Positions 1 to 64,000 of a stretch of DNA of 64,000 bases are shown here, piece by piece (the first letter of the stretch is position 1; each line of letters opens with the position of its first letter). The notes under the pieces were generated by a model, which was not told where the DNA came from, did not search any database, and saw nothing but the letters and a program-made list of their open reading frames with translations. Location: assembly GCA_965234725.1 (NCBI GenBank), contig CBDDUX010000029.1, positions 1,752 through 65,751 on the forward strand. Direction: 5' to 3'. This DNA comes from Thermoplasmatota archaeon. GTDB taxonomy: Archaea > Thermoplasmatota > Penumbrarchaeia > Penumbrarchaeales > Penumbrarchaeaceae. The position numbers and the translations under genes were made by a program.

Positions 1-367
1 GATCGATGTGAGCTACATCATTTTCTCTATTGTTCTCATAAAACCAATTGACACCAACGACAACAAATCCATATGATGCAAGATCACTGACAAGATTTGT
101 ATAAGGAACAACACCACTTCCCCCAGCACCTGGCGAGAATATTATAACCGGGAAGGGTGCATCCCTATCTCTGCTTTGTTTCTCTATCAATCGATTGTAT
201 CCGGGATAGTATATCACAAGATCTATGGTATGGCCTGAACTCATTTCAATATCAGATTTTTCAACGAATACTGGATACTCACCCGTCTCAGAGTAAGTTA
301 TAATATCTTCATTTTCAAAAGATTGAGCAGTAGGAACAAATAATGAAATTAGTAGGAATGACGTCAT
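1..367 (-). CDS. Secreted alpha/beta-hydrolase-like protein (dienelactone hydrolase / PAF-acetylhydrolase / lipase-like); N-terminal fragment, continues beyond the left edge
   Basis: Not in the ORF track because no stop lies in the window. My own translation from the ATG at 367-365 gives MTSFLLISLFVPTAQS (signal-like)...DAPFPVIIFSPGAGGSGVVPYTNLVSDLASYGFVVVGVNW. This is the strand/loop pattern typical upstream of the nucleophile elbow in this hydrolase class. Confidence 0.45.
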   Translation of the reverse strand, partial: MTSFLLISLFVPTAQSFENEDIITYSETGEYPVFVEKSDIEMSSGHTIDLVIYYPGYNRLIEKQSRDRDAPFPVIIFSPGAGGSGVVPYTNLVSDLASYGFVVVGVNWFYENNRENDVAHID

Positions 368-661
368 TAATACGCAAAATAATAATCGAGAATAGACATT
401 TGATGCGATTCTGTCAAAGTTGCCAGCAAACGTAGTTACCCCTCTCTGTCTTATTTTTCTATACTCTTTATGATCGTCCTTCACATTAATACTTTTTAAT
501 CATCGAGTAAATAAAGAGACCATTTAACTTCATATGACTTTGCCATTCTCATACGATGAAAAATGACTCTTTCGTCTACATCCAGAAGCATCTTCTCATC
601 ATTTAGATTTTGCCTTCGTTAAGGATTCTCCATAACGGTCCTTTTACCCATTCAAAGGGGG

Positions 662-3600
662 TTATTCTTCTAGATCTCCAACAAAGGGAGAATCCATGCT
701 GTTTTCAAGCTCCTTATACCGGCCCTTCCTGGCTAATGTCACGATCAATAGCAGACCTAATATGATAAGAAGGATGATCAGAATTAACGAATAAGGAACC
801 TCTTCCTCACCTTCCTTCTCTTCAGCCCCATCATCATCATCCGTATCGTCATCAACAGGTCCGTCATCGTCATCATCATCGATGGGACCTGGACCGGGAT
901 CATGACCCGGGATGCTGTAGAGGGTGATGTTTCCAAGATCAAGGGTCTCATCGGGTAGGATGGTGAATGTTGTCTCATATGAATGATAACCATCCTTGGA
1001 TATCAACAGATGCCATTCTCCCATGCTAAGTGGATCAACAAAGGAGCTGAAGTATTGGTAGATGTTCTCCGATCCATCCGTCCGGTTAAGATAGATGTGG
1101 GCATTGATCCTGAAACCGGTCTCATTGTTAAGGAGGAATGTTTTTAAGAGTCCTTTATCCGTGACCGTGAAGTTAAACTCATTCTCTTCCAACGAATTCC
1201 CGGCAAGGTCCGATCCAGTAAATGAAATGAAATATGTTCTGCCTGGATCCATTGGTCCATCATGGACCAGGAAAACGGAATTGTTCTCCCAGATCAGGTT
1301 GAATCCTTCCTCCTCCAGACTGAATTCAATGGATGTCCTGTTTACCAATTCGGTGAATTCGAATCCGATCGATCCAAAAAGACCAAGGTCCTCATTCTCT
1401 GTGATCATCTTCACTTCGGGTCTCAATGTGTCTATTGTGAAATTCAAATAATCTTCATATGTGTTATCGAAGGTGTCATAGGTCTTGATGAAAACAGATA
1501 CTGTCCTGTCCCTGTCATTTTCGATCCATATAGTCCTGTTTTCGGCATCCAGGTCAAAATCCAGACTTCTGTAGGATGTGCCACCTCGATATTCCTTGAC
1601 TTTTACCGTCATTCGTTGGAAGTCGGACCAGTTCCCAAATTCGATCCATCCCACTTCCACTTCCCTGGTATTTACCAAGCTGTCTATAGCGGGACCTGTG
1701 AATTCAAATATACAGGGAGTAAGATCCACTGTGAAATTGGAGGTCCTGGTGGTGAGACGGCCCGCATTATCAACGGCCAGTACGGTAATGGTATGGGGTC
1801 CGCTTTCAATGTTCTCGAACCTCCAGGAATTGCTTTTATTCTGTTCGGCGGGATCGAGATAGTCACCCCCATCCAGTTTCACTCTGGTAATTGCAATACC
1901 GCTTCCTTCATCCTTGACATACCAATTTGCATTGAAATATTTCCCACCTACGATCGAGCCTTCTTCTGGATAGATGTTTGTAATATTGGGAGGTGCTGTA
2001 TCGATGTAGAAAACCACAGAGAGATCATATTCCTGAGAATGATCTGGTCCTGGAACAATGAATGTTAAAGTGTACCTTCCTTCGGATAGGTTCGTTATAA
2101 GCAGGGGTGATTCGTTCACATCAAGATTATACCAGTTCTCGATCGAGTGGTAACCTTTCTTCAACCTAAGATCGATATCAATATCATAAGGAGCCGATTT
2201 CTCAACGATCCAGGAAACGGTGATCTGTGTATTGGTGTGTATCTTATCATCGACCGGACTAATTACCGAAATAAACCCTGGGTCACCGTCAGGGATGATC
2301 GACCATGTTTTGGTGGGTGGACTTTCGATCTCTCCCTTGAAGGCAACAAGATAGTAGCTGTAAGATATATTGTGGATCAAGCCACGGTCCTCATAACTGT
2401 CGGTATACCAATGAGTTCTCTCATAAGGATCCAGTTCTATTATCGGCTCCATATCCACGGTGTCATTACCCCTGTATATTCTGTATCCATCTATCAGATC
2501 GAAGATGGACGACATTCTCGGCTTCCAGGTGAGGTATGCACTCCCCTTCTCAAAGGACCATACTTGGAAATCGTCTGGAGGCAGAATGGTATCTATGGAA
2601 ACGAGAGGATATTTGTCACTTGACATGGGAGTACCGTTCTCGGCATAGACGATGTAGGGGACATCGATTATTCCATTCCCATCGTTATCGGGTCCTGTCA
2701 GATCGGACCACTGATTGCCGATCCTGACCCCGTTATCATACCATACACCACCATATTTCTCATTCACATAGGTCCTGTTATCGATAACCTGGCTTTGACC
2801 TCCTGGATTGTTGTCCTCGAAATAATTCTTAACGACATAAGAATCAGCCTGCATGAATATTGCTGGACCATTGTTTTCAATGAAATGATTCAAAGTAATT
2901 GCCGATCCACCTATGTCCAATAATCCGATATTATTGCCTCTGAACTCATTATCGATCACATAGAAGATCGAATAACCGCTGTATATTTCCAGTCCTATCT
3001 CATTGTTTTTGAATATTGTATATTGAACGGTCGGATCTCTGCGCTGTCCGGTTCCCGAATAGACATCCTCATGCTGGCTTGATGTGATACCGATTGTATT
3101 TCCTTCGAATCTGCAACCGGATATGTTCATATGAGTATACCTGAACTTCATTCCCATTGCGGAGCCCGAAACACTGACATTTTCTATCTGCATGAAATCA
3201 CAATGTTCTGCATACACCCCTCTCTTGACCCCGGAGATCTCTATATTCTTGAGCAGGATATCATTGCAGTACATTATCTTCATCGCATCGACTGGAATCG
3301 ACATCGATATATCATGGATCGATCCCGATACATTGAAGAGGAAAAACTGGGAGTAATCTCCTGTAACATCGATATCCCTTTTGTGCTGATCTATGAAAAC
3401 AGGAATGCCATTTACGGTATTGTTGGATGGTATCAAGATTATCTGTTTTGATTTTGAAGGATCACCATGGTATTGATAACCTCTTACCCAGTTGACATCA
3501 AAACCACAGTTCACAAGTGTGTTATCGTAAAGCAGCTGTCCGCTCTCGGCTATGTATATGCCAGCTTCACTGCACCCTTCGATATAATTCTCCCTGAGCA

Positions 3601-6598
3601 CATTTCCGTATGCAGTTCCATATCGGACCTCGATACCGATCCCTGAAAATGAGAAATCGTTGTTTCTGATCCTATTGGTACCACCTCTGATCAACACAAT
3701 CCCTGCCAGATCATTGGATCGGCAGTCGTTGTCTTCAATGATCGAGCCGGATTGATAATAGAGATTGATACCGTTTCCATGATTTTCAACTATCTCATTA
3801 TCGGTTACGATTGATTGCTGTCCGTTGAGGTAGAGACCGTCCTCTTCATTTCCTGCTATTCTGTTGTTCTTGACAACCGTGTATTCTCCCCCTAGATAGA
3901 CACCTGTATGGAAGCCTTCAACCCTGTTTCCGGAGATCTCACCTTCAATGATCTGGTCAAGATACATACCGTTCTGAACATTTCTTTCGAAAGGATCGGG
4001 TCCTTCCAAAACGTATCTTCTTCCTATAATTGTGTTATTTTGCATGCTCAATGATTTTGCAAGAAAGATCTTCACTGGACGCGAGCAGTTGGTGAATCTG
4101 TTGTTTGAAATGTTAATGTTGTTAAAATTGTAACCATAATGAATGTTAATACCGTTGTTGAATTCCTCTACACTACATGATTCAAAGGTGATATTCTCAT
4201 CGTCATAGAACGAATAGAGCAGTGTAATACCATTATTAAAAGAACTGTTTTCAATGAATATATCCTTTGAATCGAAGGACCTTATTGGCCTCTTGCATCC
4301 GTTCATCGAAATATTTGATATTTTGATGTTTCTCGAATTCATGAGGGAAAGATAGTGTCCCCTTTCGTCAACAACCTGATTGGAAATTCTAGCGTTTGTT
4401 GCATTGATAAAAATGATCTGGCCTTTCCCGCTTGCATTGATCTCTAATCCGTGGAGGTCTGTGTCCTGAATGAGCATTATTGGGTCCCCGTTCAGGGTAT
4501 TGTTCATTGGAATATCGAATAGCTGATATCCGTTCAATATGCCATCGAATTGAATTCCAGATCCCTTGAAGGAATTGTTGTAGAGAGTGAGATATATGGA
4601 GGAAAGGATTTTGAAGATCCTGTTTTCAGTTATATCGAATGTGTTGTTTATCATCTCAGAATCCCTGACGTTCATCGTGATGTTGCCGTTTGTCAGAAAG
4701 GTGCAGTTTTCCATCCGGAAATATCCTCCGGTTATGATGGTGTCCTGATATCTGTTATTCTCAATTGATGAATCCTGGATCTTCAGGTTGTCGCAGTAGG
4801 TTGATGAAATGGGCCAGTTCATCGTGTCGTTGATCCTGCAGTTACTAATGGTCACATTTTCGGAATATGTGAGTAGAAATCCCCAGTCATCGGATCCTTC
4901 TATATCGAAATTCTCGAATCCGATATTGGATGACTGATGCACCACAGGTCCCTTGAAAGCATTTTCATGAGTTATGTTCCTGAAGATTACATTTGACGCG
5001 TTGAACAGGAGATACTGCGAATAATCATCTTCTATTACAGCTCCACCCATGTCAGTGTCCAGTATCGATAGGATCGGTTTTCCGTTTAGCGTGTTATTTG
5101 ATGATATCTCAACATTAACTCTGTTGTTCAGGTTGTAGTTGATGTTAATCCCTGTACCAGTCATGGTGTTTCCATATATCCTGTCCCGGTGTAATTGACC
5201 TATCGTGATAGAACTTGAGCTGCAGTTAGCGAAAATGTTGTTCCTGATAACATTTTTGACATCGTCCCGGTTTTGCATCAAATAGATGCCTGTGAGGGCA
5301 CTGTCGATCAGATTATCAGATATCACATTCCCGGTTGACCCACTGTATATATGAATTCCAGTTGAGATATTGTACAGTTTGTTTCTTTCGATTCTCGATC
5401 TCTCCGTTGCAGAAAGATAGATTCCGACATTGGACCCCCCGTATGGATAATTGGAGAAGATCTTATTATCCGATGCAAGGCAGTCGATTGATTTTGACAG
5501 GGTTATTCTGTACATGAAGTTATTCAAGATCGATGCATTTGAACATTCTGACAAAGCAACGTTACTGTAGTAATCTGTCTGATCCCGACTGTTGTTGAAA
5601 ATCTCAATATCCCCACATCGGAAAAAATTGAAATATATCTGATCATTATCATGAACCGTTATGTTGTATGAATCCTGGACTGTTGAATAAGATGAACTTG
5701 ATAAATTTACAAATTCCAGATTCCTGCAATCATGGAAGTTTGTGTTGTATTTGAGAAAACACGAATCGAAGGTTATATTCTCTGATCTCCTTGCTATGAT
5801 AAGCTGTGTGCTGAAATCATTTATGAAGATCTCCGAACAATCTGTAAGGTAAACAGAGGCATAGTCCTTTGTGGTTTCAACCAATTTTATCTCGCTTGAG
5901 TTTGAGATGCTTATGCTGTAATAGCTGGGTTTTCTGATGGTAAGATTTCTTGTGAGATCTATAATAATGCCGTCTCTCGATGTGCAGTTGCATAGTAAGA
6001 TATCTTCAACATCACTGACTGTGAAATCAGAATGATCATCATCATATCTGAGGTCTGAATAGAAATCCGATATCTCAAGCGATCCGGATCTCAAGGCTTC
6101 GAAACTGGGACCGTATCTCGATTCGATTTCTATTTTCCTTAGTTCGACGTTTTTACAATCTGCGATTCGTATCTTCGTCGTATTGATCTCGAAATAATTT
6201 CTCTCTTCGATCGTGATATTCTCGAAGATGAGATGAGAAGTTGTATTCGATAAGTGAATGAAGGGTATGATGTAGTGATCGGTTACTCCGGCTTCCAAGT
6301 CCTTGATCAGATAAGGATCAGATTCCGTCCCACTGCCTGTGAAATTCCATTCCTCTATGAATCCATTCAGCTCCGAATCTGATCTTATGGTAATGTTTGT
6401 GAAAGTATGGTCCTCTTCCTGATCCTCAGCTCTCGATGGGATTTTATCAAGATCACCAATCATATCCAATGGTTCGTTATCTCCCCCGGTCTCCCCTTCA
6501 GCTTGAAAGATCCAAATAGATGATGAAACAAGTAAGATGACTATCAAACAATTGATTGTTCTTCCCAAGAACTCTCCTCCTATCGATTCGTATAACAC
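662..6598 (-). CDS. Giant (1978 aa) C-terminally anchored surface protein: signal/anchor, long right-handed parallel beta-helix (PbH1/NosD-like) region, FN3, several Ig-like modules, CarboxypepD_reg-like domain, poly-Asp stalk, TM
   Basis: ORF track. N-terminal hydrophobic segment INCLIVILLVSSSIWIF. Hundreds of residues of ~22-aa beta-helix coils (e.g. GNRVEGFHTGVYLGGEYTVVKNNRIAGNEEDGLYLNGQQSIVTDNEIVENHGNGINLY). DNDGNGIIDVPY cap motif. FN3-like YLTWKP...YRIYRG...YYLVAF. Stalk IDDDDDDGPVDDDTDDDDG. TM LILIILLIILGLLLIVTLARKGR. Very many N-x-S/T sequons. Confidence 0.85.
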   Translation of the reverse strand: MLYESIGGEFLGRTINCLIVILLVSSSIWIFQAEGETGGDNEPLDMIGDLDKIPSRAEDQEEDHTFTNITIRSDSELNGFIEEWNFTGSGTESDPYLIKDLEAGVTDHYIIPFIHLSNTTSHLIFENITIEERNYFEINTTKIRIADCKNVELRKIEIESRYGPSFEALRSGSLEISDFYSDLRYDDDHSDFTVSDVEDILLCNCTSRDGIIIDLTRNLTIRKPSYYSISISNSSEIKLVETTKDYASVYLTDCSEIFINDFSTQLIIARRSENITFDSCFLKYNTNFHDCRNLEFVNLSSSSYSTVQDSYNITVHDNDQIYFNFFRCGDIEIFNNSRDQTDYYSNVALSECSNASILNNFMYRITLSKSIDCLASDNKIFSNYPYGGSNVGIYLSATERSRIERNKLYNISTGIHIYSGSTGNVISDNLIDSALTGIYLMQNRDDVKNVIRNNIFANCSSSSITIGQLHRDRIYGNTMTGTGININYNLNNRVNVEISSNNTLNGKPILSILDTDMGGAVIEDDYSQYLLFNASNVIFRNITHENAFKGPVVHQSSNIGFENFDIEGSDDWGFLLTYSENVTISNCRINDTMNWPISSTYCDNLKIQDSSIENNRYQDTIITGGYFRMENCTFLTNGNITMNVRDSEMINNTFDITENRIFKILSSIYLTLYNNSFKGSGIQFDGILNGYQLFDIPMNNTLNGDPIMLIQDTDLHGLEINASGKGQIIFINATNARISNQVVDERGHYLSLMNSRNIKISNISMNGCKRPIRSFDSKDIFIENSSFNNGITLLYSFYDDENITFESCSVEEFNNGINIHYGYNFNNINISNNRFTNCSRPVKIFLAKSLSMQNNTIIGRRYVLEGPDPFERNVQNGMYLDQIIEGEISGNRVEGFHTGVYLGGEYTVVKNNRIAGNEEDGLYLNGQQSIVTDNEIVENHGNGINLYYQSGSIIEDNDCRSNDLAGIVLIRGGTNRIRNNDFSFSGIGIEVRYGTAYGNVLRENYIEGCSEAGIYIAESGQLLYDNTLVNCGFDVNWVRGYQYHGDPSKSKQIILIPSNNTVNGIPVFIDQHKRDIDVTGDYSQFFLFNVSGSIHDISMSIPVDAMKIMYCNDILLKNIEISGVKRGVYAEHCDFMQIENVSVSGSAMGMKFRYTHMNISGCRFEGNTIGITSSQHEDVYSGTGQRRDPTVQYTIFKNNEIGLEIYSGYSIFYVIDNEFRGNNIGLLDIGGSAITLNHFIENNGPAIFMQADSYVVKNYFEDNNPGGQSQVIDNRTYVNEKYGGVWYDNGVRIGNQWSDLTGPDNDGNGIIDVPYIVYAENGTPMSSDKYPLVSIDTILPPDDFQVWSFEKGSAYLTWKPRMSSIFDLIDGYRIYRGNDTVDMEPIIELDPYERTHWYTDSYEDRGLIHNISYSYYLVAFKGEIESPPTKTWSIIPDGDPGFISVISPVDDKIHTNTQITVSWIVEKSAPYDIDIDLRLKKGYHSIENWYNLDVNESPLLITNLSEGRYTLTFIVPGPDHSQEYDLSVVFYIDTAPPNITNIYPEEGSIVGGKYFNANWYVKDEGSGIAITRVKLDGGDYLDPAEQNKSNSWRFENIESGPHTITVLAVDNAGRLTTRTSNFTVDLTPCIFEFTGPAIDSLVNTREVEVGWIEFGNWSDFQRMTVKVKEYRGGTSYRSLDFDLDAENRTIWIENDRDRTVSVFIKTYDTFDNTYEDYLNFTIDTLRPEVKMITENEDLGLFGSIGFEFTELVNRTSIEFSLEEEGFNLIWENNSVFLVHDGPMDPGRTYFISFTGSDLAGNSLEENEFNFTVTDKGLLKTFLLNNETGFRINAHIYLNRTDGSENIYQYFSSFVDPLSMGEWHLLISKDGYHSYETTFTILPDETLDLGNITLYSIPGHDPGPGPIDDDDDDGPVDDDTDDDDGAEEKEGEEEVPYSLILIILLIILGLLLIVTLARKGRYKELENSMDSPFVGDLEE

Positions 6599-6701
6599 CT
6601 CAATAACTTAGGGTTTTTGGTGGGTCATGGAATAAATACAATGATCCGAATGGATTGTACTCCTGCAATCTCTTTATTAAACACCATACCATTCCCCGAC
6701 C

Positions 6702-8780
6702 ATGGAAGAAAATTCCTGCAATGTTCCAGATCTTGAGAGGTTCTTCAGACCCCGCAACGTAGCTGTCATAGGAGCATCGGACAATCATAAGAAAATTGGA
6801 TTCAAGACTTTCAACAATCTTGTGAATGGTGGATTCAAGGGAGGTATGTTCCCTATTAATCGTGAGGGGGAAGATGTCTGCGGACAGAAGGGATTCAAGA
6901 CCATTGGAGATGTACCCGTAGAGATCGATCTGGCCCTCATCTGCATTCCAGCAAAGTTCGTCAATCAGGAACTCATCGAATGCGGGAAAAAGGGAGTCCC
7001 ATTCGTTGTCATCATCTCATCCGGGTTCAAGGAGATAGGAAACTACGATCTGGAAGAGGAGATCAAAAGGACCGCAAAGGAACAGAACATCAGGATACTG
7101 GGACCCAACGTATTCGGAATGATCTACACGCCAGTGAACCTGAACGCTCAGTTCGGTAACGATATGGTCCTGAAGGGGAATGTTGCCATCATCACTCAAT
7201 CAGGATCCCTGGGCATCGCCCTTATGGACCGGGTCTTTCAGGAGGGGATCGGTGTTTCCGCCCTTACATCCGTGGGGAACAAGGCGGACCTCTCTGACGA
7301 GGAGATCCTTGATTTCCTATGCAGTGATGAGAATACCAAGATCATTCTGATGTATATTGAAGGTCTGAAGGACGGAAGGGAGTTCATAAAGAAGGTCAAG
7401 AAGGTCTCAAGGATCAAACCAGTGATAATCCTGAAATCAGGAAGATCAAAGGCAGGGGCCAAGGCAGTTGCATCCCACACAGCTTCACTTGCAGGAGCGG
7501 ATTCACTTTTCGATGCCGCATTCAGACAGGCCGGTGCAATAAGAGCACCCACTCTCAGGGAGGCAATAGACTGGACAAGGGCTTTGAACGATCTTCCACT
7601 TCCAGATGCGGAAGAATGCCTTGTGGTAACGAACGGCGGGGGTTTCGGTATTCTCGCCATTGATGAATTGGGATTGTCAGGGGTCCCATTGTTCTACAAT
7701 ATTGAATGGATAGCAGAGAAACTCGGCCCACTTCTTCCACCATTTGCATCACTTTCGAATCCGGTGGATATCACCGCCCAGACACCACCGGAAAACTATA
7801 TCCAATGTCTGAAGGAAGCAATGAACGAACCAACCATAGGTTCGGTCATTGGTATCTATGGTGCTGTTTCAGGGATCGATGTGGAAAAGTTCACAAAGGA
7901 CCTCATTGAGGCCATGAAGGAACCAAAGAAACCCCTTGTTCTGTGCTACATCGGTGGCAGGGATGCGGATGTCCAGATCAGGGCCTTCAACGAGGCAGGA
8001 CTTCCCGCCTTCTATTTCCCAGAGGAATCCGTTTCATCGCTGGAGGTCCTATACCGATACAAGAAGTTCAAGAACTCAAGGGAACTGGACCTTCCACCCA
8101 TGGAGAAATGGGACCTGAAAGCAATTAAAAAACTTATTGACAGGACCAGAAAGGCTGGTCACCATTTCATGGACCTGGAAACCTCACTGGAATTCCTCAA
8201 GTCAGGACCCATAGAGATGTGTGAATATTCGGTGGTGGATTCCATTGACGGAGCCGTGAAGGCAGCGAGGAAGATCGGGTTCCCGGTGGTCTTGAAGGGT
8301 TCTTCCCCTGACCTCATCCACAAGACCGAAAGGGGTGGTGTTATAATTGATATCGACAACATAGAGGAACTGGTGGAGGCTTATGAGAAGCTGGAACCAA
8401 TATCAGAGAAGATAATCGTCATGGACCAGTTGACAGGAAGGGAAGTCATTGCCAGCTCCATCAGGGACAGGGTGTTCGGACCTGCGGTGATGTTCGGTGT
8501 TGGTGGGGTCATGGTGGAGGCCATGAACGATGTCTCGTTCAGGGTTGCTCCCATCTCTGAGATGGATGCCAGGGAGATGATGGACGAGATAAGGGGCAAA
8601 GCTCTGCTCGGGGCATTCAGAGGAAAGAAGGAAGCCGATAGGTCCAAGATCGCAAGAACGTTGAAGGCCCTTGGGGATGTGATGTTACAAATTGACGAGA
8701 TCACAGATATCGAGATCAATCCACTTTTCATATCTGAGAAAGGAGCCGTTGCAGTTGACTGCAGAGTAAGGATCGAGTAG
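6702..8780 (+). CDS. acd: Acetyl-CoA synthetase (ADP-forming), fused alpha-beta form (acetate--CoA ligase family; CoA-binding + succinyl-CoA-synthetase-like + ATP-grasp)
   Basis: 692 aa. N-terminus FFRPRNVAVIGASDNHKKIGFKTFNNLVNGGFKGGMFPINREGEDVCGQKGFKTIGDVP...DLALICIPAKFV...VVIISSGFKEIG is the canonical CoA-binding signature of archaeal ADP-forming ACS. C-terminal ATP-grasp-like part (GFPVVLKG...HKTERGGV). Confidence 0.9.
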   Translation: MEENSCNVPDLERFFRPRNVAVIGASDNHKKIGFKTFNNLVNGGFKGGMFPINREGEDVCGQKGFKTIGDVPVEIDLALICIPAKFVNQELIECGKKGVPFVVIISSGFKEIGNYDLEEEIKRTAKEQNIRILGPNVFGMIYTPVNLNAQFGNDMVLKGNVAIITQSGSLGIALMDRVFQEGIGVSALTSVGNKADLSDEEILDFLCSDENTKIILMYIEGLKDGREFIKKVKKVSRIKPVIILKSGRSKAGAKAVASHTASLAGADSLFDAAFRQAGAIRAPTLREAIDWTRALNDLPLPDAEECLVVTNGGGFGILAIDELGLSGVPLFYNIEWIAEKLGPLLPPFASLSNPVDITAQTPPENYIQCLKEAMNEPTIGSVIGIYGAVSGIDVEKFTKDLIEAMKEPKKPLVLCYIGGRDADVQIRAFNEAGLPAFYFPEESVSSLEVLYRYKKFKNSRELDLPPMEKWDLKAIKKLIDRTRKAGHHFMDLETSLEFLKSGPIEMCEYSVVDSIDGAVKAARKIGFPVVLKGSSPDLIHKTERGGVIIDIDNIEELVEAYEKLEPISEKIIVMDQLTGREVIASSIRDRVFGPAVMFGVGGVMVEAMNDVSFRVAPISEMDAREMMDEIRGKALLGAFRGKKEADRSKIARTLKALGDVMLQIDEITDIEINPLFISEKGAVAVDCRVRIE

Positions 8781-8782
8781 GA
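8738..8782 (+). repeat. Left copy of a 45-bp imperfect direct repeat (last 13 codons + stop of ACS); partner at 12671..12715
   Basis: Base-by-base alignment gives 40/45 identical. The 5 mismatches (8747, 8750, 8753, 8765, 8768) are all third codon positions and all synonymous. Confidence 0.9.
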
Positions 8783-8794
8783 TTGATCAGGACT

Positions 8795-11700
8795 CTATTT
8801 AAAAATAGCCGGATCGAATCTCGGCTCACTTTCGGTCCTGGATCCGCTCTTCTTTTTTCTTGCCACCAGTATACCCGCAACCAAGGAGGAAATGATTAGA
8901 ACTATGATGACCGAGATCAGAATGATCCAGGTCCATTCCAGGTATCCATCGGATTTCCCATCCTTTGATTCATCTTCCCTCACGATCAGGCTTGTAACAT
9001 CGGAGAATGCTCCTTCACCGATCTTATTGACGGCAGCGATATGGGAATAATAGGTTCCAGGACCAAGTTCCATAACACCAGAGTACTCCGTTGTATTGAT
9101 AGTTGATAGCAGATCGGCTGTTTTCTTGTCCCTACCCAAATATATATTAAAACCTGTAAGGGGAGATCCGCCGTTATCCTCTGGTAGTTCCCATGTCATA
9201 TACAGGCTTCCGTTTTCATATGATATTCGAACTTCTCTTACAGAAGATGGCACAGTTACGGGAGTTGCACTCGGTTTGGAACCGATCACACCTTTTCCCA
9301 ATTCATTCACTGCAATGACGGTATACCAGTAGGTGATGCCATTGTTCACATCGTTGTCCATGAAGGACTCGGTTCCATTGATGGTTGCAAGGTATTCCAT
9401 CATGTCAGGGGACCTACCCCTGAATATCTCATATCCGGTAACCTGATAACCACCATCCGAAACAGGAGGCATCCATTCAAGGTCCACCTGTCCGTTACCT
9501 GAGGATATCGAAAGATTTCTCACGGGTCCGGGAAATGTTCCGGGAGTGATGCAAATTTCCGAAGACCTCGGTCCGTCTCCCTTCAAGTTAAAGGCGTTGA
9601 TACAGTAAAAATACCTAATTCCGTTGGTAACATCTGGATCAGTGTAGTTCATTGAACCGGTTAACGTAGCGATCAGCTCCATCTCTTCCGAATTCGAGCT
9701 TCTGAAGATATTGTATCCATTCACCTTGAAGCCCCCATTATCGATAGGAGAAGACCAGGATAGGTTCACTTGACCATCTCCAAAATTTAGAATGAGGTTC
9801 GCAGGCCCCTCTGGGACTGTCCCAGGAGTTGAATGGCCTACATCGGAAAATCCGCTTCTCCCTTTTTTATTGACTGCAACGATCTTGTAATGATAGGTCA
9901 CACCGTTTTCGACCTCGCCGTCGACATATACATTATCATTGACCTTCTGTACTAGAAGACTTATATTCCCCTCATCCAAACCACGATGTATGTTATACCC
10001 CGATATAGTGAAACCTCCATCGTCCAGAGGGGGTAGCCAGGACAAGGTCACCTGTTCATCACCAGACGCACATTCGAAATCTATGGGAACTCTCGCCATG
10101 GTTCCGGGAACTGCGGAAATCTGACCACTCGAAGACCCTATCCCAACTTTATTAACTGCGAAGACCTCAAAATAATATCTAATTCCATTTTCCAGATCGG
10201 TGTCATTGAAGAAGTTTTCGTTAACTGACGCAATTTGATCAAGATCGGATGGATGAGTCCCACTGTAGACCAGATATTCCAACGGAGAGGTACCGCCATC
10301 TTCCAAGGGATCCTTCCAGGTAATATTGATGAATTTGTCACCTTCCTTCTTTTCAAGATCCCTGGGTGGGGTGGGCCTGGAGATCACCTCAATCCCTGCG
10401 CAGTAAACATCATACTCACCTCCATTATAGGATCTATCGAAAGCTCCATCTGTTGTTGGAAAATCCGTCGATGTTGTAAAACCCGCAATATTCACATAAC
10501 CCCGACCCTGATATCCTATATCCTGTCCATGGTCCTGACCTTTTCCTCCCAGATAGCGGGAGAATAGAATTGAAGTTCCGTTCCCGTTTATCCTGGAAAT
10601 GAATGCATCCGATAGTCCATTTAGGATATGGTCCGTATCCCTGGTGGTCGGAAAATCGCTGGACCCTGTTGTGCCTATTAGGTACGTATAACCTAAGGGA
10701 TCAATATCCAGGCCGTATCCTGCCTCCCATCCTTTTCCCCCGATGAATGTTGAATACACCAGTCCATCCCCGGAGACATTCATCTTTACCAGATAGGCGT
10801 CCATTCCTCCTCCATTGTAGAATTCATCATAAGCGCCAGAGGTCGTTGGAAAATCATTTGATCCGGTACCACCGATAAGATATGCGTAACAATCTCCATC
10901 CACAACAAGGCTCTGGGCATATTCCATACCTCCACCTCCCAAATATGTGGAATACTCGATGGTATCACCGGATAGCGAGAACTTCATGAGAAAAGCATCC
11001 CTCTCACCACCATTGAATGAATCATCGAATGCACCTGACGTGGTAGGAAGATCACTCGATCCCGTTTCGCCGAAAACATAAGCATTATAATTCTCATCAA
11101 CGTAGATCGCCATACTGGAATCCCATCCCTTACCCCCCAGAAAGGTCGAAAATACCAATGATCCTCCGCTGGGATCGAACTTAGTCAGGAAGGAATCGAA
11201 TTCACCGCCGTTGTATGTATCATCGAGCGATCCAGCTGTCGTTGGAAAATCCAGGGAGTTCGTCATACCGGTCATATATGCACAACCATTGCCATCCACC
11301 TTGATCCGGTATCCTCCATCGTAATCATTCCCTCCTAAGTAGGTCGAAAAATGAATCTCATTCCCTTTCCTTCCCAGCTTTAAAACGAAAGCATCGTTAT
11401 CATCCGTCGAATGGGATGTATTGTAAGCACCCGGTGTGACCGGAAAATCCACAGAATCCGTGAACCCTGTCACATAAGCACAGCCATCGTCATCAATATC
11501 GATTGCAGCACCCTTGTCGTTTCCAAGACCTCCGATGAAGGTTGAATAGTCCAGGCTTTCTCCGGAGCTGTTCAGTTTCGTAATATAGACATCATAATCA
11601 CCACCGTTGTAGTCTGGATACAATGAATCCTGGTTTGTCGGGAAATCCACTGATTCGGTGAATCTGGCAATATAGATACATCCTTCATCGTCAAGCGCAC

Positions 11701-12589
11701 TGTCCCAAACATCTTCCATTCCTCTGCCTCCGACATATGTGGAATATAGGGTTGGATCAATTACAACCTCGCGGGTTGTGTCGTACTTTTCCATTTGAAA
11801 GGAGAAGATGTCGCCATCCACAATGATATCCGTGTCAATCTTCAAAGATTCATTATCCGCATAGAATACATCAAGGTCTCCGTCCCTCAATCTGCCCTGA
11901 ACCGAGGTACCCATTAATATCTCCAGCTCACCCTCAACTGTGATCCGGAGATCCTCATGTCCCACAACTCTCATCTTGATCGATGAAGGATCGGATCCTG
12001 GTCTGAGGATCAGGTCATATTTCAAAAATCCATTCTCGGATTTGTAAAGGAGATCGATCCCATCCCAGATATCCTCATAGATGATCTCTCTGTAATTCGG
12101 GACATCAGTATACCATTTCGAGGGATCGTTGCCCTTGAAGAAATTCGACCTCCATGAAAGAGGATTCTCCCCTCGGGGGTTCATACCACTATATCCCTCA
12201 AATTCGATCTTGATAGTACTGTATTCACTTCGATACATATCAGTGGACATTCTGTCGAATCTTGAGGTAGTTAGAGATACGAAGGAATCCTTTCCGGCAT
12301 TCGAAATACCGACAGGATGCCTTATTAAAAGACCGTCTTCCATGAATCCGTAGACGATCTTGCCGACGGTGGAATGGAATATAACATCATCGTTTTCGAC
12401 CTGGCCTCTGTTCTCGGTGAAAACGATCTGATCGTTGCGACAAGTATCTGAAAATGATTCAAAGGCTCCTTCGGAAGCTGATGAAGGCTCATCGACAAGG
12501 CTGTTTCTCCATCCCGCATCCGATTCGGAGGTCAGTTGAAGCAACAATACCGCTCCCACCAACAACAGGGATAGGGGCATCTTTCTCAA
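8795..12589 (-). CDS. Surface protein (1264 aa): signal peptide, SBBP-type beta-propeller repeats, five FN3 domains, C-terminal TM anchor
   Basis: Signal MPLSLLLVGAVLLLQLTSESDA. Reiterated motif ...T.S.DFPTT.GA.D..YNGG..DAF..K....G..L.YSTYLGG... (about 9 copies). FN3 array. TM WIILISVIIVLIISSLVAGILVARKKK. The in-frame ATG at 12580 is a likelier start than the TTG at 12589. Confidence 0.85.
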   Translation of the reverse strand: MRKMPLSLLLVGAVLLLQLTSESDAGWRNSLVDEPSSASEGAFESFSDTCRNDQIVFTENRGQVENDDVIFHSTVGKIVYGFMEDGLLIRHPVGISNAGKDSFVSLTTSRFDRMSTDMYRSEYSTIKIEFEGYSGMNPRGENPLSWRSNFFKGNDPSKWYTDVPNYREIIYEDIWDGIDLLYKSENGFLKYDLILRPGSDPSSIKMRVVGHEDLRITVEGELEILMGTSVQGRLRDGDLDVFYADNESLKIDTDIIVDGDIFSFQMEKYDTTREVVIDPTLYSTYVGGRGMEDVWDSALDDEGCIYIARFTESVDFPTNQDSLYPDYNGGDYDVYITKLNSSGESLDYSTFIGGLGNDKGAAIDIDDDGCAYVTGFTDSVDFPVTPGAYNTSHSTDDNDAFVLKLGRKGNEIHFSTYLGGNDYDGGYRIKVDGNGCAYMTGMTNSLDFPTTAGSLDDTYNGGEFDSFLTKFDPSGGSLVFSTFLGGKGWDSSMAIYVDENYNAYVFGETGSSDLPTTSGAFDDSFNGGERDAFLMKFSLSGDTIEYSTYLGGGGMEYAQSLVVDGDCYAYLIGGTGSNDFPTTSGAYDEFYNGGGMDAYLVKMNVSGDGLVYSTFIGGKGWEAGYGLDIDPLGYTYLIGTTGSSDFPTTRDTDHILNGLSDAFISRINGNGTSILFSRYLGGKGQDHGQDIGYQGRGYVNIAGFTTSTDFPTTDGAFDRSYNGGEYDVYCAGIEVISRPTPPRDLEKKEGDKFINITWKDPLEDGGTSPLEYLVYSGTHPSDLDQIASVNENFFNDTDLENGIRYYFEVFAVNKVGIGSSSGQISAVPGTMARVPIDFECASGDEQVTLSWLPPLDDGGFTISGYNIHRGLDEGNISLLVQKVNDNVYVDGEVENGVTYHYKIVAVNKKGRSGFSDVGHSTPGTVPEGPANLILNFGDGQVNLSWSSPIDNGGFKVNGYNIFRSSNSEEMELIATLTGSMNYTDPDVTNGIRYFYCINAFNLKGDGPRSSEICITPGTFPGPVRNLSISSGNGQVDLEWMPPVSDGGYQVTGYEIFRGRSPDMMEYLATINGTESFMDNDVNNGITYWYTVIAVNELGKGVIGSKPSATPVTVPSSVREVRISYENGSLYMTWELPEDNGGSPLTGFNIYLGRDKKTADLLSTINTTEYSGVMELGPGTYYSHIAAVNKIGEGAFSDVTSLIVREDESKDGKSDGYLEWTWIILISVIIVLIISSLVAGILVARKKKSGSRTESEPRFDPAIFK
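8975..10375 (-). repeat. Five tandem FN3 domains (protein-level repeat) within the 1264-aa surface protein
   Basis: Five ~92-aa units each contain ...L.W..P.DDGG....GY.I.R.......L........Y.D..V.NG..Y.Y...A.N..G.G.... Confidence 0.8.
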
Positions 12590-12641
12590 TGTAACACCCC
12601 CTTCCCGGACATATCCATTCCATCCCTATTTCCGATTATAA

Positions 12642-12715
12642 CCATTATCTTCACATGAGAAGGATTGGAGGAAAGGAGCAGTAGCGGTTGACTGCAGGGT
12701 CAGGATCGAGTAGGA
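12642..12715 (+). pseudogene. Orphan 3' fragment of an ADP-forming ACS gene (encodes PLSSHEKDWRKGAVAVDCRVRIE*), preceded by an in-frame TAA
   Basis: 12672..12713 translates to KGAVAVDCRVRIE*, identical to the C-terminus of the intact ACS (8739..8780). Weaker similarity continues upstream (PL...EK). An in-frame stop lies at 12639-12641, so it is not part of a gene. Confidence 0.8.
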
Positions 12716-12844
12716 CCTTCTTAATAGATGTAGTGTCAAGTGGGGTAAAAGGTAGTTTTCCAGTTATCTAATTCGAATTGTTCTTCAAACCTTTCATTCC
12801 AAATGCAAAGATGTGATTGATCTATGCAATTTTACTGTTAAGTT

Positions 12845-13360
12845 TCATATGAACCCATCGATCATTCTCAAAGCTCTGGAATACAGAACCGTAGAGCAGT
12901 ACCATCCGCCCTCTATCATCATGTCAAGAGCATTTCTTGCCTGTTCTGGAGTTATTGCTCGATGAATGATCAGTTCCTTCAAGATCCAGAGACTTCCTTT
13001 GTGTTTGATCCCTTCCACTTCACATATGGATCTTCCGTAACTTTCATCTAATATCGCAATACCATTATCTCTCCTTGCAGCCTCTAATACATCCTTATCG
13101 GCATCTGATAGACTACGATTTTCTTTGAATAGGTCATGGATCTCTCCTTTTTTTACATCCACTACCTCAAATGGTTCCGATCGAATTATTCTTTCAATCT
13201 TCAACGCATCCGCAAGACCCCTCCTTTTCCCATTATTCACCACCTCTTCGAACACGGACAATGGCACGATAACATTGTATTCAAGTTCGGAGATTTTTTC
13301 GAGAATGTCCGCTTTTCCGAGATGGATCAATGGAGTAGAGTCGATTATGAGAAGATCCAT
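12845..13360 (-). CDS. PIN-like nucleic-acid-binding protein (DUF3368 family), putative toxin
   Basis: N-terminus MDLLIIDSTPLIHLGKADILEKISEL...VPLSVFEEV matches the DUF3368/PIN-like pattern. Its start overlaps the stop of the upstream UPF0175 gene (TAATG). Confidence 0.65.
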   Translation of the reverse strand: MDLLIIDSTPLIHLGKADILEKISELEYNVIVPLSVFEEVVNNGKRRGLADALKIERIIRSEPFEVVDVKKGEIHDLFKENRSLSDADKDVLEAARRDNGIAILDESYGRSICEVEGIKHKGSLWILKELIIHRAITPEQARNALDMMIEGGWYCSTVLYSRALRMIDGFI

Positions 13361-13644
13361 TATTCAAGGTCCTCCCCTGACCAATCCTCATCCACCCATA
13401 CCGTGTGGGTCTTCTTTACAAGGCCATTGAAATCCCAGAGATCCATACCAGCGATCTCTGCTGCCCTGTTGAAGGTGATCTGCCCTTCGGAAAGAAGCTG
13501 AAGGGCCTTCCTCTTCCTCCATTCCTCCAGTCCGGTGATCAGGAGCTTCCGTACTCCTCCGCTTCTCTCTATCTTCTCCTCCTCAATGAAGAGTTCAAGC
13601 TCTCTTTCGAGCTCATCGTTGATCCGTGTAGATACAACAGACAT
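13360..13644 (-). CDS. UPF0175-family antitoxin-like protein
   Basis: 94 aa. ...ALQLLSEGQITFNRAAEIAGMDLWDFNGLV... is the HTH-like core typical of UPF0175. Translationally coupled to the DUF3368 gene. Confidence 0.6.
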   Translation of the reverse strand: MSVVSTRINDELERELELFIEEEKIERSGGVRKLLITGLEEWRKRKALQLLSEGQITFNRAAEIAGMDLWDFNGLVKKTHTVWVDEDWSGEDLE

Positions 13645-13692
13645 GGAGATTAATTGTCTACAATGTATACATAGTTTACGAAGAAGGACCCT

Positions 13693-14301
13693 CTACAACA
13701 AGTCCATGACCTTGTCCCAGATCCGGTCCTGGACCTCGCTCTTACCAAGAGAGGCATCCACAACCAGCCATTTCGTCTTCAAACTGTCAGGTTGGACCTG
13801 GCCTCTTGAGAGTCTCTGGAAGGTCTTCCTCACATCTTCCTGGAAGGCCCTGTCCATCTCGAAATATTCCAGGTCCCCTCCCCGGTCCTTCATCCTTCTC
13901 TCCGATATCTTCGGGTCCAGATCAAGAAGGATGGCCAGATCAGGTTTATCGGCATATTTGTTGATATCTCCGACCCATTCCATATCCACCTTCTGCCCCT
14001 GATAGGCGATGGAGGAGTATACATATCGATCGGAGATCACGAACTTGCCGGAATCAAGAGCAGGCCTGATCTCTTTTTCAAGGTGTTCGATCCTGTCAGA
14101 CGCAAATAGCAGTGCAAGGGCCTCATCATCGAGGAAGGGATCGGACAGGTGGTCTCTTATCAACCTGCCAGTTGGTCCCTTGGTTGGTTCACTTGTAAGT
14201 AAAACACTCTTACCCAGGTCTGAAAGCCTTTCTTTCAAGCCTTTGGCCTGGGTCCCTTTTCCACTGCCGTCAATACCCTCTATGACGATGAAGGGAGACA
14301 T
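13693..14301 (-). CDS. tmk: Thymidylate kinase (dTMP kinase)
   Basis: P-loop FIVIEGIDGSGKGTQ. DRY motif region (ISDRYVYSSIAYQG). 202 aa. Confidence 0.9.
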   Translation of the reverse strand: MSPFIVIEGIDGSGKGTQAKGLKERLSDLGKSVLLTSEPTKGPTGRLIRDHLSDPFLDDEALALLFASDRIEHLEKEIRPALDSGKFVISDRYVYSSIAYQGQKVDMEWVGDINKYADKPDLAILLDLDPKISERRMKDRGGDLEYFEMDRAFQEDVRKTFQRLSRGQVQPDSLKTKWLVVDASLGKSEVQDRIWDKVMDLL

Positions 14302-14453
14302 CTATATCTTGAAACTTCCAATAGTATAAAAGTCTGTTCCGATAGGTCCTCAATTTCGTGAAGATGTCCGCTGTCAGAGAGTGGAAATGCCGCTTATTAC
14401 TTGTTCAAGCGGTGCTATGATCGATCCGGAGATGATACAAAACATCCTGTACC

Positions 14454-15944
14454 CTATACGAGAGATCGATCCCAGTAAGACCAACTTGTCATATCTCTGT
14501 CAAATGGTCTTCCATCCATGGACCGGATCATATACCTGTTCTTAGGGGAATCAAGGTCGTAGGAATATTCTTTTCCATCAGGAGTAGAGAATACGGTCCT
14601 CAGTTGGCTTTCATCCGGATTGGATCCTACAACATCCTCAAGGAGACCCTCGGGATCCTTGTCAGGAAATAGTGTAAATAGGGCCATTTGCTGTGAAGAA
14701 TAAGTGATAATAGGTATCTGACCTCTAATGAAGAGAGCCCAATTCCCTTTGGTGGAATGTGGAATCCAACCTTTCGGAATATGAAGCGGTCCTCGTGAGA
14801 CCGCAAATCTTTTTGCGACACCGGTCTGGTTCCGACCTCTGCATTTGTAATAGATACCCCCCATATGGAGAACATCTCTCAGGACCATAGCTCCATCTTT
14901 CAGGATCAATGTGATGGGCCTGGTCACTTCTATGGTGAAGAGCCTGGATCTGGAACCTCCGGCAGTTATCAGATAACCTGGGCCTCTGGAATAGATCTCC
15001 GGAGACCTGCCCTTACCATGACCGATCCTCAGAACATACTCTTCATTTTCTCCCTTTGAAATTTCCTCAACCTCATCAGGGAGTTTATAGGGGATCACTG
15101 CAGCCATGAGGGAATGTTCCTTTGCCTGGGATCCGGCATATAACATCACATCCTTATCCCCATGGGACCAGACCTTCATCATCCATGTTTGATAATCCCG
15201 GTCAAGTTCCTGCTCTCTTGCATGGTCGAGCCTTCTTCTGAAGGGAGGATATCTACGGAAGCTGAGGGAGCTTGAAGCATATTTCTCATTGAGACGGTCC
15301 AGAAGTTTTGTGGCCTCAGACGCCACATCCCTATCAGCGTATGCATGTAAGTTCAATAGAGCTGTAAGCGAATAGCCTATGTAAGGTTTGGAATTATATT
15401 CATCGAGACCATTTTCTCTCTTCTCACGAATGGAAGATGAGAGGAATGATCCCAGACCGTTCAATTGGTTGTCATAGGCATTTTCTTTTGAACCATGGTC
15501 CTTCAGCCACTTGTTCTTGAGATATCTGGAACCTTCCATCATGATTATGTGGTTCTCTGTCTCACCGATGAGACCGAAGGTGAAAGGAACCTTCAAGCTG
15601 CCTCTGGGACCTGAAAGGGGGAGAAGACGATCAAGCATCCAAGACCTGGTCTCCGGATACAAAACAGTATCATCACTTCCGAACTGGTAAAGGATCGTGG
15701 TAAGGACGGTTAGAGTGAAATCATAGTCACCTTTGTGAATGACCTTGATGTCAGTACCTGTACTTGACCATGGAAGGACCCTTTGAAGATATTCATTGAC
15801 CTTCTTGATGTCTTTTCCTTCCCTCAATTTCGCCAGACAGGTCCTGGGGGCGGATACCTTACCGGATTCCTTCCAGTCTGGGAGGTCCTGTTCCGCCCAC
15901 CAGGTTATGATATCGATCCCGTCATCACCGATCCCTGACAACAC
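14454..15944 (-). CDS. Hypothetical cytoplasmic protein (496 aa), family not recognised
   Basis: ORF track only. GTG start, no signal peptide or TM, no motif I can name. Confidence 0.5.
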   Translation of the reverse strand: MLSGIGDDGIDIITWWAEQDLPDWKESGKVSAPRTCLAKLREGKDIKKVNEYLQRVLPWSSTGTDIKVIHKGDYDFTLTVLTTILYQFGSDDTVLYPETRSWMLDRLLPLSGPRGSLKVPFTFGLIGETENHIIMMEGSRYLKNKWLKDHGSKENAYDNQLNGLGSFLSSSIREKRENGLDEYNSKPYIGYSLTALLNLHAYADRDVASEATKLLDRLNEKYASSSLSFRRYPPFRRRLDHAREQELDRDYQTWMMKVWSHGDKDVMLYAGSQAKEHSLMAAVIPYKLPDEVEEISKGENEEYVLRIGHGKGRSPEIYSRGPGYLITAGGSRSRLFTIEVTRPITLILKDGAMVLRDVLHMGGIYYKCRGRNQTGVAKRFAVSRGPLHIPKGWIPHSTKGNWALFIRGQIPIITYSSQQMALFTLFPDKDPEGLLEDVVGSNPDESQLRTVFSTPDGKEYSYDLDSPKNRYMIRSMDGRPFDRDMTSWSYWDRSLV

Positions 15945-16028
15945 ACCTGAACTATCGAAATACGATTAGAACTACTTTTTCCGGGATCCGATGAATATCC
16001 CCAAGGGTGACCGTTATCGATCGATCTA

Positions 16029-17480
16029 TCAGGCCAGCTTCTTCAATGTGAGGGAGAGAAGGTCCCAGAAATCCTTGACGGATGGGACCCTGACCCTTTC
16101 ATCAGGGGAGTGGGGGTTCTCTATCTGAGGTCCGAAGGAGGCCATGTCCATACCTTCGAACTTCTCGCCGATGATCCCGCATTCCAATCCCGCATGTATG
16201 GCCTTGAGCTCTGGGTCCTTCTCCCATAGCTCGATGGCCGCCTCCTTCAGAATCGCCAGGACCTTGGAATCAAGGTTGGGAAGCCATCCAGGATAGGCCT
16301 GTCCCCTCTCTGCATCGGCACCTGCAAGGACCGATATCGCCTCGATCTTGTCCCTGAGGGCCTCCAGCTGTGTATTGGAGGAGGATCGGGAAGCGAGTTG
16401 AATGTAAACTTCCTCCTCCGTCCTTATCTTCGCCATGGAGGTTGAGGTCTCAACAAGGTCGGGTATGTCAGGAGACATCCTGAACACACCATGTGGCAGT
16501 GAAACGATCAGATGAATGGTCCTTCTGGAATCCTCCGGGGTCATCATGCTCTCGGGTAGAGACGTTTCCTTCAATTCTATCGTCATGCCAGGTTCGATGC
16601 TCTTGTACTCGAATTTGATCTCCTCAAAGGCTTCCATGATCTCTTTCTTGATAGGTTCCAGATCCTCATTTGTAATAAGTACAACCTCGGCCTCCCTGGG
16701 AATGGCATTGTGCTTGTCCCCTGCGGTGAAATGGCCGAAGCCGAACTCATGTTCCCTGGCAACCTTCCACAGCATCCTTGCAAGAAGCTTGATCGCATTG
16801 GCCCTGCCTTCATGGATATCCACACCGGAATGACCCCCCTTCATGCCAGAGAAATTGATATAGAGAGCTTTCCCTGTGGCATCCTCCTTGAGGATTGCCA
16901 TCTTGATATCGGATTCCCCTCCACCAGCGCATCCAACGTAAAGGGCCCTCTCCTCCTCGGTATCGAGGTTCATGAACAATCTTCCTTCCAGCATGTCAGC
17001 GCCAAGTGCAAAGGCCCCGGTAAGGCCTGTCTCTTCATCGATCGTGAACAGACATTCAAGAGGTCCGTGAACGACATCTTTGGACTCCATCATTGCCAGA
17101 GCTGCGCAGACACCGATACCGTTGTCGGCTCCCAGAGTGGTTCCAGTTGCGTAGAGATAATCATCCACCATTCTTAGCTTCAAGGGATCCTTGGAGAAAT
17201 CGAAATCCGTATCCCTGTTCTTCTCACAAACCATATCCACATGTCCCTGAAGAACGACAATAGGGGATTTCTCCTTGCCAGGAGAAGCGGGGATCTTGAC
17301 AACGCAGTTACCTGCTTTATCCTTCTTCCAATCAAGGCCGTTCCTTTTTGCAACCTCTATGACGTAATCTATCGCCTTACCCTCGTGTTTGGAGCAGCGG
17401 GGGATCTGTCTCAGCATGTCAAAGTGCTTCCAAAGAAGCTTGGGTTCAAGTCCTGTAAGTACATCCGTCATCTTCATCAC
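16029..17480 (-). CDS. pepD: Aminoacyl-histidine (Xaa-His) dipeptidase, peptidase M20C
   Basis: LEPKLLWKHFDMLRQIPRCSKHE...VVLQGHVDMVCEKN...TTLGADNGIGVA... and the C-terminus GLECGIIGEKF...MDMASFGPQIENPHSPDERV are the PepD signatures. Confidence 0.9.
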   Translation of the reverse strand: MMKMTDVLTGLEPKLLWKHFDMLRQIPRCSKHEGKAIDYVIEVAKRNGLDWKKDKAGNCVVKIPASPGKEKSPIVVLQGHVDMVCEKNRDTDFDFSKDPLKLRMVDDYLYATGTTLGADNGIGVCAALAMMESKDVVHGPLECLFTIDEETGLTGAFALGADMLEGRLFMNLDTEEERALYVGCAGGGESDIKMAILKEDATGKALYINFSGMKGGHSGVDIHEGRANAIKLLARMLWKVAREHEFGFGHFTAGDKHNAIPREAEVVLITNEDLEPIKKEIMEAFEEIKFEYKSIEPGMTIELKETSLPESMMTPEDSRRTIHLIVSLPHGVFRMSPDIPDLVETSTSMAKIRTEEEVYIQLASRSSSNTQLEALRDKIEAISVLAGADAERGQAYPGWLPNLDSKVLAILKEAAIELWEKDPELKAIHAGLECGIIGEKFEGMDMASFGPQIENPHSPDERVRVPSVKDFWDLLSLTLKKLA

Positions 17481-17542
17481 CCGTGAATGAGTATCCGGGT
17501 ATTTTGAAGGGATGTAATAACAGTTGTGGGAGAATACCTCTA

Positions 17543-18166
17543 TTAAACCATTGCATCTTTCAATTGTTTGTAAGAAACGACACTGATCAGAAGCCAGAGC
17601 ATGAAGGGGATGATGGGTTTCTTTCGCTGATTGATGTTCAGCCCTCTTACCTCATCCATGAATTCCTCAATATTTGAGATCTGCTCCTCCAGATCTCTTT
17701 CGGTATTCCTGGCGATCCGGACCAACCTCTCCTCAATCTCTACCAATGCCCTTTCGGAATGTGCGTTTGCAGAAAGTCTTGTTGATTCCAGATACTGGGT
17801 AGCAGTTGCCACCTCGGCAATCACTCCGAGACTGTTGATCACCATGTCCCAGACCGTTCTATCCTCGAAGGACCTGAACTCCTCCAGGGCATTAAGCACC
17901 GGGAAAATACCGGAGATCACCCTTGCCGTAAGATTCCTCCCAACTATCTCCGGATCCGCTTCAAGGGTAAGACAGGCATCATGAAGTTTCAGACAATCAT
18001 TATGATGAGCGGAGGCAAGATCGGAAACCATTACGTTTTCGGATGCTTCGACCCCGATCACTATCAATCGTGCCTCTCTTACCATTCTCAGAGCATTCTT
18101 GGAGGTCGAGGTCATCATGAACTGGGCAAGAGCCCTGTCCATTCCTTCGGAATCCATTTCTGTCAT
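17543..18166 (-). CDS. Hypothetical all-alpha/coiled-coil protein with C-terminal tail-anchor TM (207 aa)
   Basis: ORF track. C-terminal IIPFMLWLLISVVSY hydrophobic span after a basic patch (NQRKKP). Lies directly downstream of flotillin on the same strand. Confidence 0.55.
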   Translation of the reverse strand: MTEMDSEGMDRALAQFMMTSTSKNALRMVREARLIVIGVEASENVMVSDLASAHHNDCLKLHDACLTLEADPEIVGRNLTARVISGIFPVLNALEEFRSFEDRTVWDMVINSLGVIAEVATATQYLESTRLSANAHSERALVEIEERLVRIARNTERDLEEQISNIEEFMDEVRGLNINQRKKPIIPFMLWLLISVVSYKQLKDAMV

Positions 18167-18180
18167 GGGGGAACCTCATT

Positions 18181-18213
18181 AGAAAGAAAGAGGGGGGAGG
18201 GTCATCCCCCCTC
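18181..18213 (-). terminator. GC hairpin followed by a T-rich stretch between flotillin and the downstream gene (terminator/attenuator-like)
   Basis: 8-bp perfect stem gagggggg (18190-18197) / cccccctc (18206-18213) with an 8-nt loop. On the minus strand it is followed by tttctttct (18181-18189). Confidence 0.45.
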
Positions 18214-18225
18214 ACCGGAACCGGA

Positions 18226-19770
18226 TCAATCCGCGTCCTTTGCTTCCACATCTACCTGGCCGGATTCCTCCCTGGTGGTGACGACGTTCCGTATCAACTT
18301 GGTCACGTCAACACCTGTCAGGGATTCCACCAGTGCAGGCATCTGTGCGGCTATGTCCACGGTCTTGCTGACAAATCCGTTTGGTCCCTGGTCTCCCATG
18401 ACGATGACCTTATCCACTCCTTCGAGTGATGAGGCTGCTGCCTTCACGATGTTGGGCAGCTGATCGACAATGAGCTGGGTAATTGCAGCATCACCGTACT
18501 TTCTCCAGGCAAGTGCCTTCTTCTCCATTGCCTCCGCTTCTGCCAGACCCTTTGCTTTAATAGCTTCGGCCTCTGCCTGTCCCTTTAGCTGGATAACCTC
18601 GGCTTCTGCTGTTCCTTCCTGACGGATCTTGGCAGCCTGACCTTCAGCCAGTTTCTGAAGTTTTTCTCTTTCACCGTCGGCTGTCAATTTGAGCTGGGAC
18701 TGGGTTGCCTCTGCCGCCCGTATGGTCTTGATCTTCTCGGCCTCGGCGATCCTCTCGATCCGGCCTTTTTCACCATCGGCTTCGGCTATCTTGGCGTTTG
18801 CAGCAGCTTTGGCAGGGACCACCTGGATGGCCTCCTGCTCCTTGCCTTTCCTATCTATCTCCCTCTCCTGGAGCTCAATCCGTTTGACTTTTTCCTCTAT
18901 CTCGATCTGGATCTGTTCCTTGATGAGTTCCTGACGTCGTTTCTTGTCCTGGAGATCAAAGGAGATGGACCTGTTTGCCTTGGAGATCTCAACCTCTGCC
19001 TCGGCATTCTGCTTGGTGATATCCCTCTCCTTGTGGAAGATGGCCACCTGACCTTCAGCCTCGGAATTGGCCCTCTCTGCCTCCCTTGCCGCCCCTGCTT
19101 CCTTTACGGTCGCCTCCTTGTTGGCAATGGCCTCACCGATCCTCGCATCCCTCTTGACCTCGGCGGTCCTTTTCCTTCCCAGGGCCTTGATGTATCCATA
19201 CTGGTCCTCGATATCCCTTATAACGAAGGACCTGATCTCGATACCCATGTTCCTCAGGTCCTTTGCGGCCTGGGACTGGACATGCGTTGCTACTGCATCC
19301 CTGTCAGAATTGATGGCTTCGATTGTCATCGTTGCACAGATCCCCCTGACATGTCCCTCAAGGGTTTTCTGGGCGATCTCATTTATCTCCTTATCAGTCT
19401 TGTGAAGCAACTGTTCAGATGCAGTATAAAGTGATGCCTCGTCGGATGCGATCTTGACCTGGGTAACGGCCTTGATGTTCATCTGGGCACCTGATGTCAC
19501 GACATCGGTAACGATATCTGTAACCGAGATCTCAAGGGTCCTTACATCAAGAGGAAGGAAATCAAAACCCTGCACAACAGGCAGGATGAACTTGCCTCCT
19601 CCGGATACGACAGTATAACCCCTTGCACCCTTCTTTGCTCCTCTACCATAGACGATCATTGCGCTGTCCGGGGGCACCTTCTTGTACCTCGAAGCATAGA
19701 TGATCACCGCCACTATCCCAACTCCCAACAGGAGCAGGACCGCAAATATCAACAACAGTACTATGTCCAT
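18226..19770 (-). CDS. Flotillin-like SPFH/band-7 protein (YqiK-like)
   Basis: N-terminal TM, SPFH domain (..VVSGGGKFILPVVQGFDFLPLDVRTLEISV..), long Ala/Glu-rich coiled coil (AEAEVIQLKGQAEAEAIKAKGLAEAEAMEKKA). 514 aa. Confidence 0.88.
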   Translation of the reverse strand: MDIVLLLIFAVLLLLGVGIVAVIIYASRYKKVPPDSAMIVYGRGAKKGARGYTVVSGGGKFILPVVQGFDFLPLDVRTLEISVTDIVTDVVTSGAQMNIKAVTQVKIASDEASLYTASEQLLHKTDKEINEIAQKTLEGHVRGICATMTIEAINSDRDAVATHVQSQAAKDLRNMGIEIRSFVIRDIEDQYGYIKALGRKRTAEVKRDARIGEAIANKEATVKEAGAAREAERANSEAEGQVAIFHKERDITKQNAEAEVEISKANRSISFDLQDKKRRQELIKEQIQIEIEEKVKRIELQEREIDRKGKEQEAIQVVPAKAAANAKIAEADGEKGRIERIAEAEKIKTIRAAEATQSQLKLTADGEREKLQKLAEGQAAKIRQEGTAEAEVIQLKGQAEAEAIKAKGLAEAEAMEKKALAWRKYGDAAITQLIVDQLPNIVKAAASSLEGVDKVIVMGDQGPNGFVSKTVDIAAQMPALVESLTGVDVTKLIRNVVTTREESGQVDVEAKDAD

Positions 19771-19776
19771 TCTTTC

Positions 19777-20412
19777 TCACCTCTTATTCAAATTCTCCTC
19801 TCTTTTTCGGGGCTTCCCGGCCCCTTTCTTTGATCTGGATCTGGTCTTCTTCCATTCCGATGGTGATACGACCTTCACGGAATCGCCAAGGTTCCTGGCA
19901 ATTATTACATCGGCATTGTTACCGAATTTCCGGTCAGAAATAGCAGGGATCAACGTCCTCCCTCTCTGTTCGGTGAATAGAGTTACCTGTCCCTCCATTC
20001 CGGGATTGAGTGGCACTGTAACAGTTGCCTTTCTTCCCACCAAATTCTTGTATTTCACAGTGGAATCTGATGAGAACACCTTGAAAGCATACCTTACAAC
20101 AAGGAAAAGAAGGACAGCGAAAACCAGGGATGCGAGAGCCGCTATGAATGGGGTTATGACCGGGTCCACACCAAAATAGGTCAAAATAGCACCCAAACCC
20201 CCAAAGGAGGCTGTAAAGGAGAGCATTACCGGAAGACTGAACAATCCTGGTCCTCCCCCTGCGTCTATATCTATATCCATATCACCTATGTCCAGGTCGA
20301 TGTCCGGTCCTCCGTCGAAATCCAGGTCAAGACCGCCTAAAAGCATGATAATTAGAAGTATGACGAAACTTGCGACCCCTATCACAAGGTAGAACACTAG
20401 TAGCAGGTCCAT
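19777..20412 (-). CDS. NfeD/YqiJ-like membrane protein (TM region, Asp-rich loop, C-terminal OB-fold)
   Basis: TM helices, loop LDLDFDGGPDIDLDIGDMDIDIDAGGGPG. C-terminal GRKATVTVPLNPGMEGQVTLFTEQRGRTLIPAISD...VIIARNLGDSVKV. 6 nt upstream of flotillin, the classical NfeD-SPFH pair. Confidence 0.8.
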   Translation of the reverse strand: MDLLLVFYLVIGVASFVILLIIMLLGGLDLDFDGGPDIDLDIGDMDIDIDAGGGPGLFSLPVMLSFTASFGGLGAILTYFGVDPVITPFIAALASLVFAVLLFLVVRYAFKVFSSDSTVKYKNLVGRKATVTVPLNPGMEGQVTLFTEQRGRTLIPAISDRKFGNNADVIIARNLGDSVKVVSPSEWKKTRSRSKKGAGKPRKREENLNKR

Positions 20413-20415
20413 AGA

Positions 20416-21327
20416 TCAAAACCCCTTCCTTGATTTGAAATCCATCCACTGCTGGCATCTCTGCTGGTTGGTCGTGTAGGTTCTCTCGTTTGGATCAAGG
20501 CCCTTTGCCTTCTGAAAGTATGACATCGCTCTCTCATACTGACCGCTTTCCATGAGTGCCAGCCCATACTCATTGAAAGCATAGGCTCTCTTCCGGTCCT
20601 TGGGACTCACTGTAACCTGTTCGGATGAGAAGGATGGTCCTTCATCCTCGGACCATGATCTGACCTCCCCAGAAGGCGGAGGTGCGTAGATCGGTTTGCT
20701 ATCCTCCTCTATAACCTCGTAGATGGGGACCTTGGTCTTGTTTTTATTTTCCACATCCTCGACGTAATCCAGGAATGGTATCCTTTTTGCAGTATTGGTT
20801 GGTCCAATTTTCTTCTTGGCTTTTGACTTCTTCCGCCTTTGATTGGATCTCTTCAATTTCTGATCCTCATCTATCAGCTTCTGCTGCGAGTAATATGTGA
20901 GTTGAGGTTCCAATCTGTCCGTTGGAAAAAGTATGGCATCATGTTCCATATCCCTCTTCGTCTCCCAGATCTCCTCGTAGGTTTGGTCCCTTCCCCAGGT
21001 ATGATCCCAATCAGAATCCCTATCCATCACCATTGACGCAGGACCTTTCGCAGGCTCAACGGTCGGCCAATCTTCATCCTTGTCAATATCCTCCAGGTTG
21101 GAAATGCCAATGTTCCTGAATCCGATGGCCTTGGTCTTCCTGAAAAGGACACCCTGCAACCTGACATCTATCCTTCTATTATGATCGAAAGAGAGGTCCC
21201 TATCCTGATCGAAGGTCCTATCTCTTTTCATCAGGATCCGAGGATTTCTGAACTTCACCTGGCAGATCGAGGTATCATATATACCTGCAAGGTCCCCCTT
21301 GGTGTGTTTTCCCTTCCCAATAACCAA
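20416..21327 (-). CDS. Hypothetical highly charged protein with one C-terminal TPR-like repeat (303 aa)
   Basis: ORF track. C-terminal AYAFNEYGLALMESGQYERAMSYFQKAKGLDPN is TPR-like and the rest is charged or disordered. Stop lies 3 nt from the NfeD start. Confidence 0.55.
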   Translation of the reverse strand: MVIGKGKHTKGDLAGIYDTSICQVKFRNPRILMKRDRTFDQDRDLSFDHNRRIDVRLQGVLFRKTKAIGFRNIGISNLEDIDKDEDWPTVEPAKGPASMVMDRDSDWDHTWGRDQTYEEIWETKRDMEHDAILFPTDRLEPQLTYYSQQKLIDEDQKLKRSNQRRKKSKAKKKIGPTNTAKRIPFLDYVEDVENKNKTKVPIYEVIEEDSKPIYAPPPSGEVRSWSEDEGPSFSSEQVTVSPKDRKRAYAFNEYGLALMESGQYERAMSYFQKAKGLDPNERTYTTNQQRCQQWMDFKSRKGF

Positions 21328-21439
21328 TCTTACCGCTCCTCGGAGATTCCATATCCCCCGTTTGATGGAACGGTGAAGTACGTATATATTGATTTTTAAT
21401 CATAGGACACATGATTGAATAAAAGTTCACTGGATGAAT

Positions 21440-22138
21440 CTAATTTTCTTCTTTGGCCTTCCTTTTCCCTGAAATGAAAAATCCTGACCTGGGAGAGAGG
21501 TAGTATATCTTCATGGTGTAAGGGTTCAATTTCCTCGAGAATGTATATTCAAGCTCGTTCTTGGTGAACAGACCATGGTCGTCAACAATGAGAAGTATCG
21601 ATTTTTCCCATGTCTGGAGGTTTGATATTTCTCTCAGTATTTCCTTTTCCAGTTCTTTCATACCTTCAGTCTTTGAGAATCTCCCGGTCTGGGTGTTGCG
21701 TCTTTTTGAATATTGTACCTCCGAGTTCTTTACAATACTGACAGCCGCACCCGAAGAAAATCTCCAGGACCGGATGGACCCTGGATTCTTCTTTGAGAAC
21801 CTTGCTGTTACAGCGAATTGCATGGAATTGAGGTCAATGAAGCAGAGGTCAGCTCGAGATTTATCCCCCTTTTCGAAACCGAGTGATACATGGATCGGTG
21901 TTGTTTCAATATCTCCAGTCTCGATGCCTTTCTGTCTCCATCGTCCATCTTTTCCGATAGTGTATCTTCCGGTCTCAACATTCTGGATCATGAAAAGGGA
22001 CCTCATACGATGATAGAGGTCTGCCACCACATCCATTCGATCAAGAAAGATATATGGTGACCTCTGATAGTCCGATTTCATCCCGTGAAAAGCCTCATCG
22101 AAGGTATCGACAAATGGTGTTGACCAAGACCTTTTCAT
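21440..22138 (-). CDS. Hypothetical protein (232 aa), family not recognised
   Basis: ORF track only. Basic C-terminus, no TM. Confidence 0.5.
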   Translation of the reverse strand: MKRSWSTPFVDTFDEAFHGMKSDYQRSPYIFLDRMDVVADLYHRMRSLFMIQNVETGRYTIGKDGRWRQKGIETGDIETTPIHVSLGFEKGDKSRADLCFIDLNSMQFAVTARFSKKNPGSIRSWRFSSGAAVSIVKNSEVQYSKRRNTQTGRFSKTEGMKELEKEILREISNLQTWEKSILLIVDDHGLFTKNELEYTFSRKLNPYTMKIYYLSPRSGFFISGKRKAKEEN

Positions 22139-22297
22139 GAATATCCATATATTTTTAATAATTTATATATTATTGGTTTTTTGAATATATTTTAAGATAT
22201 GGTATCCATCATTGAATTTGGTTAGCAATATAGAGGGAAATTGGGATTTCCACAAATAATTGTTCCTGATCCGTTGAGATCTTCTGGATTTCTTAAG

Positions 22298-22310
22298 ATA
22301 ATCTATATAT
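22298..22310 (+). promoter_or_regulatory. TATA-box-like promoter element ATAATCTATATAT upstream of SRP54
   Basis: AT-rich 13-mer ending 27 nt upstream of the ATG at 22337. The identical 13-mer recurs at 23740..23752. Confidence 0.5.
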
Positions 22311-22343
22311 GCAAAAAGCCTGATTGCGCGTCGGTGATGGACA

Positions 22344-23702
22344 ACGGTCCTAGATTCGCTAGGTGAGTCCCTCAGAGGGACCCTCAAGAAGATCGCAAAC
22401 GCATCCAACATTGACAAGGATGTCATCAAGGACGTTGTACGAGATATCCAGCGGGCTCTCCTCCAGGCAGATATCAATGTCAAACTTGTCCTGACCATTA
22501 CCAAGGAAGTGGAGAGAAGGGGCCTGGAAGAAAAGCCACCCGCCGGCATGTCGTCGCGGGAGCATGTGATCCGGATCATATACGAGGAACTTGTCAGGAT
22601 CCTGGGAGAAGGGCGCGAGGTCTCCCTAAAAAAACATGTCATCATGATGGTAGGTCTTTACGGGCAGGGAAAGACAACCACAACTGCCAAGCTGGCAAAG
22701 TTCTTCCAGAAAAGAGGTTTGAAGGTGGGGCTGATCGCAGCTGATGTCCATCGACCTGCTGCCTTTGACCAGCTCAAGCAGCTGGCTGAAAAGATCAATG
22801 TTCCCATTTACGGCAATCCAAAGGCCAGCAATGGTGTAGCAGTTGTGAAGAACGGAATGAAGGCTCACAAGGGCATAGATGTGATCATCATCGACACAGC
22901 AGGGAGACACTCTCTTGAAGACGATCTGATCGATGAAATGAAGAGGATATCAAAGGCTGCAAACCCTGATGAGAAGTTCCTTGTTTTAGATGCCTCGGTT
23001 GGTCAGCAGGCGGGCCCTCAGGCTCAGGCTTTCCATGATGCTGTGGGAGTAACAGGCGTCATCATTACGAAACTTGATGGAACAGCCAAGGGAGGAGGAG
23101 CACTTTCTGCGGTTTCAATAACAAAGGCTCCTGTTACCTTCATAGGTGTTGGAGAGCATATAGACGATCTTGAGAAGTTCGATCCACCCAGATTCATCTC
23201 GAGACTTTTAGGTATGGGGGATCTCCAGACCCTCCTTGAGAAAGCACAGGAATCCATGGAAGAGGGTGATGCTGAACTTGTTGCAAGGAAAATGATGTCC
23301 GGGAAGTTCACCCTCCTGGATATGAAGGACCAGATGGAAATGCTCTCAAAAATGGGGCCACTGGACAAACTGATGGGGATGCTTCCCCAGGGTTTCGGAG
23401 GAATGAAGTCCATGAATATGGACAAGCAGTCATCCCATGAAACCCAGGAGAGATTGAAGAAGTTCAAGGTCATCATGTCATCCATGACCCAGTTCGAACT
23501 GGAAAATCCGAAGGAGATTAAGGCCTCAAGGATCCGAAGGATAGCCAGGGGTTCTGGGGTGGACCAGAAAGAGGTCAGGTCACTTCTGAAATACTACAAT
23601 ATGTCCCAAAAAGCTGTTAAGGGACTCACTTCCAACAGGAGGATGAGGAAGAAGCTCATGAAACAGCTTCAGATGCCTGAGATGGAAGGATTCGATATGT
23701 AA
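22344..23702 (+). CDS. srp54: Signal recognition particle protein SRP54 (archaeal type); start codon uncertain
   Basis: The ORF-track entry (GTG 22509) lacks the N-domain. The same frame is open back to 22338 and reads TTVLDSLGESLRGTLKKIANASNIDKDVIKDVVRDIQRALLQADINVKLV..., the canonical archaeal SRP54 N-terminus. G-domain GLYGQGKTTTTAKLA, DTAGR, Met-rich M-domain. No ATG/GTG/TTG lies in frame before 22509 (ACG at 22344, out-of-frame ATG at 22337). Confidence 0.9.
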   Translation, partial: TVLDSLGESLRGTLKKIANASNIDKDVIKDVVRDIQRALLQADINVKLVLTITKEVERRGLEEKPPAGMSSREHVIRIIYEELVRILGEGREVSLKKHVIMMVGLYGQGKTTTTAKLAKFFQKRGLKVGLIAADVHRPAAFDQLKQLAEKINVPIYGNPKASNGVAVVKNGMKAHKGIDVIIIDTAGRHSLEDDLIDEMKRISKAANPDEKFLVLDASVGQQAGPQAQAFHDAVGVTGVIITKLDGTAKGGGALSAVSITKAPVTFIGVGEHIDDLEKFDPPRFISRLLGMGDLQTLLEKAQESMEEGDAELVARKMMSGKFTLLDMKDQMEMLSKMGPLDKLMGMLPQGFGGMKSMNMDKQSSHETQERLKKFKVIMSSMTQFELENPKEIKASRIRRIARGSGVDQKEVRSLLKYYNMSQKAVKGLTSNRRMRKKLMKQLQMPEMEGFDM

Positions 23703-23739
23703 TGTCGGATCGTATCGGAAAGACATCGATCAAAAAAAC

Positions 23740-23752
23740 ATAATCTATATAT
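23740..23752 (+). promoter_or_regulatory. Second copy of ATAATCTATATAT, upstream of the PiT phosphate transporter
   Basis: Exact 13/13 match to 22298..22310. It ends 108 nt upstream of the ATG at 23860, which implies a long leader if it is used. Confidence 0.4.
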
Positions 23753-23859
23753 CCGATTTTGGACCTCAGCATAAAAGGTAGAAATGATGGTGGCTTCCTT
23801 GCTGCTATCTGGTTTTTCCGCTTCCAATTCGAGAGGTTCCTTTAAAGAGGTCATCAAAT

Positions 23860-25182
23860 ATGCTCGGATTATCCTTGGGTAGTTTGGCCGTCCTGTTCAT
23901 AACTATAGTTTTTGGTTTCTATATGGCTTGGACCATCGGTGCAAATGATGTCGCAAACTCAATGGGAACCGTATTCGGCTCGAGAACAATGTCATTGAAG
24001 AAGATAATATTGATCGCGGTTATATTCGAGTTCCTAGGTGCTTTCCTTGTTGGAGCTCATGTAACCAAGACCCTGAAATCAGGGATCGTCGATCCTGCAC
24101 CTTTCCAGGGACAGACCGATCTTTTCATTGCTGGAATGCTTGCAGTTCTTCTAGCAGCATCTCTTTGGGTTACACTCGCGACTTATAAAAGTCTCCCAAT
24201 TTCAACCAGTCAATCAATTGTAGGATCGGTAGCAGGTTTCGGAGCCCTTTCGATCATTTTAGGGGACATACCATCATCATCATTGAACCTGCAAACAATT
24301 ATTAAGATCTCACTTGGATGGGTGCTATCCCCTATTTTCGGGGGGATCCTATCTTTTTTTATTTTCTTCTCAATAAAAAAAACCATATTCGAATCTAAGA
24401 AGTTGGAAAGAAGAGCGGAAAGTGTTAACAATTTCTTCATATTTCTCGTGATATTCATTCTCCTCCTAGCTGGTCTTTCAGGCGGTTTGAAGAACCTTAG
24501 GACCGTGATGGAAGGAATCCTGCCAGGAACGATCTTGGATATGGTCTTCGATATTTTCTGGTTGAAGGTCATTTTTATCATGACCCTATCATTGTTCATT
24601 ACCATCATCTTCCATTTGATGAAAAATAGAAAAATGACTGAAAAGAGAAAAGGGCAAAATCCCCTGGAGAGGGTCGAGTCGATGTTTGGAGGATTGCTTG
24701 TACTGACTGCCTGTTATGTGGCATTCTCCCATGGTGCCAACGATGTTGCCAATGCAATAGGTCCAGTGGCGGCGATTGTCCAGATCCTAACCGGTGGAGA
24801 AATATCCTCCACGGTTACCATCCCTATATGGATCTTGCTTCTTGGCGGTCTTGGGATAGTTGTAGGAGTATCAACCTGGGGATACAGGGTAATGGAAACT
24901 ATCGGAAAAAGGATCACAAAGATAACCGCCACAAGAGGGTTCTCAGCATCATTCGGTGCCGCCTCTTCTGTGCTTATCTGTTCATTATTTGGAATTCCCG
25001 TTTCAACCTCACAGATAATAGTAGGGTCGGTGATCGGTGTTGGATTGGCAGGAGGTATTTCAGCTATTGACCTGAGGGTGATCAGGAATATCATCGTATC
25101 ATGGGTGTTCACAATACCGATTTCCGCTCTAACGACAGGTGGGATATATTTACTCTTTAGAGCCATAGCTCTACAACTGTAA
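23860..25182 (+). CDS. pit: Inorganic phosphate transporter, PiT (PHO4) family
   Basis: Duplicated signature GANDVANSMGT (N-terminal half) and HGANDVANAIGP (C-terminal half). Polytopic membrane protein, 440 aa. Confidence 0.9.
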   Translation: MLGLSLGSLAVLFITIVFGFYMAWTIGANDVANSMGTVFGSRTMSLKKIILIAVIFEFLGAFLVGAHVTKTLKSGIVDPAPFQGQTDLFIAGMLAVLLAASLWVTLATYKSLPISTSQSIVGSVAGFGALSIILGDIPSSSLNLQTIIKISLGWVLSPIFGGILSFFIFFSIKKTIFESKKLERRAESVNNFFIFLVIFILLLAGLSGGLKNLRTVMEGILPGTILDMVFDIFWLKVIFIMTLSLFITIIFHLMKNRKMTEKRKGQNPLERVESMFGGLLVLTACYVAFSHGANDVANAIGPVAAIVQILTGGEISSTVTIPIWILLLGGLGIVVGVSTWGYRVMETIGKRITKITATRGFSASFGAASSVLICSLFGIPVSTSQIIVGSVIGVGLAGGISAIDLRVIRNIIVSWVFTIPISALTTGGIYLLFRAIALQL

Positions 25183-25188
25183 TGAAAG

Positions 25189-25902
25189 GTGATTGAGATG
25201 GAAAAAGAATCGATCCTAGACAATATTCGAGTACCGATCCTTAATACAATATATAGGAATCCATTTGAAGGTCTGGGCTACCACTCAAAGAAACTCGATG
25301 AATGTGTTTTCCATATGAAAGAGTGCCTGTTCCATTATCTGGAATGTGATTTCGACCGTGTGGAAAAAGATAAGGAAATGGTCTCAAAAGCTGAACATGA
25401 GGCGGACCTTATCAAAGCAAATATCAGGGCCCACATACCAAAATCCATATTCATGCCTGTCCCAAAGGATCAATTCCATATGCTTCTTCATGATGCGGAC
25501 TCCATACTAGATTATGCAGAGGATGTGGCAGTACTCCTCACAATGAAAAGAACATGTCTTCCAGAGAATATTTCAGGAAAATTGAGGGAACTGGCAAAGA
25601 AAGTTCTAGATTGTGTAAAAGCTTTTCAAGATATCATGGGCAGTATGGAGAACCTCATCGAAAGCAGTTTCCGGGGGCTTGAAAGGGATAGAGTGAAGGA
25701 TATGATTAAGAATGTTCATCTTCTTGAACATGAAGCCGACATCCTGGAGTTCTCAATTTCTAGAGACCTTTTCAATATCGATCATGATAAAATGGATCCG
25801 ATATCGGTCGTCCACATGCTCAAGGTTGTGGACCGTCTAGGACAGGTTGCTGACAAAGCGGAAAATGCCGCTGATCGGATAAGGGCGATGATGGCCAAAT
25901 AG
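25189..25902 (+). CDS. DUF47/TIGR00153-family PhoU-like phosphate transport regulator
   Basis: 237 aa helical protein. ...VSKAEHEADLIKANIRAHI... and ...LLEHEADILEFSISRDLF... are the repeated E(H)EAD motifs of this family. Lies immediately downstream of PiT, the conserved pairing. Confidence 0.8.
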   Translation: MIEMEKESILDNIRVPILNTIYRNPFEGLGYHSKKLDECVFHMKECLFHYLECDFDRVEKDKEMVSKAEHEADLIKANIRAHIPKSIFMPVPKDQFHMLLHDADSILDYAEDVAVLLTMKRTCLPENISGKLRELAKKVLDCVKAFQDIMGSMENLIESSFRGLERDRVKDMIKNVHLLEHEADILEFSISRDLFNIDHDKMDPISVVHMLKVVDRLGQVADKAENAADRIRAMMAK

Positions 25903-26006
25903 AGAGCTACCAAGGCCAATATACATAGAATATATATTGAATATAGTTCACAATATTTTACATAGTCAAATAATTTAGAATATATCCCTATGTTGCCCTG
26001 AGTTGC

Positions 26007-27218
26007 ATGGAAAACAGGAAGGGGGAGGGCAAAACCCCAACAAACCCTTTTGGCAGACCGAAGGGGATATTTTACAGGCTCCAACATAAACAATGGTTCA
26101 ATATACTGATATTCATCATTTCCATTTATTTCTTCATCATTGGCATCAAGCTCATGGGATCAGGCTTCAAAGGCCTGGGCCATGATTTTGCCAATGACCT
26201 GATCGAAACCACATCGAACCCTCTTGTGGGACTGTGTATCGGGGTCCTTGCAACCGCTGTAGTTCAATCATCATCAGCTACTACATCCACCGTTGTCGCA
26301 ATGGTAGTGGCCAACCCGGCATTCTTCCCCAATGCTATCCCGATTGTGATCGGGGCCAATATAGGGACCTCTGTCACCAATATCCTGGTGTCCCTCGGAC
26401 ACATCAGACACCCTCCATCCTTCAGAAGGGCCTTCGGAGGGGCCCTGGTCCATGATTTCTTCAATGTTATCTCTGCCTCATTGATATTCCCCATGGAGTG
26501 GCTTGTAAGGATCTTGACAGGGAAAGGTTTCCTTGAAAGAATGGGAGAAGCCACGGCTTCCATGATGGTCGGGGAAGATCGGAATCTGGAATTCGACTTC
26601 ATTTCCCGGATATTGGACCCAGTTCTAGAACCCATCAAAGAAGGTATCCTCAATGTGGGTTTATTCCCTGAAACCGCAATGATCATCGTTGGTCTGCTCA
26701 TACTTTTTTCTTCTCTTACCTTCATCACCAAAGCAGCAAGGAGGGCCATCGACGGAAAGGTCCAGGAACTGGTGGACAAGGTCCTTTTCAGGAACACTGC
26801 AACATCTTTCACCTTCGGTATGCTTCTCACAGCTTTCGTTCAGAGCTCTTCTGTCACCACATCCATTGCTATTCCCCTCGTAGGTGGAGGGATACTGTCC
26901 ATTGAACAGATATTCCCCTATACCCTTGGAGCAAATATCGGAACAACTGTCACTGCGCTTCTGGCAGCCATTGCAAGTCAGGACCTTGCTGATCCCGAAG
27001 GCTCAAAATATGCACTGGCCATATCCTTTGTTCATCTCTATTTCAATCTGACTGGTATTGTCCTCCTTCTTCCCTTCAAAAAGGTGCCTATCTATCTCGC
27101 TAGAAAAGTGGCCAGATATATATCCTCGAATAGGAAGATGGCGATCCTCTTCCTGATCGTGGTATTCTTCCTGATACCTGGAGCTGTGATACTATTCGAC
27201 AGGTTATTATTATCATAA
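26007..27218 (+). CDS. Na+/phosphate cotransporter family protein (NptA-like)
   Basis: Duplicated QSSSATTS / QSSSVTTS motifs (AVVQSSSATTSTVVAM and AFVQSSSVTTSIAIPL). Polytopic membrane protein. Confidence 0.85.
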   Translation: MENRKGEGKTPTNPFGRPKGIFYRLQHKQWFNILIFIISIYFFIIGIKLMGSGFKGLGHDFANDLIETTSNPLVGLCIGVLATAVVQSSSATTSTVVAMVVANPAFFPNAIPIVIGANIGTSVTNILVSLGHIRHPPSFRRAFGGALVHDFFNVISASLIFPMEWLVRILTGKGFLERMGEATASMMVGEDRNLEFDFISRILDPVLEPIKEGILNVGLFPETAMIIVGLLILFSSLTFITKAARRAIDGKVQELVDKVLFRNTATSFTFGMLLTAFVQSSSVTTSIAIPLVGGGILSIEQIFPYTLGANIGTTVTALLAAIASQDLADPEGSKYALAISFVHLYFNLTGIVLLLPFKKVPIYLARKVARYISSNRKMAILFLIVVFFLIPGAVILFDRLLLS

Positions 27219-27246
27219 TTACATCAATACAGATATTCAAGGAGAT

Positions 27247-27924
27247 ATGAAGATGTTCAAGAACATCTGGGATGCATTGAGGAAGAACCCTCTCATAGAT
27301 GAGAGCTACGAGATAATGGACCAGCTGCAGCACCAGACACAGGAGATGTTCCTTCTTTCGATGAGGGCTTTGATCGACCAAGGGATACAACCCGATGAAA
27401 TAGTCAAGATGGATAAAGAGGTCAATAGGAATGTCCAGCTGTTGAGAAAAAAGGTATTCGAATACTTCTCACTCTCTTCGATCCCCAATATACATGGCGG
27501 TCTAACTCTGATCTCCCTTGTGATCGATTACGAGAGAATAGGGGATTATGCCAAGGACCTTGCGCTCCTGAGAGATGAATACGATTTCGCTAAACCTTTT
27601 ACCCATGACATCAATGATAGATTGAACTCCATGAAAGATCATATTTCAATGATGTTCCTGGAAGCCCACGATTCCCTTGTGGTCATGGAGAAGGCATATC
27701 CCACCAAGGTCACACTGAGGGAAAGGGACCTGAAGAAAGAATACGATTCCTTGGTGGAGAGGTTGAACGATAAAGAGCTTACAAGAAAAGAGGTCATCTG
27801 CTCCCTGATAACCGCAAGGATCCTCCGCAGGATCGCGGGCCACCTTGACAATATAGCAACATCAGGATCCAGACCATTTCCCAAATTGGGATTCAAACCG
27901 GGAGCTTCCAGTTGGGAGGATTAA
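27247..27924 (+). CDS. phoU: PhoU-family phosphate uptake regulator
   Basis: 225 aa two-repeat helical protein. ..ISLVIDYERIGDYAKDLA.. and ..ARILRRIAGHLDNIA.. match the PhoU repeat motifs. Confidence 0.75.
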   Translation: MKMFKNIWDALRKNPLIDESYEIMDQLQHQTQEMFLLSMRALIDQGIQPDEIVKMDKEVNRNVQLLRKKVFEYFSLSSIPNIHGGLTLISLVIDYERIGDYAKDLALLRDEYDFAKPFTHDINDRLNSMKDHISMMFLEAHDSLVVMEKAYPTKVTLRERDLKKEYDSLVERLNDKELTRKEVICSLITARILRRIAGHLDNIATSGSRPFPKLGFKPGASSWED

Positions 27925-28358
27925 ACACCCCATCTGGACCATTCCCGCTTCGCGGTCATATGGTGTCTGTTGAGAAAACCGGCCTTGAACCTCTCTACCG
28001 GAAAGAAACCATAGGGTTTCCTGGGAAGATTCTGCGAGAATCCTTGTAGAAAGACCCTGACACGGTTTGCATTCCTAGTCGTGATCCCATCCACTTCCAG
28101 GAAATGGATATCCCCGGCATGTGTGGGTCTTTCATCATAGACATCGATGGTGATCTCAACAGGGTCCTTCACACGAAACCTGAAAACATAGGAATTGGAT
28201 GGAATGGCCATAACTATCATCAGTCTGGAGAAGTGATGGAGGGCCCTATCCCTTTCATATACCCAACCCAGATCATCAAGCGTCTTCCTGACCATCTTGG
28301 TCACCGAAGGAGAGTCGTAACAGACCGCTGCCCTCCATTTCTCAGGTGGTATCGCCAT
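27921..28358 (-). CDS. Hypothetical protein (145 aa)
   Basis: ORF track only. Convergent with phoU, with a 4-nt overlap. Confidence 0.4.
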   Translation of the reverse strand: MAIPPEKWRAAVCYDSPSVTKMVRKTLDDLGWVYERDRALHHFSRLMIVMAIPSNSYVFRFRVKDPVEITIDVYDERPTHAGDIHFLEVDGITTRNANRVRVFLQGFSQNLPRKPYGFFPVERFKAGFLNRHHMTAKREWSRWGV

Positions 28359-28455
28359 CTTCTGCCTCTTATACGTTAAGTTCCGTTGTCCCTTATTTCA
28401 TTTATTGACAGATAGAATTATCATGGAATGAAACGATAACCATCGGGTATATTAG

Positions 28456-29427
28456 ATGGGGGGCCGAGCAAGACCTAAGATATACTGCAGTAGATGTTTG
28501 GAACATGCTAAGTGCAGGTATGACGGTTCCGTCATAGGTTCGGAGATAGTGAAGAAGCTCATGGACCATAGTGATATCATCCATGATTGCCCGGAAATGG
28601 CTATTGGACTAGGAGTTCCGAGGGCCCCGGTAAAGGTATACGAAGATGATTCGGGATATCATCTATATCAGACCTCAACAGACTTGGATCACACTGAGAG
28701 AATGACATCTTTTGTCAAGGAAAAGCTCGATGGTCTCGAAGAGGTCGATGGTTTCATCCTGAAGGCAAAATCGCCCTCATGCGGGTTGGATGATGTCAAG
28801 ATCTACGGTTCAAAAGAAAGGGGAGCACAAAAGAGGATGGGGTCCGGATTCTTTGGTATGGAGGTGACCCGAAGATTCCCGCATCTGGCTGTTGAAACTG
28901 AGAAACGGTTGACAGATGACAGGATCAGGGACCATTTCCTGACAAAATTGTTCACCAACGCCCGGTTCAGGATCACCCGGGAGGAGTCAACTCCAAGATC
29001 CCTCATAGAATTCCATTCCAGGTCAAAATACCTGCTTATGGCCTACAACCAGACAATTTTGAGGGAGATGGGGAGGACGGTTTCCAAACAGAAGGAGATC
29101 GGGATCGAAAGTGCCTTACAGGAATATGGAAAACAACTTGGAGCGGCCCTTCAAAAGGGACCAAGGTTTACATCTAATATCAATGTCTCGATGCACTGTT
29201 TCGGATACTTCTCCTCTCAATTGACCAAAGAAGAAAGGTCCTTCTTCCTTGATTCAATAGACCTTTACAGGGATGACAGGATCCCGCTGACAACCTTGAA
29301 GTCGATAATGAGATCATGGATCCTGAGGTTCGATGTGAAATATCTTTTAGACCAGTATTATTTCCAACCTTACCCGATAGAACTCGTCCGATCATTCGAT
29401 GAAAAACGAGACAGGGAGCTCTGGTGA
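28456..29427 (+). CDS. DUF523 (TudS-like Cys-rich) + DUF1722 (YbgA-like) fusion protein
   Basis: N-terminal half CSRCLEHAKCRYDGS...DCPEMAIGLGVPR...KAKSPSCG (DUF523 cysteines). C-terminal half ...LIEFHSRSKYLLMAYNQ...HCFGYFS... (DUF1722). Overlaps the photolyase start by 4 nt. Confidence 0.75.
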   Translation: MGGRARPKIYCSRCLEHAKCRYDGSVIGSEIVKKLMDHSDIIHDCPEMAIGLGVPRAPVKVYEDDSGYHLYQTSTDLDHTERMTSFVKEKLDGLEEVDGFILKAKSPSCGLDDVKIYGSKERGAQKRMGSGFFGMEVTRRFPHLAVETEKRLTDDRIRDHFLTKLFTNARFRITREESTPRSLIEFHSRSKYLLMAYNQTILREMGRTVSKQKEIGIESALQEYGKQLGAALQKGPRFTSNINVSMHCFGYFSSQLTKEERSFFLDSIDLYRDDRIPLTTLKSIMRSWILRFDVKYLLDQYYFQPYPIELVRSFDEKRDRELW

Positions 29428-30770
29428 TGACAGGAGACCCGAGGATCAGGAGGCTCAACGAGAATCCGATCCAGGATGGCCGATACGTCCTATATTGGAT
29501 GCAGCAATCCCAGAGAGTACACTATAACCATGCCCTCATGAGAGCATCATACTGGTCCATCAATCTTGACCTTCCCCTTGTGGTATATTTCGGATTGACG
29601 GATGAATATCCTGAATCCAACCTTAGACATCACATGTTCATGCTGGAGGGTCTGATGCAAGTGGAAGAGGACCTTCAGCAGCTGGGTATCAAATTCGTGA
29701 TCAAAAAGACCAAGCCTGAAATTGGTGCCATCGAGATGTCAAAGGAAGCTGCAATTACTATCTGTGATATGGGTTATCTCAGACATCAAAGGGAGTGGAG
29801 AAATAAGCTGGCATCTCACTCCAAATGCCTTCTTGAAATGGTCGAGTCGGATGTGATCATCCCCGTGGAAGAGGCATATCCCAGGGAAGCATATTCGGCA
29901 GCTGTCCTCCGGCCCAGGATCCATGAACATCTGGATGAACAACTGGTAGTTCCTAGAGAACTTTGGCCCGATCGGGATTCCCTTGATATGGAGTTCGATT
30001 CCATTGATATCAACTATCCGGGGAGTATCTTGAAGGATATGGACATTGACGATTCCGTAGAGCCTGTAGAGATGTTCATAGGTGGTGGAGGGGAGGCAAA
30101 TCTGAAGCTCCACAACTTCATTGAGAACAAGCTTGACAGGTATTCAGTTGAGAGAAATGACCCTTCGAAGGGCATCCAATCCGACCTGTCACCTTACCTG
30201 CATTTCGGACAGATATCTCCTCTATTTGTAACGATGAAGATCATGAATCAGGGCGGGGAAGGGGGAGATGCGTTCCTGGAAGAATTGATCGTCAGAAGGG
30301 AGCTTGCCATGAACCTTTCTCATTACAATCCCAATTATGATACGTTCGATTGTCTGCCCGAATGGGCAGTAACCACTCTTGAGGACCATTCATCTGATCA
30401 AAGAGAATATATCTACTCGCTTGAGGCACTGGAGAACGCCGAGACACATGATCCTTACTGGAATGCGGCCCAGAAGGAGATGGTGGTTACAGGAAAGATG
30501 CATAATTACATGAGGATGTACTGGGGTAAGAAGATACTCGAGTGGACCCATGACCCGAGGGAAGCATTCGATCGGGCCATCTTCCTGAACAATAAATACA
30601 ACCTCGATGGAAGGGATCCGAACTCATTTGCAGGCGTGGCCTGGTGTTTTGGAAAACATGACAGGCCTTGGAAGAAAAGACCGGTGTTCGGAAGTGTCCG
30701 TTACATGAATGATAAGGGTCTGATAAGGAAGTTCGACATGGAACCGTATGTGAGAAAGTTCGGAGGTTGA
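29424..30770 (+). CDS. phr: Deoxyribodipyrimidine (CPD) photolyase, class II
   Basis: RIRRLN...GRYVLYWMQQSQRVHYNHAL..., LDRYSVERNDPSKGIQSDLSPYLHFGQISP, THDPYWNAAQKEMVVTGKMHNYMRMYWGKKILEW...LDGRDPNSFAGVAW all match class II photolyases such as the Methanosarcina enzyme. Confidence 0.93.
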   Translation: MMTGDPRIRRLNENPIQDGRYVLYWMQQSQRVHYNHALMRASYWSINLDLPLVVYFGLTDEYPESNLRHHMFMLEGLMQVEEDLQQLGIKFVIKKTKPEIGAIEMSKEAAITICDMGYLRHQREWRNKLASHSKCLLEMVESDVIIPVEEAYPREAYSAAVLRPRIHEHLDEQLVVPRELWPDRDSLDMEFDSIDINYPGSILKDMDIDDSVEPVEMFIGGGGEANLKLHNFIENKLDRYSVERNDPSKGIQSDLSPYLHFGQISPLFVTMKIMNQGGEGGDAFLEELIVRRELAMNLSHYNPNYDTFDCLPEWAVTTLEDHSSDQREYIYSLEALENAETHDPYWNAAQKEMVVTGKMHNYMRMYWGKKILEWTHDPREAFDRAIFLNNKYNLDGRDPNSFAGVAWCFGKHDRPWKKRPVFGSVRYMNDKGLIRKFDMEPYVRKFGG

Positions 30771-30771
30771 G

Positions 30772-31485
30772 ATGTATACCTATCTATTATTCAACATCGC
30801 TGTGATCCTATTTCCATTCATTCTGTCATTTGACAGAAAGGTTTCATTTTTCAAAAAGTGGCCCTACCTTGCTATTTCAACAATTATGACAGATCTGATA
30901 TTCATAACATGGGACTCGGTCGTGACCGGATTGGGTCACTGGTCATTCAACGATGACCATCTCACGGGTCTGTGGGTCTTTGGCATCCCGGTCGAGGAGT
31001 TGATGTTCTTTTTCACGGTACCTTATGCGTGTCTTTTTACATATGAAGCGATAAAACACTATCTCAAGGATTGGAAGGTTCCTTTCAATAAATTTGTCAA
31101 TGTATCAATAGCAGTGGTCCTTCTGGTCACTGCGTTCTTCTACATGGACCAGGGTTATACCTTCATCGTTTTGATCTACACTGCTATCATTATCATACTA
31201 CTTTCAATGGGGAAGGTTCCTCTTCTATCCCGGAGGACATTCTGGATATACACTGCAATTACAATCTTTCTTTTCATGATATTCAACATGATACTAACAG
31301 GAATTCCGGTGGTAGAGTATGGTTCAGAATACATATGGGGAGGGGATGACCCCTGGAACGGAAGGTTCTTCACAATTCCGCTGGAGGATTTCTTCTATAA
31401 TTTTTCCATGCTATCCACTTACCTGTTGACTTACAACCTAGCCTACCGGATTATAAAAAAGAGAAGGAAAACAGATGAAGAGTGA
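30772..31485 (+). CDS. crtY: Lycopene cyclase, fused heterodimer-type (CrtYc/CrtYd lycopene-cyclase-domain protein)
   Basis: 237-aa polytopic membrane protein with two lycopene-cyclase-domain halves (..GIPVEELMFFFTVPY.. and ..FTIPLEDFFYNFSM..). Sits inside the crt cluster. Confidence 0.75.
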   Translation: MYTYLLFNIAVILFPFILSFDRKVSFFKKWPYLAISTIMTDLIFITWDSVVTGLGHWSFNDDHLTGLWVFGIPVEELMFFFTVPYACLFTYEAIKHYLKDWKVPFNKFVNVSIAVVLLVTAFFYMDQGYTFIVLIYTAIIIILLSMGKVPLLSRRTFWIYTAITIFLFMIFNMILTGIPVVEYGSEYIWGGDDPWNGRFFTIPLEDFFYNFSMLSTYLLTYNLAYRIIKKRRKTDEE

Positions 31486-32968
31486 TAGGAGAATAGCCAT
31501 TATCGGAACAGGCCTGGGTGGACTGTCTGCAGCTCTGCTACTCTCTCATAAAGGATATTCGGTGGATGTATACGAGAGACTTGAAGGCCCGGGTGGAAAG
31601 GCGAATCAGCTATGGAAGGGAGGTTTCCGGTTCGATATGGGACCTTCACTTCTAACACTTCCGGGGATTTTCTCGGACCTGCTTGAGAAAGTGGGAGAGG
31701 ACATCCATGACCACCTGGAATTCATCAGATTGGACCCCATCACCAGATATTTCTTCGATGATGGGACCATCCTGGATGCTCACTCAGATAAGGTGAGGTT
31801 TGCCGAGGAGATAGAGGAGAAACTGGGGGAGGAAAGGAATGTAGTATTAAGGTATCTGGATAAATGCAAAAGGACCTATGAAGCTTCCACACCTCTTTTC
31901 ATGTTCAAACCTCTTCACGAAACATCAACACTTGCATCAACGGATACCATCAGAGCGTTTTTTAAGACACCAAAGCTCGATGCTTTCAGAACAATGCACA
32001 AGGTCAACAGCAAATGGTTCAAGGATAAGAGAACTGTTCAGCTCTTCGACAGATACGCCACATATAACGGTTCATCACCATATCTGACACCGGCCACATT
32101 CAATCTGATACAGCATGTTGAATATGACAAGGGAGGTTATGCCGTCAAAGGAGGAATTCATTCTATCCCAAGGACCTTCAGTGAACTTGCTGAGAAAAGA
32201 GGGGCTTCATTTCATTTTAATACGGAGATAGAAACCATTGTGATAAAAGGAACCTCGGTAAAAGGAGTGATGGTTTCTGGAAAGTTGATGGAATATGATG
32301 CGGTTATCTCCAATTCGGATGTTACCTCAACATACCTAAACCTCCTCGGAGATCTTAAAAGCGGTTCTTCAAGAAAATATCAACGATTGGAACCATCCTC
32401 ATCCGGTCAGGTTTTCTATTGGGGGATAAGAAGGACCCATGATGTTCTCAAGGATAACAATATCTTCTTCTCCAAGGATTACAAGGAAGAGTTCGATGAC
32501 ATATGGAATAGAAGAATATCCCCAAAGGACCCCACTGTCTATATCAATATCACTTCAAGGACCGAACCGGATGATGCACCTTCTGGAAAGGAGAACTGGT
32601 TCGTTCTGGTCAACGTCCCCTATGACTCTGGACAGGACTGGGTCTCGGAAAGGGAAGATGTCAGGAGATCAGTATTAAAAAGACTGTCAAAACACATTCC
32701 CGACATCGAGGACGATATTGAGATCGAAGAGCATCTGGGACCTTCTGAGATAGAGAGCAGATATGGAGGAAATAAGGGATCAATATATGGAATATCCTCG
32801 AACACCAGGGCTTCTGCTTTCCTTAGACAACCCAACAGGTCCCGATCAACAAAAGGATTGTTCTTTGCAGGGGGATCTGCTCACCCCGGGGGAGGTATGC
32901 CACTTGTGGTACTCTCAGGAATCCATGCAGCGGAACTGACTGAAAGATATCTTGAAAATGGACTATGA
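31475..32968 (+). CDS. Phytoene-desaturase-family FAD oxidoreductase, CrtD-like (putative hydroxycarotenoid 3,4-desaturase)
   Basis: Dinucleotide fold IAIIGTGLGGLSAALLL...YERLEGPGGKA. C-terminal FFAGGSAHPGGGMPLV. A paralogue of the adjacent crtI but clearly divergent. Confidence 0.6.
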   Translation: MKSDRRIAIIGTGLGGLSAALLLSHKGYSVDVYERLEGPGGKANQLWKGGFRFDMGPSLLTLPGIFSDLLEKVGEDIHDHLEFIRLDPITRYFFDDGTILDAHSDKVRFAEEIEEKLGEERNVVLRYLDKCKRTYEASTPLFMFKPLHETSTLASTDTIRAFFKTPKLDAFRTMHKVNSKWFKDKRTVQLFDRYATYNGSSPYLTPATFNLIQHVEYDKGGYAVKGGIHSIPRTFSELAEKRGASFHFNTEIETIVIKGTSVKGVMVSGKLMEYDAVISNSDVTSTYLNLLGDLKSGSSRKYQRLEPSSSGQVFYWGIRRTHDVLKDNNIFFSKDYKEEFDDIWNRRISPKDPTVYINITSRTEPDDAPSGKENWFVLVNVPYDSGQDWVSEREDVRRSVLKRLSKHIPDIEDDIEIEEHLGPSEIESRYGGNKGSIYGISSNTRASAFLRQPNRSRSTKGLFFAGGSAHPGGGMPLVVLSGIHAAELTERYLENGL

Positions 32969-32984
32969 TAGGGTAGAACAATGG

Positions 32985-33713
32985 TCATCGATCGTATCTA
33001 CCTTTTCTGATCCATGGCAATCTCCACCACTGGACATATGGATACTTGTGATGCTCGAGATGATAGCCGAAATGGTAACAGGTCAGAAGTGAGATGAAAT
33101 ATGGAAAATCGGATGATATTGCATGATATCTGTTGATGTAACCTCCTTCAGGTTCACGGTGTGGGAGATAAGTCCCAAAATAGAATAGCTGCAAGGTGCT
33201 ACCAAGAGATGGGATTATCCAGAAAAGGATAAGGTTGGACCATTTCAGACCAATAATGAAGAAAAGTATGTTGAAGATTATCGCCATTCCGAATATCTGG
33301 TATAGACTGAGATATTCCTTCAAGAACTTGAGATACCAGAGAAGGAAACCTTTCTTTTTCCCATCATGATAATCCGGATCCTTCAAAGTACCTGGATATC
33401 TGTGATGCTGCATATGTTTCTTCTTCAGCTTTCTGTATGAAAAGAGCGCATAGAAGAAAATCGAGATGGAACCTATCGCTTTGTTTATCCCGGGGTTTCC
33501 CGGGGTTATGGAACCATGCATTGAATCATGAACCGTTATAAATAGGCCAGTGAAAAGGAGGGTCATCCATACTGTTCCAATTGGCAGGACCCAAACCGGT
33601 AAAGAGCTAATATCCATTGTAATGAGGAAGACAAGGCTCAAACTGAAGAGCAGAAATCCATTTATTGCTATAATAGGGGATCTGATCCCATTGAATATTG
33701 GTGGTTTGGTCAT
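32985..33713 (-). CDS. crtW: Beta-carotene 4-ketolase, CrtW type (fatty-acid-desaturase-like di-iron membrane enzyme)
   Basis: 242 aa. His boxes HDSMHG, HMQHHRYPG, HLEHHKYP. Tail LLTCYHFGYHLEHHKYPYVQWWRLP is nearly colinear with Paracoccus-type CrtW (LLTCFHFGGYHHEHHLHPTVPWWRLP). Confidence 0.85.
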   Translation of the reverse strand: MTKPPIFNGIRSPIIAINGFLLFSLSLVFLITMDISSLPVWVLPIGTVWMTLLFTGLFITVHDSMHGSITPGNPGINKAIGSISIFFYALFSYRKLKKKHMQHHRYPGTLKDPDYHDGKKKGFLLWYLKFLKEYLSLYQIFGMAIIFNILFFIIGLKWSNLILFWIIPSLGSTLQLFYFGTYLPHREPEGGYINRYHAISSDFPYFISLLTCYHFGYHLEHHKYPYVQWWRLPWIRKGRYDR

Positions 33714-33894
33714 CTTGTTTTCACCATAACCGAAGGACCAAATGATCCATACATATATACAGCACCGACTTAATATGAATTATCCGGATATTTAATACAA
33801 TAGAGATGGAATAATGAAAAAACAATAACTTGATGAATAACATTTGAAGAGTGAATAATTAAATAATTAAAAAACCACATTAGCAGGGGGTAAA

Positions 33895-35373
33895 ATGAGA
33901 GTAATCGTCGTAGGGGCTGGTTTCGGAGGAATGACCGCAGCAGCCCTGCTTGCAAAAGAAGGGCATGATGTAACTGTTGTCGAGAAGAACGATCAACCGG
34001 GAGGACGTGCCATTGTTCATCAGGACAAAGGGTTCGTATTCGATATGGGTCCCTCGTGGTATCTGATGCCAGAGGTTTTCGAGGACCTTTTCAGGGAATT
34101 CGGGAAGGAGGTAAACGATTACTATGAACTGAAACGACTGGACCCCAATTACAGGGTTTTCTTCTCCAGTGACAGAAGGCTGGACATAAGCGCGGACCTG
34201 GATAAGAACAAGGAACTCTTTGATAGCATTGAGGAGGAAGGGGGCAGGAAGCTTCAAGAATACCTGGACTCGGCGGCATATCAATACAAGATCGCCATGG
34301 GGGAGTTCATCTACAAGGAATACAACTCCATATTCGATTTCGCCAGCGCAAAGTTGATGATAGAGGGGACAAAGCTCCATGTATTCGACAGCCTTGATAC
34401 ATATGCAAAGAGGTTCATCAAGGATAAGGATCTGAGGAAGATACTGGAATACACAATTGTCTTCCTTGGAGGAAGCCCTCAAAAAAGTCCGGCAATGTAT
34501 GCTTTGATGTCTCATGTGGACTTCAACCTGGGAGTATGGTATCCCATGGAAGGGATGGGAAAACTTGCCCGATCTTTCAGGAAGCTGTGTGAAGAGCAGG
34601 GAGTCAAATTCAGGTTCGATGAAGAAGTCAAGGAGATCATTGTTGAAAAAGGGAGGGCAAAGGGGGTAAAAACCACCAAAAGCGAACTAAAATCGGACCT
34701 GGTGATCGTTAATGCAGATTACCCCCATGCTGAACTCGATCTACTCGGAAAGAAATACAGAACTTACAGTGAAAGATACTGGAAAAGAAAGAAGATCGCT
34801 CCCTCCTGTGTTCTTATCTATATCGGTTTGAATAAGAGAATAGAAGGATTGACACATCACAATCTTTTCCTATCACCCTCCTGGGATGAGCATTTCCAGT
34901 CGATCTTCGACAAACCTAGTTGGCCCAGTGATCCATCCTATTATATCTGCTGTCCATCCAAAACGGATCCTACTGTTGCTCCTGATGGTTGTGAGAACCT
35001 TTTCTTCCTTGTTCCTGTGGCTGCAGGTCTGGATGACACTGACCAGATAAGGGAGCGATACTTCAAGAGAACGATAGAACACCTGGAAGATCTCCTTGGT
35101 GAGAACATTAAAGACCACATCATCAGTAAGAGGGTAGTAACCCACAGGGATTTCTCGGAATTATACAATGCATACAAAGGATCTGCTCTGGGTCTGGCCC
35201 ATACACTGACCCAGACTGCCATATTCAGACCGTCGCACAGATCCAAGAGAGTAAAAGGCCTATATTATTCGGGGCAATATACACATCCGGGTATTGGCGT
35301 CCCCATGGTGTTGATATCATCAAGGATACTTGTCGAGGAGATCTTGAAAGATGAAAAAAAACAGGTTCTATGA
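33895..35373 (+). CDS. crtI: Phytoene desaturase
   Basis: MRVIVVGAGFGGMTAAALLAKEGHDVTVVEKNDQPGGRA...FDMGPSWY...GLYYSGQYTHPGIGVPMV. 492 aa. Confidence 0.88.
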   Translation: MRVIVVGAGFGGMTAAALLAKEGHDVTVVEKNDQPGGRAIVHQDKGFVFDMGPSWYLMPEVFEDLFREFGKEVNDYYELKRLDPNYRVFFSSDRRLDISADLDKNKELFDSIEEEGGRKLQEYLDSAAYQYKIAMGEFIYKEYNSIFDFASAKLMIEGTKLHVFDSLDTYAKRFIKDKDLRKILEYTIVFLGGSPQKSPAMYALMSHVDFNLGVWYPMEGMGKLARSFRKLCEEQGVKFRFDEEVKEIIVEKGRAKGVKTTKSELKSDLVIVNADYPHAELDLLGKKYRTYSERYWKRKKIAPSCVLIYIGLNKRIEGLTHHNLFLSPSWDEHFQSIFDKPSWPSDPSYYICCPSKTDPTVAPDGCENLFFLVPVAAGLDDTDQIRERYFKRTIEHLEDLLGENIKDHIISKRVVTHRDFSELYNAYKGSALGLAHTLTQTAIFRPSHRSKRVKGLYYSGQYTHPGIGVPMVLISSRILVEEILKDEKKQVL

Positions 35374-36175
35374 GATTTTCAAGAAGGGGTCAAAGACCTA
35401 CTTCTACAATTCGATATTCTTTCCGGCTAAAGTAAGGGATGATGTTTTCATCTTGTACAGCTTCGTAAGGGTTGCTGATAATCTTGTTGATGCGGTCCCC
35501 CAGAGAAAGGACGATTTCTGCAAATTCCAGGAAGATTTCTGCCGCTCATGGGATGGAGAGGTGATCGGGGACGAGGTCTTGGACTGCTTCACAAACCTTG
35601 CACATCGAAAGAAATTCGAAAAGGATTGGGTCGAAGCGTTCCTCCATTCAATGGAGCTTGACCTCACCAAATCCACCTATGATACATTGGCGGAGGTCGA
35701 GGAATACATTTACGGCTCGGCAGAGGTGGTGGGTCTGATGATGTCCAAGGTTCTGGGTGTGGATGAAGGTTTCTTCAAGCATGCCCGTTCCCTTGGTAAA
35801 GCGATGCAGTACATCAATTTCATAAGAGATATTGAGGAGGATAATCATCTGGGAAGAAGGTATCTCCCGACAGAGGAGATCGAAAAGGCGGGTCTCAGGG
35901 GTCTGAAATTCAAGGAAATTGAGAACGATAAGGATGCTTTCAGGAGATTCATCCGCTCCCAACTTGACAGGTATGAGATTTGGCAGACTGAAGCTGAAAA
36001 AGGTTTCAATGGATTGGAGAGGAGATACAGGATACCGGTCATGAACGCCTCTGACATGTATAACTGGACGGCTGGGAAGATCAGAAAGGATCCGATGGTA
36101 GTGTACAGGAAGAAGGTGAAACCATCAAAGGTAAGGATAGTGGGGAATCTGATCGGAAAGAAGTTATCGATCTGA
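35351..36175 (+). CDS. crtB: Phytoene synthase (squalene/phytoene synthase family)
   Basis: ..KTYFYNSIFFPAKVRDDVFILYSFVRVADNLVD.. and ..YIYGSAEVVGLMM...QYINFIRDIEEDNHLGRRYLP.. (the two Asp-rich regions). Overlaps the crtI end by 23 nt. Confidence 0.88.
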   Translation: MKKNRFYEIFKKGSKTYFYNSIFFPAKVRDDVFILYSFVRVADNLVDAVPQRKDDFCKFQEDFCRSWDGEVIGDEVLDCFTNLAHRKKFEKDWVEAFLHSMELDLTKSTYDTLAEVEEYIYGSAEVVGLMMSKVLGVDEGFFKHARSLGKAMQYINFIRDIEEDNHLGRRYLPTEEIEKAGLRGLKFKEIENDKDAFRRFIRSQLDRYEIWQTEAEKGFNGLERRYRIPVMNASDMYNWTAGKIRKDPMVVYRKKVKPSKVRIVGNLIGKKLSI

Positions 36176-36240
36176 AAAGATCCTCCTCGAAAGGTTTCCG
36201 GGCATGGAAAGGATACATCCCCCCTGCTATCATTTACATC

Positions 36241-36840
36241 ATGTTCTCGGTTGGGATCATCGGTCACTGGGTTCCTGCAACCCATGACCTAATGATATCC
36301 TTGACACCGATGTTCCTGTTCGGAATGGGAATATACATCATACATCCCTCCATATTGAAGAGGGATCATCGATTCCTGACATGGGTGCTGATCACCTATC
36401 TGATTACTTTTTCCATTGAAGCCATTGGTGTTGCGACGGGAGCTGTATTCGGTGAATACTCTTACGGATCAACATTGGGACTTATGGTCCTCGAAGTCCC
36501 GATAGTGATAGGATTCAACTGGGTGCTGGTGGTGGTGGGTGCGGTAATGGTTGCAAAAAAGATCTCGGGGAATATCTTTTTTGCATCGATCATTGGAGGC
36601 GGTCTATCCACTCTATTCGATTTCTTCCTTGAACCCGTGGCGATAAAACTTGACTACTGGGACTGGTCCGGAGGTAGCATTCCTGTCCAAAACTATGTTG
36701 CCTGGTTTGTGATTGCTACTGTCTTTTCCTATTCCTTCCTTAAGATGAAATTGAAGTGCAGGTCGGATCTGGCAATTCACTATCTCTTTGTCCAGGCCCT
36801 GTTCTTCATATCATTACAGATCTCTTTCATTGTTATTTGA
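36241..36840 (+). CDS. Carotenoid biosynthesis membrane protein, DUF422/Caroten_synth family (CruF-like carotenoid 1,2-hydratase candidate); N-terminus probably longer
   Basis: Motifs GAVFGEYSYGSTLG and FLEPVAIKLDYWDW. About 7 TM helices if the upstream in-frame stretch KGYIPPAIIYI (open back past 36208) is included. No canonical in-frame start lies upstream of the ATG at 36241. Confidence 0.7.
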   Translation: MFSVGIIGHWVPATHDLMISLTPMFLFGMGIYIIHPSILKRDHRFLTWVLITYLITFSIEAIGVATGAVFGEYSYGSTLGLMVLEVPIVIGFNWVLVVVGAVMVAKKISGNIFFASIIGGGLSTLFDFFLEPVAIKLDYWDWSGGSIPVQNYVAWFVIATVFSYSFLKMKLKCRSDLAIHYLFVQALFFISLQISFIVI

Positions 36841-36910
36841 TCACGGATAAACCACTTGAAAAATGTAATAAATATGAGTTCCTTTGATAGTGTGTAATGG
36901 GTGACCGACG

Positions 36911-38086
36911 ATGAGACAACAGATCTGTCCCGAAATAATGAAAGGATACATGAAAAGGATCGATACCTTCCATTTCGAGGAATGCGGCACCACATCCAGC
37001 GATCCACATGTTTTCAAGAACTCGGATGATGTGCTATCGAGATCGATCCCCATGGCTGTTGAAAATAGAAAAGAATTCGGTCTTGACGGACTAGTTAAAG
37101 GGCTCAATGCTGTGATCATCAATACAGAGGATCATAATTTCAATTCAGCGGTTAAGGAACTCCTGGACTTCACAGGCCTACGTCTTCATTCATCATTTGA
37201 TAATGAAAGGAAAATGGAAGCCATTTTGAAGGTAGAGGATTCAGCCGATTTCATAGTCAGGCATAGAAGATCGGGAGAAAACCCATTCCAGCCCTACAAC
37301 ATTGCCCCAAAAACAAAGGACCTCCCAAATACCAGACTGGAGACATTGATTTTCGAGACCTCGAACATTGAGAGGTATTTCGGGATCCAGAAGGAAAGGG
37401 GCGTACGATTCTTCACGGAGGAGATAATTCACATGGATGATTACTCCTTCATCCAAACAATCCCCTCCTCTTTCACAGGAAATTCGATCGGTTTCATCGA
37501 ATGGAAGGGGAAGAAGGGGGCATATATCTCCAACGAGGATAATGAGATCGATCTGGATCTGGAGAAATCGACCTCGGACTATTTGAAGAATGTCAAATAC
37601 CTTGACCATACCGCAACAAGGTTGGAATCACAGAACAGGGATGCAGCGATAATTGAGTTCATGGAACTCACCAATTACAAGTTCGATTTTGCAATCTATG
37701 TGGAGAACTTCAATTCAATCACCAACGTTGCCAGGCTCTCCGATAAGGACTATGCACAGGTCTTTACAACAGGTATCTCTCCCTTTAAAAATATTGAAGA
37801 GTGCGGTCCAACGGAGAAATACGTTCACAACTACGGACCAAGGATCCATCATGTCGCCTTCCATACCGAAAATATTGAGGATACCTATGAGGGGCTCATT
37901 CAGGATGGGATGGGATTTCTGATAGATCTTGTGGGATCTCCTGACGAAGGGCTGAAGCAAACATTCACAAAGGGAAGTAAGAATACGTTCCTTGTCAATG
38001 AGTACATCCACAGATATGGTGATTTTGACGGATTCTTCACCAGATCAAATGTTACTGACCTGACAAGAGCAACCGGGGCCCAGTAA
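36911..38086 (+). CDS. VOC-superfamily dioxygenase, 4-hydroxyphenylpyruvate-dioxygenase-like
   Basis: C-terminal half RIHHVAFHTENIEDTYEGLIQDGMGFL...GLKQTFT...VNEYIHRYGDFDGFFTRSNVTDL resembles the HPPD metal-binding and C-terminal motifs. The assignment is only family-level. Confidence 0.4.
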   Translation: MRQQICPEIMKGYMKRIDTFHFEECGTTSSDPHVFKNSDDVLSRSIPMAVENRKEFGLDGLVKGLNAVIINTEDHNFNSAVKELLDFTGLRLHSSFDNERKMEAILKVEDSADFIVRHRRSGENPFQPYNIAPKTKDLPNTRLETLIFETSNIERYFGIQKERGVRFFTEEIIHMDDYSFIQTIPSSFTGNSIGFIEWKGKKGAYISNEDNEIDLDLEKSTSDYLKNVKYLDHTATRLESQNRDAAIIEFMELTNYKFDFAIYVENFNSITNVARLSDKDYAQVFTTGISPFKNIEECGPTEKYVHNYGPRIHHVAFHTENIEDTYEGLIQDGMGFLIDLVGSPDEGLKQTFTKGSKNTFLVNEYIHRYGDFDGFFTRSNVTDLTRATGAQ

Positions 38087-38091
38087 GGACA

Positions 38092-38838
38092 TCAGAAGAT
38101 CGGTACCTCTTCATCACTGTTCCTGTAGCTTTCTATCTGATCTAACAGATCCTTTGCAGAAGAGATGAGATGGTCCCTGTGATATTCCATCTCACGATGG
38201 AGAAGGAAAATCCTCACCACATCACCAAGGGCCATGTGTGGTTCAAGATGTTGACTGTACTCGGAAGGTAGTTCATATTGGAAATGATGTGAACGGATCT
38301 TCGTCTGATCCGTTTTGAAACCCATGGCGAGGGATATCTTGTCCAGAGAGAGGTCCTGACCCACTTCCCTCCTTAATTCCCTTTGAAGGTCCTTTACCTT
38401 TATCGATGATACATCCATTCCAGCTTTCGTAAGAAGGTTCAGGTCCTCCTGCGCTCCGAAGAAAACCATTTCCTCCGGATCATGTTCCGCCAAAACATCC
38501 TCACAAAAACCGCCCAGAGCTTTGAAAGCCTTCTTGGCGATCGATCTGATCTCATGACGCTCTTTATGGGATATTCTGAACCTTGGATCGTAGGACTTGG
38601 AACATTTCTGTGATGGATTGTAGACCTTCTCCTCTAACCCGATCGGATTCCCCAAAGAATCACAAGAGTTCTTTCTGACAACAAGTTCCCCATCGAAATC
38701 GAACTCGGTTTCCCTTATGTCGATCACTTTTCCATTACCATCACTGATAAGGATGCCAGCCTCCAGAGGGACGAAATCCCTCCTGTAGGATCCGAAGATC
38801 TGTCCGAACTCCAGGTCCATATAGCCAAATCTATCCAC
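38092..38838 (-). CDS. Hypothetical protein with DEDDh 3'-5' exonuclease-like motifs
   Basis: Candidate Exo I (YMDLEF), Exo II (GAQEDLNLL) and Exo III (HMALGDVVRIFLL = H-x4-D) in the right order and spacing. By eye only. Confidence 0.4.
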   Translation of the reverse strand: MDRFGYMDLEFGQIFGSYRRDFVPLEAGILISDGNGKVIDIRETEFDFDGELVVRKNSCDSLGNPIGLEEKVYNPSQKCSKSYDPRFRISHKERHEIRSIAKKAFKALGGFCEDVLAEHDPEEMVFFGAQEDLNLLTKAGMDVSSIKVKDLQRELRREVGQDLSLDKISLAMGFKTDQTKIRSHHFQYELPSEYSQHLEPHMALGDVVRIFLLHREMEYHRDHLISSAKDLLDQIESYRNSDEEVPIF

Positions 38839-39075
38839 GGCTATAACAACACCTCTTTAGGAACCAATGGGGATGGGGCTCATTTATTTTCTATTTTTTC
38901 CTGGACTGCCATTTGTAACATTTTTTTTAAATAATGATCTGAAAAATAACATTGATTCGTGTTGTTAGTCACATGCTATATGTATTTTGTCCAGTAGCTA
39001 TACAGTTATATTCAATGAATATATTCCCGGAACAACAATGGAGGTGGTAATATCAGTGAGAGTAAGAAAATAGTT

Positions 39076-40749
39076 GTGATTGGTGGTTCGGCTGCTGGAC
39101 CCAAGGCTGCATCAAGGGCAAGAAGGATCGATCCTGAGGCGGAGATCACGATCATCCAGAAGGAGAACGACTTATCGATGGCTTCCTGCGGGTACCCCTA
39201 CTATGTCGGTGGTGTTTTCGACGAGAGGAGCAAACTGATCTGTACTCCTACCGGAGTCATCAGGGATCCGAACTTCTTCAAGAACGCCAAGGACATAAGG
39301 GCAATGACAAATACTGAGGCCACAAGGATAGATGTCGAAGGGAGATCGGTTGCATACAAGGATCTGAAAACAGGTGAAGGAGGGAGCATATCCTACGATA
39401 AGCTAATAATCGCAACCGGGGCCGTTCCTCGGATGCCTCCTGTAAAAGGTCTGGACCTTGAAGGGATAACCACCCTCCAATCCCTCAGGGATGCTGATTA
39501 TCTGAGAAAGGTCAGAGATGATGGGAAGATCAAGAAGGCCGTGGTTGTTGGCGGAGGTCTGATCGGTCTTGAAACATGCGAGGCCCTTCAACTTGCCGGA
39601 ATCGAGATCACTGTCATTGAGATGATGCCCCAGATACTGATGTTCCTGGACTGGCAACTTGCAAAGATACTGGAGAACAACATCAAGAGCTGGGCCGCGA
39701 ATGTGATCACGGAAAATGCAGTGGTCGAATTCTTAGGAGAGAATGGAAAACTGACAGGTGTGAAGTTGGCAAACGGAACCGAGCTTACATGCGAGTTGGC
39801 AGTTATTTCAATAGGAGTCAAGCCAAATGTCGAACTTGCAAAGGAAGCAGGGATCGAAGTGGGAGAGACCGGAGGAATCAAAGTTGATGAACATATGGAA
39901 ACATCGATCCCCGGCGTGTATGCCATCGGAGACTGCATAGAGGTTCCAAATCTTGTATCCGGGAAGAAGGTCCTGGCCCCCTACGGGGACCTGGCAAACC
40001 TGGAAGGCAGGGTCGCCGGTGAGAATGCCGTTTCAGGGAATGTGGCAAGATTTCCGGGCACTACACTCACGGGAGTATGCAAGGTATTCAACTATCAGGC
40101 AGGGACGACGGGTCTTTCAGAGAAACAGGCAAAGGAGGCTGGTTTCGATCCTGTAAGCGTCATATCAGCAGGTCCCGATAAACCGGGCTTCATGGGCGGT
40201 CTTCTCCTAATAAGCAAGATGACAGCGGATAGAAAGACCGGCAGGATACTGGGATACCAGTGTATAGGGCCGGGAGATGTTTCAAAGCAGGTCGCACAGG
40301 CTGCCATCGCGGTGAAGGCGGGAATGAAAGTAGAGGACATGATTAATGCCGACCTCCCCTATGCTCCGCCTTTCACATTAGCCATTGACAACACCATTTC
40401 GGTTTCCCATGTGCTTCAGAACAAGATGCGCGGATTGATGAATGGGATATCAGCTGTTGATGTGAAAAAGAAGCTCGATGCAGGAGAAAAACCATATATC
40501 ATCGACATGAGAGGACCCGACGAGTTCGAAGCAATGAGGCTGGGAATAGGAGAGGTCCTCATCCCACTGGGAGCATTGAGGAAGAGGATCAACGAGCTCC
40601 CGGATGATAAGAATGCCGAGATCATAACATATTGCAAGATCTCTCTTAGAGGTTATGAAGGTGCCAGATATATACAATCACTCGGTTATTCAAATGTGAA
40701 GGTAATGGAAGGGGGCATCATGGCCTGGCCATACCCGAGAGAGAAATGA
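39076..40749 (+). CDS. CoA-disulfide reductase / NADH-oxidase-family flavoprotein with C-terminal rhodanese domain; N-terminus probably a few codons longer
   Basis: GGSAAGPKAA (FAD fold), redox Cys in SMASCGYPYYVGG, second Rossmann VVVGGGLIGLE, GDC motif AIGDCIEV. Rhodanese loop YCKISLRGYEGA. The in-frame upstream SKKIVV completes strand beta-1 but has no canonical start. Confidence 0.85.
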   Translation: MIGGSAAGPKAASRARRIDPEAEITIIQKENDLSMASCGYPYYVGGVFDERSKLICTPTGVIRDPNFFKNAKDIRAMTNTEATRIDVEGRSVAYKDLKTGEGGSISYDKLIIATGAVPRMPPVKGLDLEGITTLQSLRDADYLRKVRDDGKIKKAVVVGGGLIGLETCEALQLAGIEITVIEMMPQILMFLDWQLAKILENNIKSWAANVITENAVVEFLGENGKLTGVKLANGTELTCELAVISIGVKPNVELAKEAGIEVGETGGIKVDEHMETSIPGVYAIGDCIEVPNLVSGKKVLAPYGDLANLEGRVAGENAVSGNVARFPGTTLTGVCKVFNYQAGTTGLSEKQAKEAGFDPVSVISAGPDKPGFMGGLLLISKMTADRKTGRILGYQCIGPGDVSKQVAQAAIAVKAGMKVEDMINADLPYAPPFTLAIDNTISVSHVLQNKMRGLMNGISAVDVKKKLDAGEKPYIIDMRGPDEFEAMRLGIGEVLIPLGALRKRINELPDDKNAEIITYCKISLRGYEGARYIQSLGYSNVKVMEGGIMAWPYPREK

Positions 40750-40791
40750 GATTGAACAAACCGATTTAAAACATTATGATCATTAACAGGC

Positions 40792-41448
40792 ATGGATGAT
40801 AGAGGCATCTCAAAGGCGCTTGAATTAGTAAAAGAAGAATATCCGAATTACAGGCCCCCACTAATATCCGAGATGGTCCTGAAGAGAAAGGACCCGTTCA
40901 GGATACTGATCGGGACAATACTATCTCTCAGGACAAAGGACGAAGTGACTTCAGTTGCGTCTAAGAGGTTATTCGAAGAAGCCGATACTCCCGAGGGCAT
41001 ACTTGCCCTTCCTACTGACAGGATAGAGGAGCTGATCTATCCCGTAGGCTTCTACAGGAACAAGGCATCAAACCTCCATTCCATATGCAGAGACCTCCTG
41101 GACAGGTTCGATGGAGAAGTCCCTGATGAGCTAGATGACCTCCTGTCAATGAAAGGGGTGGGAAGAAAGACAGCCAACCTCGTTATAACGATGGGGTATA
41201 ATAAGCCGGGAATTTGTGTTGATACCCATGTCCACAGGATCTGCAACAGGTTCGGATATGTGGAGACCAAAACACCGGATGAAACAGAGATGGCTTTGAG
41301 AAAGAAGCTCCCCGCTGACCTCTGGATCGAGATCAACGATCTCCTTGTGGTATGGGGCCAGAACATATGCAAACCAATTTCTCCGCTTTGTTCACAATGT
41401 GTTGTGAACGGTATCTGTGAGAGAATAGGGGTTGGCAAGAGCAGGTGA
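40792..41448 (+). CDS. nth: Endonuclease III (DNA-(apurinic/apyrimidinic site) lyase)
   Basis: HhH-GPD ([15 protein letters not shown]...VDTHVHR) and 4Fe-4S cluster loop [17 protein letters not shown]. Confidence 0.9.
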
Positions 41449-41452
41449 GTTC

Positions 41453-42292
41453 ATGGAAGATAGAACAAAGGTCATCCTTCTTGGAACGGGAACACCCAAT
41501 TCCGAACCCGATCGGTCAGGATCCTGTATTGCGGTGGTTGTTGATGATCGACCCTACCTTTTCGATGCGGGGCCTGGGTTGGTTAGACGGGCGGAATCTG
41601 CTTTCAGAAGTGGGATCAAAGGACTGGGACTCCCCGGATTGAACAGGGTATTCCTTACCCACCTCCATTCGGATCATACCACCGGACTGCCCGACCTTCT
41701 CCTAGCCCCCTGGGTCCTGGGGAGAAGTGATCCTCTGGAAGTGATCGGCCCTCCAGGGACCTCATCGATGATGGAGCATATTCATGTAGCTTTCAAAGAA
41801 GATATCAAGGTAAGGACGGAAGGACTGGAACATGCAAATGGAACCGGTCACAGGTTCATTGTCAAAGAGATTAAAGAAGGACCTGTTTACAGGGATGAGA
41901 GGATCTCAGTAGAAGCATTCCGCGTTAAACATACCAGCTTCCGCCATGCATTCGGATACAAGATAAGGACCCCGGACAGGGCAATTGCCATCTCGGGAGA
42001 TTGTTCCCCCGGCAAGGATTATGTAAATAATTACAGGGACCTGGACCTTCTTGTTCACGAAGTGTATTCGTCCAAGGGATTCGAAGGGAAGGACCAAAGA
42101 TGGAAGAAATACCATTCGAATGCCCATACCTCCTCTAAGGAGCTTTCAGAGATATTGAATGAGGTCCGTCCGGGATTGACCGTTCTCTATCATCAACTAT
42201 TGTGGGGGGTTTCTCCTGAGGACCTTCTGGAAGAGATCAACGGATCATACGATGGGATGGTTGTTTTTGGCAAGGACCTTGATGTTTTTTAA
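41453..42292 (+). CDS. MBL-fold metallo-hydrolase (RNase Z / beta-lactamase-like)
   Basis: VILLGTGTP...FLTHLHSDHTTGL (HxHxDH). I prefer the ATG at 41453 (SD-like AGGTGA at 41443-41448) over the TTG at 41432, which overlaps nth. Confidence 0.75.
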   Translation: MEDRTKVILLGTGTPNSEPDRSGSCIAVVVDDRPYLFDAGPGLVRRAESAFRSGIKGLGLPGLNRVFLTHLHSDHTTGLPDLLLAPWVLGRSDPLEVIGPPGTSSMMEHIHVAFKEDIKVRTEGLEHANGTGHRFIVKEIKEGPVYRDERISVEAFRVKHTSFRHAFGYKIRTPDRAIAISGDCSPGKDYVNNYRDLDLLVHEVYSSKGFEGKDQRWKKYHSNAHTSSKELSEILNEVRPGLTVLYHQLLWGVSPEDLLEEINGSYDGMVVFGKDLDVF

Positions 42293-42416
42293 GTTCAAAC
42301 ATAGAAGGCTTTACTACCCCTAATATTCAAAACAAAAAATTTTTATATCACCATTATATTATACAACCTGCAGTTGTTGTCTCTATGAAAGCAACATGAA
42401 AATGAGGTGATGAAAA

Positions 42417-42920
42417 ATGACCGAAGACAACAGGTTGACGGCAAGGGACAATGACCGAAGAGGTGTCTCTCCCTTCGGTCTCTGGAGCGATGTTGATGAT
42501 CTTTTCGATGCATTCAGAGGCGACATCGACAGGATATTCATGGACCCCTGGGCGAGGACCACAATAAGACCCATCAAGGTGAGGGCTCAGGCCACCTACA
42601 TGCCCATGAACATGGAAGATGCAGGTGACAAATTGATGCTGACAGTGGAGATGCCCGGTGTAAAGAAGGAAGATATCAAGCTCTCCATCAATGAGGACAT
42701 ACTCACGATTCGTGTGGACTCAAAAGAGGAGAAGAAGGAAGAGAAGAAGAACTATCTTCTCAGAGAGAGGTCCTCATACAAATGCGAAAGGTCCGTAAGA
42801 CTTCCAGCAGAGGTCCAGGGAGAAAATGTCGGAGCGAAGATGGAGGAAGGAGTTCTTCATATAACGCTTCCCAAGGTCCACCCGAAGAAGAAGGAGACAC
42901 ACGAGATCAAGATCTCCTGA
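42417..42920 (+). CDS. hsp20: Small heat-shock protein, Hsp20/alpha-crystallin family
   Basis: Alpha-crystallin core ..MPMNMEDAGDKLMLTVEMPGVKKEDIKLSINEDILTI...RSVRLPAEV...AKMEEGVLHITLPK. Confidence 0.88.
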   Translation: MTEDNRLTARDNDRRGVSPFGLWSDVDDLFDAFRGDIDRIFMDPWARTTIRPIKVRAQATYMPMNMEDAGDKLMLTVEMPGVKKEDIKLSINEDILTIRVDSKEEKKEEKKNYLLRERSSYKCERSVRLPAEVQGENVGAKMEEGVLHITLPKVHPKKKETHEIKIS

Positions 42921-43106
42921 TTCTAACGTTGAATCCCCCGGGGGCCGGGATCCAACACCAAACCCCACACTCTCTTTCCCCCAAACCCCGGCCCCCAATA
43001 TATTTATGTGAATTTTTAATCAAATCTTTTAATACAATAAAGGTAAAGGATATTATCCCCTCCACCGATATTGACATACCGCAAAGTAGCGGAACGGGGA
43101 AGAAGG

Positions 43107-44336
43107 ATGTTGAAGATCTTTGTGATCCAGCTGATCTCGGTTATGATCATGCTTTCATTCATCTTCGCCTCAGGAAAGGACCTTTCGGACCTTCCGGGCG
43201 ATGATGAGGACATTATCGGATACTGGATATTTGATGAAGGGACGGGGGAGAACACAACCGACCTGGCGAATGGAAAAACAATGGTCCTCGGGACCTCTTC
43301 ATCGAATGAGGATCAGGACCCGATATGGACGGAAGGTATTGAAGGGAAAGCCCTCCATTTCGATGGGGATGATGATGTGGCGATGGTAAGGAATTTCAAC
43401 CTTCCCTCCTCCGAGATGACCATGTCGTTCTGGATAAATACATCCTGGACAGTTGAAGGAAGGGTCCCTATTTCATATGCGAACATCTACGAGACCAACG
43501 AGTTCATGCTTGAAGATCCGGGGGACTTGAAGGTCCATATCAGAGGATTAACAAGGGATACCGATGTCTCCTTCAATGACGGGAAATGGCACAATATAGT
43601 ACTGACCTGGAGAGTGCTTGACGGGGACCTGAGAATTTACAAGGATACAAAGGAGGAATTCTCCGGGATTCTGGCAGTAGAGAATCCTATCAGGGGAGGT
43701 GGGACCCTTGTAATTGGTAATGATCAGGATGAGGTCGGAGGAGGCTTCGATGCTGACCAGGCCTTCAACGGGACCATTGATGAGCTTCTGATCATGGACA
43801 CCGTCTTGGAGGATGATGACATCTTGGATATTTTCGAGTGGGTATTACCACCTCCAGAGGTGATCGAGGCCACTCCTGAGGGGGGAAGACATCCCAATGC
43901 CACCATGATCAACATCACATTCAACGTTGACATGGACCGGTCCTCTGTCGAAGAAGCGTTCTCGATCCTGCCCGAGATCAACGGGACCTTCAGGTGGATG
44001 GAGAGGAGCTTCTCCTTCATTCCGGATGAGGACCTGGGATCCGATACGGAATACAAGGTAATGATCTCAAAAGAAGCAAAGGACATCTGGGGAAGGAAGA
44101 TAAAAGATGATATCCAGATCAAGTTCAAGACAGAGAAGATAGAGGAACCCGCACCGGTTGATGATGACGACACCACAACCGATGATGATACCACCGATGA
44201 TGAGGGAACTGACAAGGAGGATGAAAAGGACAATACGGCAACGGTCATGATGGTGCTAGCCCTCCTTGCAGCAGGTATGATCGCGATCATTTTGGCCCTT
44301 GCAGTGATTGCGAAATTGAATCACAGAGAGGACTAA
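43107..44336 (+). CDS. Membrane-anchored surface protein: signal peptide, LamG/concanavalin-A-like (Laminin_G_3) domain, Ig-like (SbsA-type) domain, Asp/Thr-rich stalk, C-terminal TM
   Basis: YWIFDEGTGENTTDLANG...WTEGIEGKALHFDGDDDVAMV...GKWHNIVLTW...GTIDELLIMD is the LamG_3 pattern. Stalk VDDDDTTTDDDTTDDEGTD. TM VMMVLALLAAGMIAIILALAVIA. The ATG at 43107 is preferred over the TTG at 43071. Confidence 0.8.
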   Translation: MLKIFVIQLISVMIMLSFIFASGKDLSDLPGDDEDIIGYWIFDEGTGENTTDLANGKTMVLGTSSSNEDQDPIWTEGIEGKALHFDGDDDVAMVRNFNLPSSEMTMSFWINTSWTVEGRVPISYANIYETNEFMLEDPGDLKVHIRGLTRDTDVSFNDGKWHNIVLTWRVLDGDLRIYKDTKEEFSGILAVENPIRGGGTLVIGNDQDEVGGGFDADQAFNGTIDELLIMDTVLEDDDILDIFEWVLPPPEVIEATPEGGRHPNATMINITFNVDMDRSSVEEAFSILPEINGTFRWMERSFSFIPDEDLGSDTEYKVMISKEAKDIWGRKIKDDIQIKFKTEKIEEPAPVDDDDTTTDDDTTDDEGTDKEDEKDNTATVMMVLALLAAGMIAIILALAVIAKLNHRED

Positions 44337-44379
44337 ACGATCAATGATCGCTCATTTCTCTGAATACCTGATCAAAGGA

Positions 44380-47300
44380 TCAGTCTTCGAAATGGTTCAG
44401 CATCCTGTCGTGGACCTCTCTCTTTTCCGGGTCCAGCAGGATTGTCTTTGCAGTATTGATCTCCCTTATCTTTTCATCGAAATCCGCTTCTGTATTTCGA
44501 TTGGTATTTCGATCCGGATGATAGATCCCCGCAAGGTTCCGATAAGCCTTCTTGATCTCCCAATCAGTGGCATTCCTTGAAACACCAAGGATCTGATAGC
44601 AGTTGATCTCCTTGGGGGACCTTCTGATACCAAATCCGGACATGATCTCTTTCATGGCGGACATATCACCGTATTCAAGCCCTCTTTTCTTCTTTCTCAG
44701 AACAAAGAATACTATGGAAGCTGAGATCGCTATCAATATAAGGATTGTCAAAAAGAAGATGAGGATCCCAGAGTAATTGTTCCCATCACTTTCTTTCTTT
44801 AAGAGTATCACATTTCCCAGATCGGCATTGTTTCCGGGAACAAGCGAAATCGTGGTATTGTAATCCAAAAATCCCTTTGCTTTGATCAGAATGGTCCAGT
44901 TCCCTTCAGGACCGCTGAAGGAGAACCTGCCATCCTCATCTGATAAGTATTCGGTTCCCTGGAAGGTTACCATTGCACCAGAAACAGTATTTCCTCCGGC
45001 ATCCATGATCCTTCCACTGGCAGTTCCAGGACCTACTGTTGTGAACTCATAGGATCCATTCTCCAGGGGATTCCCTGCGAGGTCCACTGCTGAAACATCG
45101 ATGGAATATATTTTCCCGATCTCCCAGACCGGAACCGGAGTGATGTATGCTTTGTTCCCGCTTACAACAGTCAGGAAGGAGATGCCGTCTATCATGACCG
45201 ATACATTGTAGACATTCTCAGAGAAAACGATCTCCAGGTCACTGTCAAGGGGAACCTTATCTCCGGAAGGGACCTTGTAATCGATCCTGGGCGAGACCGT
45301 GTCTGTCGTGAATGTGATATCCTTGGAAGCGGAGTTCCCCGCTTTATCCTCAAGGTAGAATGTGACCACATGGGATCCATCTTTAAGGTCCTTATACTCC
45401 ATAGGGCCTTCCAATTGAACTACAGACCTTCCCCGATCAATGGATATTTCTACTGTTCTGATCGGACTTCCAGTCCCATCCGAGACCCAATCCAGTAGAA
45501 TGCTGTCTTCCTTTAGGTAGGACCCCGATTCCGGAGTGATGGTTATCTCCGGTTGTGTCTGGTCCAGGATCAATGTCAATCTTGCAATTCCATTGTTTCC
45601 TGCCAGGTCCTTGAAGGAGATGAGAACCAGATATTCCCCTTCATCCAGAATGATCACCTCGTAGTCGCTCCTATCGGTTTGAATGGGATCCCTATCCTCC
45701 AAGAAAATGGTGAATCCATCATCAAGTCCCGATAGGTTATCGTAAGCATTCCATGAGATCGGAAAGGACCCGATGTTGGAATATAGGGGACCTGGGGCAT
45801 TAAAAACAAGGTAGGGAGAGGTCCGATCCACTGTGAAATTGACCGATACCTGAGATGATAATGAGATGGGGTTCTCTGACCTGATAGTCACGATGTGATC
45901 CCCCTCTGAAAGGTTCTCCAAATCATAGGAACCAAACTCCACTGGTACCACGAAGGGCTCCTCTTCATCCACCGATATCTCCACGAGAGATACTCCTGTT
46001 TCAACATCGATGCATGACCATTGTAGCTCGACCACCTCATCATTGAGGAAGGACCCTTCGATGGGGGTGTGAATGAAGATATCGGGTCCTGTCCCGTCCG
46101 GGATAGTCGATGCTGGAGCAGAGAGAAGGCCCTCTCCCATATCGTTGTAAGCAGATACCATGAAGGAGTGGATGATCCCATCCGAAAGGGAATGTATGGT
46201 CACCTTGTTCGTATCTGATACATCGAATTTCAGTTGGAAAGGACCTTTCCCCTCCTTCTGATATATCTTATATCCATCGAGGTCCCCTCCATACCTCTTT
46301 TCAGGTTCGGTCCATTCCAGAACAACCGAAGAGGACCCAGGAGTTATAGAAATTAGTTCAGGTGCATCAAAGGTTGGCATCGGGGTCCTGACTAGCGGAT
46401 AAGGATCCGATTCCCCTACTCCATGGAAGAGATATTCCTCATCCACGATTCCATCGAAATCCGTATCGGGAGATGTATGTTCGGAGTAGTGATTTCCCGA
46501 CCCTCCTGCGGAGTAGTAATTATTCTTGGAACCTTTCACCTGGGACGTTTCATAATCGTATTCATTTCCATTTGCGTTATTATTCCTCAGGAATGAATTT
46601 GAGATCACCATATTATCCTCTGCAGTACCGAAGAAATAAAGCCCATAGCCCTTGCTTTTCCAGATTATATTAAAGTTTATTGTCGACTCCCTTGTATCAT
46701 CCAGAGAAACACCAATATCGCAATCTGAAAAATTATTACTGGAAATGACTATGTCTTCCGAACCTCTATCGGTTACTCCTTCACCACAATCTAAAATCAA
46801 GCAGCCAACAATTGTAATATTGTTGGAAGACCTCGAATAAATTCCATAATCCATCCTCATTATTTCCTGATCTCTGATAAGGACATCTTCAGATGAATAT
46901 TGATAGATTCCATACTCAGATTTATTAACTGAATTATTTTCAATAATGCCTTTGTTAGAGTCAGAGAGATATATCCCTCTATTTATTGAATTCAAGGTAT
47001 TTCTTGTTAACAGAAAATCCGTTGAATAGGCCAATGTTACAGCCCTGCTTGAACTTTCAACAATGTTATCTATTATCTTCACATCATTGCAGTAATAACA
47101 CTTAATACAGTCTGTCTCAAAAGAACGGAAGATGTTACCTATGATGCGTAGTTTATTGATGGATCTCATTTGTCCAGGAAATGATATATTGCAATCTTCT
47201 ACCAATAAATTCCTGGAATCTTGAACTTCAAATCCAACCCCGTCATTTAGATCAAATTTACTTCCTATGATCGCAATATCTTCTGAGTTGAAGAGGGTAA

Positions 47301-49098
47301 GTCCTTCGCCATTGTTATTGGATACGTTTGAATTGATTATTGTAAGATTAGTGCAATCGAAAAAATGAAGCCCCTCACCTGAAGAAGAGTCTCTGACCTC
47401 CAATCCTTCAAGTAATACATTTTCACAATTCACAAAAGGGCTGTTGGTATTATTGTGAAATGACCATTCCTTCAGCGTAAGATTTGAACAATTGACGAAA
47501 AAATACTGGGATCCATCGGGAATTGGACCATGAGAGAGATCCATTCCTCCGAAATATCTGATGGGCTTCCCATTCAACGTATTATTAGGGGGAAGAACCT
47601 GTTCTGTTAAACCAGAATAATCAAAATGCATATCGACATCTAAGAGAATAGGAGGTCCCAAAATCTCATTTCCATAATAGGTATTTCCTGCAGATAGATC
47701 ATCAGATAAAATCGAATAGGAATTTGTATGGGATATTATTTGATTTTTATGGAAAATATTCCCATATGAATTTTCAATGTAGATTCCAAAGCTGTTCTCA
47801 CTTTCCAGAGTGCATTGATCAATCTTCACACCACTGGACAAGAATATCCTAAGTCCTTCTTTAAAAAATGAATAACAGGTAATGTTGGATAATAATGCAT
47901 TTTGTGTTCTTCTAACATGAATCCCCGGATCGTTGATCCTTGTATCCAATCTTCCATTTAAAATGTTTACATTTTCACAACTGTTTATACGGATACGGGA
48001 ATTTCTTCCTGAGATCTCGAATCCATCTATGTTACAATTATTAATCTCTTCAAGATTGAGACCACCATAACCATAATCCCTTCTTATACTAGTAATATTA
48101 ATAATCTTAATATCCGTCCCTGAATCCAGGTCTATTGAATCCCAATTAGTTCTTTCAAAATAACAACCGAAAATATTAATTTTTTCAAATGTGTATATTC
48201 CAATTGCATATTCATCATCATTTTTAAATTCTGATTCAATAATGGAAATATTTTCAACATGACTCATCTGAATAGAATTCCTGCACTTATTGAAAGTTGT
48301 ATTATCAATCATGATATCTTCACAATAAATGGATTCTAGTCCTTCGTCCATAATACTGAAATATGAATCAAAGATCTGAAAACCTGAACAATAATGAATA
48401 TTTATTCCATCCTTTACAGAATTGAAAAATGAACATCTTTTAATTATCATTTCATTAAGAATGGTGGAGGGTTCATTGGAGATTCCATAGCTCGTGTTAT
48501 AGAATGATGTGTTTTTAATCAATATATTCCATGCTTCATCGATATGAATGCACCTATAAGTTTCATGAAAACTGCAATTTGAAATAGTAATATTTCCGGA
48601 ATTCTTGAAATATACCAGCTCTTTATCATAGTAAATGTAATACTTTGAATTATTATAAAGATCACAATTTGAAATTAACAGATGGGATGAGATATTTCCA
48701 ATATAGATCGCATGGTCCTCACCATTGGCATCGATATCAAGGTCCTCGATTCTGTATGGATTCTCCTTCGTCCCGTTCCCGGTCCACCCCTCATCATCCA
48801 TCAGGTCCTCGAGATCGGTCTCATTGTTGATTATTATCGGGTCATGGTCGGTGAGGTTCCCTGAAACAGAGGACCTAATCATGGGAAGATCCTCTTCCAT
48901 GAAGATATCGAGGTCCTCATCTTCATCGAACTGATAAGGGATTCCCTCTCCTTGATCGAAAAGGATCCAAAAGGGACCTGCCAGAAGCAGGACCGTCAGT
49001 ATTAACGCATCGGTCCTCATCTTTCCCGACTGGATATCTGGTTCACCGTATTTGACCCTAACGTTCATAGAAGACACTGGAATAGAAGGAAACGGCAT
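44380..49098 (-). CDS. Giant (1572 aa) surface protein: N-terminal anchor/signal, PbH1 beta-helix, FN3, Ig-like modules, CarboxypepD_reg-like domain, TM, cytoplasmic J-domain
   Basis: ORF track, continuous frame. Beta-helix coils throughout residues ~110-860. FN3 (VVLEWTEP...YKIYQKEG...FMVSAYNDMGEG). GTASGRIMDAGGNTVSGAMVTF (CarboxypepD_reg-like). TM ILIFFLTILILIAISASIVFFVL + RKKKRG. J-domain with HPD. A start at an internal Met (MRTDALILTVLLLAG, ~49020) is possible. Confidence 0.85.
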   Translation of the reverse strand: MPFPSIPVSSMNVRVKYGEPDIQSGKMRTDALILTVLLLAGPFWILFDQGEGIPYQFDEDEDLDIFMEEDLPMIRSSVSGNLTDHDPIIINNETDLEDLMDDEGWTGNGTKENPYRIEDLDIDANGEDHAIYIGNISSHLLISNCDLYNNSKYYIYYDKELVYFKNSGNITISNCSFHETYRCIHIDEAWNILIKNTSFYNTSYGISNEPSTILNEMIIKRCSFFNSVKDGINIHYCSGFQIFDSYFSIMDEGLESIYCEDIMIDNTTFNKCRNSIQMSHVENISIIESEFKNDDEYAIGIYTFEKINIFGCYFERTNWDSIDLDSGTDIKIINITSIRRDYGYGGLNLEEINNCNIDGFEISGRNSRIRINSCENVNILNGRLDTRINDPGIHVRRTQNALLSNITCYSFFKEGLRIFLSSGVKIDQCTLESENSFGIYIENSYGNIFHKNQIISHTNSYSILSDDLSAGNTYYGNEILGPPILLDVDMHFDYSGLTEQVLPPNNTLNGKPIRYFGGMDLSHGPIPDGSQYFFVNCSNLTLKEWSFHNNTNSPFVNCENVLLEGLEVRDSSSGEGLHFFDCTNLTIINSNVSNNNGEGLTLFNSEDIAIIGSKFDLNDGVGFEVQDSRNLLVEDCNISFPGQMRSINKLRIIGNIFRSFETDCIKCYYCNDVKIIDNIVESSSRAVTLAYSTDFLLTRNTLNSINRGIYLSDSNKGIIENNSVNKSEYGIYQYSSEDVLIRDQEIMRMDYGIYSRSSNNITIVGCLILDCGEGVTDRGSEDIVISSNNFSDCDIGVSLDDTRESTINFNIIWKSKGYGLYFFGTAEDNMVISNSFLRNNNANGNEYDYETSQVKGSKNNYYSAGGSGNHYSEHTSPDTDFDGIVDEEYLFHGVGESDPYPLVRTPMPTFDAPELISITPGSSSVVLEWTEPEKRYGGDLDGYKIYQKEGKGPFQLKFDVSDTNKVTIHSLSDGIIHSFMVSAYNDMGEGLLSAPASTIPDGTGPDIFIHTPIEGSFLNDEVVELQWSCIDVETGVSLVEISVDEEEPFVVPVEFGSYDLENLSEGDHIVTIRSENPISLSSQVSVNFTVDRTSPYLVFNAPGPLYSNIGSFPISWNAYDNLSGLDDGFTIFLEDRDPIQTDRSDYEVIILDEGEYLVLISFKDLAGNNGIARLTLILDQTQPEITITPESGSYLKEDSILLDWVSDGTGSPIRTVEISIDRGRSVVQLEGPMEYKDLKDGSHVVTFYLEDKAGNSASKDITFTTDTVSPRIDYKVPSGDKVPLDSDLEIVFSENVYNVSVMIDGISFLTVVSGNKAYITPVPVWEIGKIYSIDVSAVDLAGNPLENGSYEFTTVGPGTASGRIMDAGGNTVSGAMVTFQGTEYLSDEDGRFSFSGPEGNWTILIKAKGFLDYNTTISLVPGNNADLGNVILLKKESDGNNYSGILIFFLTILILIAISASIVFFVLRKKKRGLEYGDMSAMKEIMSGFGIRRSPKEINCYQILGVSRNATDWEIKKAYRNLAGIYHPDRNTNRNTEADFDEKIREINTAKTILLDPEKREVHDRMLNHFED
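44407..44604 (-). other. J-domain (DnaJ N-terminal-type domain) forming the cytoplasmic tail of the 1572-aa protein
   Basis: NCYQILGVSRNATDWEIKKAYRNLAGIYHPDRNTNRNTEADFDEKIREINTAKTILLDPEKREVHD. HPD codons at 44512-44520 (minus strand). Confidence 0.9.
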
Positions 49099-49129
49099 GA
49101 AATTGAGATGTTATAGATTTGAAGAACAA

Positions 49130-49141
49130 CCTTTTAAAAGG
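49130..49141. promoter_or_regulatory. Perfect 12-nt palindrome CCTTTTAAAAGG in the 87-nt divergent intergenic region between two giant genes (candidate shared TATA element)
   Basis: Read directly. It lies 32 nt from the ATG at 49098 (minus gene) and 45 nt from the TTG at 49186 (plus gene). Confidence 0.35.
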
Positions 49142-49185
49142 CGAGGTGACTTGGATAAATAGGGTTCGATTCTGGGGGGTTATGT

Positions 49186-52100
49186 TTGTTCACTCGAAAT
49201 AAAGCTGCGACAGCCTGTTTATTAATGATTATTTTGACAATGGGTTCATTTCTTCCATTTTGCATTGATTCCGAAGCGGAACCCGTCATTGAAACCGAGG
49301 ATACCAATATCCCTGTTTTCAAAGTGATGGATCATCAAATCGGGTCCTATCCGGGAACCATCTATTACGTCGGAGGATCAGGACCTGGCAACTATACCAC
49401 CATACAACAGGGGGTTGATGCGGCATCGGACGGCGATATGGTCCTCCTGTCCCCCAAGACATATTATGAAACGATAATGATCACTTCTGAGATCTGGATA
49501 ATGGGAAACGGTTCGACCATTTCCCCCCCACTTGAAATAAACCCGGTTGCCTTCACTTTAAATGCGGACAATGTTACAATAACTGACCTAATGATCAGGG
49601 GTTATTACGTTGCTATCCAGTCCACATATTATGGGCACAATATCACTAACAATGTATTTTCCGACAACCAAAGGGATTTGATTATTGATGTCAATATAAA
49701 TGACATCCATACTTCCAGGTCATTCAGCGGTATCCGGATCCTGGATAACATCATAATGAGATCGTCACCATCATCCAGTATGGAAGTAACGGTGAGTCTG
49801 ATATCAGATAATGAGAACACCACCAATATCAAGACAGGAGATGTCATTCTATCGGGGAATGATTTCACTTCATCTTCATTATCTGGTGATCTCTTCTATT
49901 TCTCCATGAACGTGATGTCAATGGGGGGGGGATCTTTGGATATTGGAAATTTCAAGGCAACGGATAATGAGATGTCGGGAGCGGGGAGGGGTATTTACTT
50001 CTTTTCTGATATTGGGATGCTCACGGATGTAAAGGTCACGGTGGGTGACTTCATTATCTTGAACAACAATATCACCGATTTCGGAAATATAGGCCTGGCT
50101 TTGGATTATTACAATGTTAACACCGTATATGGATCAACGAACATAAGGATGGGTGAGGTCCGTATTTACAATAACCTTTTAAGGTCAGATAATCCAGCAT
50201 CCGGAATAACTATCCCTGCATATTCACTTTGGTCCAATTTTAATGATGACTCTTCAATGATCTGCGGAAATCTGACGATCAGCAATAATATCATCGATGT
50301 CCTGAACGAAGGTGTTGAAGTCTTTTTCATATTACCTGGCATCAATATATATGATAACGTCAGAGTGATCTCACAGAACACCTATATCAGCAACAACTGG
50401 ATAAAAAACTCCAGGAGCGGGATCTATGTTGAAATTGACCGGTTTGAAGCTCTTTATGAAAATGTCACTTGTTCCATTGGAGATATCACAATAATAAATA
50501 ATACGGTCAATAGTACTTCGATCCCCGTTACTGTGAACGGTTATGGCTTGGGCAACGATATGCACGGTAACTCAAGTTTCATGATGGGAGACATCACCAT
50601 TACTGAAAATGACCTCATGACCGATATGTACTCCACCTTGGCAAACGGTATATCCTTTAATATGAACAAAGTTGGACATCTCCTCTATGATAACTCAAGT
50701 GTGAGTATTGGAATTATGAAGATCAATAAGAACTCGATACATTCATACCAGGGTATCAGTTTCTCCCAGTTCCTGAAAATTGGAAGTGAACTATACGGAT
50801 GGTCTTCATTTTCTATGAAAGGGATCAATGTTTCTGAAAATAACATATGGTCAGAAAGTTATGGGATTACCATACACACTTTTTCAGAGTTCGGCAGCAA
50901 CCTCTACGGTTCGTCAACTGTTCAGATCAGAGAGATCGGGATCAAGAAAAATGCGATCTGGTCTCACGGAGATGGGATATTCATCAATCATCTGGAAGAA
51001 TTCGGTTACCGGATGTCCGACCTATCATCAATGACAATGATGGACATAGTCATTTCAGAAAACAATATTTGGTCCTCAAGTGGGGGGATCCACATCTACC
51101 AGATCAATACCTGGGGTGTATTGATGACGGGGGGATCATCCTTTACTTTTGGATCAATTTACATTCATGATAACTTCCTCTGGGCATTGGAACAAGGGAT
51201 CATGATCGAAAGCATCTCAAATTTAGGATTGGAACTTTGGGGAACAGCCACCTTCACAATGGAAGATATCGACATAAGTCACAACAAGATCAGATCCGAA
51301 TACAATGGCATCCATCTGGAAAGCCTGGATACATTTGGGACCCATATCTACGAAGAGGGCTCATTTGAAATGGGTTCTATCATGATCAGAGATAACGACG
51401 TCATATCCAATGAGACTGGTGTTTTTCTTTCTCAAGTATTTAATATCGGATGTTATCTGATGGATAATGCCAGCTTCTCCATGGAAGATATCAGTATCAT
51501 GGGTAATTCAATTAAATCATTGAGTTATGGCATCTATATTGGATATACCTACCTAGTTGGGTCATTCCTTGAAGATAACTCCTCATACCAGGGTGGTTCC
51601 GTATCACTGACAGAGAACTCTGTTGTATCTGGGGACCAGGGGATCCATATAGAATACATCAACAGCTTCGGATCCTTCCTCACGGGGGAGGCTACTTTCC
51701 AAATGCAAGACATCATGATCTGTGGAAATGGCATCATCTCGGAAAACGAAGGGGCCCTGATCCAGAACATCGGAACCATAGGGTACCAATTGTCCGGATA
51801 TTCATCTACCACAATGGGGGTAATATCTCTCAGTGAAAATATTGTCAGGACCAATTTAACTGGGATCATGCTTTCGGATATATCTCAGATAGGTATCTGG
51901 ATGGAAGATGCCACCGTTGTAAAATTCGGCGGTATCCACATGAATAACAACTCGGTGAATTCCAAAAATGATGGAGTGGTCCTGGGGCCCCTATCATATT
52001 TCGGGAATGAGAATTCGGGAAATTCAGTATCCGAATTTGGAAATATCACATTGGATGGCAATACCGTGGATTCCGGTAATCGGGGAGTTGGATTCGACAA

Positions 52101-54882
52101 CCTGAGGACATTTTTCAGCCATTTGACCGATTCTGCAAATTCGGTCTTAGGCACTATCTCTTTTGTGAAGAATGATATCATTTCCGAAGGTGCGGGAGTG
52201 TTCCTGAACAATATAATGAACACGGGTCAAATGTCGAGGGATTCCTCATGGGGGATGATCGAGGGGGTCCGGATCAAAGGAAATTCCATCAGGTCCAATG
52301 GGAGCGCCATAGAATCCAACGCACACAATAGATTCGGTAATGAATTAGATGGTTCTGCGATCATGAGCATGGGGGCCTGGAAGATCGAAGACAACGACAT
52401 TCATGCTGATGATTACGGCCTGGACATCGACCATGATATGATCGGTGATGGGATGATATCCGGACAGGTGGTATTAGAGGATCTGATCATCTCCAATAAC
52501 AGATTCGACACCGGGAAAGGGATCAGAACAAATTATACAACCTCCACACTTACAAGTTATTCGAATGTCACCATAGGAGATGTGAACCTCATCGACAACA
52601 CGTTCATGAGGACCTCGGATCAGGATATGGTCCTTGTGAATTTCAAGACCGATGCAAGAAGCTATTCCAGAGTTAAGATCGGATCGACACTCATTGAGGG
52701 GAATGGCAGGTTATCCTCAAACCTCTCTGGCATACACATTGCTTATTCCAAATATGAACAGGGATCCGGTATCTCCAGAATAGGTCCAGTCAATATCATC
52801 TCAAATAATATCACGGACTGCGGTACCGGGATAGAATTGGAAGGAGTGGTGACCGCCGAAATATACCTCAACAACTTCATCAACAACCTCCAGGACCTTG
52901 AACTGGGTTCAACATCGGTTTCACTGATCTCCCCTCATCCGATCTGGTACAGGCATGGAATGAAGAACTTCTCCTCTGAACTGGGCAACTACTGGGATAC
53001 GTATTTTGGACCCGATCTGAACGATGACGGAATAGGGGATAATCCTTTCAATACAGGGTCCGGAACGGATACCAAACCTCTGGTGAAAGGCACATGGAAT
53101 TATCTTCCTCCCTGGAATGATATCACCCCTCCTGATGTCAGGATCATATCACCGGGAAATGGATCATTCCTCAGGAGCCAGAACATCACATTGAATTGGG
53201 AAAGTATTGATGATCTTCTTGGAATTGAGAAACACTGGGTCAGATCGGACAACGGACCATGGATCGATGTTGGAATGTCCCATTCACATGATTTCACATA
53301 TCTGACCGAGGGCCCCCACACTTTGACAGTAAGGGCCAGGGATATGGCCGGGAACGAAGAACAGGTCTCCGTCACGATCACCATTGATCTGACCGGACCA
53401 GATATCCATATCTTATCACCCGTGACTGGTTCCGCTTTCAACGTCACATCTATCCAGCTGAGCTGGTCCGGTTCGGATCCTCTTTCAGGAATATCAGGAT
53501 ATTCTGTCGCTATTGGGAACGGGTCATTCTCGGATCTTGGTATGTCGACCTCAACGGTCCTGACAGGACTGACAGAAGGGATGCACCATATCAGCTTGAA
53601 AGCAACCGATAATGTTGGAAACCATATGACCGAGATGATAACCATATTTATCGATCTGACGCCACCGGAGATCGGGTTCATCCATCCTGAAATGGATATG
53701 GTCATCATAAGGGACCGATTGAATGCTTCCTGGTATGGGCTCGGAGGTCTGACCCCAATGGCTTCATATCAGATATCCATAGATGGAGACAATTCTACGG
53801 ACAAGGGAGAAGTGACATTCCATCTTTTCGAGGACCTGTCAACGGGCCAGCATGTACTTTACCTGATTGGATCCGATCTGGCGGGGAATAGAAATTCCAC
53901 TTCTGTGACCTTCACGGTGGATATAACCGCCCCAGGAGTAGTCATCCTCTATCCGGGGGATGGTTCCCGTATCAATTCAACTTCCATTGAAGCGAATTGG
54001 GGAGCAAACGGGCTTATCCATCCGGTGGAAAGGGTCGAATACAGACTTGATGGCGGGACCTGGACCCCAGGTGTTAATGACTACGCCATCCTGACGAACC
54101 TTTCGGAAGACGATCATACGTTGGACGTGAGAGCAATAGATAGTAAGGGAAACACGGCTGTTGCCACCTCTCATTTCACTGTTGACATTACATTGCCAAT
54201 AATTGTCTCCATATCACACGAGGGGACCTCGGCTGTGGCAAAGGGTCCTATCGTGATCGTTTTCTCCGAGGAAATGGCATCTGGATATGCGATCCTCAAC
54301 GGTGTGGAATTGGAAAAAGAACTGATCGGCAGCACCCTGTCATTGGAAATGGCAAAGATGTCCCCGGGAACGACCTACACCCTGGAATTAACTGCAAGGG
54401 ACCTTGCCGGAAACGAGATCAAAGAGACATTGACATTCACAACTGCATTCAAAGGGACCGTTTCCGGAAGGATCGTGGATAAGAATGGAGATCCCGTCCC
54501 GGGTGCAAGGGTGGTTTTCGATAGTGGTGAAGAGGTAACTGTGAACGATGATGGATCCTTCTCGGTGGAAGTTGAGGCCGGTTCCAGGACGGCAAAGGTG
54601 TATGATAAGGATGGTAACGAGATAGGTTCATTCGATTTCGAGGTTATCGGAGGAGATGATAATGAAACAGGTGACATCGAGGTCGAACCAAAGGAGAAGG
54701 AAGAGGGATCGAACTGGTGGATTGCTATAGTCGTTGCAGTAGCTATTATGCTTCTTCTCATGGCAGTGATCGCTTTCATCCTGATCTCGAAGGGAAAGGA
54801 GACTGAAGAGGAAGAATTCGAGGACGATGAATGGGAGAATGAGGACTTTGATGATGAGGGGTGGGATGATGATGAGTTTTGA
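49186..54882 (+). CDS. Giant (1898 aa) surface protein: signal peptide, beta-helix with an unusual 37-aa repeat solenoid, Ig-like modules, SbsA-Ig-like and CarboxypepD_reg-like domains, TM, acidic-aromatic cytoplasmic tail
   Basis: TTG start preceded by GGGGGGT (49174-49180). Signal KAATACLLMIILTMGSFLPFCIDSEA. Repeats (see the repeat feature at 50572..52140). NDDGIGDNPF cap. Repeated IDLTGPDI / IDLTPPEI / VDITAPGV Ig-module starts. GTVSGRIVDKNGDPVPGARVVF. TM WWIAIVVAVAIMLLLMAVIAFILIS. Tail EEEEFEDDEWENEDFDDEGWDDDEF. Confidence 0.85.
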   Translation: MFTRNKAATACLLMIILTMGSFLPFCIDSEAEPVIETEDTNIPVFKVMDHQIGSYPGTIYYVGGSGPGNYTTIQQGVDAASDGDMVLLSPKTYYETIMITSEIWIMGNGSTISPPLEINPVAFTLNADNVTITDLMIRGYYVAIQSTYYGHNITNNVFSDNQRDLIIDVNINDIHTSRSFSGIRILDNIIMRSSPSSSMEVTVSLISDNENTTNIKTGDVILSGNDFTSSSLSGDLFYFSMNVMSMGGGSLDIGNFKATDNEMSGAGRGIYFFSDIGMLTDVKVTVGDFIILNNNITDFGNIGLALDYYNVNTVYGSTNIRMGEVRIYNNLLRSDNPASGITIPAYSLWSNFNDDSSMICGNLTISNNIIDVLNEGVEVFFILPGINIYDNVRVISQNTYISNNWIKNSRSGIYVEIDRFEALYENVTCSIGDITIINNTVNSTSIPVTVNGYGLGNDMHGNSSFMMGDITITENDLMTDMYSTLANGISFNMNKVGHLLYDNSSVSIGIMKINKNSIHSYQGISFSQFLKIGSELYGWSSFSMKGINVSENNIWSESYGITIHTFSEFGSNLYGSSTVQIREIGIKKNAIWSHGDGIFINHLEEFGYRMSDLSSMTMMDIVISENNIWSSSGGIHIYQINTWGVLMTGGSSFTFGSIYIHDNFLWALEQGIMIESISNLGLELWGTATFTMEDIDISHNKIRSEYNGIHLESLDTFGTHIYEEGSFEMGSIMIRDNDVISNETGVFLSQVFNIGCYLMDNASFSMEDISIMGNSIKSLSYGIYIGYTYLVGSFLEDNSSYQGGSVSLTENSVVSGDQGIHIEYINSFGSFLTGEATFQMQDIMICGNGIISENEGALIQNIGTIGYQLSGYSSTTMGVISLSENIVRTNLTGIMLSDISQIGIWMEDATVVKFGGIHMNNNSVNSKNDGVVLGPLSYFGNENSGNSVSEFGNITLDGNTVDSGNRGVGFDNLRTFFSHLTDSANSVLGTISFVKNDIISEGAGVFLNNIMNTGQMSRDSSWGMIEGVRIKGNSIRSNGSAIESNAHNRFGNELDGSAIMSMGAWKIEDNDIHADDYGLDIDHDMIGDGMISGQVVLEDLIISNNRFDTGKGIRTNYTTSTLTSYSNVTIGDVNLIDNTFMRTSDQDMVLVNFKTDARSYSRVKIGSTLIEGNGRLSSNLSGIHIAYSKYEQGSGISRIGPVNIISNNITDCGTGIELEGVVTAEIYLNNFINNLQDLELGSTSVSLISPHPIWYRHGMKNFSSELGNYWDTYFGPDLNDDGIGDNPFNTGSGTDTKPLVKGTWNYLPPWNDITPPDVRIISPGNGSFLRSQNITLNWESIDDLLGIEKHWVRSDNGPWIDVGMSHSHDFTYLTEGPHTLTVRARDMAGNEEQVSVTITIDLTGPDIHILSPVTGSAFNVTSIQLSWSGSDPLSGISGYSVAIGNGSFSDLGMSTSTVLTGLTEGMHHISLKATDNVGNHMTEMITIFIDLTPPEIGFIHPEMDMVIIRDRLNASWYGLGGLTPMASYQISIDGDNSTDKGEVTFHLFEDLSTGQHVLYLIGSDLAGNRNSTSVTFTVDITAPGVVILYPGDGSRINSTSIEANWGANGLIHPVERVEYRLDGGTWTPGVNDYAILTNLSEDDHTLDVRAIDSKGNTAVATSHFTVDITLPIIVSISHEGTSAVAKGPIVIVFSEEMASGYAILNGVELEKELIGSTLSLEMAKMSPGTTYTLELTARDLAGNEIKETLTFTTAFKGTVSGRIVDKNGDPVPGARVVFDSGEEVTVNDDGSFSVEVEAGSRTAKVYDKDGNEIGSFDFEVIGGDDNETGDIEVEPKEKEEGSNWWIAIVVAVAIMLLLMAVIAFILISKGKETEEEEFEDDEWENEDFDDEGWDDDEF
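50572..52140 (+). repeat. Core of a tandem ~37-aa (111-nt) protein repeat array, consensus (S/A)SFxMxDIxIxxNxIxSxxxGIxIxxxxxxGxxLxGx
   Basis: Unit starts that I located in the DNA: 50572, 50695, 50803, 50911, 51025, 51136, 51247, 51358, 51469, 51580, 51691, 51802, 51913, 52024. The ten from 51025 to 52024 are spaced exactly 111 nt apart. Looser copies extend from about 49830 to about 52890. Confidence 0.85.
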
Positions 54883-54927
54883 TCACCGATCGCTTTGGAA
54901 GCCTGAAATTGGTAACAGGGACTCACT

Positions 54928-57900
54928 TCACTGAAGGTATTGACCTGACTGAGGTCCATCACCAGGAATGTTTGAGACCTGGGCCATTGGTTGCGGTAAT
55001 CCTTGTGGATATTGGCTTGGAGGTAATGGTTGTTGAACGTAACCACCCGTAATTCCCTGCCCTGTTTGCTGTCCCTGTCCCATTGGTGGATACCAATTCT
55101 GCTGCAAGGATTGAGGAGGCGTTTGCATTGTGGATGCCTCCTTCTTTTCTCTCCGTAATGTTAAAAGTACAACGACCATAAGGATCAACAGTAGGACAGC
55201 GATCCCGATCGTTATCGGAAGGAACAGGTCCATGCTGTTTTCTGCGGAAGACCCCGCCTTTATGGAGAGTACCTCGGAATCAGGGGCCTTTCCCACGGAT
55301 GTCACGCCAGCGATCCGATAATTATATCGGACCCCTTCTTTCACATTTTCGTCTATATATGAACCCTTGCCTGCCGGGACCGTGGCAATGATCTGGGGGT
55401 CCCTTCCCTCGATCCATCTGGAGATCTCTACTGCAATGAACGGACTTCCTCCATTGTCATCAGGAAGTGTCCAGCTGATGTTAATGAAACCTCTTCCCGA
55501 TGTAAGTACCAGTTCAAGCGGTGTACCGGGAGAAGACACCGGGATCACCCTTGCCGGATCCGACATTGGGCCCTCCCCCACTTTATTGGATGCGGTCACC
55601 GTTATTGTATATTCGACACCGTTCTCAAGTCCGTCGATCATATAACTGGTGGTAGATATGTTCGATTCCAGAAGTTCCAGAGAACTACCATCCGGAGCAA
55701 GATAAATATTGTAAGAAACAAACCCCACTCCTCCAAGTTCCATGGGAGGCTTCCAATCGACCTTTATCCCACCGTCATTCGGAGTTGTGAGGAGGATCTC
55801 AGGCATTCCCGGGATCGAGAGTGGTATGACTGTCCTGACCTCGCTGAAATCACTCATTGAATATGAATTAAAGGCTCTCACTGCCACGTAGTAGGTCCTT
55901 CCATTGGTGAGCCCGGCCTCATGATGGGTAAGTCCTGATGTCTCTCCCACATTCGATAGGTCCGCTGGTGAACTCCCAAGGTAGACCATATAAGATACCA
56001 AAGGATCGCCTCCATCATCGCTCGGTTGGGACCATGAAATGGTCACCTCTCCATTACCTCCTGAAATAACTATTTCCCTTGGAACGGATGGAGGACCAAG
56101 AGGAGTTGCAGTCACTATCTCCGAAATGGGGCCTTCCCTGAATTCGTTGGACGCCGTAACATAGAATGAATAGGTCTGGCCGTTCACCAACCCTGACATC
56201 TTAAAATCAGTATCATCGATCCCTGTTTCAAACAGAATACTTTCATCATCATCAGGACCACCAACATAGACATTGTAAGTGACAGAATCATCACCACCAA
56301 GGTCGGATGGTGCCCTCCATTTGAGATCTGCCTTCCCCTCTCCTGCCACGACCGATAGCTCTCTGGGTTCGGAGGGTATCCCAATGGGTCTTGAACCCAC
56401 CTTCAATGACTGAGGGCCTTCTCCCTTATCATTTACCGCAGAAACCATGAACAGGTAATGGACTCCATTGACGAGATCCGTCAGATTGAGGTTTGTCTGT
56501 TTGAGACCGACGGCTTTAGTGGAGAATGCGGACCCGCCGGCGCTGATGTAGATATTGTACTTCAGGTCCTCTTCTCCTCCGTTATCCATGGGGGTATCCC
56601 AGTATAAGTGAACATACCCCGGCCCTCTAATAGCTGTCAGATTTTCCGGGGCATCCGGTATTTTCAAAGGTCTCAAGGGAATTGGATTGGATAAAGGACC
56701 TTCTCCCATCCCATTGGTTGCCGACATTGCGTAATAATAGACCTGCCCGTTGACAAGGTCTTCATCCGTGAAGGAGAAATCCTCCAATCCGTCCATGATG
56801 GAAACGAGTCCATCTGGATTCGGCCCACGGTATATATTGAAGGTTATCTCGATATCACCACCAAGGTCTTCCGGGTCCTTCCAATTCAATGTGACAAAGC
56901 TATCACCTGTTGAATAACTGGTGAACTCCGGGGCGGAGGGGGGTCTTGCCGGAATACCCATCACGATCTTGGTCGGGGGTGATTCCCCCACCATGTTCTT
57001 CGCTGTCACATAGTAATAGTATCTCTCTCCGTTGTCAAGGTCCTGGTGAACGAATGAAGTGGTGGTAGCATTTACTTCACCCACCAATTCGAAGGTCCTG
57101 TTCAAGGGTGACATGTAGATATTGTAACCGGTGATCGATTCGTTTCCATCCCTCAGAGGAGTTGACCATGAAAGTGTTAATTCCTGATCCCCCTTTTCAG
57201 CTGAGGGTGAAAGTGGTTTGGAAGGGGGGAACGAATATATCTTGATCCGGCAGATGAAACAGTCTCCATTGCTGAATGTGTCATCATATGCCTCTTCATG
57301 GACTGGAAGATCAGATGAATAAGTAAACCCACTCAGATAAAGGCCATCATTATCATCGAATCCCATCCAGTTGGCGACATCATAATCATTACCACCGAAA
57401 TAGGATGAGAATTCGACATCATCCTTCTCATGATTGAAAATTACAAGGAAGGCATCTTGGTACCCATCCGCCGCTGTATCCAATGGATATTCCGAAAGTG
57501 GGAAATCGGTGGAAGTGGTAGTGCCGCACACCATGACCTTCCCCTCGGGATCAAGGTCAATATAACGCCCTTCCTCATAATCAGAACCTCCGAGGAAAGT
57601 ACCGTACTTAACTGACGAACCCTGCCTGTTGAATTCGATCACGAAGGCGTCCTGGTAACCGCTCATCATCGATTGATATGCGTCCTTTGTAACCGGAAAG
57701 TCGCTCATATATGTATTCCCGGTAAGTAAGATCGAATCACTAGTTATTCTTAGAGAATTGGGCTGAGTATCCTCGTGAATGAATGTCGAAAAATCAAGAC
57801 CTCCATCGCTATCAAATCCTGTTAGAGTTCCCGTCATCCATCTCGAATTCGTGGACTGCTTGAATGCTCCATTGGTGGTTGGAAAGTCCATGCTGGCAGA

Positions 57901-59340
57901 TATACCACAGACAACAATGTCATTCGATGGAGTAATGGCAATATCCGTCGGATTCTCATCGGACCACATATCATCATCTCCTCCAAGGAACGTGGCCCAC
58001 TCCAGGTCCGAAGCGTTCTGGTTCAACTTGATGATATAAAAATCATAATATCCAGTAAGGTTAGCATCGTATGCATTCTTTATCGGAAGGTCCCCTGATT
58101 TGACCCTTGATGTGACATAAGCATACCCATCCTTGTCAACAGCGATACTGCTTCCAAAATCAGTATTGTTACCGGCCAAAAAGGTAGAATAGATCAGGTT
58201 TGTTCCATCTCCTGATATCTTGGATACAAATACATCCGGTGCGAGGACCGGATTACCCCATTCATCTTCCACAATCTGTATCTTGGATGTCTCGTTGAAG
58301 ACACCGGGGGTAACCGGAAAATTAGCTGAAAAAGTGTAACCGGTAACATAGATGTTTCCATCAGGGTCCAGATCAATCCCTTCGGCGATATCATCCGAGT
58401 TCCCACCGAGAAATGTGGAAAAGACCAGAGAATCCAAGTTTCCGTTCATCTTGGTCACAAAGGCCTCGGTGGACCCCTGAAATGTCCTGTCAATTACTCC
58501 TGATGTCTTTGGAAAATCTGAGGAAGACGTATACCCAATAAGGATTACGTCCCCATTTACCATTGCTGAACTTTTACCCATTTCTTCGTACCTTGTACCA
58601 CCCAGGTAGGTACAATACTGAACATAGGGATCGATGATCAAAGGCATTGATACATCATATCGTCCAACATCGAATCTGACAACATCTCCTGTATGATCGA
58701 ATTTGGTTGGTATTATTTCGTTACCCTGCAGTGAGACCAGACCAGCATCTTCAACTATTCCAAAAGGTGTTTTAAGCAGTAGATCTCCATCCGAACTGAT
58801 GTCAATATCCTCAAGTCCAATGAACTGCAATTTTATAAGATCGGGATCCGCCCCGGGTTCAATGATAATATCATATTTCAACATCCCATCATTGATGGAA
58901 AAGATGATATCGATACCATCCCAGAGGTCCTCGTAAACGATCCTTTTGTAACAGTGGACCCCGCTTACCCATCTCTCTTTCTCTCCGATCATATAATTGT
59001 AATAAGTTGACTCTGGATCCTCTGCCGAAGGATCCACTCTTCTGGCTCCAACGAATTCCATTTCATAAGAGAACACACCTTCATCAGGATCGAGAAGGGC
59101 GAAGACAACTGATGAATCAGTGAATCCTGCCCTGAAAGGTCCTATCGTATAGAATCTGATATCATCCCTGGAAAGCTGACCTTCATTTGTCACAAAATGG
59201 TCTCTCTCCATGGATGTATTCTCAGGTGACAATTCCATTTCACTTTCGATATTAACAGCGTCTTCCGGGCTGGAGATCACAGATAATGGAAGGGCTGTGA
59301 TCAACATTATCATCATAACCGCGAGGGGGATGCTTTTCAT
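54928..59340 (-). CDS. Surface protein (1470 aa): signal peptide, SBBP-type beta-propeller repeats, seven FN3 domains, TM, Q/P/G-rich cytoplasmic tail; paralogue of 8795..12589
   Basis: Signal MKSIPLAVMMIMLITALPLSVISS. N-terminal region colinear with the 1264-aa protein (..FVTNEGQ.. / ..FTENRGQ.., ..WDGIDIIFS..LKYDIIIEPGADP..). SBBP motifs (SSDFPKT, SANFPVT, SMDFPTT, MSDFPVT, STDFPLS). Seven FN3. TM ITIGIAVLLLILMVVVLLTL. Confidence 0.85.
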   Translation of the reverse strand: MKSIPLAVMMIMLITALPLSVISSPEDAVNIESEMELSPENTSMERDHFVTNEGQLSRDDIRFYTIGPFRAGFTDSSVVFALLDPDEGVFSYEMEFVGARRVDPSAEDPESTYYNYMIGEKERWVSGVHCYKRIVYEDLWDGIDIIFSINDGMLKYDIIIEPGADPDLIKLQFIGLEDIDISSDGDLLLKTPFGIVEDAGLVSLQGNEIIPTKFDHTGDVVRFDVGRYDVSMPLIIDPYVQYCTYLGGTRYEEMGKSSAMVNGDVILIGYTSSSDFPKTSGVIDRTFQGSTEAFVTKMNGNLDSLVFSTFLGGNSDDIAEGIDLDPDGNIYVTGYTFSANFPVTPGVFNETSKIQIVEDEWGNPVLAPDVFVSKISGDGTNLIYSTFLAGNNTDFGSSIAVDKDGYAYVTSRVKSGDLPIKNAYDANLTGYYDFYIIKLNQNASDLEWATFLGGDDDMWSDENPTDIAITPSNDIVVCGISASMDFPTTNGAFKQSTNSRWMTGTLTGFDSDGGLDFSTFIHEDTQPNSLRITSDSILLTGNTYMSDFPVTKDAYQSMMSGYQDAFVIEFNRQGSSVKYGTFLGGSDYEEGRYIDLDPEGKVMVCGTTTSTDFPLSEYPLDTAADGYQDAFLVIFNHEKDDVEFSSYFGGNDYDVANWMGFDDNDGLYLSGFTYSSDLPVHEEAYDDTFSNGDCFICRIKIYSFPPSKPLSPSAEKGDQELTLSWSTPLRDGNESITGYNIYMSPLNRTFELVGEVNATTTSFVHQDLDNGERYYYYVTAKNMVGESPPTKIVMGIPARPPSAPEFTSYSTGDSFVTLNWKDPEDLGGDIEITFNIYRGPNPDGLVSIMDGLEDFSFTDEDLVNGQVYYYAMSATNGMGEGPLSNPIPLRPLKIPDAPENLTAIRGPGYVHLYWDTPMDNGGEEDLKYNIYISAGGSAFSTKAVGLKQTNLNLTDLVNGVHYLFMVSAVNDKGEGPQSLKVGSRPIGIPSEPRELSVVAGEGKADLKWRAPSDLGGDDSVTYNVYVGGPDDDESILFETGIDDTDFKMSGLVNGQTYSFYVTASNEFREGPISEIVTATPLGPPSVPREIVISGGNGEVTISWSQPSDDGGDPLVSYMVYLGSSPADLSNVGETSGLTHHEAGLTNGRTYYVAVRAFNSYSMSDFSEVRTVIPLSIPGMPEILLTTPNDGGIKVDWKPPMELGGVGFVSYNIYLAPDGSSLELLESNISTTSYMIDGLENGVEYTITVTASNKVGEGPMSDPARVIPVSSPGTPLELVLTSGRGFINISWTLPDDNGGSPFIAVEISRWIEGRDPQIIATVPAGKGSYIDENVKEGVRYNYRIAGVTSVGKAPDSEVLSIKAGSSAENSMDLFLPITIGIAVLLLILMVVVLLTLRREKKEASTMQTPPQSLQQNWYPPMGQGQQTGQGITGGYVQQPLPPSQYPQGLPQPMAQVSNIPGDGPQSGQYLQ
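55252..57228 (-). repeat. Seven tandem FN3 domains (protein-level repeat)
   Basis: Seven ~94-aa units with ..L.W..P.D.GG.....YN(I/V)Y.......L.......T.....L.NG..Y.(F/Y).V.A.N..GEGP.S. Confidence 0.8.
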
Positions 59341-59466
59341 CCTATCACTCTCCCAAGTATGGGATGATACTAACCCTGTCGGATTAAAACTTTGTTGTAC
59401 AACAGTGTAACATCATATAAATGAATAATACATTATAAATCAACTATTTTAATTTAAATATCTATT

Positions 59467-59506
59467 AAAAAAAGGATGACAAACCCCCTTAAGAATCAAA
59501 GGGGGT
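59467..59506 (-). terminator. Hairpin + T7 run downstream of the 458-aa gene (terminator-like)
   Basis: Stem accccctt (59483-59490) / aagggggt (59499-59506) with an 8-nt loop. On the minus strand it is followed by a T7 run (plus-strand A7 at 59467-59473). Begins 17 nt after the stop at 59523. Confidence 0.5.
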
Positions 59507-59522
59507 CGTACTAAAATTCTTC

Positions 59523-60899
59523 CTAACTGCGATAGGATCTCTTTCTGACCAGTATTATCCCGGCAATCAACACAGATGACAGAAGAAGGAATAGTTCAAA
59601 ACCAGGGGTTGGCTCATCATCTATCACATCATCGACATTCGCAGGGACCTCTCCGAAATAGGCAGTGTAGACCGGATCGTGAACGATCCTGTATCCGTCC
59701 CAGTTGGGGAAGAATACTCCATACCAGAATGCCTGTGATCCGAATCCCTTCGGACCAATGGCTTTTGTGCTATCCTTAATGAGCAGTCCCGGTGTGGCCC
59801 AGTTCGATCTGATCTGAGCGGATAGGCCATATGCCATTGATGAAAAGACCTTTGCAGAGAATCCCAATTGCCACGCAACAAGGATCAGATCGTTCAATTT
59901 GGCCTTCATTATCATGTTCTTGGCCTGTAGGTCCTGGGATATGGTGGTATCTTCCACCTCATCAATAAGATCGTAATCACCTCTCAATCCAAGGGAGAAG
60001 GCCCTAGTATCATCGGCAGTGAGATTGATCTCACCATCAATGACCTGATCTCGGTTGGTATTAAGTTCGGAACCATTCCCATCAAGGACCTTGTAATGGG
60101 AAGTGAACACATTGGTAAAATGGACCGCTCCAAAACCGAAATTATCCGGTATTGTCCCCTGAATGTCATTTGCAGGGATGGGGATCCCGAGGATTACAGC
60201 AAAGAGAGTGGTTATCTGTCCAACGGTATAGTAGGTCTCGGATGTGAGTTCACCAGTATCCCTATCGATATTGATATCATAAGTAATGGTAAGTTCAGTG
60301 AACTGAAGGACCCATCCGGTTGCCAGATAGGCTGTTGCAAGGGGGTTCTCTGTCGCTATCGCATACATATTGCGGTAGGTGATCCCGAATTTGAAATGAT
60401 CATCTGATATCTTCTCCACCTGGTGGTTCGTCACGGTTGGAGGATAAGTTCCGTTGATAACATTTCCTGCTCCGAAGGGTATCACATAGAAGAACTTCTC
60501 ACCCGTGCTTGGAACGGTATTGTTATCTGTATCCTCCCAGACACACAGGAATGCCAGTAAAGCTCCTATGAATACTTCCTTTCCAGCGGTTGTATAATAG
60601 TGCATACCGAACATCTGGTAAGGAAGAACACCTCTGTTGCCTTCTTCATCTTCCACCTGGTTCATGGTTATAAGGAACGCTTCGATATCTCCCATGTTCA
60701 AGAATGACACACCGAACTCAGCCGTTTTGTTGTCAGCGGTCCTATTCTCAATGGTGGTATACCATGATTCTTCTTCGAATGTATGACCGAATACCTCTTC
60801 CTCATCTCCCGCTTCCCAACCCTCAACATTGGAAAATTGCACTGATACCAATAGGACCCCCACAAGAAACGATGTCAATACTCCAGCTGTAATTTTCAA
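59523..60899 (-). CDS. Secreted protein of unknown family (458 aa) with signal peptide and PGF-CTERM-like C-terminal sorting signal
   Basis: Signal MKITAGVLTSFLVGVLLVSVQFSNVEG. C-terminus ..DDEPTPGFELFLLLSSVLIAGIILVRKRSYRS = PGF + hydrophobic span + basic tail. Confidence 0.7.
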   Translation of the reverse strand: MKITAGVLTSFLVGVLLVSVQFSNVEGWEAGDEEEVFGHTFEEESWYTTIENRTADNKTAEFGVSFLNMGDIEAFLITMNQVEDEEGNRGVLPYQMFGMHYYTTAGKEVFIGALLAFLCVWEDTDNNTVPSTGEKFFYVIPFGAGNVINGTYPPTVTNHQVEKISDDHFKFGITYRNMYAIATENPLATAYLATGWVLQFTELTITYDINIDRDTGELTSETYYTVGQITTLFAVILGIPIPANDIQGTIPDNFGFGAVHFTNVFTSHYKVLDGNGSELNTNRDQVIDGEINLTADDTRAFSLGLRGDYDLIDEVEDTTISQDLQAKNMIMKAKLNDLILVAWQLGFSAKVFSSMAYGLSAQIRSNWATPGLLIKDSTKAIGPKGFGSQAFWYGVFFPNWDGYRIVHDPVYTAYFGEVPANVDDVIDDEPTPGFELFLLLSSVLIAGIILVRKRSYRS

Positions 60900-61192
60900 T
60901 TAATTACCCCCTGTACTACGTTTGGCCAGAGGTATATAACTGTTTTCTCCTTGTTATGTTATTTATATATTATGAACTGAGGATACGGGTGGGAAAACCT
61001 TTAATAACCATTCAAATAAATGTTAATTCAGCAAGGTCCAGGGATGTCTGTCCCCCCCAAAAGAAAGGGATCCACTTTTCCTTTCCTCCGTATATTGACA
61101 TCCCTGGTTTCTTGGTCGGGTGGTTCACCGGCGTCCTCCTCTTTCTAAGAAAACTATCTAAATCAGAATTTTAATCACTATTTGGGATCGAG

Positions 61193-61570
61193 ATGACTGA
61201 AGAATACAAAAAGGTATATGATGGAGAATACGGAAGTTATATTGATCATCCACAAGGTGAGAACGATAAGCTCTTAGCAGGTTTAAGCTACATTCTGGGA
61301 TGGATCGTTTCTGTTATCGCACTTGTTGCCATCAAACCATTATCGCCCTACCTCAGGTTCCATGCGATCCAGGCATTGGGACTTCAGATCATTATCATGA
61401 TATTATCGGTCCTTCTCTCGATCGGGGCCATGTTCATTGTGGGATTATGCCTGTTACCCTTCCTTATCGGCCTTGCAATCTACACCCTGGTGATTGGTAT
61501 CATCATTCTAACAGGAGGAGACCACAGGGTTCCATGGCTTGGAGACTATGTGGAAGAGAACTTCGTCTAA
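61193..61570 (+). CDS. Small membrane protein, DUF4870-like
   Basis: 125 aa. ..KLLAGLSYILGWIVSVIALVAIKPLSPYLRFHAIQALGLQIII.. matches the DUF4870 pattern (conserved H-x-x-QAL). Confidence 0.55.
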   Translation: MTEEYKKVYDGEYGSYIDHPQGENDKLLAGLSYILGWIVSVIALVAIKPLSPYLRFHAIQALGLQIIIMILSVLLSIGAMFIVGLCLLPFLIGLAIYTLVIGIIILTGGDHRVPWLGDYVEENFV

Positions 61571-61612
61571 AACCATGGGAAGATAGTATTGAACCCCAAG
61601 GACAGGGGTGTT

Positions 61613-62722
61613 TCAATCCTGTCGCCAGGTTGTGAGGAAAACTCCCCCAATGAACACAACCACGGCAAGGATCCCTATGATTATTGCATTGTAGAGGGCC
61701 CCTCCGTAATCGTTGAAGATCATGGCGTCCCTGAGGCCCTCGTTTACATAATAGAGAGGAAGTGCCTTTGCAATTACCTGAAGGAAAGGTGGCATTCCCT
61801 CCACATTGAAGAAGGTTCCAGAGAGGAACATCATCGGAAATGTTATGACATTACCCAATGCTGAAGCCGACTGTGCTTCTTTAATAAACCTTACAAGCAG
61901 CATTGCAAGTCCTGTGAAGAAGAATGCTTCCAGGATAAGGATGAGTATTGCAACTGGATTCATGAAGAACGTGGCTTTGAACACGATGAATCCTACAATA
62001 AGTATGACCCCAGCAGAAAGTGCTGCAGAAAAGAGCTGAAAGAGCATGGTGGAGAGGATCCATTCTCCCCTTGTTATCGGAGTTGTGGAAAGCTTCCTGA
62101 ATATCCCCTTCTGCCTGTTCTCACTATCACCGAATATCGTTCCAAAAACCGCTCCGGTCATCACCGTTAGTCCAAGAACACCGGGAATGAAGAAATCGAT
62201 ATAGGTGAAGTCATCAGAGAAAATGGATTCTGCTGAAAGGACCATAGTATCCTGGACCCCTCCGATCTCCTTGTTCATTTCCTGTAGTATTCCGTTCAGT
62301 ATGGACATCTTGACCTGGGTGGAGCTTTGGGATTCATCGTAAAAGACAGTAATATTGCCAGTTGAATTCATATTCCCCGAAAACCTCTCCTCCATGGCCT
62401 CCCCGTAACCTTCGGGTATCACAATAATGAAATTAGCATCGTTGTCCTCAATGTATGATTTGGGATCTGTGTCCTTACCTAAGGTATCAACTTCGAAGCT
62501 CGGAACATCTCTCAGCATCGATGTAAGGTTCCCTGAAAGTTGACTTCCATCCAGGTCCTGGATCAGGATGGGATATTCCGTATCTCCCGAATCCGAGAAG
62601 ATGAAACCGAAAAGAAGCATGAGCATGACCGGGAAGAGGAATGTGAAGAATAATCCCCCCTTGTCCCTGATGAAACCTTTCAGGTTCACATCAAAGACAG
62701 ACCATATCCTTATGGGATTCAT
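61613..62722 (-). CDS. ABC-2 type transporter permease
   Basis: 369 aa. TM1 followed by a large extracytoplasmic loop, then 5 TM helices. Overlaps the upstream ATPase gene by 4 nt. Confidence 0.8.
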   Translation of the reverse strand: MNPIRIWSVFDVNLKGFIRDKGGLFFTFLFPVMLMLLFGFIFSDSGDTEYPILIQDLDGSQLSGNLTSMLRDVPSFEVDTLGKDTDPKSYIEDNDANFIIVIPEGYGEAMEERFSGNMNSTGNITVFYDESQSSTQVKMSILNGILQEMNKEIGGVQDTMVLSAESIFSDDFTYIDFFIPGVLGLTVMTGAVFGTIFGDSENRQKGIFRKLSTTPITRGEWILSTMLFQLFSAALSAGVILIVGFIVFKATFFMNPVAILILILEAFFFTGLAMLLVRFIKEAQSASALGNVITFPMMFLSGTFFNVEGMPPFLQVIAKALPLYYVNEGLRDAMIFNDYGGALYNAIIIGILAVVVFIGGVFLTTWRQD

Positions 62723-63687
62723 TTCTGGCCCTCCTGTTTCAAACTTTCTCCGGTAAGGATAAGGAAGACCTCTTCCAGATTCGAGCGCCTGACATTGATC
62801 CCCCTGAAATTTATTCCCGCTCCTTTTAGAAGTTCCAGGATCCCCAACAGCTCATCCTTGTTAGCGATGGTCGTGGAAACCTGGCAGTTTCCGTTCTTCT
62901 CACATTTCCGCTCAGATGCCTTAAGAAACATGGCCAGCTTATCATCCGCTCCAGTGAATGTCAGCACCAATCCCTTGCCGTACCTGTCGATGAGTTCATC
63001 GACTGTACCTTCGGCAATGATCTTTCCTCTGTTAATGACAGCTACATGGTCTGCAAGTTCCTGGGCCTCTTCCATGTAATGTGTCGTAAGGAATATCGTC
63101 TTGCCTTCCTCTTTGAGACCTTTGATGACCTTCCAGACCTCCTGTCTGGACTTAGGGTCCAGCCCGGTGGTCGGTTCGTCCAGGAATATTATCTCGGGAT
63201 CATTGACGAGTGAGACAGCTATCCCTACCCTCTGCTTCAGCCCCCCTGAGAGATTCTGATAGAGCTTCTTCTTTTGCTCTTCCAGATTCAGGAGCTTGAT
63301 CAGGTCCTCGACCTTCCTCCCACCTTTGTAGAGCCTCGAGAAGAAAGTTATGGTCTCTTTGACAGTGACCTTGTCAAAAGAGGAGAACTCCTGGGGAAGG
63401 ACACCAATTCTGGGTTTAATCTTGATAGTATCCTTCATGGAATCCATACCAAGTAACCGAATATTCCCCTTGGATGGCTTCCTGATCCCCTCTATCATTT
63501 CCACGGTCGTTGTCTTTCCAGCCCCGTTGGGACCAAGGAATGCGAAGACCTCGCCTCTATTAATCTTAAAATCGATACCGTCAACTGCATTGACCTTGTC
63601 GTAGGTCTTGACGAGGCCCTTGACCTCTATTACGATATCATCATTTGATCCCATGATATTCTCATGTGGTTGAGTTTGAGGTCCCAT
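62719..63687 (-). CDS. ABC transporter ATP-binding protein (ABC-2/DrrA-like exporter ATPase)
   Basis: Walker A GPNGAGKTTT, Q-loop, signature LSGGLKQRVGIA, Walker B IIFLDEPTTGLDP, H-loop TTHYMEEA. Confidence 0.92.
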   Translation of the reverse strand: MGPQTQPHENIMGSNDDIVIEVKGLVKTYDKVNAVDGIDFKINRGEVFAFLGPNGAGKTTTVEMIEGIRKPSKGNIRLLGMDSMKDTIKIKPRIGVLPQEFSSFDKVTVKETITFFSRLYKGGRKVEDLIKLLNLEEQKKKLYQNLSGGLKQRVGIAVSLVNDPEIIFLDEPTTGLDPKSRQEVWKVIKGLKEEGKTIFLTTHYMEEAQELADHVAVINRGKIIAEGTVDELIDRYGKGLVLTFTGADDKLAMFLKASERKCEKNGNCQVSTTIANKDELLGILELLKGAGINFRGINVRRSNLEEVFLILTGESLKQEGQK

Positions 63688-63845
63688 ATATTCTTTTTCC
63701 AGATAAATAACAGCTCAATGTCCTAAGAAGGACTGGACACTGAATGAAATACACATGTGTGTTCCCCAACTCGAGAATAGAGCCAGATCATTTATACACA
63801 TGATCAAGTAGCTTATAAATGGGGTCAGATAGATCGTATCCTGCA

Positions 63846-64000
63846 ATGGAAGTGTCCATCATGCATAGGCCCATGGTACTCAGATATTCCGATGGGGATG
63901 ACACCCCGATGATCGATTCGGAGTTCCTAAAGGTCACAGGTGTAGTTAGTTACTTCACCAGACCCAAGGTAAAAGGGCCCAGGCGTAAAAAGGCAAAGAA
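63846..64000 (+). CDS. Possible partial ORF running off the right edge (unknown function)
   Basis: My own translation from the ATG at 63846 gives MEVSIMHRPMVLRYSDGDDTPMIDSEFLKVTGVVSYFTRPKVKGPRRKKAK.. with no stop before the edge. No family recognised. Confidence 0.25.
   Translation, partial: MEVSIMHRPMVLRYSDGDDTPMIDSEFLKVTGVVSYFTRPKVKGPRRKKAK

Follow-up and report, generated by a model that had tools for sequence, protein, structure and literature searches.

Flexible genomic islands of the replacement and additive kinds, as described in marine microbes, occupy a fixed slot between conserved genes and carry strain-specific, divergent surface-protein genes. Replacement islands exchange through crossovers in their flanks, without duplicating a gene end. 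In homology-facilitated illegitimate recombination and Campbell-type crossover, adjacent foreign DNA enters by way of a single homologous anchor, without a dedicated recombinase. Both have been described experimentally in naturally transformable bacteria and can result in a short duplication of the anchor end; we know of no demonstration of either process in Thermoplasmatota.

Integrated elements at gene 3' ends provide the closest likenesses to the locus presented here. The e14 prophage of Escherichia coli sits in the 3' end of the housekeeping gene icd (icd/icdC); the element side carries the working gene end, a pseudogene made of a C-terminal fragment lies at the far end, and recombination across both ends changes mostly synonymous sites (PMC13626634). 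Archaeal integrated mobile elements (iMGEs) in gene 3' ends are bordered by direct repeats of the target-gene end, supply a replacement end with its stop codon, and have empty sites in close relatives; the median att length in Crenarchaeota is 45 bp (2019, PMC6563490). A third group, the CIMEs, consists of decayed bacterial ICEs/IMEs that keep attL and attR, lack integration and transfer genes, and depend for mobilisation on a related element that inserts next to them (Guedon et al. 2017, PMC5704250). The locus described below is a real but familiar gene-gain scar of the kind known from these three systems, and by itself it reveals no new mechanism. It offers a clean, dated-by-sequence example of an uncultured marine-sediment archaeon gaining a giant surface-protein gene while a housekeeping gene stays unbroken.

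The window analysed is a 64,000-nt stretch of DNA from a Thermoplasmatota archaeon. The target gene, identified by Pfam and orthologues, encodes a 692-aa ADP-forming acetyl-CoA synthetase (ACS; 6702-8780, plus strand) with CoA_binding, Succ_CoA_lig, Ligase_CoA_2 and ATP-grasp_5 domains, and has orthologues throughout the family at 64-97% amino acid identity. Sequence comparison reveals that its last 13 codons, stop codon and following 2 nt (8738-8782, plus strand; the left or L copy) recur in direct orientation on the same strand at 12671-12715 (the right or R copy). The two 45-nt copies are identical at 40 of 45 positions, and blastn recovers the second from the whole 3.5-Mb genome at E = 3e-10. 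They differ at 8747/12680 (C/A), 8750/12683 (T/A), 8753/12686 (A/G), 8765/12698 (A/G) and 8768/12701 (A/C), whereas the first 9 nt and the last 14 nt are the same in both. All five mismatches are synonymous and lie at third codon positions of the ACS frame, and either copy translates as KGAVAVDCRVRIE followed by a stop. ACS remains intact and ends in the L copy; the R copy is an orphan, with a TAA in its frame at 12639-12641.

The repeat, its five synonymous differences and the in-frame TAA had been reported in a preliminary description and were all found again in the sequence. The same description held that weaker similarity continues upstream (PLFISEK versus PLSSHEK + DWRK), which proved no better than chance: aligning the sequence in front of each copy (~100 nt or ~30 nt), locally or anchored, gave scores no higher than those of shuffles or of random windows from the genome (p = 0.5-0.98). 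A profile of ACS ends searched with nhmmer matched the orphan region at 12671-12711 only. Since the upstream alignments are at chance level and the profile match is confined to those positions, the orphan is 45 nt long and is not the end of a longer decayed ACS duplicate.

Between the copies lies an insert of 3,888 bp (8783-12670), missing from empty-site genomes by blastn against the sister species G004 and in a metagenomic contig from run X2. It is a single indel bounded exactly by the repeat copies, as had been claimed, and contains one ORF of 1264 aa, flanked by 12 nt and 81 nt. The cargo gene (8795-12589, minus strand; Pfam, with termini read from the sequence) probably starts at the ATG at 12581. 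It encodes a surface protein composed of a signal peptide, a DUF7948 domain, SBBP beta-propeller repeats, three FN3 domains and a C-terminal transmembrane anchor. Its upstream region (12590-12670, minus strand), a putative promoter region as read from the sequence, harbours a TATA-like TTATAA at 12636-12641. The cargo query has 34 matches in this genome, and its closest homologue among 5.8 billion proteins searched is just 45% identical. The tetranucleotide composition of the insert falls at the 55th percentile, typical of the genome. No integrase, integrase remnant or mobile-element gene was found among ORFs and Pfam matches in or beside the insert, no tRNA lies within the window, and no intact related or neighbouring element was detected in the window or among relatives. 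A virus-borne cargo was rejected because IMG/VR viral contigs contained neither a cargo match nor an intact related element. Seven tyrosine recombinases (PF00589 matches) are present in the genome, every one on another contig. Such an insert is fairly described by the earlier label of an integrase-less cassette or replacement island.

Comparison with the described systems reveals both shared and missing features. As in iMGEs, the border repeats match a single attB-like empty site, and an insert-side copy of the ACS 3' end keeps ACS intact. Unlike iMGEs, which encode integrases or casposases together with other mobile-element genes, the insert encodes none, and its uncultured Thermoplasmatota host lineage lies outside that survey. 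The 15-kb e14 prophage encodes its own integrase and excises on SOS induction, whereas the insert consists of one cargo gene without a recombinase, and no excision of it was seen among contigs. The retention of att-like repeats in the absence of integration and transfer genes resembles CIMEs, but no related intact element is known for the insert. A slot that holds different or highly divergent genes in relatives is a feature of replacement islands; the 45-nt duplication is not.

The empty site was found twice, contrary to an arrangement shared by all relatives. G004, a congener, displays an exact empty site with a single 45-mer, and empty-site contigs occur in runs X2, X3 and X6 (two other sediment samples), from a lineage ~95% identical to the window. 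In these, ACS leads directly into the flank that begins at 12716 and then into a UPF0175/DUF3368 pair; the X2 contig joins 8737 to 12671, skipping 3933 nt. The flank (12716-12844) is the native ACS-downstream intergenic region, aligning directly after the ACS stop in G004 (81%) and in the X2 contig. The pair of DUF3368 (PIN-like, 171 aa) and UPF0175 (94 aa) genes (12845-13644, minus strand) is resident outside the insert and also present in G004 and X2; DUF3368 was called by Pfam and UPF0175 from the precomputed Pfam annotation of the homologue at locus L061. A first metagenome scan with a single ACS protein as query found nothing.

The empty sites also bear on which copy is native. The ACS end of X2, X3 and X6 is R-type at all five sites that discriminate the copies, and at a sixth site the orphan agrees with it and only G004 differs. 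Because the sole ACS end of these contigs matches the orphan, the simplest reading is that the orphan represents the native end, displaced, and that the working end of ACS came with the insert. The displaced end can still be read as coding sequence, and a living allele from another population matches it. A salt-lake lineage (X9) carries the same cargo, ~94% identical, with an L-type ACS end (at least two of three checkable sites), while its right flank is only ~90% identical to the window. The preliminary view that both copies diverged while coding, in different lineages, agrees with the orphan equalling the X2/X3/X6 working end at five sites and the left copy matching that of G004 at 43/45. 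We infer from these comparisons that the event was an insertion rather than a loss, and which copy is native.

The preliminary description had offered both att-like integration and recombinational import as mechanisms. The reading favoured here, with a probability of about 0.55, is that the surface gene was gained by host-recombination import from a related Thermoplasmatota lineage. The donor would have had ACS and the SBBP gene as convergent neighbours, and would be a relative because the insert is genome-typical in composition and the X9 cargo is ~94% identical and accompanied by an L-type ACS end. The incoming DNA would have comprised the final 13 codons and the stop of the donor ACS, a 12-nt spacer, the gene and 81 nt of upstream region, joined to the recipient chromosome via ACS homology. 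The donor end would now terminate ACS, and the recipient's last 45 nt would have been displaced 3.9 kb downstream to become a non-coding orphan beside the native flank. As to enzymology, we infer joining by host recombination, without an element-encoded recombinase, which may have proceeded through a single Campbell-type crossover, inside the 45 nt, of a fragment that had circularised, or through a homologous crossover in ACS combined with one illegitimate joint at ACS -45. Counted in favour of host import are the single ORF, the minimal spacers, the absence of a recombinase from the insert, and the variable contents of the same slot elsewhere (L061/L067 versus L065; the ACS-tmk interval).

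Several observations count against host import. The one-sided model needs an illegitimate joint that falls by chance inside ACS. No clear microhomology exists at the joint beyond GA/AG, with 1-2 nt common at 12670/12671; TGAGAAGGA near the joint resembles TGAGAAAGGA of ACS, but the upstream similarity is not significant. Homology-facilitated illegitimate recombination would be expected to leave a donor tract in the anchor, but none is visible upstream of 8738 against G004 or X2, the true donor being unsampled. Compared with the working ACS end of G004, the left copy agrees at 43/45 positions and the orphan at only 39/45. The recurrence of this architecture with similar repeat lengths is what an att-type mechanism predicts, and a mid-repeat pattern switch in a second cassette, C59, is likewise counted against host import.

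Within ACS, the scan for a mosaic breakpoint that had been suggested gave a negative result: sliding identity is flat against G004 and 13 other orthologues, with G004 the closest of the 14 along the whole length, and a mosaic was rejected. The last 190 nt looked more diverged from X2, but divergence from X2 averages 5.1% across the whole gene, and a donor tract at the ACS end was discarded. A long imported block was also considered, DUF3368 differing from X2/X5 at only 3 of 329 nt, and was dropped on account of a baseline divergence of ~4-5% to the left and to the right of the insert; the two sides share similar fractions of 31-mers with X2 (0.24 in ACS, 0.31 over 13400-23000).

A possible, more tentative explanation is that the 45-mers are attL and attR of a site-specific integrative element whose attP contained an ACS-end homologue. 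The insert would then be either a decayed, CIME-like element keeping its cargo only, or a minimal cassette that a tyrosine recombinase encoded on the chromosome moved in trans; the genome encodes seven such recombinases elsewhere. The architecture is that of e14 in icd/icdC (PMC13626634). Two more integrase-less cassettes of the same architecture, C40 and C59, are present in this genome, so that there are three in all, with repeats of 45, 45 and 49 nt and different cargo: the surface gene, an FN3 gene plus radical SAM, and an ABC-3C-like defence pair. Among relatives, G016 has a decayed cassette behind ACS with a ~45-nt orphan and different cargo (a 449-aa gene of unknown family), and in G009 the ACS stop is immediately followed by a 14-nt ACS-end scar. 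In C59, differences between the copies switch pattern mid-repeat relative to the empty site of G004, as if two full-length sites had crossed over reciprocally. Set against these points, the insert and its surroundings hold no integrase, remnant or mobile-element gene, and the three repeats have no common motif. Contigs of the source-like run X1, very deep (word depth ~2300), include no empty-site or circle-junction form, though contigs, as distinct from raw reads, drop rare variants. The presence and absence of sister cargo in L061 and L065 is not att-type either. Repeat lengths of 45, 45, 49 and 45 nt are weakened as proof of an att mechanism, as BLAST misses diverged repeats below ~40 nt; the spread may be truncated there and the similarity a detection artefact.

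A broader and rather doubtful extension is that sediment Thermoplasmatota run recombinase-in-trans cassettes, single- or few-gene units that use a ~45-nt copy of a host gene end as docking arm. If this were so, trans-acting cassettes would be inserted, excised and swapped at housekeeping 3' ends such as that of ACS, and would drive rapid turnover of cell surface and immunity genes, including giant surface proteins and defence pairs. The genome-wide repeat scan also returned repeats that were set aside: those of C28 and C74 are internal or paralogue repeats, C3 49139/51893 is a tandem paralogue pair, those of C37 and C17 are a dispersed 31-nt motif rather than gene ends, and that of C102 is intergenic.

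The polarity of the event could be reversed, with the left copy native as in G004, the orphan imported with the cargo, and the X2 lineage derived by a later excision that left an R-type end. The 43/45 match of the left copy to G004, against 39/45 for the orphan, and the AGA GTA that the left copy has in common with G004 and G001 point in this direction, and the two copies are identical over their first 9 nt and their last 14 nt, which would permit a crossover at either edge. This reading is nonetheless improbable: it takes two events where one would otherwise suffice, the orphan directly adjoins the native flank, the orphans of C59 and G016 carry the native or family-typical end, and 2 versus 6 differences from G004 are not significantly different. 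That the orphan is the last trace of an old tandem ACS duplication unrelated to the surface gene, for which only the repeat itself speaks, is refuted by the lack of similarity upstream of 12671, by indel borders in G004 and X2 that coincide exactly with the repeat, and by differences that are all synonymous in an orphan equal to a living ACS end.

Across the family, variable surface genes have a hot spot in the ACS-tmk interval, its contents differing in nearly every relative in gene maps of 20 loci (19 from relatives, and the window). In L061 and L067 the syntenic position holds a cargo homologue that is 45% identical, equally long and in the same orientation, without an orphan. The near-identical L065 (ACS 99.4%) is without it, with breakpoints at the ACS and DUF3368 stops. 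This difference is replacement by recombination in the flanks, a duplication-free exchange that fits replacement islands, whereas the 45-nt orphan of the window does not. Together with a second variable giant gene and the C40 and C59 cassettes, the locus marks conserved-gene 3' ends as entry points for surface and defence genes in this lineage. Orphan gene ends are useful in annotating such MAGs as signals of recent gene gain, and the locus helps to pick out loci for testing whether a dedicated recombinase exists. The second giant gene, on the other side of ACS, encodes a 1978-aa beta-helix/NosD/Big_13 surface protein (662-6598, minus strand; Pfam); in G004 and the X2 lineage, bases 757 to ~6650 are absent and only the last ~95 nt of this gene are retained.

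The last 13 codons, stop, and 2 nt past it of the gene for ADP-forming acetyl-CoA synthetase (ACS) at 8738-8782 recur on the same strand at 12671-12715 with 40 of 45 positions identical; with the whole genome as scope, a MAG of 3.5 Mb in 114 contigs whose contig C29 carries the window at 1752-65751, the right copy is recovered at E = 3e-10. The left copy is the true 3' end of a 692-aa ADP-forming ACS as defined by Pfam (6702-8780, plus strand). As the preliminary description had reported, all five mismatches (8747, 8750, 8753, 8765, and 8768) fall at third codon positions and both copies translate as KGAVAVDCRVRIE*. The right copy is preceded by an in-frame TAA and is here called the orphan. 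The weaker similarity formerly claimed upstream of the repeat is not borne out. No ACS-like sequence was detected before the orphan, where alignments of ∼30-100 nt are no better than those of shuffles (p 0.5-0.98), and an nhmmer profile built from 20 ACS ends has its sole match at the orphan over 12671-12711. These two results therefore also rule out a longer decayed tandem ACS duplicate, which had been named as a possible refutation.

The repeat brackets an insert of 3,888 bp (8783-12670) with a single ORF on the minus strand (8795-12589), whose stop lies 14 nt from the ACS stop and whose start lies 81 nt from the orphan. Besides a signal peptide and a basic-tailed C-terminal TM anchor, the encoded surface protein contains DUF7948, SBBP propeller repeats, and three FN3 domains. 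The family is hugely expanded, with 34 matches in the source genome; the closest homologue among 5.8 billion proteins searched is only 45% identical. In tetranucleotide composition and GC3, the insert resembles the genome at large as well as the other giant surface genes in it. The insert firmly lacks a recombinase, in line with the original claim that no integrase lies between the repeats: no recombinase, tRNA, or mobile-element gene is present inside or beside it, and all seven PF00589 matches in the genome lie on contigs other than that of the window.

The empty site, in which ACS is joined directly to the flank at 12716, was sought in relatives and found. The closest species representative (G004; same genus, ACS 90.7% identical in nucleotides) displays the order ACS, 12716+ homologue, DUF3368/UPF0175 pair (the TA pair; 12845-13644, minus strand, in the window), tmk, orf496, and M20, and by blastn the window segments 6657-8783 and 12671-24000 match contiguous G004 sequence with one 45-mer. 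The runs containing the window come from marine sediment; contigs of three metagenome runs (X2, X3, and X6) from two samples of a different sediment study cover 8300-8737 and resume at 12671-13010 ("skips 3933"). A 3,888-bp presence/absence polymorphism with borders exactly at the repeat is thus firmly established. Aligned to the G004 empty site, the X2/X3/X6 contigs harbor the orphan's base at 5/5 sites that discriminate the window copies, as well as at the two flank positions after the stop. The orphan is thus the ACS end in use in the nearest population with an empty site, and it is contiguous with native flank. The X2 lineage differs from the window at 107/2092 nt of ACS and shares a 31-mer fraction of 0.24 with it over ACS and 0.31 over 13400-23000, similar on both sides; on these distances it is evidently a sister lineage, ∼4-5% diverged. 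The five synonymous differences, together with the match of the orphan to the X2/X3/X6 working end, firmly support the earlier view that the two copies acquired their differences in separate lineages while coding.

Nineteen orthologous loci were mapped in relatives, and their differing contents show the ACS-tmk interval to be a hot spot. ACS is followed directly by tmk in G003 and G009, by the TA pair alone in G004 and in L065 (a JGI metagenome contig), by the TA pair and then an SBBP gene (30% identical, opposite orientation) in G001 and G022, by a co-directional SBBP gene in G018, and by unrelated genes in others. The JGI contig L061 and the near-identical L067 display the arrangement of the window, consisting of a giant Big_13 gene, ACS (75.7% identical to that of the window), a convergent 1263-aa SBBP gene (45% aa identity), and DUF3368/UPF0175; the orphan ACS end is absent from both. 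L065, with an ACS 99.4% identical to that of L061, lacks the 1263-aa gene. The two cease to be homologous precisely at the ACS stop codon (TAA vs TAG) and at the DUF3368 stop; in L065, 110 unrelated nt occupy the place of 4,003 nt, and no end is duplicated. This is replacement via conserved flanks and not att-type insertion, in which site-specific integration leaves attL/attR repeats.

The cargo is present in further populations. A salt-lake run (X9) contains low-depth contigs ∼94% identical to it (76 differences/1261 nt) and an ACS end of the left-copy type, with at most one of three checkable sites deviating, whereas its DUF3368, tmk, and orf496 are only ∼90% identical to the window (95/991). 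Since the cargo is less diverged than the flank (z ∼3.2 by our own arithmetic), its exchange between lineages is suggested. A salt-marsh run (X4) contains cargo pieces at 99-100% identity. A source-like run (X1; word depth ∼2300) contains the occupied allele only, with no empty-site or circle-junction form among its contigs; this weighs little, because contigs drop rare variants. Comparison of these loci firmly supports exchange of the slot and the cargo family among relatives.

On the simplest reading, the insert brought the left copy with it and displaced the native end, which survives as the orphan. Import of donor DNA by the host's own recombination is slightly favored as the route (probability ∼0.55); the joint would have formed by a Campbell-type crossover within the 45 nt, or by a homologous anchor and an illegitimate joint. 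Counted in its favor are the sister of the cargo in the same slot of another lineage without repeats, the L061/L065 exchange that ran through the flanks, the absence of mobile-element genes, and the native-like composition.

A tentative alternative is an att-type cassette that decayed or was moved in trans. It draws on attL/attR anatomy of the classical kind, with an end that restores the target gene, as in e14/icd (PMC13626634), on archaeal elements located in the 3'-distal parts of protein-coding genes (PMC6563490), and on the CIME precedent (PMC5704250). The build also recurs at similar repeat lengths, and the median att length in Crenarchaeota is 45 bp (PMC6563490), but BLAST misses diverged repeats below ∼40 nt, so the similarity in length counts for less.

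Two further cases of this build, on contigs C40 and C59, emerged from a genome-wide scan of the source genome. The C40 repeat (L078; C40:56468-56512 and 60478-60522; 45 nt, 42/45, ∼4.0 kb apart) consists of the terminal 14 codons of a 112-aa cupin gene plus its stop, and the cargo comprises an FN3 protein, small membrane (TM) proteins, and a radical-SAM/SPASM gene. Both copies are also present in G004, where the orphan has non-synonymous changes; G003 lacks the segment containing cargo and orphan, with a wider gap (56488-61242). The C40 event is the older one. The C59 repeat (L079; C59:13235-13283 and 16551-16599; 49 nt) is the 3' end of a PqqD-like gene and encloses a 3.3-kb ABC-3C-like defence pair (HNH/CTD10 and DUF2326); the cassette encodes no integrase. 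In G004 the corresponding site is precisely empty and carries a single repeat copy. The C59 orphan retains the native tail and stop, common with G004, and the tail of the working copy is new and shorter, matching the element-supplied gene ends described by Krupovic et al. (PMC6563490). The variant pattern relative to G004 switches in mid-repeat, a point for the att-type cassette, since a reciprocal crossover between two complete sites would produce such a switch; the orphan's neutral decay could give the same picture. Beside the orphan, just within the C59 cargo, is a perfect 11-bp palindrome (ATATCGGTCAA..TTGACCGATAT).

Different cargo at the same ACS end likewise speaks for an att-type cassette. 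In G016 (L048, ACS-oriented 2695-2739), an orphan of ∼45 nt is present in decayed form (RGSTSVDFRVRIG*; nhmmer E = 0.046) 1.5 kb past ACS, with a 449-aa gene in front of it. A second scar lies in G009 (L042, ACS-oriented 7805-7818), where 14 nt of the ACS end (TGCAGGGTCAGGAT) are repeated 8 nt past the stop. This kind of scar is already known; specific to this case are the host lineage, the giant surface-protein cargo, an orphan that is still coding-like and matches a living allele, and the presence of several such cassettes in one genome.

Reversed polarity would make the left copy native and derive the X2 lineage by excision. This improbable reading draws on the G004 end, which is nearer to the left copy (43/45) than to the orphan (39/45), a difference that is not significant. 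Together with a tandem-duplication remnant, whose share is negligible, it takes what host recombination and the att-type cassette leave.

Other repeats occur in this genome. A dispersed 31-nt motif, GGCAAAATCTAAATGGTGAGAAGATGTTTCC, has 13 copies at ≤5 mismatches (three on C17, two each on C37 and C59, one each on C18, C23, C50, C68, and C101, and one in the window at 584-614, minus strand); the copies adjoin giant surface genes, that of the window ∼50 nt past the stop of a beta-helix gene. Longer direct repeats (110-234 nt) enclose 6.6-11-kb blocks at C67:26390-26499/37643-37750 (repeat with a GC hairpin), C44:9070-9303/19296-19527 (a duplicated small ORF), C53:5046-5211/11616-11779, and C72:5036-5182/14802-14948. 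The first three blocks contain giant genes (854-2122 aa) and the C72 block ordinary-sized genes only; an integrase-like gene and tRNA-Thr lie just past the C44 repeat.

ACS has on its other side a further lineage-variable surface gene, the 1978-aa beta-helix/NosD gene (662-6656). Window bases 757 to ∼6650 are missing from both G004 and the X2 lineage, with the same junction in the two; of the gene they retain only the last ∼95 nt, comprising TM-anchor codons and the stop (L035 reverse-complemented 2810-2905 in G004). Since X2 is the nearer of the two to the window, the deleted allele seems common to several lineages. The 3' part of DUF3368 (12845-13214) differs from the X2/X5 population at only 3 positions in 329 nt, a local low divergence at the TA-like pair compared with ∼4-5% for ACS and the wider right flank. 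The G004 ACS (L035 14975-17051) reads as two overlapping ORFs of 358 and 372 aa, so its frame shifts near codon 330, whether because the gene is a pseudogene or through an indel in the assembly.

What the first reader, a model, noticed from the sequence alone, without database searches (positions are those of the whole stretch)
43071..60899. 17.8-kb surface-protein island whose giants carry three different cytoplasmic tails
Seen: five consecutive genes have no housekeeping gene between them. They are a LamG/Ig anchor protein, a 1572-aa PbH1 giant, a 1898-aa 37-aa-repeat giant, a 1470-aa SBBP/FN3 giant, and a 458-aa PGF-CTERM-like protein. All have signal peptides and a single C-terminal anchor.
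The three giants end in unrelated cytoplasmic tails behind the TM: a J-domain, an acidic-aromatic tail (EEEEFEDDEWENEDFDDEGWDDDEF) and a 75-aa Q/P/G-rich tail. The two giants outside the island (662..6598 and 8795..12589) have only short tails.
The three beta-helix giants share the same membrane-proximal module order (Ig-like, CarboxypepD_reg-like, acidic linker, TM) under different N-terminal binders.
Inference: this is a modular surface apparatus in which exchangeable ectodomains are wired to different intracellular partners. If so, it is an uncharacterised outside-in or assembly system rather than a set of passive adhesins.
Basis: partly seen in the sequence, partly recalled or inferred. 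Interest (0 to 1): 0.7.

Follow-up and report, generated by a model that had tools for sequence, protein, structure and literature searches.

The report
Archaeal surface giants with cytoplasmic tails
An uncultured Thermoplasmatota archaeon has a conserved cluster of huge membrane-anchored surface proteins, one of which ends inside the cell in a chaperone-recruiting J-domain, a combination I found described in no paper and which suggests that the cell coat is physically linked to the Hsp70 machinery.

Summary
Five consecutive genes encode proteins with an N-terminal signal sequence and one C-terminal membrane helix. The three giants end in unrelated cytoplasmic tails: a J-domain, a [D/E]4-aromatic pentapeptide repeat, and a Q/P/G/Y-rich disordered tail.

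All three tails recur in the orthologues in five related Thermoplasmatota genomes. They are under purifying selection against the closest relative (dN/dS 0.14, 0.02 and 0.26). The J tail is the best-conserved part of its protein, at 66-78% identity. Its beta-helix head is hypervariable: 34% identity between two genomes whose stalk and tail are 83% and 99% identical.

The TM + juxtamembrane helix + J-domain module sits on at least three ectodomain subfamilies. Every hit that carries a source name comes from a Thermoplasmatota MAG, and one genome has three copies.

The "apparatus" reading is only partly supported:
- The genes alternate strands, apart from one conserved divergent promoter between two of them.
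- The cluster has no mobile-element marks.
- The fifth gene belongs to an independent, widespread family.
- No partner protein or signalling role was shown.

Most likely reading: these are cell-coat or adhesin-like giants whose tails dock cytoplasmic partners, with the J tail recruiting Hsp70 to the membrane. That makes it a new variant of membrane-anchored class C J-proteins.

The parts
43071..44336 (+). P1: 421-aa LamG/pentraxin + Big_5 surface protein with an acidic D/T-rich linker, a C-terminal TM and a 5-aa tail. The likely true start is Met13 at 43107. It lies beside the J giant, on the opposite strand, in all six genomes. A GIDE gene lies between them in two.
44380..49098 (-). P2: beta-helix (NosD/CASH-like) giant of 1572 aa. 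The likely start is Met27 at 49020. Order: head, fn3/Ig stalk, CarboxypepD_reg, TM, J tail.
46459..48801 (-). P2 hypervariable beta-helix head (aa ~100-880). It is 26-52% identical among the genomes. It is 34% identical between L002 and L003, whose P2 stalk and tail are 83% and 99% identical.
44701..44778 (-). P2 transmembrane helix (aa 1441-1466), followed by RKKKRG.
44383..44700 (-). P2 cytoplasmic tail (aa 1467-1572). It holds a conserved juxtamembrane helix (aa ~1476-1488, nt 44635-44673) and a J-domain with HPD (aa 1499-1564, nt 44407-44604). There is no G/F region or client-binding domain, which makes it a class C J-protein.
49112..49140 (.). Conserved block TATAGATTtgAAGAACAACCTTTTAAAAG in the divergent P2/P3 intergenic region. 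It contains the palindrome CCTTTTAAAAGG (49129-49140), a TATA-like element about 45 nt upstream of the P3 start. It is near-invariant in six genomes and unique in the window. Inferred to be a promoter, possibly bidirectional.
49186..54882 (+). P3: 1898-aa giant. It has about 14 copies of a 37-aa solenoid-type repeat (aa 471-1010, nt 50596-52215) and a NosD-like segment. The stalk (nt 52984-54711) is homologous to the P2 stalk. The start is TTG, preceded by GGGGGG at 49174-49179.
54790..54879 (+). P3 cytoplasmic tail, KGKETEEEEFEDDEWENEDFDDEGWDDDEF: five [D/E]4-aromatic pentapeptides after a basic juxtamembrane KGK. Four orthologues keep the pattern, with about 8 units in L002/L003. L007 keeps it less regularly. 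The motif is found only in P3 orthologues.
54928..59340 (-). P4: 1470-aa DUF7948 + SBBP beta-propeller + 7x fn3 giant. It is a paralogue of the 8795-12589 giant (32% over 1200 aa).
54931..55152 (-). P4 cytoplasmic tail (aa 1397-1470). It is 58% Q/P/G/Y with scattered Tyr/Trp and is inferred from composition to be disordered. Its sequence drifts (28-30% identity to the more distant orthologues), but length and composition are kept. dN/dS is 0.26 against the closest relative.
59523..60899 (-). P5: 458-aa beta-rich surface protein with a Loki-CTERM/PGF-like C-terminal sorting signal. It belongs to an independent, widely conserved family and is adjacent here by lineage synteny only.
662..6598 (-). 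Paralogous beta-helix giant (1978 aa) that shares the stalk with P2 and P3 but has only a ~20-aa tail. It serves as a comparison.
8795..12589 (-). Paralogous DUF7948/SBBP/fn3 giant (1264 aa) with a 22-aa tail. It serves as a comparison for P4.

Best explanation
What it is. This is a lineage-conserved chromosomal cluster of type-I-anchored surface giants in an uncultured Thermoplasmatota archaeon. The giants carry many N-glycosylation sequons and look like cell-coat, adhesin or carbohydrate-binding (CASH) proteins. The variable outer heads face the environment. The constant stalk-TM-tail part anchors them.

How the tails work. The cytoplasmic tails are selected docking modules.
- Shown: they exist, they lie on the cytoplasmic side by sequence rules, and they are conserved under purifying selection. 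The P2 tail is a bona fide J-domain preceded by a conserved juxtamembrane helix.
- Inferred: the P2 tail recruits cytoplasmic Hsp70 (DnaK) and triggers its ATPase at the inner face of the membrane beneath the giant. It would act as a membrane-tethered class C co-chaperone.
- Its most likely job is biogenesis, quality control or remodelling of the surface coat and its sub-membrane attachments, not ligand-triggered signalling. In principle this resembles DjlA in E. coli or TopJ at the mycoplasma attachment organelle.
- Inferred, weaker: the P3 [D/E]4-aromatic repeat and the P4 Q/P/Y-rich tail are multivalent short-motif or disordered binding sites for other cytoplasmic partners that remain unidentified.

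Regulation. P2 and P3 are probably co-regulated from a conserved, palindromic TATA-containing divergent promoter.
For: Domain architecture and topology.

J-domain.
- Pfam E 4e-19 with HPD.
- AF2 model pLDDT 79, with a TM helix, a juxtamembrane helix (pLDDT ~90) and four J helices.
- Foldseek top hits are J-domains, e.g. T. thermophilus DnaJ at rmsd 1.6 A and 50% identity.

Conservation.
- P2 orthologues at 45-56% overall identity keep the J tail.
- The tail is 66-78% identical, against 30-52% for the head.
- dN/dS of the tails: 0.137 (P2), 0.018 (P3), 0.262 (P4), against 0.16-0.23 for the ectodomains.

Recurrence.
- Exhaustive HMMER finds about 16 cluster representatives with the same TM/juxtamembrane/J ending. 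Several are full-length giants of 1064-1547 aa and the rest are short or fragmentary. They fall into three ectodomain subfamilies.
- Every one that carries a source name is a Thermoplasmatota MAG.
- One genome has three of them.
- A distant copy is colinear with P2 end to end (E 4e-106). P0032 shares only the TM-J module.

Other tails. The acidic/aromatic repeat is found only in P3 orthologues in all fetched DNA.

Promoter. The block is near-invariant in six genomes and unique per locus.

Head replacement.
Against: - Hsp70/GrpE was not checked in these genomes. No chaperone other than a flanking hsp20 is encoded nearby.
- No partner for any tail was identified.
- The J-domain is C-terminal, so it emerges only after the ectodomain has probably been translocated co-translationally. 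A role in its own export is therefore not obvious.
- Close paralogues lack the tails: the 662-6598 giant, and L008 13435-16488, which is colinear with the J-tailed P0042. The tails are therefore not needed for anchoring or export as such.
- The P4 tail is only 28-30% identical at larger distances.
- The P3 dN/dS rests on 30 codons with saturated dS.
- The cluster-as-unit idea is weak. Strands alternate, the flanks are equally syntenic, and P5 is independent.
Confidence: 0.5

Rival explanations
1. Outside-in signalling or mechanotransduction. Ligand binding or force on the ectodomains changes the clustering or exposure of the tails. This switches on different intracellular partners: Hsp70 through the J tail and unknown partners through the other two tails.
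For: - Conserved cytoplasmic tails sit on environment-facing, variable ectodomains.
- A conserved juxtamembrane helix between the TM and the J-domain could transmit or gate.
- Three different tails in one cluster suggest three outputs.
Against: - No kinase, phosphatase, transcription factor or second-messenger enzyme lies in or next to the cluster.
- A single TM helix and a J-domain alone have no known ligand-gated behaviour.
- The heads are hypervariable, which does not fit a dedicated receptor.
- Nothing tested here separates this from constitutive docking.
Confidence: 0.15
2. Sub-membrane scaffold. The acidic/aromatic repeats and the Q/P/Y-rich disordered tail make multivalent contacts that cluster the giants into patches or a lattice under the membrane. 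The J tail brings Hsp70 to remodel or disassemble that layer, as auxilin does for clathrin coats.
For: - The tails are repetitive, multivalent and compositionally conserved.
- Long disordered tails of 58-230 aa are common on other Thermoplasmatota giants.
- The J-domain has no client-binding domain, so its clients must be defined by location.
- A flotillin gene and a TPR-protein gene lie in the same window.
Against: - The idea is purely inferential. No interaction, condensate or lattice evidence exists.
- The flotillin and TPR genes are about 25 kb away and were not shown to co-occur with the cluster.
- The acidic tail is short, at 30 aa.
Confidence: 0.15
3. Passive surface proteins. The giants are simply adhesins, coat proteins or enzymes. 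Their tails only stabilise membrane anchoring and topology, for example as charged stop-transfer or retention segments. The J-domain is a lineage-specific fusion of little consequence.
For: - Paralogues with 7-22 aa tails coexist and presumably work.
- The P4 tail sequence drifts quickly.
- Low-complexity tails can be kept by composition alone.
Against: - The J tail is the most conserved segment of P2.
- HPD is kept in all 19 aligned tails and helix II stays K/R-rich.
- The module recurs on three ectodomain subfamilies and in up to three copies per genome.
- All tails have dN/dS of 0.26 or less.
- The pentapeptide periodicity of the P3 tail is kept in four of the five orthologues.
Confidence: 0.15

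Closest known systems
Membrane-anchored class C J-domain proteins (E. coli DjlA; also Sec63 and Pam18/Tim14)
   Same: A J-domain with no G/F region or client-binding domain is held at a membrane by a TM helix. Hsp70 is therefore activated at a defined place. In DjlA, too, the J-domain is C-terminal and cytoplasmic (own knowledge; reviewed in PMC8215388).
   Different: - DjlA has an N-terminal TM and essentially no ectodomain. Here a signal peptide and about 1400 extracellular residues precede the TM.
- The NCBIfam DjlA model scores 23 bits against a cutoff of 162.
- Sec63 and Pam18 place the J-domain on the trans side of a translocon. Here it is on the cis (cytoplasmic) side.
- The juxtamembrane helix motif is specific to this family.
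- A large survey of J-protein architectures contains none of the words 'transmembrane', 'extracellular' or 'NosD' (PMC10410713).
TopJ (MPN119) and the attachment organelle of Mycoplasma pneumoniae
   Same: In a wall-less cell, a J-domain protein localises to the internal structure behind the adhesins and is required for terminal-organelle function. Its partner proteins carry acidic/proline-rich and aromatic/glycine-rich low-complexity regions (PMC4923136). NCBIfam TopJ models hit the P2 J-domain.
   Different: - TopJ is a soluble or cytoskeleton-associated protein with an N-terminal J-domain, not a fusion to the adhesin.
- The hit covers the J-domain only (62.6 bits against a cutoff of 300).
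- It is bacterial, not archaeal.
- Whether this archaeon is wall-less is unknown.
Hypervariable cell-surface gene clusters ('metagenomic islands'), e.g. the cell-wall-associated island of Haloquadratum walsbyi
   Same: The cluster holds giant secreted or anchored glycoprotein-type genes. The exposed parts differ sharply between closely related genomes while the flanks stay syntenic (PMC4535781, listed; here).
   Different: - Here the variation is a head cassette on a constant stalk-TM-tail part, not whole-gene replacement.
- Conserved functional cytoplasmic tails are not, to my knowledge, a described feature of those islands.
Eukaryotic W-acidic / Y-acidic short linear motifs bound by TPR domains (kinesin light chain cargo motifs)
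   Same: Aromatic residues embedded in runs of D/E on cargo adaptor proteins serve as docking motifs for a TPR domain (PMC5450233, PMC6214655). The P3 tail is a repeat of exactly such units.
   Different: The resemblance is by analogy of sequence pattern only. No kinesin exists in archaea, no TPR partner was shown, and the strict 5-residue periodicity is not a feature of the eukaryotic motifs.

Membership tests
J-domain (DnaJ, PF00226) proteins | Sequence match to the J-domain profile above the curated threshold | tested here: met
   PF00226 scores 68.9 bits (cutoff 27.8), E 4e-19, at aa 1499-1564. TIGR02349 matches over the J region only.
J-domain (DnaJ, PF00226) proteins | HPD tripeptide between helices II and III, and a basic helix II | tested here: met
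   The window has ...KKAYRNLAGIYHPDRN.... HPD is kept in all 19 aligned tails, and helix II is K/R-rich throughout.
J-domain (DnaJ, PF00226) proteins | Four-helix J fold | tested here: met
   The AF2 model has helices I-IV. Foldseek top hits are J-domains at rmsd 1.1-1.7 A and probability 1.00. This is a prediction, not a solved structure.
J-domain (DnaJ, PF00226) proteins | An Hsp70 partner in the same genome, and stimulation of its ATPase | not tested
   No Hsp70 gene lies in the window or the fetched loci. 
DjlA co-chaperone family | Full-length match to the DjlA equivalog model (N-terminal TM, TerB-like middle domain, C-terminal J) | tested here: not met
   NF006948 scores 23.4 bits against a cutoff of 162, over the J-domain start only. 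The architecture also differs.
TopJ terminal-organelle J-protein | Full-length match to the TopJ equivalog models | tested here: not met
   NF037946 scores 62.6 bits (cutoff 300) and TIGR03835 scores 49.3 bits (cutoff 512). Both cover the J-domain only.
Right-handed parallel beta-helix (NosD/CASH) surface proteins | Beta_helix/NosD repeats above threshold | tested here: met
   - P2: PF13229 165 bits and PF05048 132 bits.
- P3: only a NosD_copper_fam segment at 58.5 bits, below its full-length cutoff of 300, plus 37-aa solenoid-type repeats with no Pfam match. Membership of the P3 head is therefore inferred, not shown.
Archaeosortase-type C-terminal sorting signals (PGF-CTERM / Loki-CTERM), for P5 | Tripartite signal at the extreme C-terminus that matches a curated model | tested here: met
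   NF033507 Loki-CTERM scores 20.9 bits (cutoff 19.9). Heimdall-CTERM scores 20.3 bits (cutoff 24). No PGF-CTERM model was listed. The sequence is TPGFELFLLLSSVLIAGIILVRKRSYRS.
Archaeosortase-type C-terminal sorting signals (PGF-CTERM / Loki-CTERM), for P5 | A cognate archaeosortase in the genome | not tested
   No exosortase or archaeosortase domain was found among the window proteins scanned. The rest of the genome was not available.
Mobile genomic island | Integrase or transposase, tRNA or direct-repeat boundaries, absence from relatives | tested here: not met
   - No tRNA.
- Only short chance-level repeats.
- No integrase domain in the flanks.
- The cluster and its flanks are syntenic in five other genomes.
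- The GC dips (0.39) coincide with the N/I/S-rich beta-helix heads.
Operon / single transcription unit | Same strand with short gaps | tested here: not met
   The strands run + - + - -. Only P4 and P5 are co-directional, with a 182-bp gap. P2 and P3 are divergent from a conserved promoter block.

The most novel reading that the evidence does not exclude
Thermoplasmatota have evolved a prokaryotic counterpart of eukaryote-style type I surface receptors and adhesins. Their short cytoplasmic tails carry modular docking elements: a J-domain for Hsp70, W/F/Y-acidic repeats, and a Q/P/Y-rich disordered segment. Together the tails couple a variable extracellular coat to an organised sub-membrane layer that Hsp70 remodels. 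That would be a previously unknown transmembrane link between cell surface and cytoplasm in archaea, with possible roles in surface dynamics, motility, vesiculation or responses to attachment and viruses.
Probability: 0.15. Interest if true: 0.85.

Novelty: new variant of a known kind. Interest (0 to 1): 0.62.

Why it matters
J-domain proteins decide where Hsp70 works. A J-domain fused behind the membrane anchor of a giant extracellular beta-helix protein appears in none of the papers I could search. Here it recurs, is the most conserved part of the protein, and among hits with a named source occurs only in Thermoplasmatota.

If Hsp70 is recruited to these sites, archaea would have a direct physical link between the cell coat and cytoplasmic proteostasis. 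It would also give a handle on how organisms with unusual or absent cell walls build and maintain very large surface proteins.

Two further points add value:
- The constant stalk-TM-J part with a replaceable head is a clean natural example of cassette exchange on a surface protein.
- The acidic/aromatic pentapeptide tail is a simple, testable candidate docking motif in a prokaryote.

If the tails prove inert, the locus is just another cluster of variable archaeal surface proteins.

Tried and rejected
1. A word-indexed protein search with the 128-aa TM+J tail scored only 27 candidates. It returned two fragments plus generic bacterial J-proteins. The exhaustive HMMER search was needed.
2. The genome-contig scan used two narrow peptide patterns and found only two species. 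That is why Hsp70 could not be looked for.
3. PDB sequence searches for P3 and P5 gave nothing. Foldseek of the P5 model gave no match at E<=1e-3, with a best TM of about 0.25.
4. Tandem Repeats Finder found no DNA-level repeats in the region. The 37-aa repeats show only at protein level.
5. The mobile-island idea was rejected: no tRNA, boundary repeats or integrase.
6. 'P5 is part of the apparatus' was rejected. Its family is widespread and sits in unrelated contexts.
7. 'hsp20 is functionally linked to the J giant' was considered. hsp20 is adjacent in five of six genomes but missing in L006, and it travels with other housekeeping flanks. I treat it as lineage synteny.
8. Literature searches found no description of J-tailed archaeal surface proteins. 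The absence applies only to the held library.
9. PPxY/WW-type motifs in the P4 tail were inspected by eye and are not conserved. I dropped the idea.


Full report
**1. What is there**

The region holds five long ORFs at exactly the stated coordinates, on alternating strands (+ - + - -). Pfam assigns these domains:
- P1 (43071-44336): Laminin_G_3/Pentaxin + Big_5.
- P2 (44380-49098): Beta_helix/NosD + fn3 + Big_13 + CarboxypepD_reg + DnaJ (aa 1499-1564, E 4e-19).
- P3 (49186-54882): Big_13/Big_7 + CarboxypepD_reg.
- P4 (54928-59340): DUF7948 + SBBP + seven fn3.
- P5 (59523-60899): nothing.

P3 aa 471-1010 consists of about 14 copies of an exact 37-residue repeat, visible only at protein level.

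A hydropathy scan shows one N-terminal signal-like segment and one C-terminal TM helix followed by K/R in each protein. N-glycosylation sequons are frequent in the ectodomains (6-35) and nearly absent from the tails.

The tails are:
- 106 aa with a J-domain (P2).
- 30 aa of KGKET + EEEEF EDDEW ENEDF DDEGW DDDEF (P3).
- 74 aa with 58% Q/P/G/Y (P4).

The two giants elsewhere in the window have tails of about 20 and 22 aa. The flanks are housekeeping genes:
- hsp20.
- A metallo-beta-lactamase-fold gene.
- Endonuclease III.
- CoA-disulfide reductase.
- DUF4870.
- An ABC-2 transporter.

Surface-protein genes occupy about 27 kb of the 64-kb window.

**2. Organism and relatives**

Record titles of related contigs name uncultured Thermoplasmatales/Thermoplasmatota MAGs. 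P2 has full-length orthologues at 56% and 45% identity, and both keep PF00226.

Five related genomes (loci L002 [= L005], L003, L004, L006, L007) show the order P4-like, P3-like, J giant, LamG protein. hsp20 follows in four of them. The exceptions are:
- L006 has the P3-like, J-giant and LamG core but no hsp20 beside it. Its SBBP giant lies elsewhere in the locus.
- Small insertions occur: a GIDE-domain gene in L003 and L006, and a 4HBT gene in L007.

The housekeeping flanks are equally syntenic. Synteny therefore does not by itself argue for a functional unit.

**3. Are the tails real and selected?**

All three tail types recur in the orthologues.

P2 tail:
- It is 66-78% identical to the window, while the head is 30-52% and the stalk 39-62%.

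P3 tail:
- It keeps the identical juxtamembrane ISKGKETEEEE and the 4-acidic-plus-1-aromatic periodicity in four orthologues, extended to about eight units in L002/L003.
- The most distant orthologue (L007) keeps an acidic/aromatic tail that is less regular.
- A six-frame regex scan of all fetched DNA finds this motif only in P3 orthologues.

P4 tail:
- It keeps its length and Q/P/Y-rich composition but only 28-30% identity at larger distance.

Against the closest relative (L004), Nei-Gojobori dN/dS values are as follows:

| Segment | dN/dS |
|---|---|
| P2 tail | 0.137 |
| P2 stalk | 0.167 |
| P3 tail (30 codons, dS saturated) | 0.018 |
| P4 tail | 0.262 |
| Adjacent P4 fn3 | 0.222 |

**4. 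The J tail is a recurrent module**

An exhaustive HMMER search with the 106-aa post-TM tail found 7 representatives below 1e-30. About 16 cluster representatives match from the juxtamembrane region to the C-terminus. Several are full-length proteins of 1064-1547 aa, and the rest are short or fragmentary.

They fall into three ectodomain subfamilies. All that carry a source name are Thermoplasmatota MAGs.

An alignment of 19 tails shows this module: TM, basic stretch, a conserved helix ([ML][KL]E[IV]hxxFxh), about 8 residues, CYxxLGV..., HPD..., AKxILxDxxKRxxxDRxL. There is no G/F region or client-binding domain. That defines a class C J-protein.

The structure prediction agrees:
- AF2 (pLDDT 79) predicts the TM helix, a confident juxtamembrane helix and four J helices.
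- The Foldseek top hits are solved J-domains at rmsd 1.1-1.7 A.

One genome (GCA_048569615.1) has three J-tailed giants, two of them in tandem. BLASTP comparisons show three relationships:
- One of them is colinear with P2 end to end (E 4e-106).
- P0032 shares only the TM-J module with P2 (40% over 130 aa).
- A neighbour colinear with the J-tailed P0042 lacks the J tail.

The module is therefore old, has moved between ectodomains, and has been gained or lost among paralogues.

**5. Modularity of the ectodomains**

P2 868-1471 aligns with P3 1267-1871 (E 1e-38). Both align with the stalk of the 662-6598 giant. P4 is a paralogue of the 8795-12589 giant (E 3e-162).

L002 and L003 are very similar in P3 (mostly 80-98% per 100-aa window) and P4 (mostly 90-99%). 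In P2 they are also alike in the signal peptide (76%), the stalk (83%) and the tail (99%). Yet the P2 beta-helix head (aa ~100-880) is only about 20-36% identical per 100-aa window (34% overall).

In the closest relative, L004, the P2 head is also far more divergent than P3. Its gene is split across frames, which could be pseudogenisation or long-read errors.

So a variable or replaceable head sits on a constant stalk-TM-J part. It is typical of surface proteins under diversifying pressure.

**6. Regulation**

The divergent P2/P3 intergenic region contains a block TATAGATTnnAAGAACAACCTTTTAAAAG (window 49112-49140). It includes the palindrome CCTTTTAAAAGG.
- It is near-invariant in all six genomes, although the coding sequences are only 30-60% identical.
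- It is unique in the window, with 0 matches expected by chance.
- It occurs once per related locus.

It lies about 45 nt upstream of the P3 TTG start, which is preceded by GGGGGG. I infer an archaeal BRE/TATA promoter for P3, possibly bidirectional. This is the only evidence here for any co-regulation within the cluster.

**7. What does not fit the 'apparatus' idea**

- P5 belongs to a family of about 460-aa proteins with 119 listed homologues, in Thermoplasmata, Methanomassiliicoccales and Asgard archaea.
  - Identity is 35-45% across phyla.
  - In a Methanomassiliicoccales genome and a Thorarchaeota genome it sits in unrelated contexts.
- The cluster has no mobile-element marks.
- No signalling enzyme is present.
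- Other Thermoplasmatota giants carry tails ranging from 7 to 230 aa of quite different kinds. Long tails are thus a general habit of these proteins, not a special trio.
- Hsp70 could not be looked for in these genomes.

**8. Interpretation**

Shown:
- The architecture, and a topology consistent with sequence rules.
- The conservation and selection of the tails.
- The recurrence of the J module, the head variability and the conserved promoter.

Inferred:
- The J tail recruits and activates Hsp70 at the membrane beneath the giant.
- Because the J-domain has no client-binding part, its clients are set by location.
- I consider a role in building, maintaining or remodelling the surface coat and its inner attachments the most likely one. 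The nearest working analogies are DjlA and TopJ at the attachment organelle of wall-less Mycoplasma (PMC4923136). Neither family's membership test is met.
- The P3 repeat resembles W-/Y-acidic docking motifs recognised by TPR domains in eukaryotes (PMC5450233, PMC6214655). This is an analogy only.

Ligand-triggered signalling, a sub-membrane scaffold remodelled by Hsp70, and inert tails remain rivals.

**9. Novelty**

No paper in the searchable library describes J-domain tails on archaeal surface giants. Database names for the relatives are generic: 'right-handed parallel beta-helix repeat-containing protein', 'NosD domain-containing protein' and 'DnaJ domain-containing protein'.

I rate this a new variant of a known kind, namely membrane-anchored class C J-proteins on variable archaeal surface proteins. 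It is of moderately high interest, and the functional claim is still untested.

Noticed in passing
window 59523-60899 (-); loci L010 7001-8386, L011 7001-8356: P5 is a strongly conserved surface-protein family of about 460 aa with no Pfam match. It has 119 listed homologues and is 35-45% identical between Thermoplasmatota and Asgard archaea. It carries a Loki-CTERM-type sorting signal. The AF2 model is confident (pLDDT 80, pTM 0.78), mostly beta plus a long helix, and has no PDB fold match (best TM ~0.25). Function unknown.
   Followed up: yes
window 49112-49140: A near-invariant promoter-like block holding the 12-bp palindrome CCTTTTAAAAGG lies between the divergent P2 and P3 genes. It is conserved across six genomes whose proteins are only 30-60% identical. 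A second conserved element, ATATTTGA-like, lies at about 49048-49056.
   Followed up: partly
window 17543-21327 (-): A flotillin gene (SPFH + Flot, 18226-19770) sits in a same-strand run with three ORFs that have no Pfam match and a TPR-repeat protein (20416-21327). This may be relevant as membrane-microdomain or acidic-tail-binding candidates, but no link was shown.
   Followed up: no
window 29424-36840: A photolyase gene lies next to a carotenoid biosynthesis cluster: lycopene cyclase, two phytoene-desaturase-type oxidases, phytoene synthase, a Caroten_synth protein and a desaturase-like gene on the opposite strand. This suggests a light-exposed lifestyle.
   Followed up: no
L004 6326-11011: The P2 orthologue in the closest relative (MFD03804.bin.2.29) is broken across three reading frames. 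Its head is 50% identical over aa 4-279 and has no match for aa 280-492. This is either pseudogenisation of the J giant or long-read frameshift errors.
   Followed up: partly
L003 14590-15354; L006 6624-7382: A GIDE-domain (PF12483) membrane protein of about 250 aa is inserted between the J giant and the LamG protein in two of the six genomes. It is absent from the window.
   Followed up: no
L008 16558-17703; L009 19932-21083: In GCA_048569615.1, Fic-domain proteins lie just downstream of both clusters that contain J-tailed giants. L008 holds two J-tailed giants in tandem (5262-9950 and 10001-13210).
   Followed up: no
L006 12167-16621; L009 14354-19114; L010 2-2509: Other Thermoplasmatota surface giants carry long cytoplasmic tails of 230, 90 and 58 aa. 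By composition these look mostly disordered. Their types differ: K/E-rich and coiled-coil-like, or E/P-rich repeats. Long tails seem to be a general trait of these proteins.
   Followed up: partly
window 14454-15944 (-), 36911-38086 (+), 38092-38838 (-): Sizeable ORFs of 496, 391 and 248 aa have no Pfam match at E<=1e-4.
   Followed up: no
window 22509-23702 (+): An SRP54 gene lies in the same window as seven large secreted or anchored proteins. The ORF as listed starts at a GTG and looks N-terminally short for SRP54 (397 aa). The start was not checked.
   Followed up: no

Follow-up and report, generated by a model that had tools for sequence, protein, structure and literature searches.

A gene on the reverse strand of a 64,000-nucleotide stretch of Thermoplasmatota DNA, analysed here in its entirety and referred to as the window, encodes a giant surface protein that ends in a J-domain, which is the module responsible for activating the chaperone Hsp70/DnaK. 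Our preferred reading, to which we assign a probability of roughly 0.6, is that this protein is a class C J-protein with a type I anchor, which brings DnaK to the inner face of the membrane at giant surface-protein clusters and acts mainly in trans, in a physiological role that we propose below. What appears to be new is the use of a J-domain as the cytoplasmic tail of giant, fast-evolving surface proteins with predicted glycosylation, carried on a portable TM-linker-J cassette that recurs in at least four Thermoplasmatota subfamilies.

Domain organization and membrane topology

The open reading frame at 44380..49098 (-) translates into 1572 aa with zero internal stops, followed by a stop codon at 44380-44382; all features given below lie on the same strand. 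The true start is probably M27 (MRTDALILTVLLL..., 49020), which would produce a 1546-aa protein, because the homologues P0033 and P0034 begin at the equivalent MRSIAVIL and because the two ATGs further upstream, at 49098 and 49068, lack conservation in the homologous allele L001. The N-terminal signal peptide MRTDALILTVLLLAGPFWILFDQGEG (aa 27-52, 48943..49020), assigned by hydropathy with the KD peak in windows starting at aa 29-31, is conserved in P0033, P0034 and L003. The ectodomain begins with a right-handed parallel beta-helix of the PbH1/NosD-like type (approximate bounds aa 120-880, 46459..48741), matched in Pfam by five stretches each of Beta_helix PF13229 (E 1e-48) and NosD PF05048 (E 2e-38). 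It continues with a fibronectin type III domain (aa 911-998, 46105..46368; PF00041, E 4e-10), an Ig-like array of Big_3_3, Big_13 and Big_5 (about aa 1000-1355, 45034..46101; PF19077 at E 1.5e-10, PF13205 and PF13750 weaker) and a membrane-proximal CarboxypepD_reg-like domain (aa 1361-1430, 44809..45018; PF13620, E 1e-9).

The sole C-terminal transmembrane (TM) helix, ILIFFLTILILIAISASIVFFVL (aa 1445-1467, 44698..44766), has a mean KD value of 3.04 over 19 aa, is helical in the AF2 model (pLDDT about 88) and is found in all 17 tails of the family alignment on which our invariance counts are based. Behind it come a basic stop-transfer, RKKKRG, with a 25-aa conserved linker (LEYGDMSAMKEIMSGFGIRRSPKEI; together aa 1468-1498, 44605..44697), delimited by charge count, model and alignment; the J-domain with helices I-IV (aa 1499-1564, 44407..44604); and, 3' of helix IV, a C-terminal extension, RMLNHFED (44383..44406), that is conserved in the alignment, with DRMLNHF unchanged across the six closest relatives. 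The HPD codons (aa 1527-1529, 44512..44520) are invariant in 17/17 tails. The first-pass annotation had described an uninterrupted reading from ectodomain through TM helix to J-domain, and both the translation and the homologous loci bear this out; its positions for the HPD codons and for the start of the J-domain at 44604 stand, and only its upper limit of the TM helix, 44772, was two codons too far. No PGF motif precedes the C-terminal TM helix, the sequence there being DGNNYSG, and 105 aa extend beyond the helix, unlike in PGF-CTERM/archaeosortase-processed surface proteins, which end shortly after it. Within the window, neither Rfam nor a tRNA scan gave any match.

The tail is a canonical class C (type III) J-domain with an intact HPD. 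Pfam PF00226 scores 68.9 bits (E 4e-19) for the full protein and 73.9 bits (E 1e-20) for the tail alone, against a gathering score of 27.8, in agreement with the first-pass assignment of the HPD-containing tail as a J-domain. The best PDB match of the tail by phmmer is Thermus thermophilus DnaJ (4j7z, E 1e-14), and 5nro_B is matched at E 1.5e-11. The AF2 model of the tail (pLDDT 82.6, rising to 94-96 in helices II and III) contains the four J helices, with the HPD between predicted helices 80-94 and 102-123 in tail-model numbering, and Foldseek superposes it on 4j7z with an rmsd of 1.0-1.5 A over 68 columns and on the DnaK-bound Escherichia coli J-domain (5NRO_B) with an rmsd of 1.8 A. The J-domain occupies the extreme C-terminus, and Pfam detected none of the class A/B modules (DnaJ_C PF01556, the CXXCXGXG zinc finger PF00684 or a G/F region) in the protein at E <= 0.01. 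PMC8215388 names five basic DnaK-contact positions in the J-domain, R22, K26, R27, K48 and K51. Sequence alignment indicates that three of the five are kept (R22, K26 and K48 are K, R and R here) and that the equivalents of R27 and K51 are Asn, so that partner affinity or specificity may differ.

Only two hydrophobic segments, the signal peptide and the C-terminal TM helix, are present in the protein by KD hydropathy. The ectodomain contains 32 N-x-S/T sequons compared with 18.6 ± 3.8 in shuffled sequences (z about 3.5), a density of 2.3 per 100 aa, whereas the corresponding densities of neighbouring cytoplasmic proteins are 0-0.7. Five K/R residues (RKKKR) fall within the 15 aa directly after the TM helix, and a K/R cluster lies behind the TM helix of every family member in the tail alignment. 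Because of the two hydrophobic segments, the sequons on the outer side and the basic cluster after the TM helix, the J-domain is predicted to be cytoplasmic, the only orientation consistent with the data; the prediction uses the simple rules of hydropathy, positive-inside and sequons rather than a dedicated predictor, and it extends the positive-inside argument with which the J-domain had originally been placed in the cytoplasm. With its signal peptide, its C-terminal TM helix with basic stop-transfer and its sequon-rich ectodomain, the protein has the features of an archaeal type I surface glycoprotein, and it is predicted to be a membrane glycoprotein of type I orientation (N-out, C-in), with an ectodomain of about 1,400 aa outside and a tail of 105 aa inside.

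The J-domain is held about 30 residues from the membrane by a linker of 31 aa. AF2 predicts a helix in this linker at tail residues 44-57 (pLDDT 78-88), with a hydrophobic moment of only 0.26-0.58, which gives no clear sign of the strong amphipathicity that would speak for membrane docking, and Pfam found neither TerB nor any other domain in the TM-J interval. One linker Phe is invariant in 17/17 tails and the TM-to-HPD spacing is 59-67 aa throughout the alignment. This conserved pre-J helix would likely be a specificity or regulatory element.

Conservation of the fusion and its family

The same fusion is intact, with conserved synteny, in L004 (1503 aa), L005 (1507 aa) and L006 (1528 aa), which are three independent Thermoplasmatales or metagenome assemblies. 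In a fourth, L003, the C-terminal half of the fusion is intact and its frame is continuous there. It is conceivable in principle that a chimera, a missed stop or a frameshift has fused two separate genes, one for a surface protein and one for a small membrane J-protein: P0077 and P0127 are standalone membrane J-proteins whose J-domain is similar, L001 encodes a stub, TM helix and J-domain alone, and L002 has a stop codon five codons ahead of its TM helix. However, a chimeric join or missed stop across 44600-44800, which the first-pass annotation had wished to see excluded, is excluded at the assembly level by the uninterrupted frame of L004, L005, L006 and the C-terminal half of L003. These four other independent assemblies come from different samples, their ectodomain identities are 37-80% and codon-level purifying selection is found throughout, and an artefactual origin is effectively refuted already.

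The tail is under stronger purifying selection than the ectodomain and evolves more slowly. Among the homologous loci, amino acid identity is 68-93% in the tail versus 37-85% in the ectodomain, and dN/dS is 0.06-0.14 versus 0.18-0.31. The L001 allele, known from a single 1.9-kb Logan contig, lacks the whole ectodomain, apparently through a deletion with its breakpoint inside the CarboxypepD_reg-like domain (about 44904) and a junction at window positions 49047|44909; it retains a short stub, the TM helix and the J-domain, with a dN/dS of 0.10 in the tail. The L003 allele has a frame-broken beta-helix, with frameshifts that could be consensus errors, and it too has kept the tail (dN/dS 0.14).

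As judged from their sequences, the J-tailed surface proteins are a small, undescribed and conserved family. An exhaustive profile search of sequence databases identified about 20 further clusters with this architecture, and all of the named ones are from Thermoplasmatota MAGs and are annotated just as 'DnaJ/NosD/beta-helix domain-containing'. At least four subfamilies combine differing ectodomains with the same TM helix, basic patch, linker helix and J-domain; they include group A (P0047, P0055 and P0068), group B (P0049, P0052 and P0054) and group C (L008 5262-9950, L009 171-4946 and P0115). A large secreted ectodomain, mostly a beta-helix, is retained in all four subfamilies, and P0047 has a J tail without a beta-helix, carrying Ig-like domains only. 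The TM-linker-J cassette is always found inside clusters of giant surface-protein genes, the majority of which do not possess it, and the MAG GCA_048569615.1 encodes three J-tailed genes. A word-indexed profile search with the 17-tail alignment, which is not a census, gave mainly short DnaJ fragments of a generic kind and failed to recover the long members of the family, and the sole match of the tail in a metagenome contig scan was an unrelated J-domain with 30% identity. No paper describing this architecture was found in the literature searched, and the accessible text of the PNAS 2023 JDP survey does not mention beta-helix, NosD or fibronectin partners. The first-pass statement that no membrane-tethered J-protein was known with its J-domain at the end of a giant adhesin-like ectodomain is therefore correct for the literature searched and incorrect for the sequence databases, where the approximately 20 Thermoplasmatota MAG clusters do so.

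Genomic context, proposed mode of action and alternatives

The neighbouring giants consist of an ectodomain and TM helix followed by a short tail without a J-domain, and they include paralogous beta-helix proteins of up to 1,978 aa. Those at 662-6598, 49186-54882 and 54928-59340 have the same signal peptide, domain vocabulary, sequon density, CarboxypepD_reg stalk, single C-terminal TM helix and basic stop-transfer, but they end 15-75 aa past the TM helix in low-complexity acidic or Q/P-rich sequence with no recognisable domain, at the point where the J-tailed protein has a folded co-chaperone domain. In the window and in L001-L006, tblastn with E. coli DnaK gave no match, and a J-domain query for a second J-protein matched only the tail itself. 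Thermoplasmatales have the DnaK-DnaJ-GrpE system as an ancestral trait, and it occurs in Thermoplasmatota, certain members of which possess additional copies of Hsp70 (PMC3564930, PMC12874294). The J-domain might be served by a specialised Hsp70 paralogue, by analogy with HscC, the partner of DjlB and DjlC. Two genes downstream of the J-tailed gene is one for HSP20, both in the window and in L003, L004 and L006; because it is absent from L005 and from the group A, B and C loci, this linkage is plain synteny of close relatives, and we reject HSP20 as a functional partner. Separately, Fic genes are situated near J-tailed genes in L007, L008 and L009, and the window and L001-L006 contain no Fic gene; as L008 is the orthologue of L009, the proximity counts as two independent cases and is a lead only.

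In the proposed mode of action, the J-domain would dock on ATP-bound DnaK and trigger its ATPase, and each copy of the protein would provide a fixed membrane-proximal Hsp70 loading site. The cassette would act mainly in trans, concentrating DnaK on the inner side of the membrane at the places of synthesis and anchoring of giant secretory and membrane proteins, and its job would be the biogenesis or quality control of membrane-proximal clients and not merely its own export. This would be the action of a DjlA-like membrane-tethered J-protein on a different scaffold. Activity mainly in trans is suggested because the same cassette is placed on different ectodomains, within gene clusters that mostly do without it, and is still conserved in alleles whose ectodomain has been deleted or disrupted. 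Retention of large ectodomains by all four subfamilies suggests a degree of coupling in function across the membrane, for which a model of the protein as a mere 'DnaK anchor' has no explanation.

Several other roles can be envisaged. The C-terminal J-domain might, as was the main idea of the first-pass annotation, aid export in cis by loading DnaK onto its own 1,500-aa precursor, keeping the slow-folding beta-helix unfolded and translocation-competent without SecA. Such a role would suit Archaea that lack SecA and Sec63 but possess DnaK, where post-translational secretion has been proposed in Haloferax (PMC2910488), and it would suit the large, mostly beta-helical secreted ectodomains of all four subfamilies. 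However, the J-domain is the last part of the protein to be synthesised, P0047 joins the tail to Ig-like domains only, and a strictly cis role is disfavoured because the neighbouring giants, including the paralogous beta-helix proteins of the same loci, have no J tail and because L001 and L003 maintain a constrained tail despite having no intact ectodomain or signal peptide; we consider it unlikely. We are slightly more doubtful still of an outside-in sensor, a coupling of surface binding to the chaperone network that the first-pass annotation had also raised, in which ligand binding or clustering of the ectodomain would alter presentation of the tail, for example by release of the pre-J helix, and DnaK recruitment or titration of a DnaK-bound regulator would report surface events. 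A regulatory element is suggested by the conserved linker helix with its invariant Phe and by a TM-to-J spacing that is fixed from one subfamily to another, an ectodomain is kept in every subfamily, and DjlA-DnaK input into the Rcs envelope-stress pathway is a precedent. Against this, no regulator, kinase or transcription factor is conserved beside the gene in the window and the homologous loci, and because the ectodomain is fast-evolving, mosaic and deleted or broken in some alleles, it is more in keeping with a diversifying protein exposed at the surface than with a dedicated receptor.

The tail might instead be a tag for self-turnover or quality control that draws DnaK to its own stub and directs damaged or wrongly inserted copies to membrane proteases (LonB, FtsH-like) or the proteasome. 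Hlj1 and DNAJB12, membrane-tethered eukaryotic J-proteins that face the cytosol, participate in ER-associated degradation, and the nearby HSP20 gene might be seen in the same light; but the HSP20 linkage is synteny, extraction of a glycosylated 1,400-aa ectodomain is implausible and most of the giants have no such tag, which makes this role very improbable. Least credible among functional explanations of the tail is a J-like relic that makes no Hsp70 contact, or a mere structural or oligomerisation element. It would account for Asn at the two basic helix II/III contact positions, yet Asn at the K51 position is a common consensus (KEINEAY), as in T. thermophilus DnaJ in the PDB-match alignment, and the HPD invariant in 17/17 tails, the low dN/dS of the tail and a J-domain entropy of 1.36 bits, the lowest among the tail segments, are contrary to loss of function.

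Relationship to known J-proteins and implications

Membrane-tethered J-proteins decide the site of Hsp70 action, and to our knowledge all those that have been characterised are small anchors or translocon subunits. Like the J-tailed giant, DjlA has a single TM helix followed by a C-terminal cytoplasmic J-domain, which in DjlA cooperates with membrane-associated DnaK; the cytoplasmic location in our case is predicted from charges and sequons, and the L001 allele (a short N-out stub, TM helix and J-domain) and the standalone P0077 have a DjlA-like topology. DjlA is a bacterial class C J-protein of the inner membrane with 'TerB-DnaJ' architecture reported from bacteria only (PMC10410713). It differs in having an N-terminal anchor, a near-zero ectodomain and a central TerB-like domain, for which the archaeal protein has no match; here the TM helix is the C-terminal anchor of a signal-peptide-bearing 1,400-aa ectodomain, the linker helix is family-specific and the hosts are archaeal. 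In E. coli DjlB/DjlC (with HscC), yeast Hlj1 and human DNAJB12/DNAJB14, a cytosol-facing J-domain directs Hsp70, in some cases a paralogue dedicated to it, to clients that are membrane proteins (PMC8215388). These proteins share with ours a cytosolic J-domain at the membrane, but their J-domain is N-terminal, their TM helix is C-terminal (tail-anchored/type II) and little extends beyond the membrane, whereas the order is reversed here and a giant ectodomain is added. Sec63, ERdj1 and Pam18 are likewise membrane-embedded J-proteins, located at translocation sites. Their J-domains lie in the ER lumen or the mitochondrial matrix, on the trans side from which Hsp70 pulls, in contrast to the cis-side (cytoplasmic) J-domain predicted here; we know of no ATP or Hsp70 outside the archaeal cell. 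Sec63 J-domains are weak phmmer matches in the PDB (E 1e-4), and Pfam found no Brl/Sec63 domain in the protein.

What drives post-translational translocation in Archaea is a long-standing question (PMC2910488). The J-tailed giants might be the membrane half of a SecA-independent system for handling large secretory proteins, with J-domains beside the translocon loading DnaK onto the precursors of neighbouring giants, or they might couple the state of the surface to Hsp70; either proposal is speculative and has the odds well against it. The 'NosD/DnaJ domain-containing protein' annotation hides this architecture. If the export or the sensing reading is true, the family would be the first concrete, testable link of Hsp70 to protein export or surface sensing in Archaea. 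If the tail works as we propose, these proteins would be the first archaeal membrane-localised Hsp70 recruiters and would physically link the cell surface to the chaperone network in organisms without SecA and Sec63.

Architecture and topology of the J-tailed protein

The minus-strand open reading frame 44380..49098 runs for 1572 codons without a stop, from a large ectodomain into a transmembrane (TM) segment and a C-terminal J-domain, just as the first-pass annotation had read it. Pfam places Beta_helix and NosD matches in five stretches of the N-terminal ~880 aa, followed by fn3 (aa 911-998), the Ig-like domains Big_3_3, Big_13 and Big_5, CarboxypepD_reg (aa 1361-1430) and a full-length match to DnaJ (PF00226; aa 1499-1564, 44407..44604), with the HPD motif at 44512..44520, all on the minus strand. 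The proposal that a J-domain with its HPD ends a beta-helix surface protein is confirmed by PF00226 scores of 68.9 bits (E 4e-19) in the whole protein and 73.9 bits when the search is confined to the last 130 aa (gathering score 27.8). A 19-residue hydropathy scan detected only two hydrophobic segments, the N-terminal signal-peptide core (aa 29-49) and the TM segment ILIFFLTILILIAISASIVFFVL (aa 1445-1467; 44698..44766), with RKKKRG directly after the latter. The coordinates initially assigned to the protein were right to within two codons, apart from its start. Because the homologues P0033 and P0034 begin at the position matching M27 (MRSIAVIL...) and neither of the two ATGs upstream of M27 is kept in the closely related contig L001, the true start is probably 49020, giving a protein of 1546 aa.

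The ectodomain contains 32 N-x-S/T sequons, compared with 18.6±3.8 when its sequence is shuffled at constant composition. In four cytoplasmic proteins of the window the density is 0-0.7 per 100 aa, and the single sequon of the J-domain is unconserved. There are five K/R in the 15 residues after the TM segment versus two in the 15 before. Taken together with the signal peptide, these simple rules predict an external ectodomain and a cytoplasmic J-domain, and so support the earlier placement by the positive-inside rule. To our knowledge, ATP and Hsp70 are available in the cytoplasm only.

An AF2 model built on an alignment of 17 tails (mean pLDDT 82.6) consists, in order, of the TM helix, a short linker helix (tail residues 44-57) and J helices I-IV. 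The best Foldseek matches in the PDB are J-domains throughout, including Thermus thermophilus DnaJ (4j7z; 1.0-1.5 A over 68 columns, 47-50% identity) and the DnaK-bound Escherichia coli J-domain (5nro_B; 1.8 A), and sequence searching agrees (E 1e-14). Escherichia coli DnaJ contacts DnaK through R22, K26, R27, K48 and K51 together with H33, P34 and D35 (PMC8215388). In the alignment, the window protein has K, R, N, R and N at the first five positions, thereby retaining three of the five basic contacts and the HPD catalytic motif; for K51, Asn is the usual consensus residue. Pfam found no class A or class B modules in the window protein, which by domain content is classified as a class C J-protein.

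Conservation of the fusion and its wider family

Tail-specific peptide patterns searched in the GTDB species-representative genomes led to three loci, all in Thermoplasmatales MAGs. The unbroken ectodomain-TM-J architecture recurs in the relatives' loci L004 (1503 aa) and L005 (1507 aa), and in L003 (CAWEDU010000017.1, Thermoplasmatales MAG MFD03804) the frame is continuous over the C-terminal 755 aa, from FN3 through TM to J. Full-length searches returned P0033 (Logan contig L006; 1528 aa, 56% identical to the window protein) and P0034, the L004 protein, both with precomputed Beta_helix, fn3, CarboxypepD_reg and DnaJ matches. Since four independent assemblies have the same frame (L003 for the C-terminal 755 aa), the chimeric join or missed stop that the first-pass annotation wished to exclude is ruled out at the assembly level.

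The window and L003-L006 share a gene order of Ig-rich giant, J-tailed giant, LamG/pentaxin surface protein, HSP20, metallo-beta-lactamase, HhH-GPD glycosylase and pyridine-nucleotide disulfide oxidoreductase. The HSP20 small heat-shock gene (42417-42920, plus strand), two genes downstream of the J-tailed gene, is also at that place in L003, L004 and L006 and is missing from L005 and more distant loci; its linkage is probably plain synteny. A GIDE-family (PF12483) membrane-protein gene lies directly downstream of the J-tailed gene in L006 (14590-15354) and in L002, a JGI 3300035633 contig (380-1132); none is found at the corresponding window position, where the gap (44337-44379) is just 43 bp. 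The L002 tail is 65% identical, with a stop five codons before the TM segment at the contig end (1-20), and the hydrophobic helix carries on upstream in an alternative frame. With only 15 nt to judge by, L002 could be a TM-J gene in its own right or the result of a frameshift. Elsewhere, the window has the content of an ordinary archaeal chromosome, encoding SRP54, phosphate transporters, flotillin, ADP-forming acetyl-CoA synthetase, and a photolyase and carotenoid cluster; no RNA genes were found in it. The stretch 28456-36840 comprises a DUF1722/2-thiouracil desulfurase gene, the photolyase gene and genes for lycopene cyclase, two phytoene-desaturase-like oxidases, phytoene synthase, a carotenoid biosynthesis protein and a desaturase-family protein, a hint that this archaeon lives exposed to light.

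An exhaustive HMMER profile search with the tail against 1.84 billion cluster representatives gave seven matches below 1e-30, six of them being the close family. The remaining one, P0040 (679 aa), is unrelated and has an unusual architecture of six near-identical tandem J-domain repeats, each with HPD. Second-tier matches (1e-15 to 1e-20) align over both linker and J-domain, always C-terminally. From sequences and gene contexts we defined group A (P0047, P0055, P0068; linker ...DREQMxEILxHFDV...), group B (P0049, P0052, P0054 and fragments; linker ...EDLxKLKEVFxHFxVG...) and group C (L008 5262-9950, L009 171-4946, P0115; longer acidic linker). All full-length members have a signal peptide, a large ectodomain, one TM segment, a K/R cluster and a J-domain with HPD; the short entries are fragments at contig ends. 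Most ectodomains combine a beta-helix with Ig-like domains, and that of P0047 has Ig-like domains only. The distance from TM to HPD stays constant, at 59-67 aa, in the close family and in groups A and B, which also share one invariant Phe in the linker helix. The source organism, wherever named, is "Thermoplasmatota archaeon", and product names are generic (DnaJ, NosD or beta-helix "domain-containing"). MAG GCA_048569615.1 encodes three J-tailed proteins, two in tandem. Tandem J-tailed pairs are found at L008 5262-13210 and L009 171-6828, the first gene of the tandem (1562 or 1591 aa) having the distinct long acidic TM-to-J linker of group C.

In the paralogous beta-helix giants beside J-tailed genes, and in all the window's other giants, the C-terminal TM segment is followed by just a short featureless tail. 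Standalone membrane proteins with a similar J-domain exist, P0077 with an N-terminal TM segment and the polytopic P0127 from Thermoplasmatota, which suggests that the cassette derives from a small membrane J-protein and was later recruited to anchor surface proteins.

Selection on the tail and alleles without an intact ectodomain

In codon alignments of the window gene with L001, L003, L006, L004 and L005, amino acid identity of linker plus J tail is 93, 87, 79, 79 and 68%, respectively, compared with 85, 80, 56, 47 and 37% for the ectodomain. Where dS is unsaturated, dN/dS is 0.06-0.14 for the tail versus 0.18-0.31 for the ectodomain. Judged by these values, and with housekeeping neighbours 77-92% identical in the same loci, the tail evolves in the manner of a housekeeping protein and the ectodomain in that of an exposed surface protein. 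Type I surface proteins with a canonical J-domain fused to their cytoplasmic end are therefore conserved and under selection as a fusion. GC content is 0.39 in the beta-helix-coding 5' part (46001-50000) versus 0.47 in the Ig and tail part (44001-46000), and the L003 orthologue is only 50% identical to the window protein over its first 276 aa (5816-6637), compared with 74% over its last 845 aa (7880-10408); the ectodomain looks mosaic or recombining.

L001, a 1870-bp contig from Logan SRR21856590 that is 92% identical to the window, joins position ~49047 to 44909 (window interval 44905..49047) at GG(T/G)GAAC microhomology. The deletion takes the start codon, the signal peptide and aa ~18-1398, that is, the whole ectodomain, and retains a stub, TM and J open reading frame of 169-180 aa beside an intact promoter region; dN/dS of this tail is 0.10. 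In L003, the beta-helix region 6640-8140 is colinear with P0034 and has at least five frame changes relative to it, the adjacent 1,898-aa open reading frame and the C-terminal 755 aa being intact. The frame changes reflect either decay of the ectodomain or locally faulty consensus calling in a hypervariable region.

A possible role at the membrane

No Hsp70 gene was found in the window or in L001-L006; DnaK, DnaJ and GrpE are present in all surveyed Thermoplasmatales and were inferred to be ancestral there (PMC3564930). Thermoplasmatota at large also have this system, some with additional Hsp70 copies (PMC3564930, PMC12874294). The tail would recruit and activate DnaK at the inner membrane face, making J-tailed proteins fixed DnaK-loading sites inside clusters of giant surface proteins. 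For their physiological role we infer, and favour, action in trans, similar to DjlA, in the biogenesis or quality control of membrane-proximal clients, with the conserved pre-J helix as a possible specificity or regulatory element. It is favoured because the data lean away from the J-domain serving strictly in cis as an export aid for its own protein. The J-domain is the last part made; most giants in the same loci, including beta-helix ones of up to 1,978 aa, manage without it; the same cassette stands behind different ectodomains; and the two natural alleles without an intact ectodomain, L001 and L003, keep a constrained tail. A strictly cis role is thus unlikely. Outside-in sensing is likewise improbable, and self-turnover very improbable.

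In group A, B and C loci, Fic-domain genes are found 1.7-6 kb downstream of J-tailed genes (L007 19932-21083, L008 16558-17703, L009 8499-9671), with the HPFxDGNGR motif intact; those of L008 and L009 are orthologous and that of L007 is different. Neither the window nor L001-L006 contains one. Metazoan FICD AMPylates the Hsp70 BiP, and by analogy the Fic proteins may be partners of J-tailed proteins, a lead to pursue.

Although the proposed mode of action, a membrane-tethered J-domain, is that of DjlA, the J-tailed protein differs in having neither a TerB domain nor an N-terminal anchor and in its archaeal hosts; "TerB-DnaJ" is reported from bacteria only (PMC10410713). DjlB, DjlC and Hlj1, unlike the J-tailed protein, are tail-anchored, and in Sec63, ERdj and Pam18 the J-domain is on the other side of the membrane. 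Full-text searches on J-domains in combination with archaea, transmembrane, beta-helix or extracellular domain revealed no published description of such an architecture. The first-pass view that no J-domain tail was known on a giant ectodomain thus holds for the literature searched and fails for the databases, where groups A, B and C share it. The J-tailed protein is thus a class C J-protein tethered to the membrane on a scaffold that is novel, and we know of no membrane-tethered class C J-protein characterised in Archaea. The fusion is solid and conserved, and is open to simple biochemistry.
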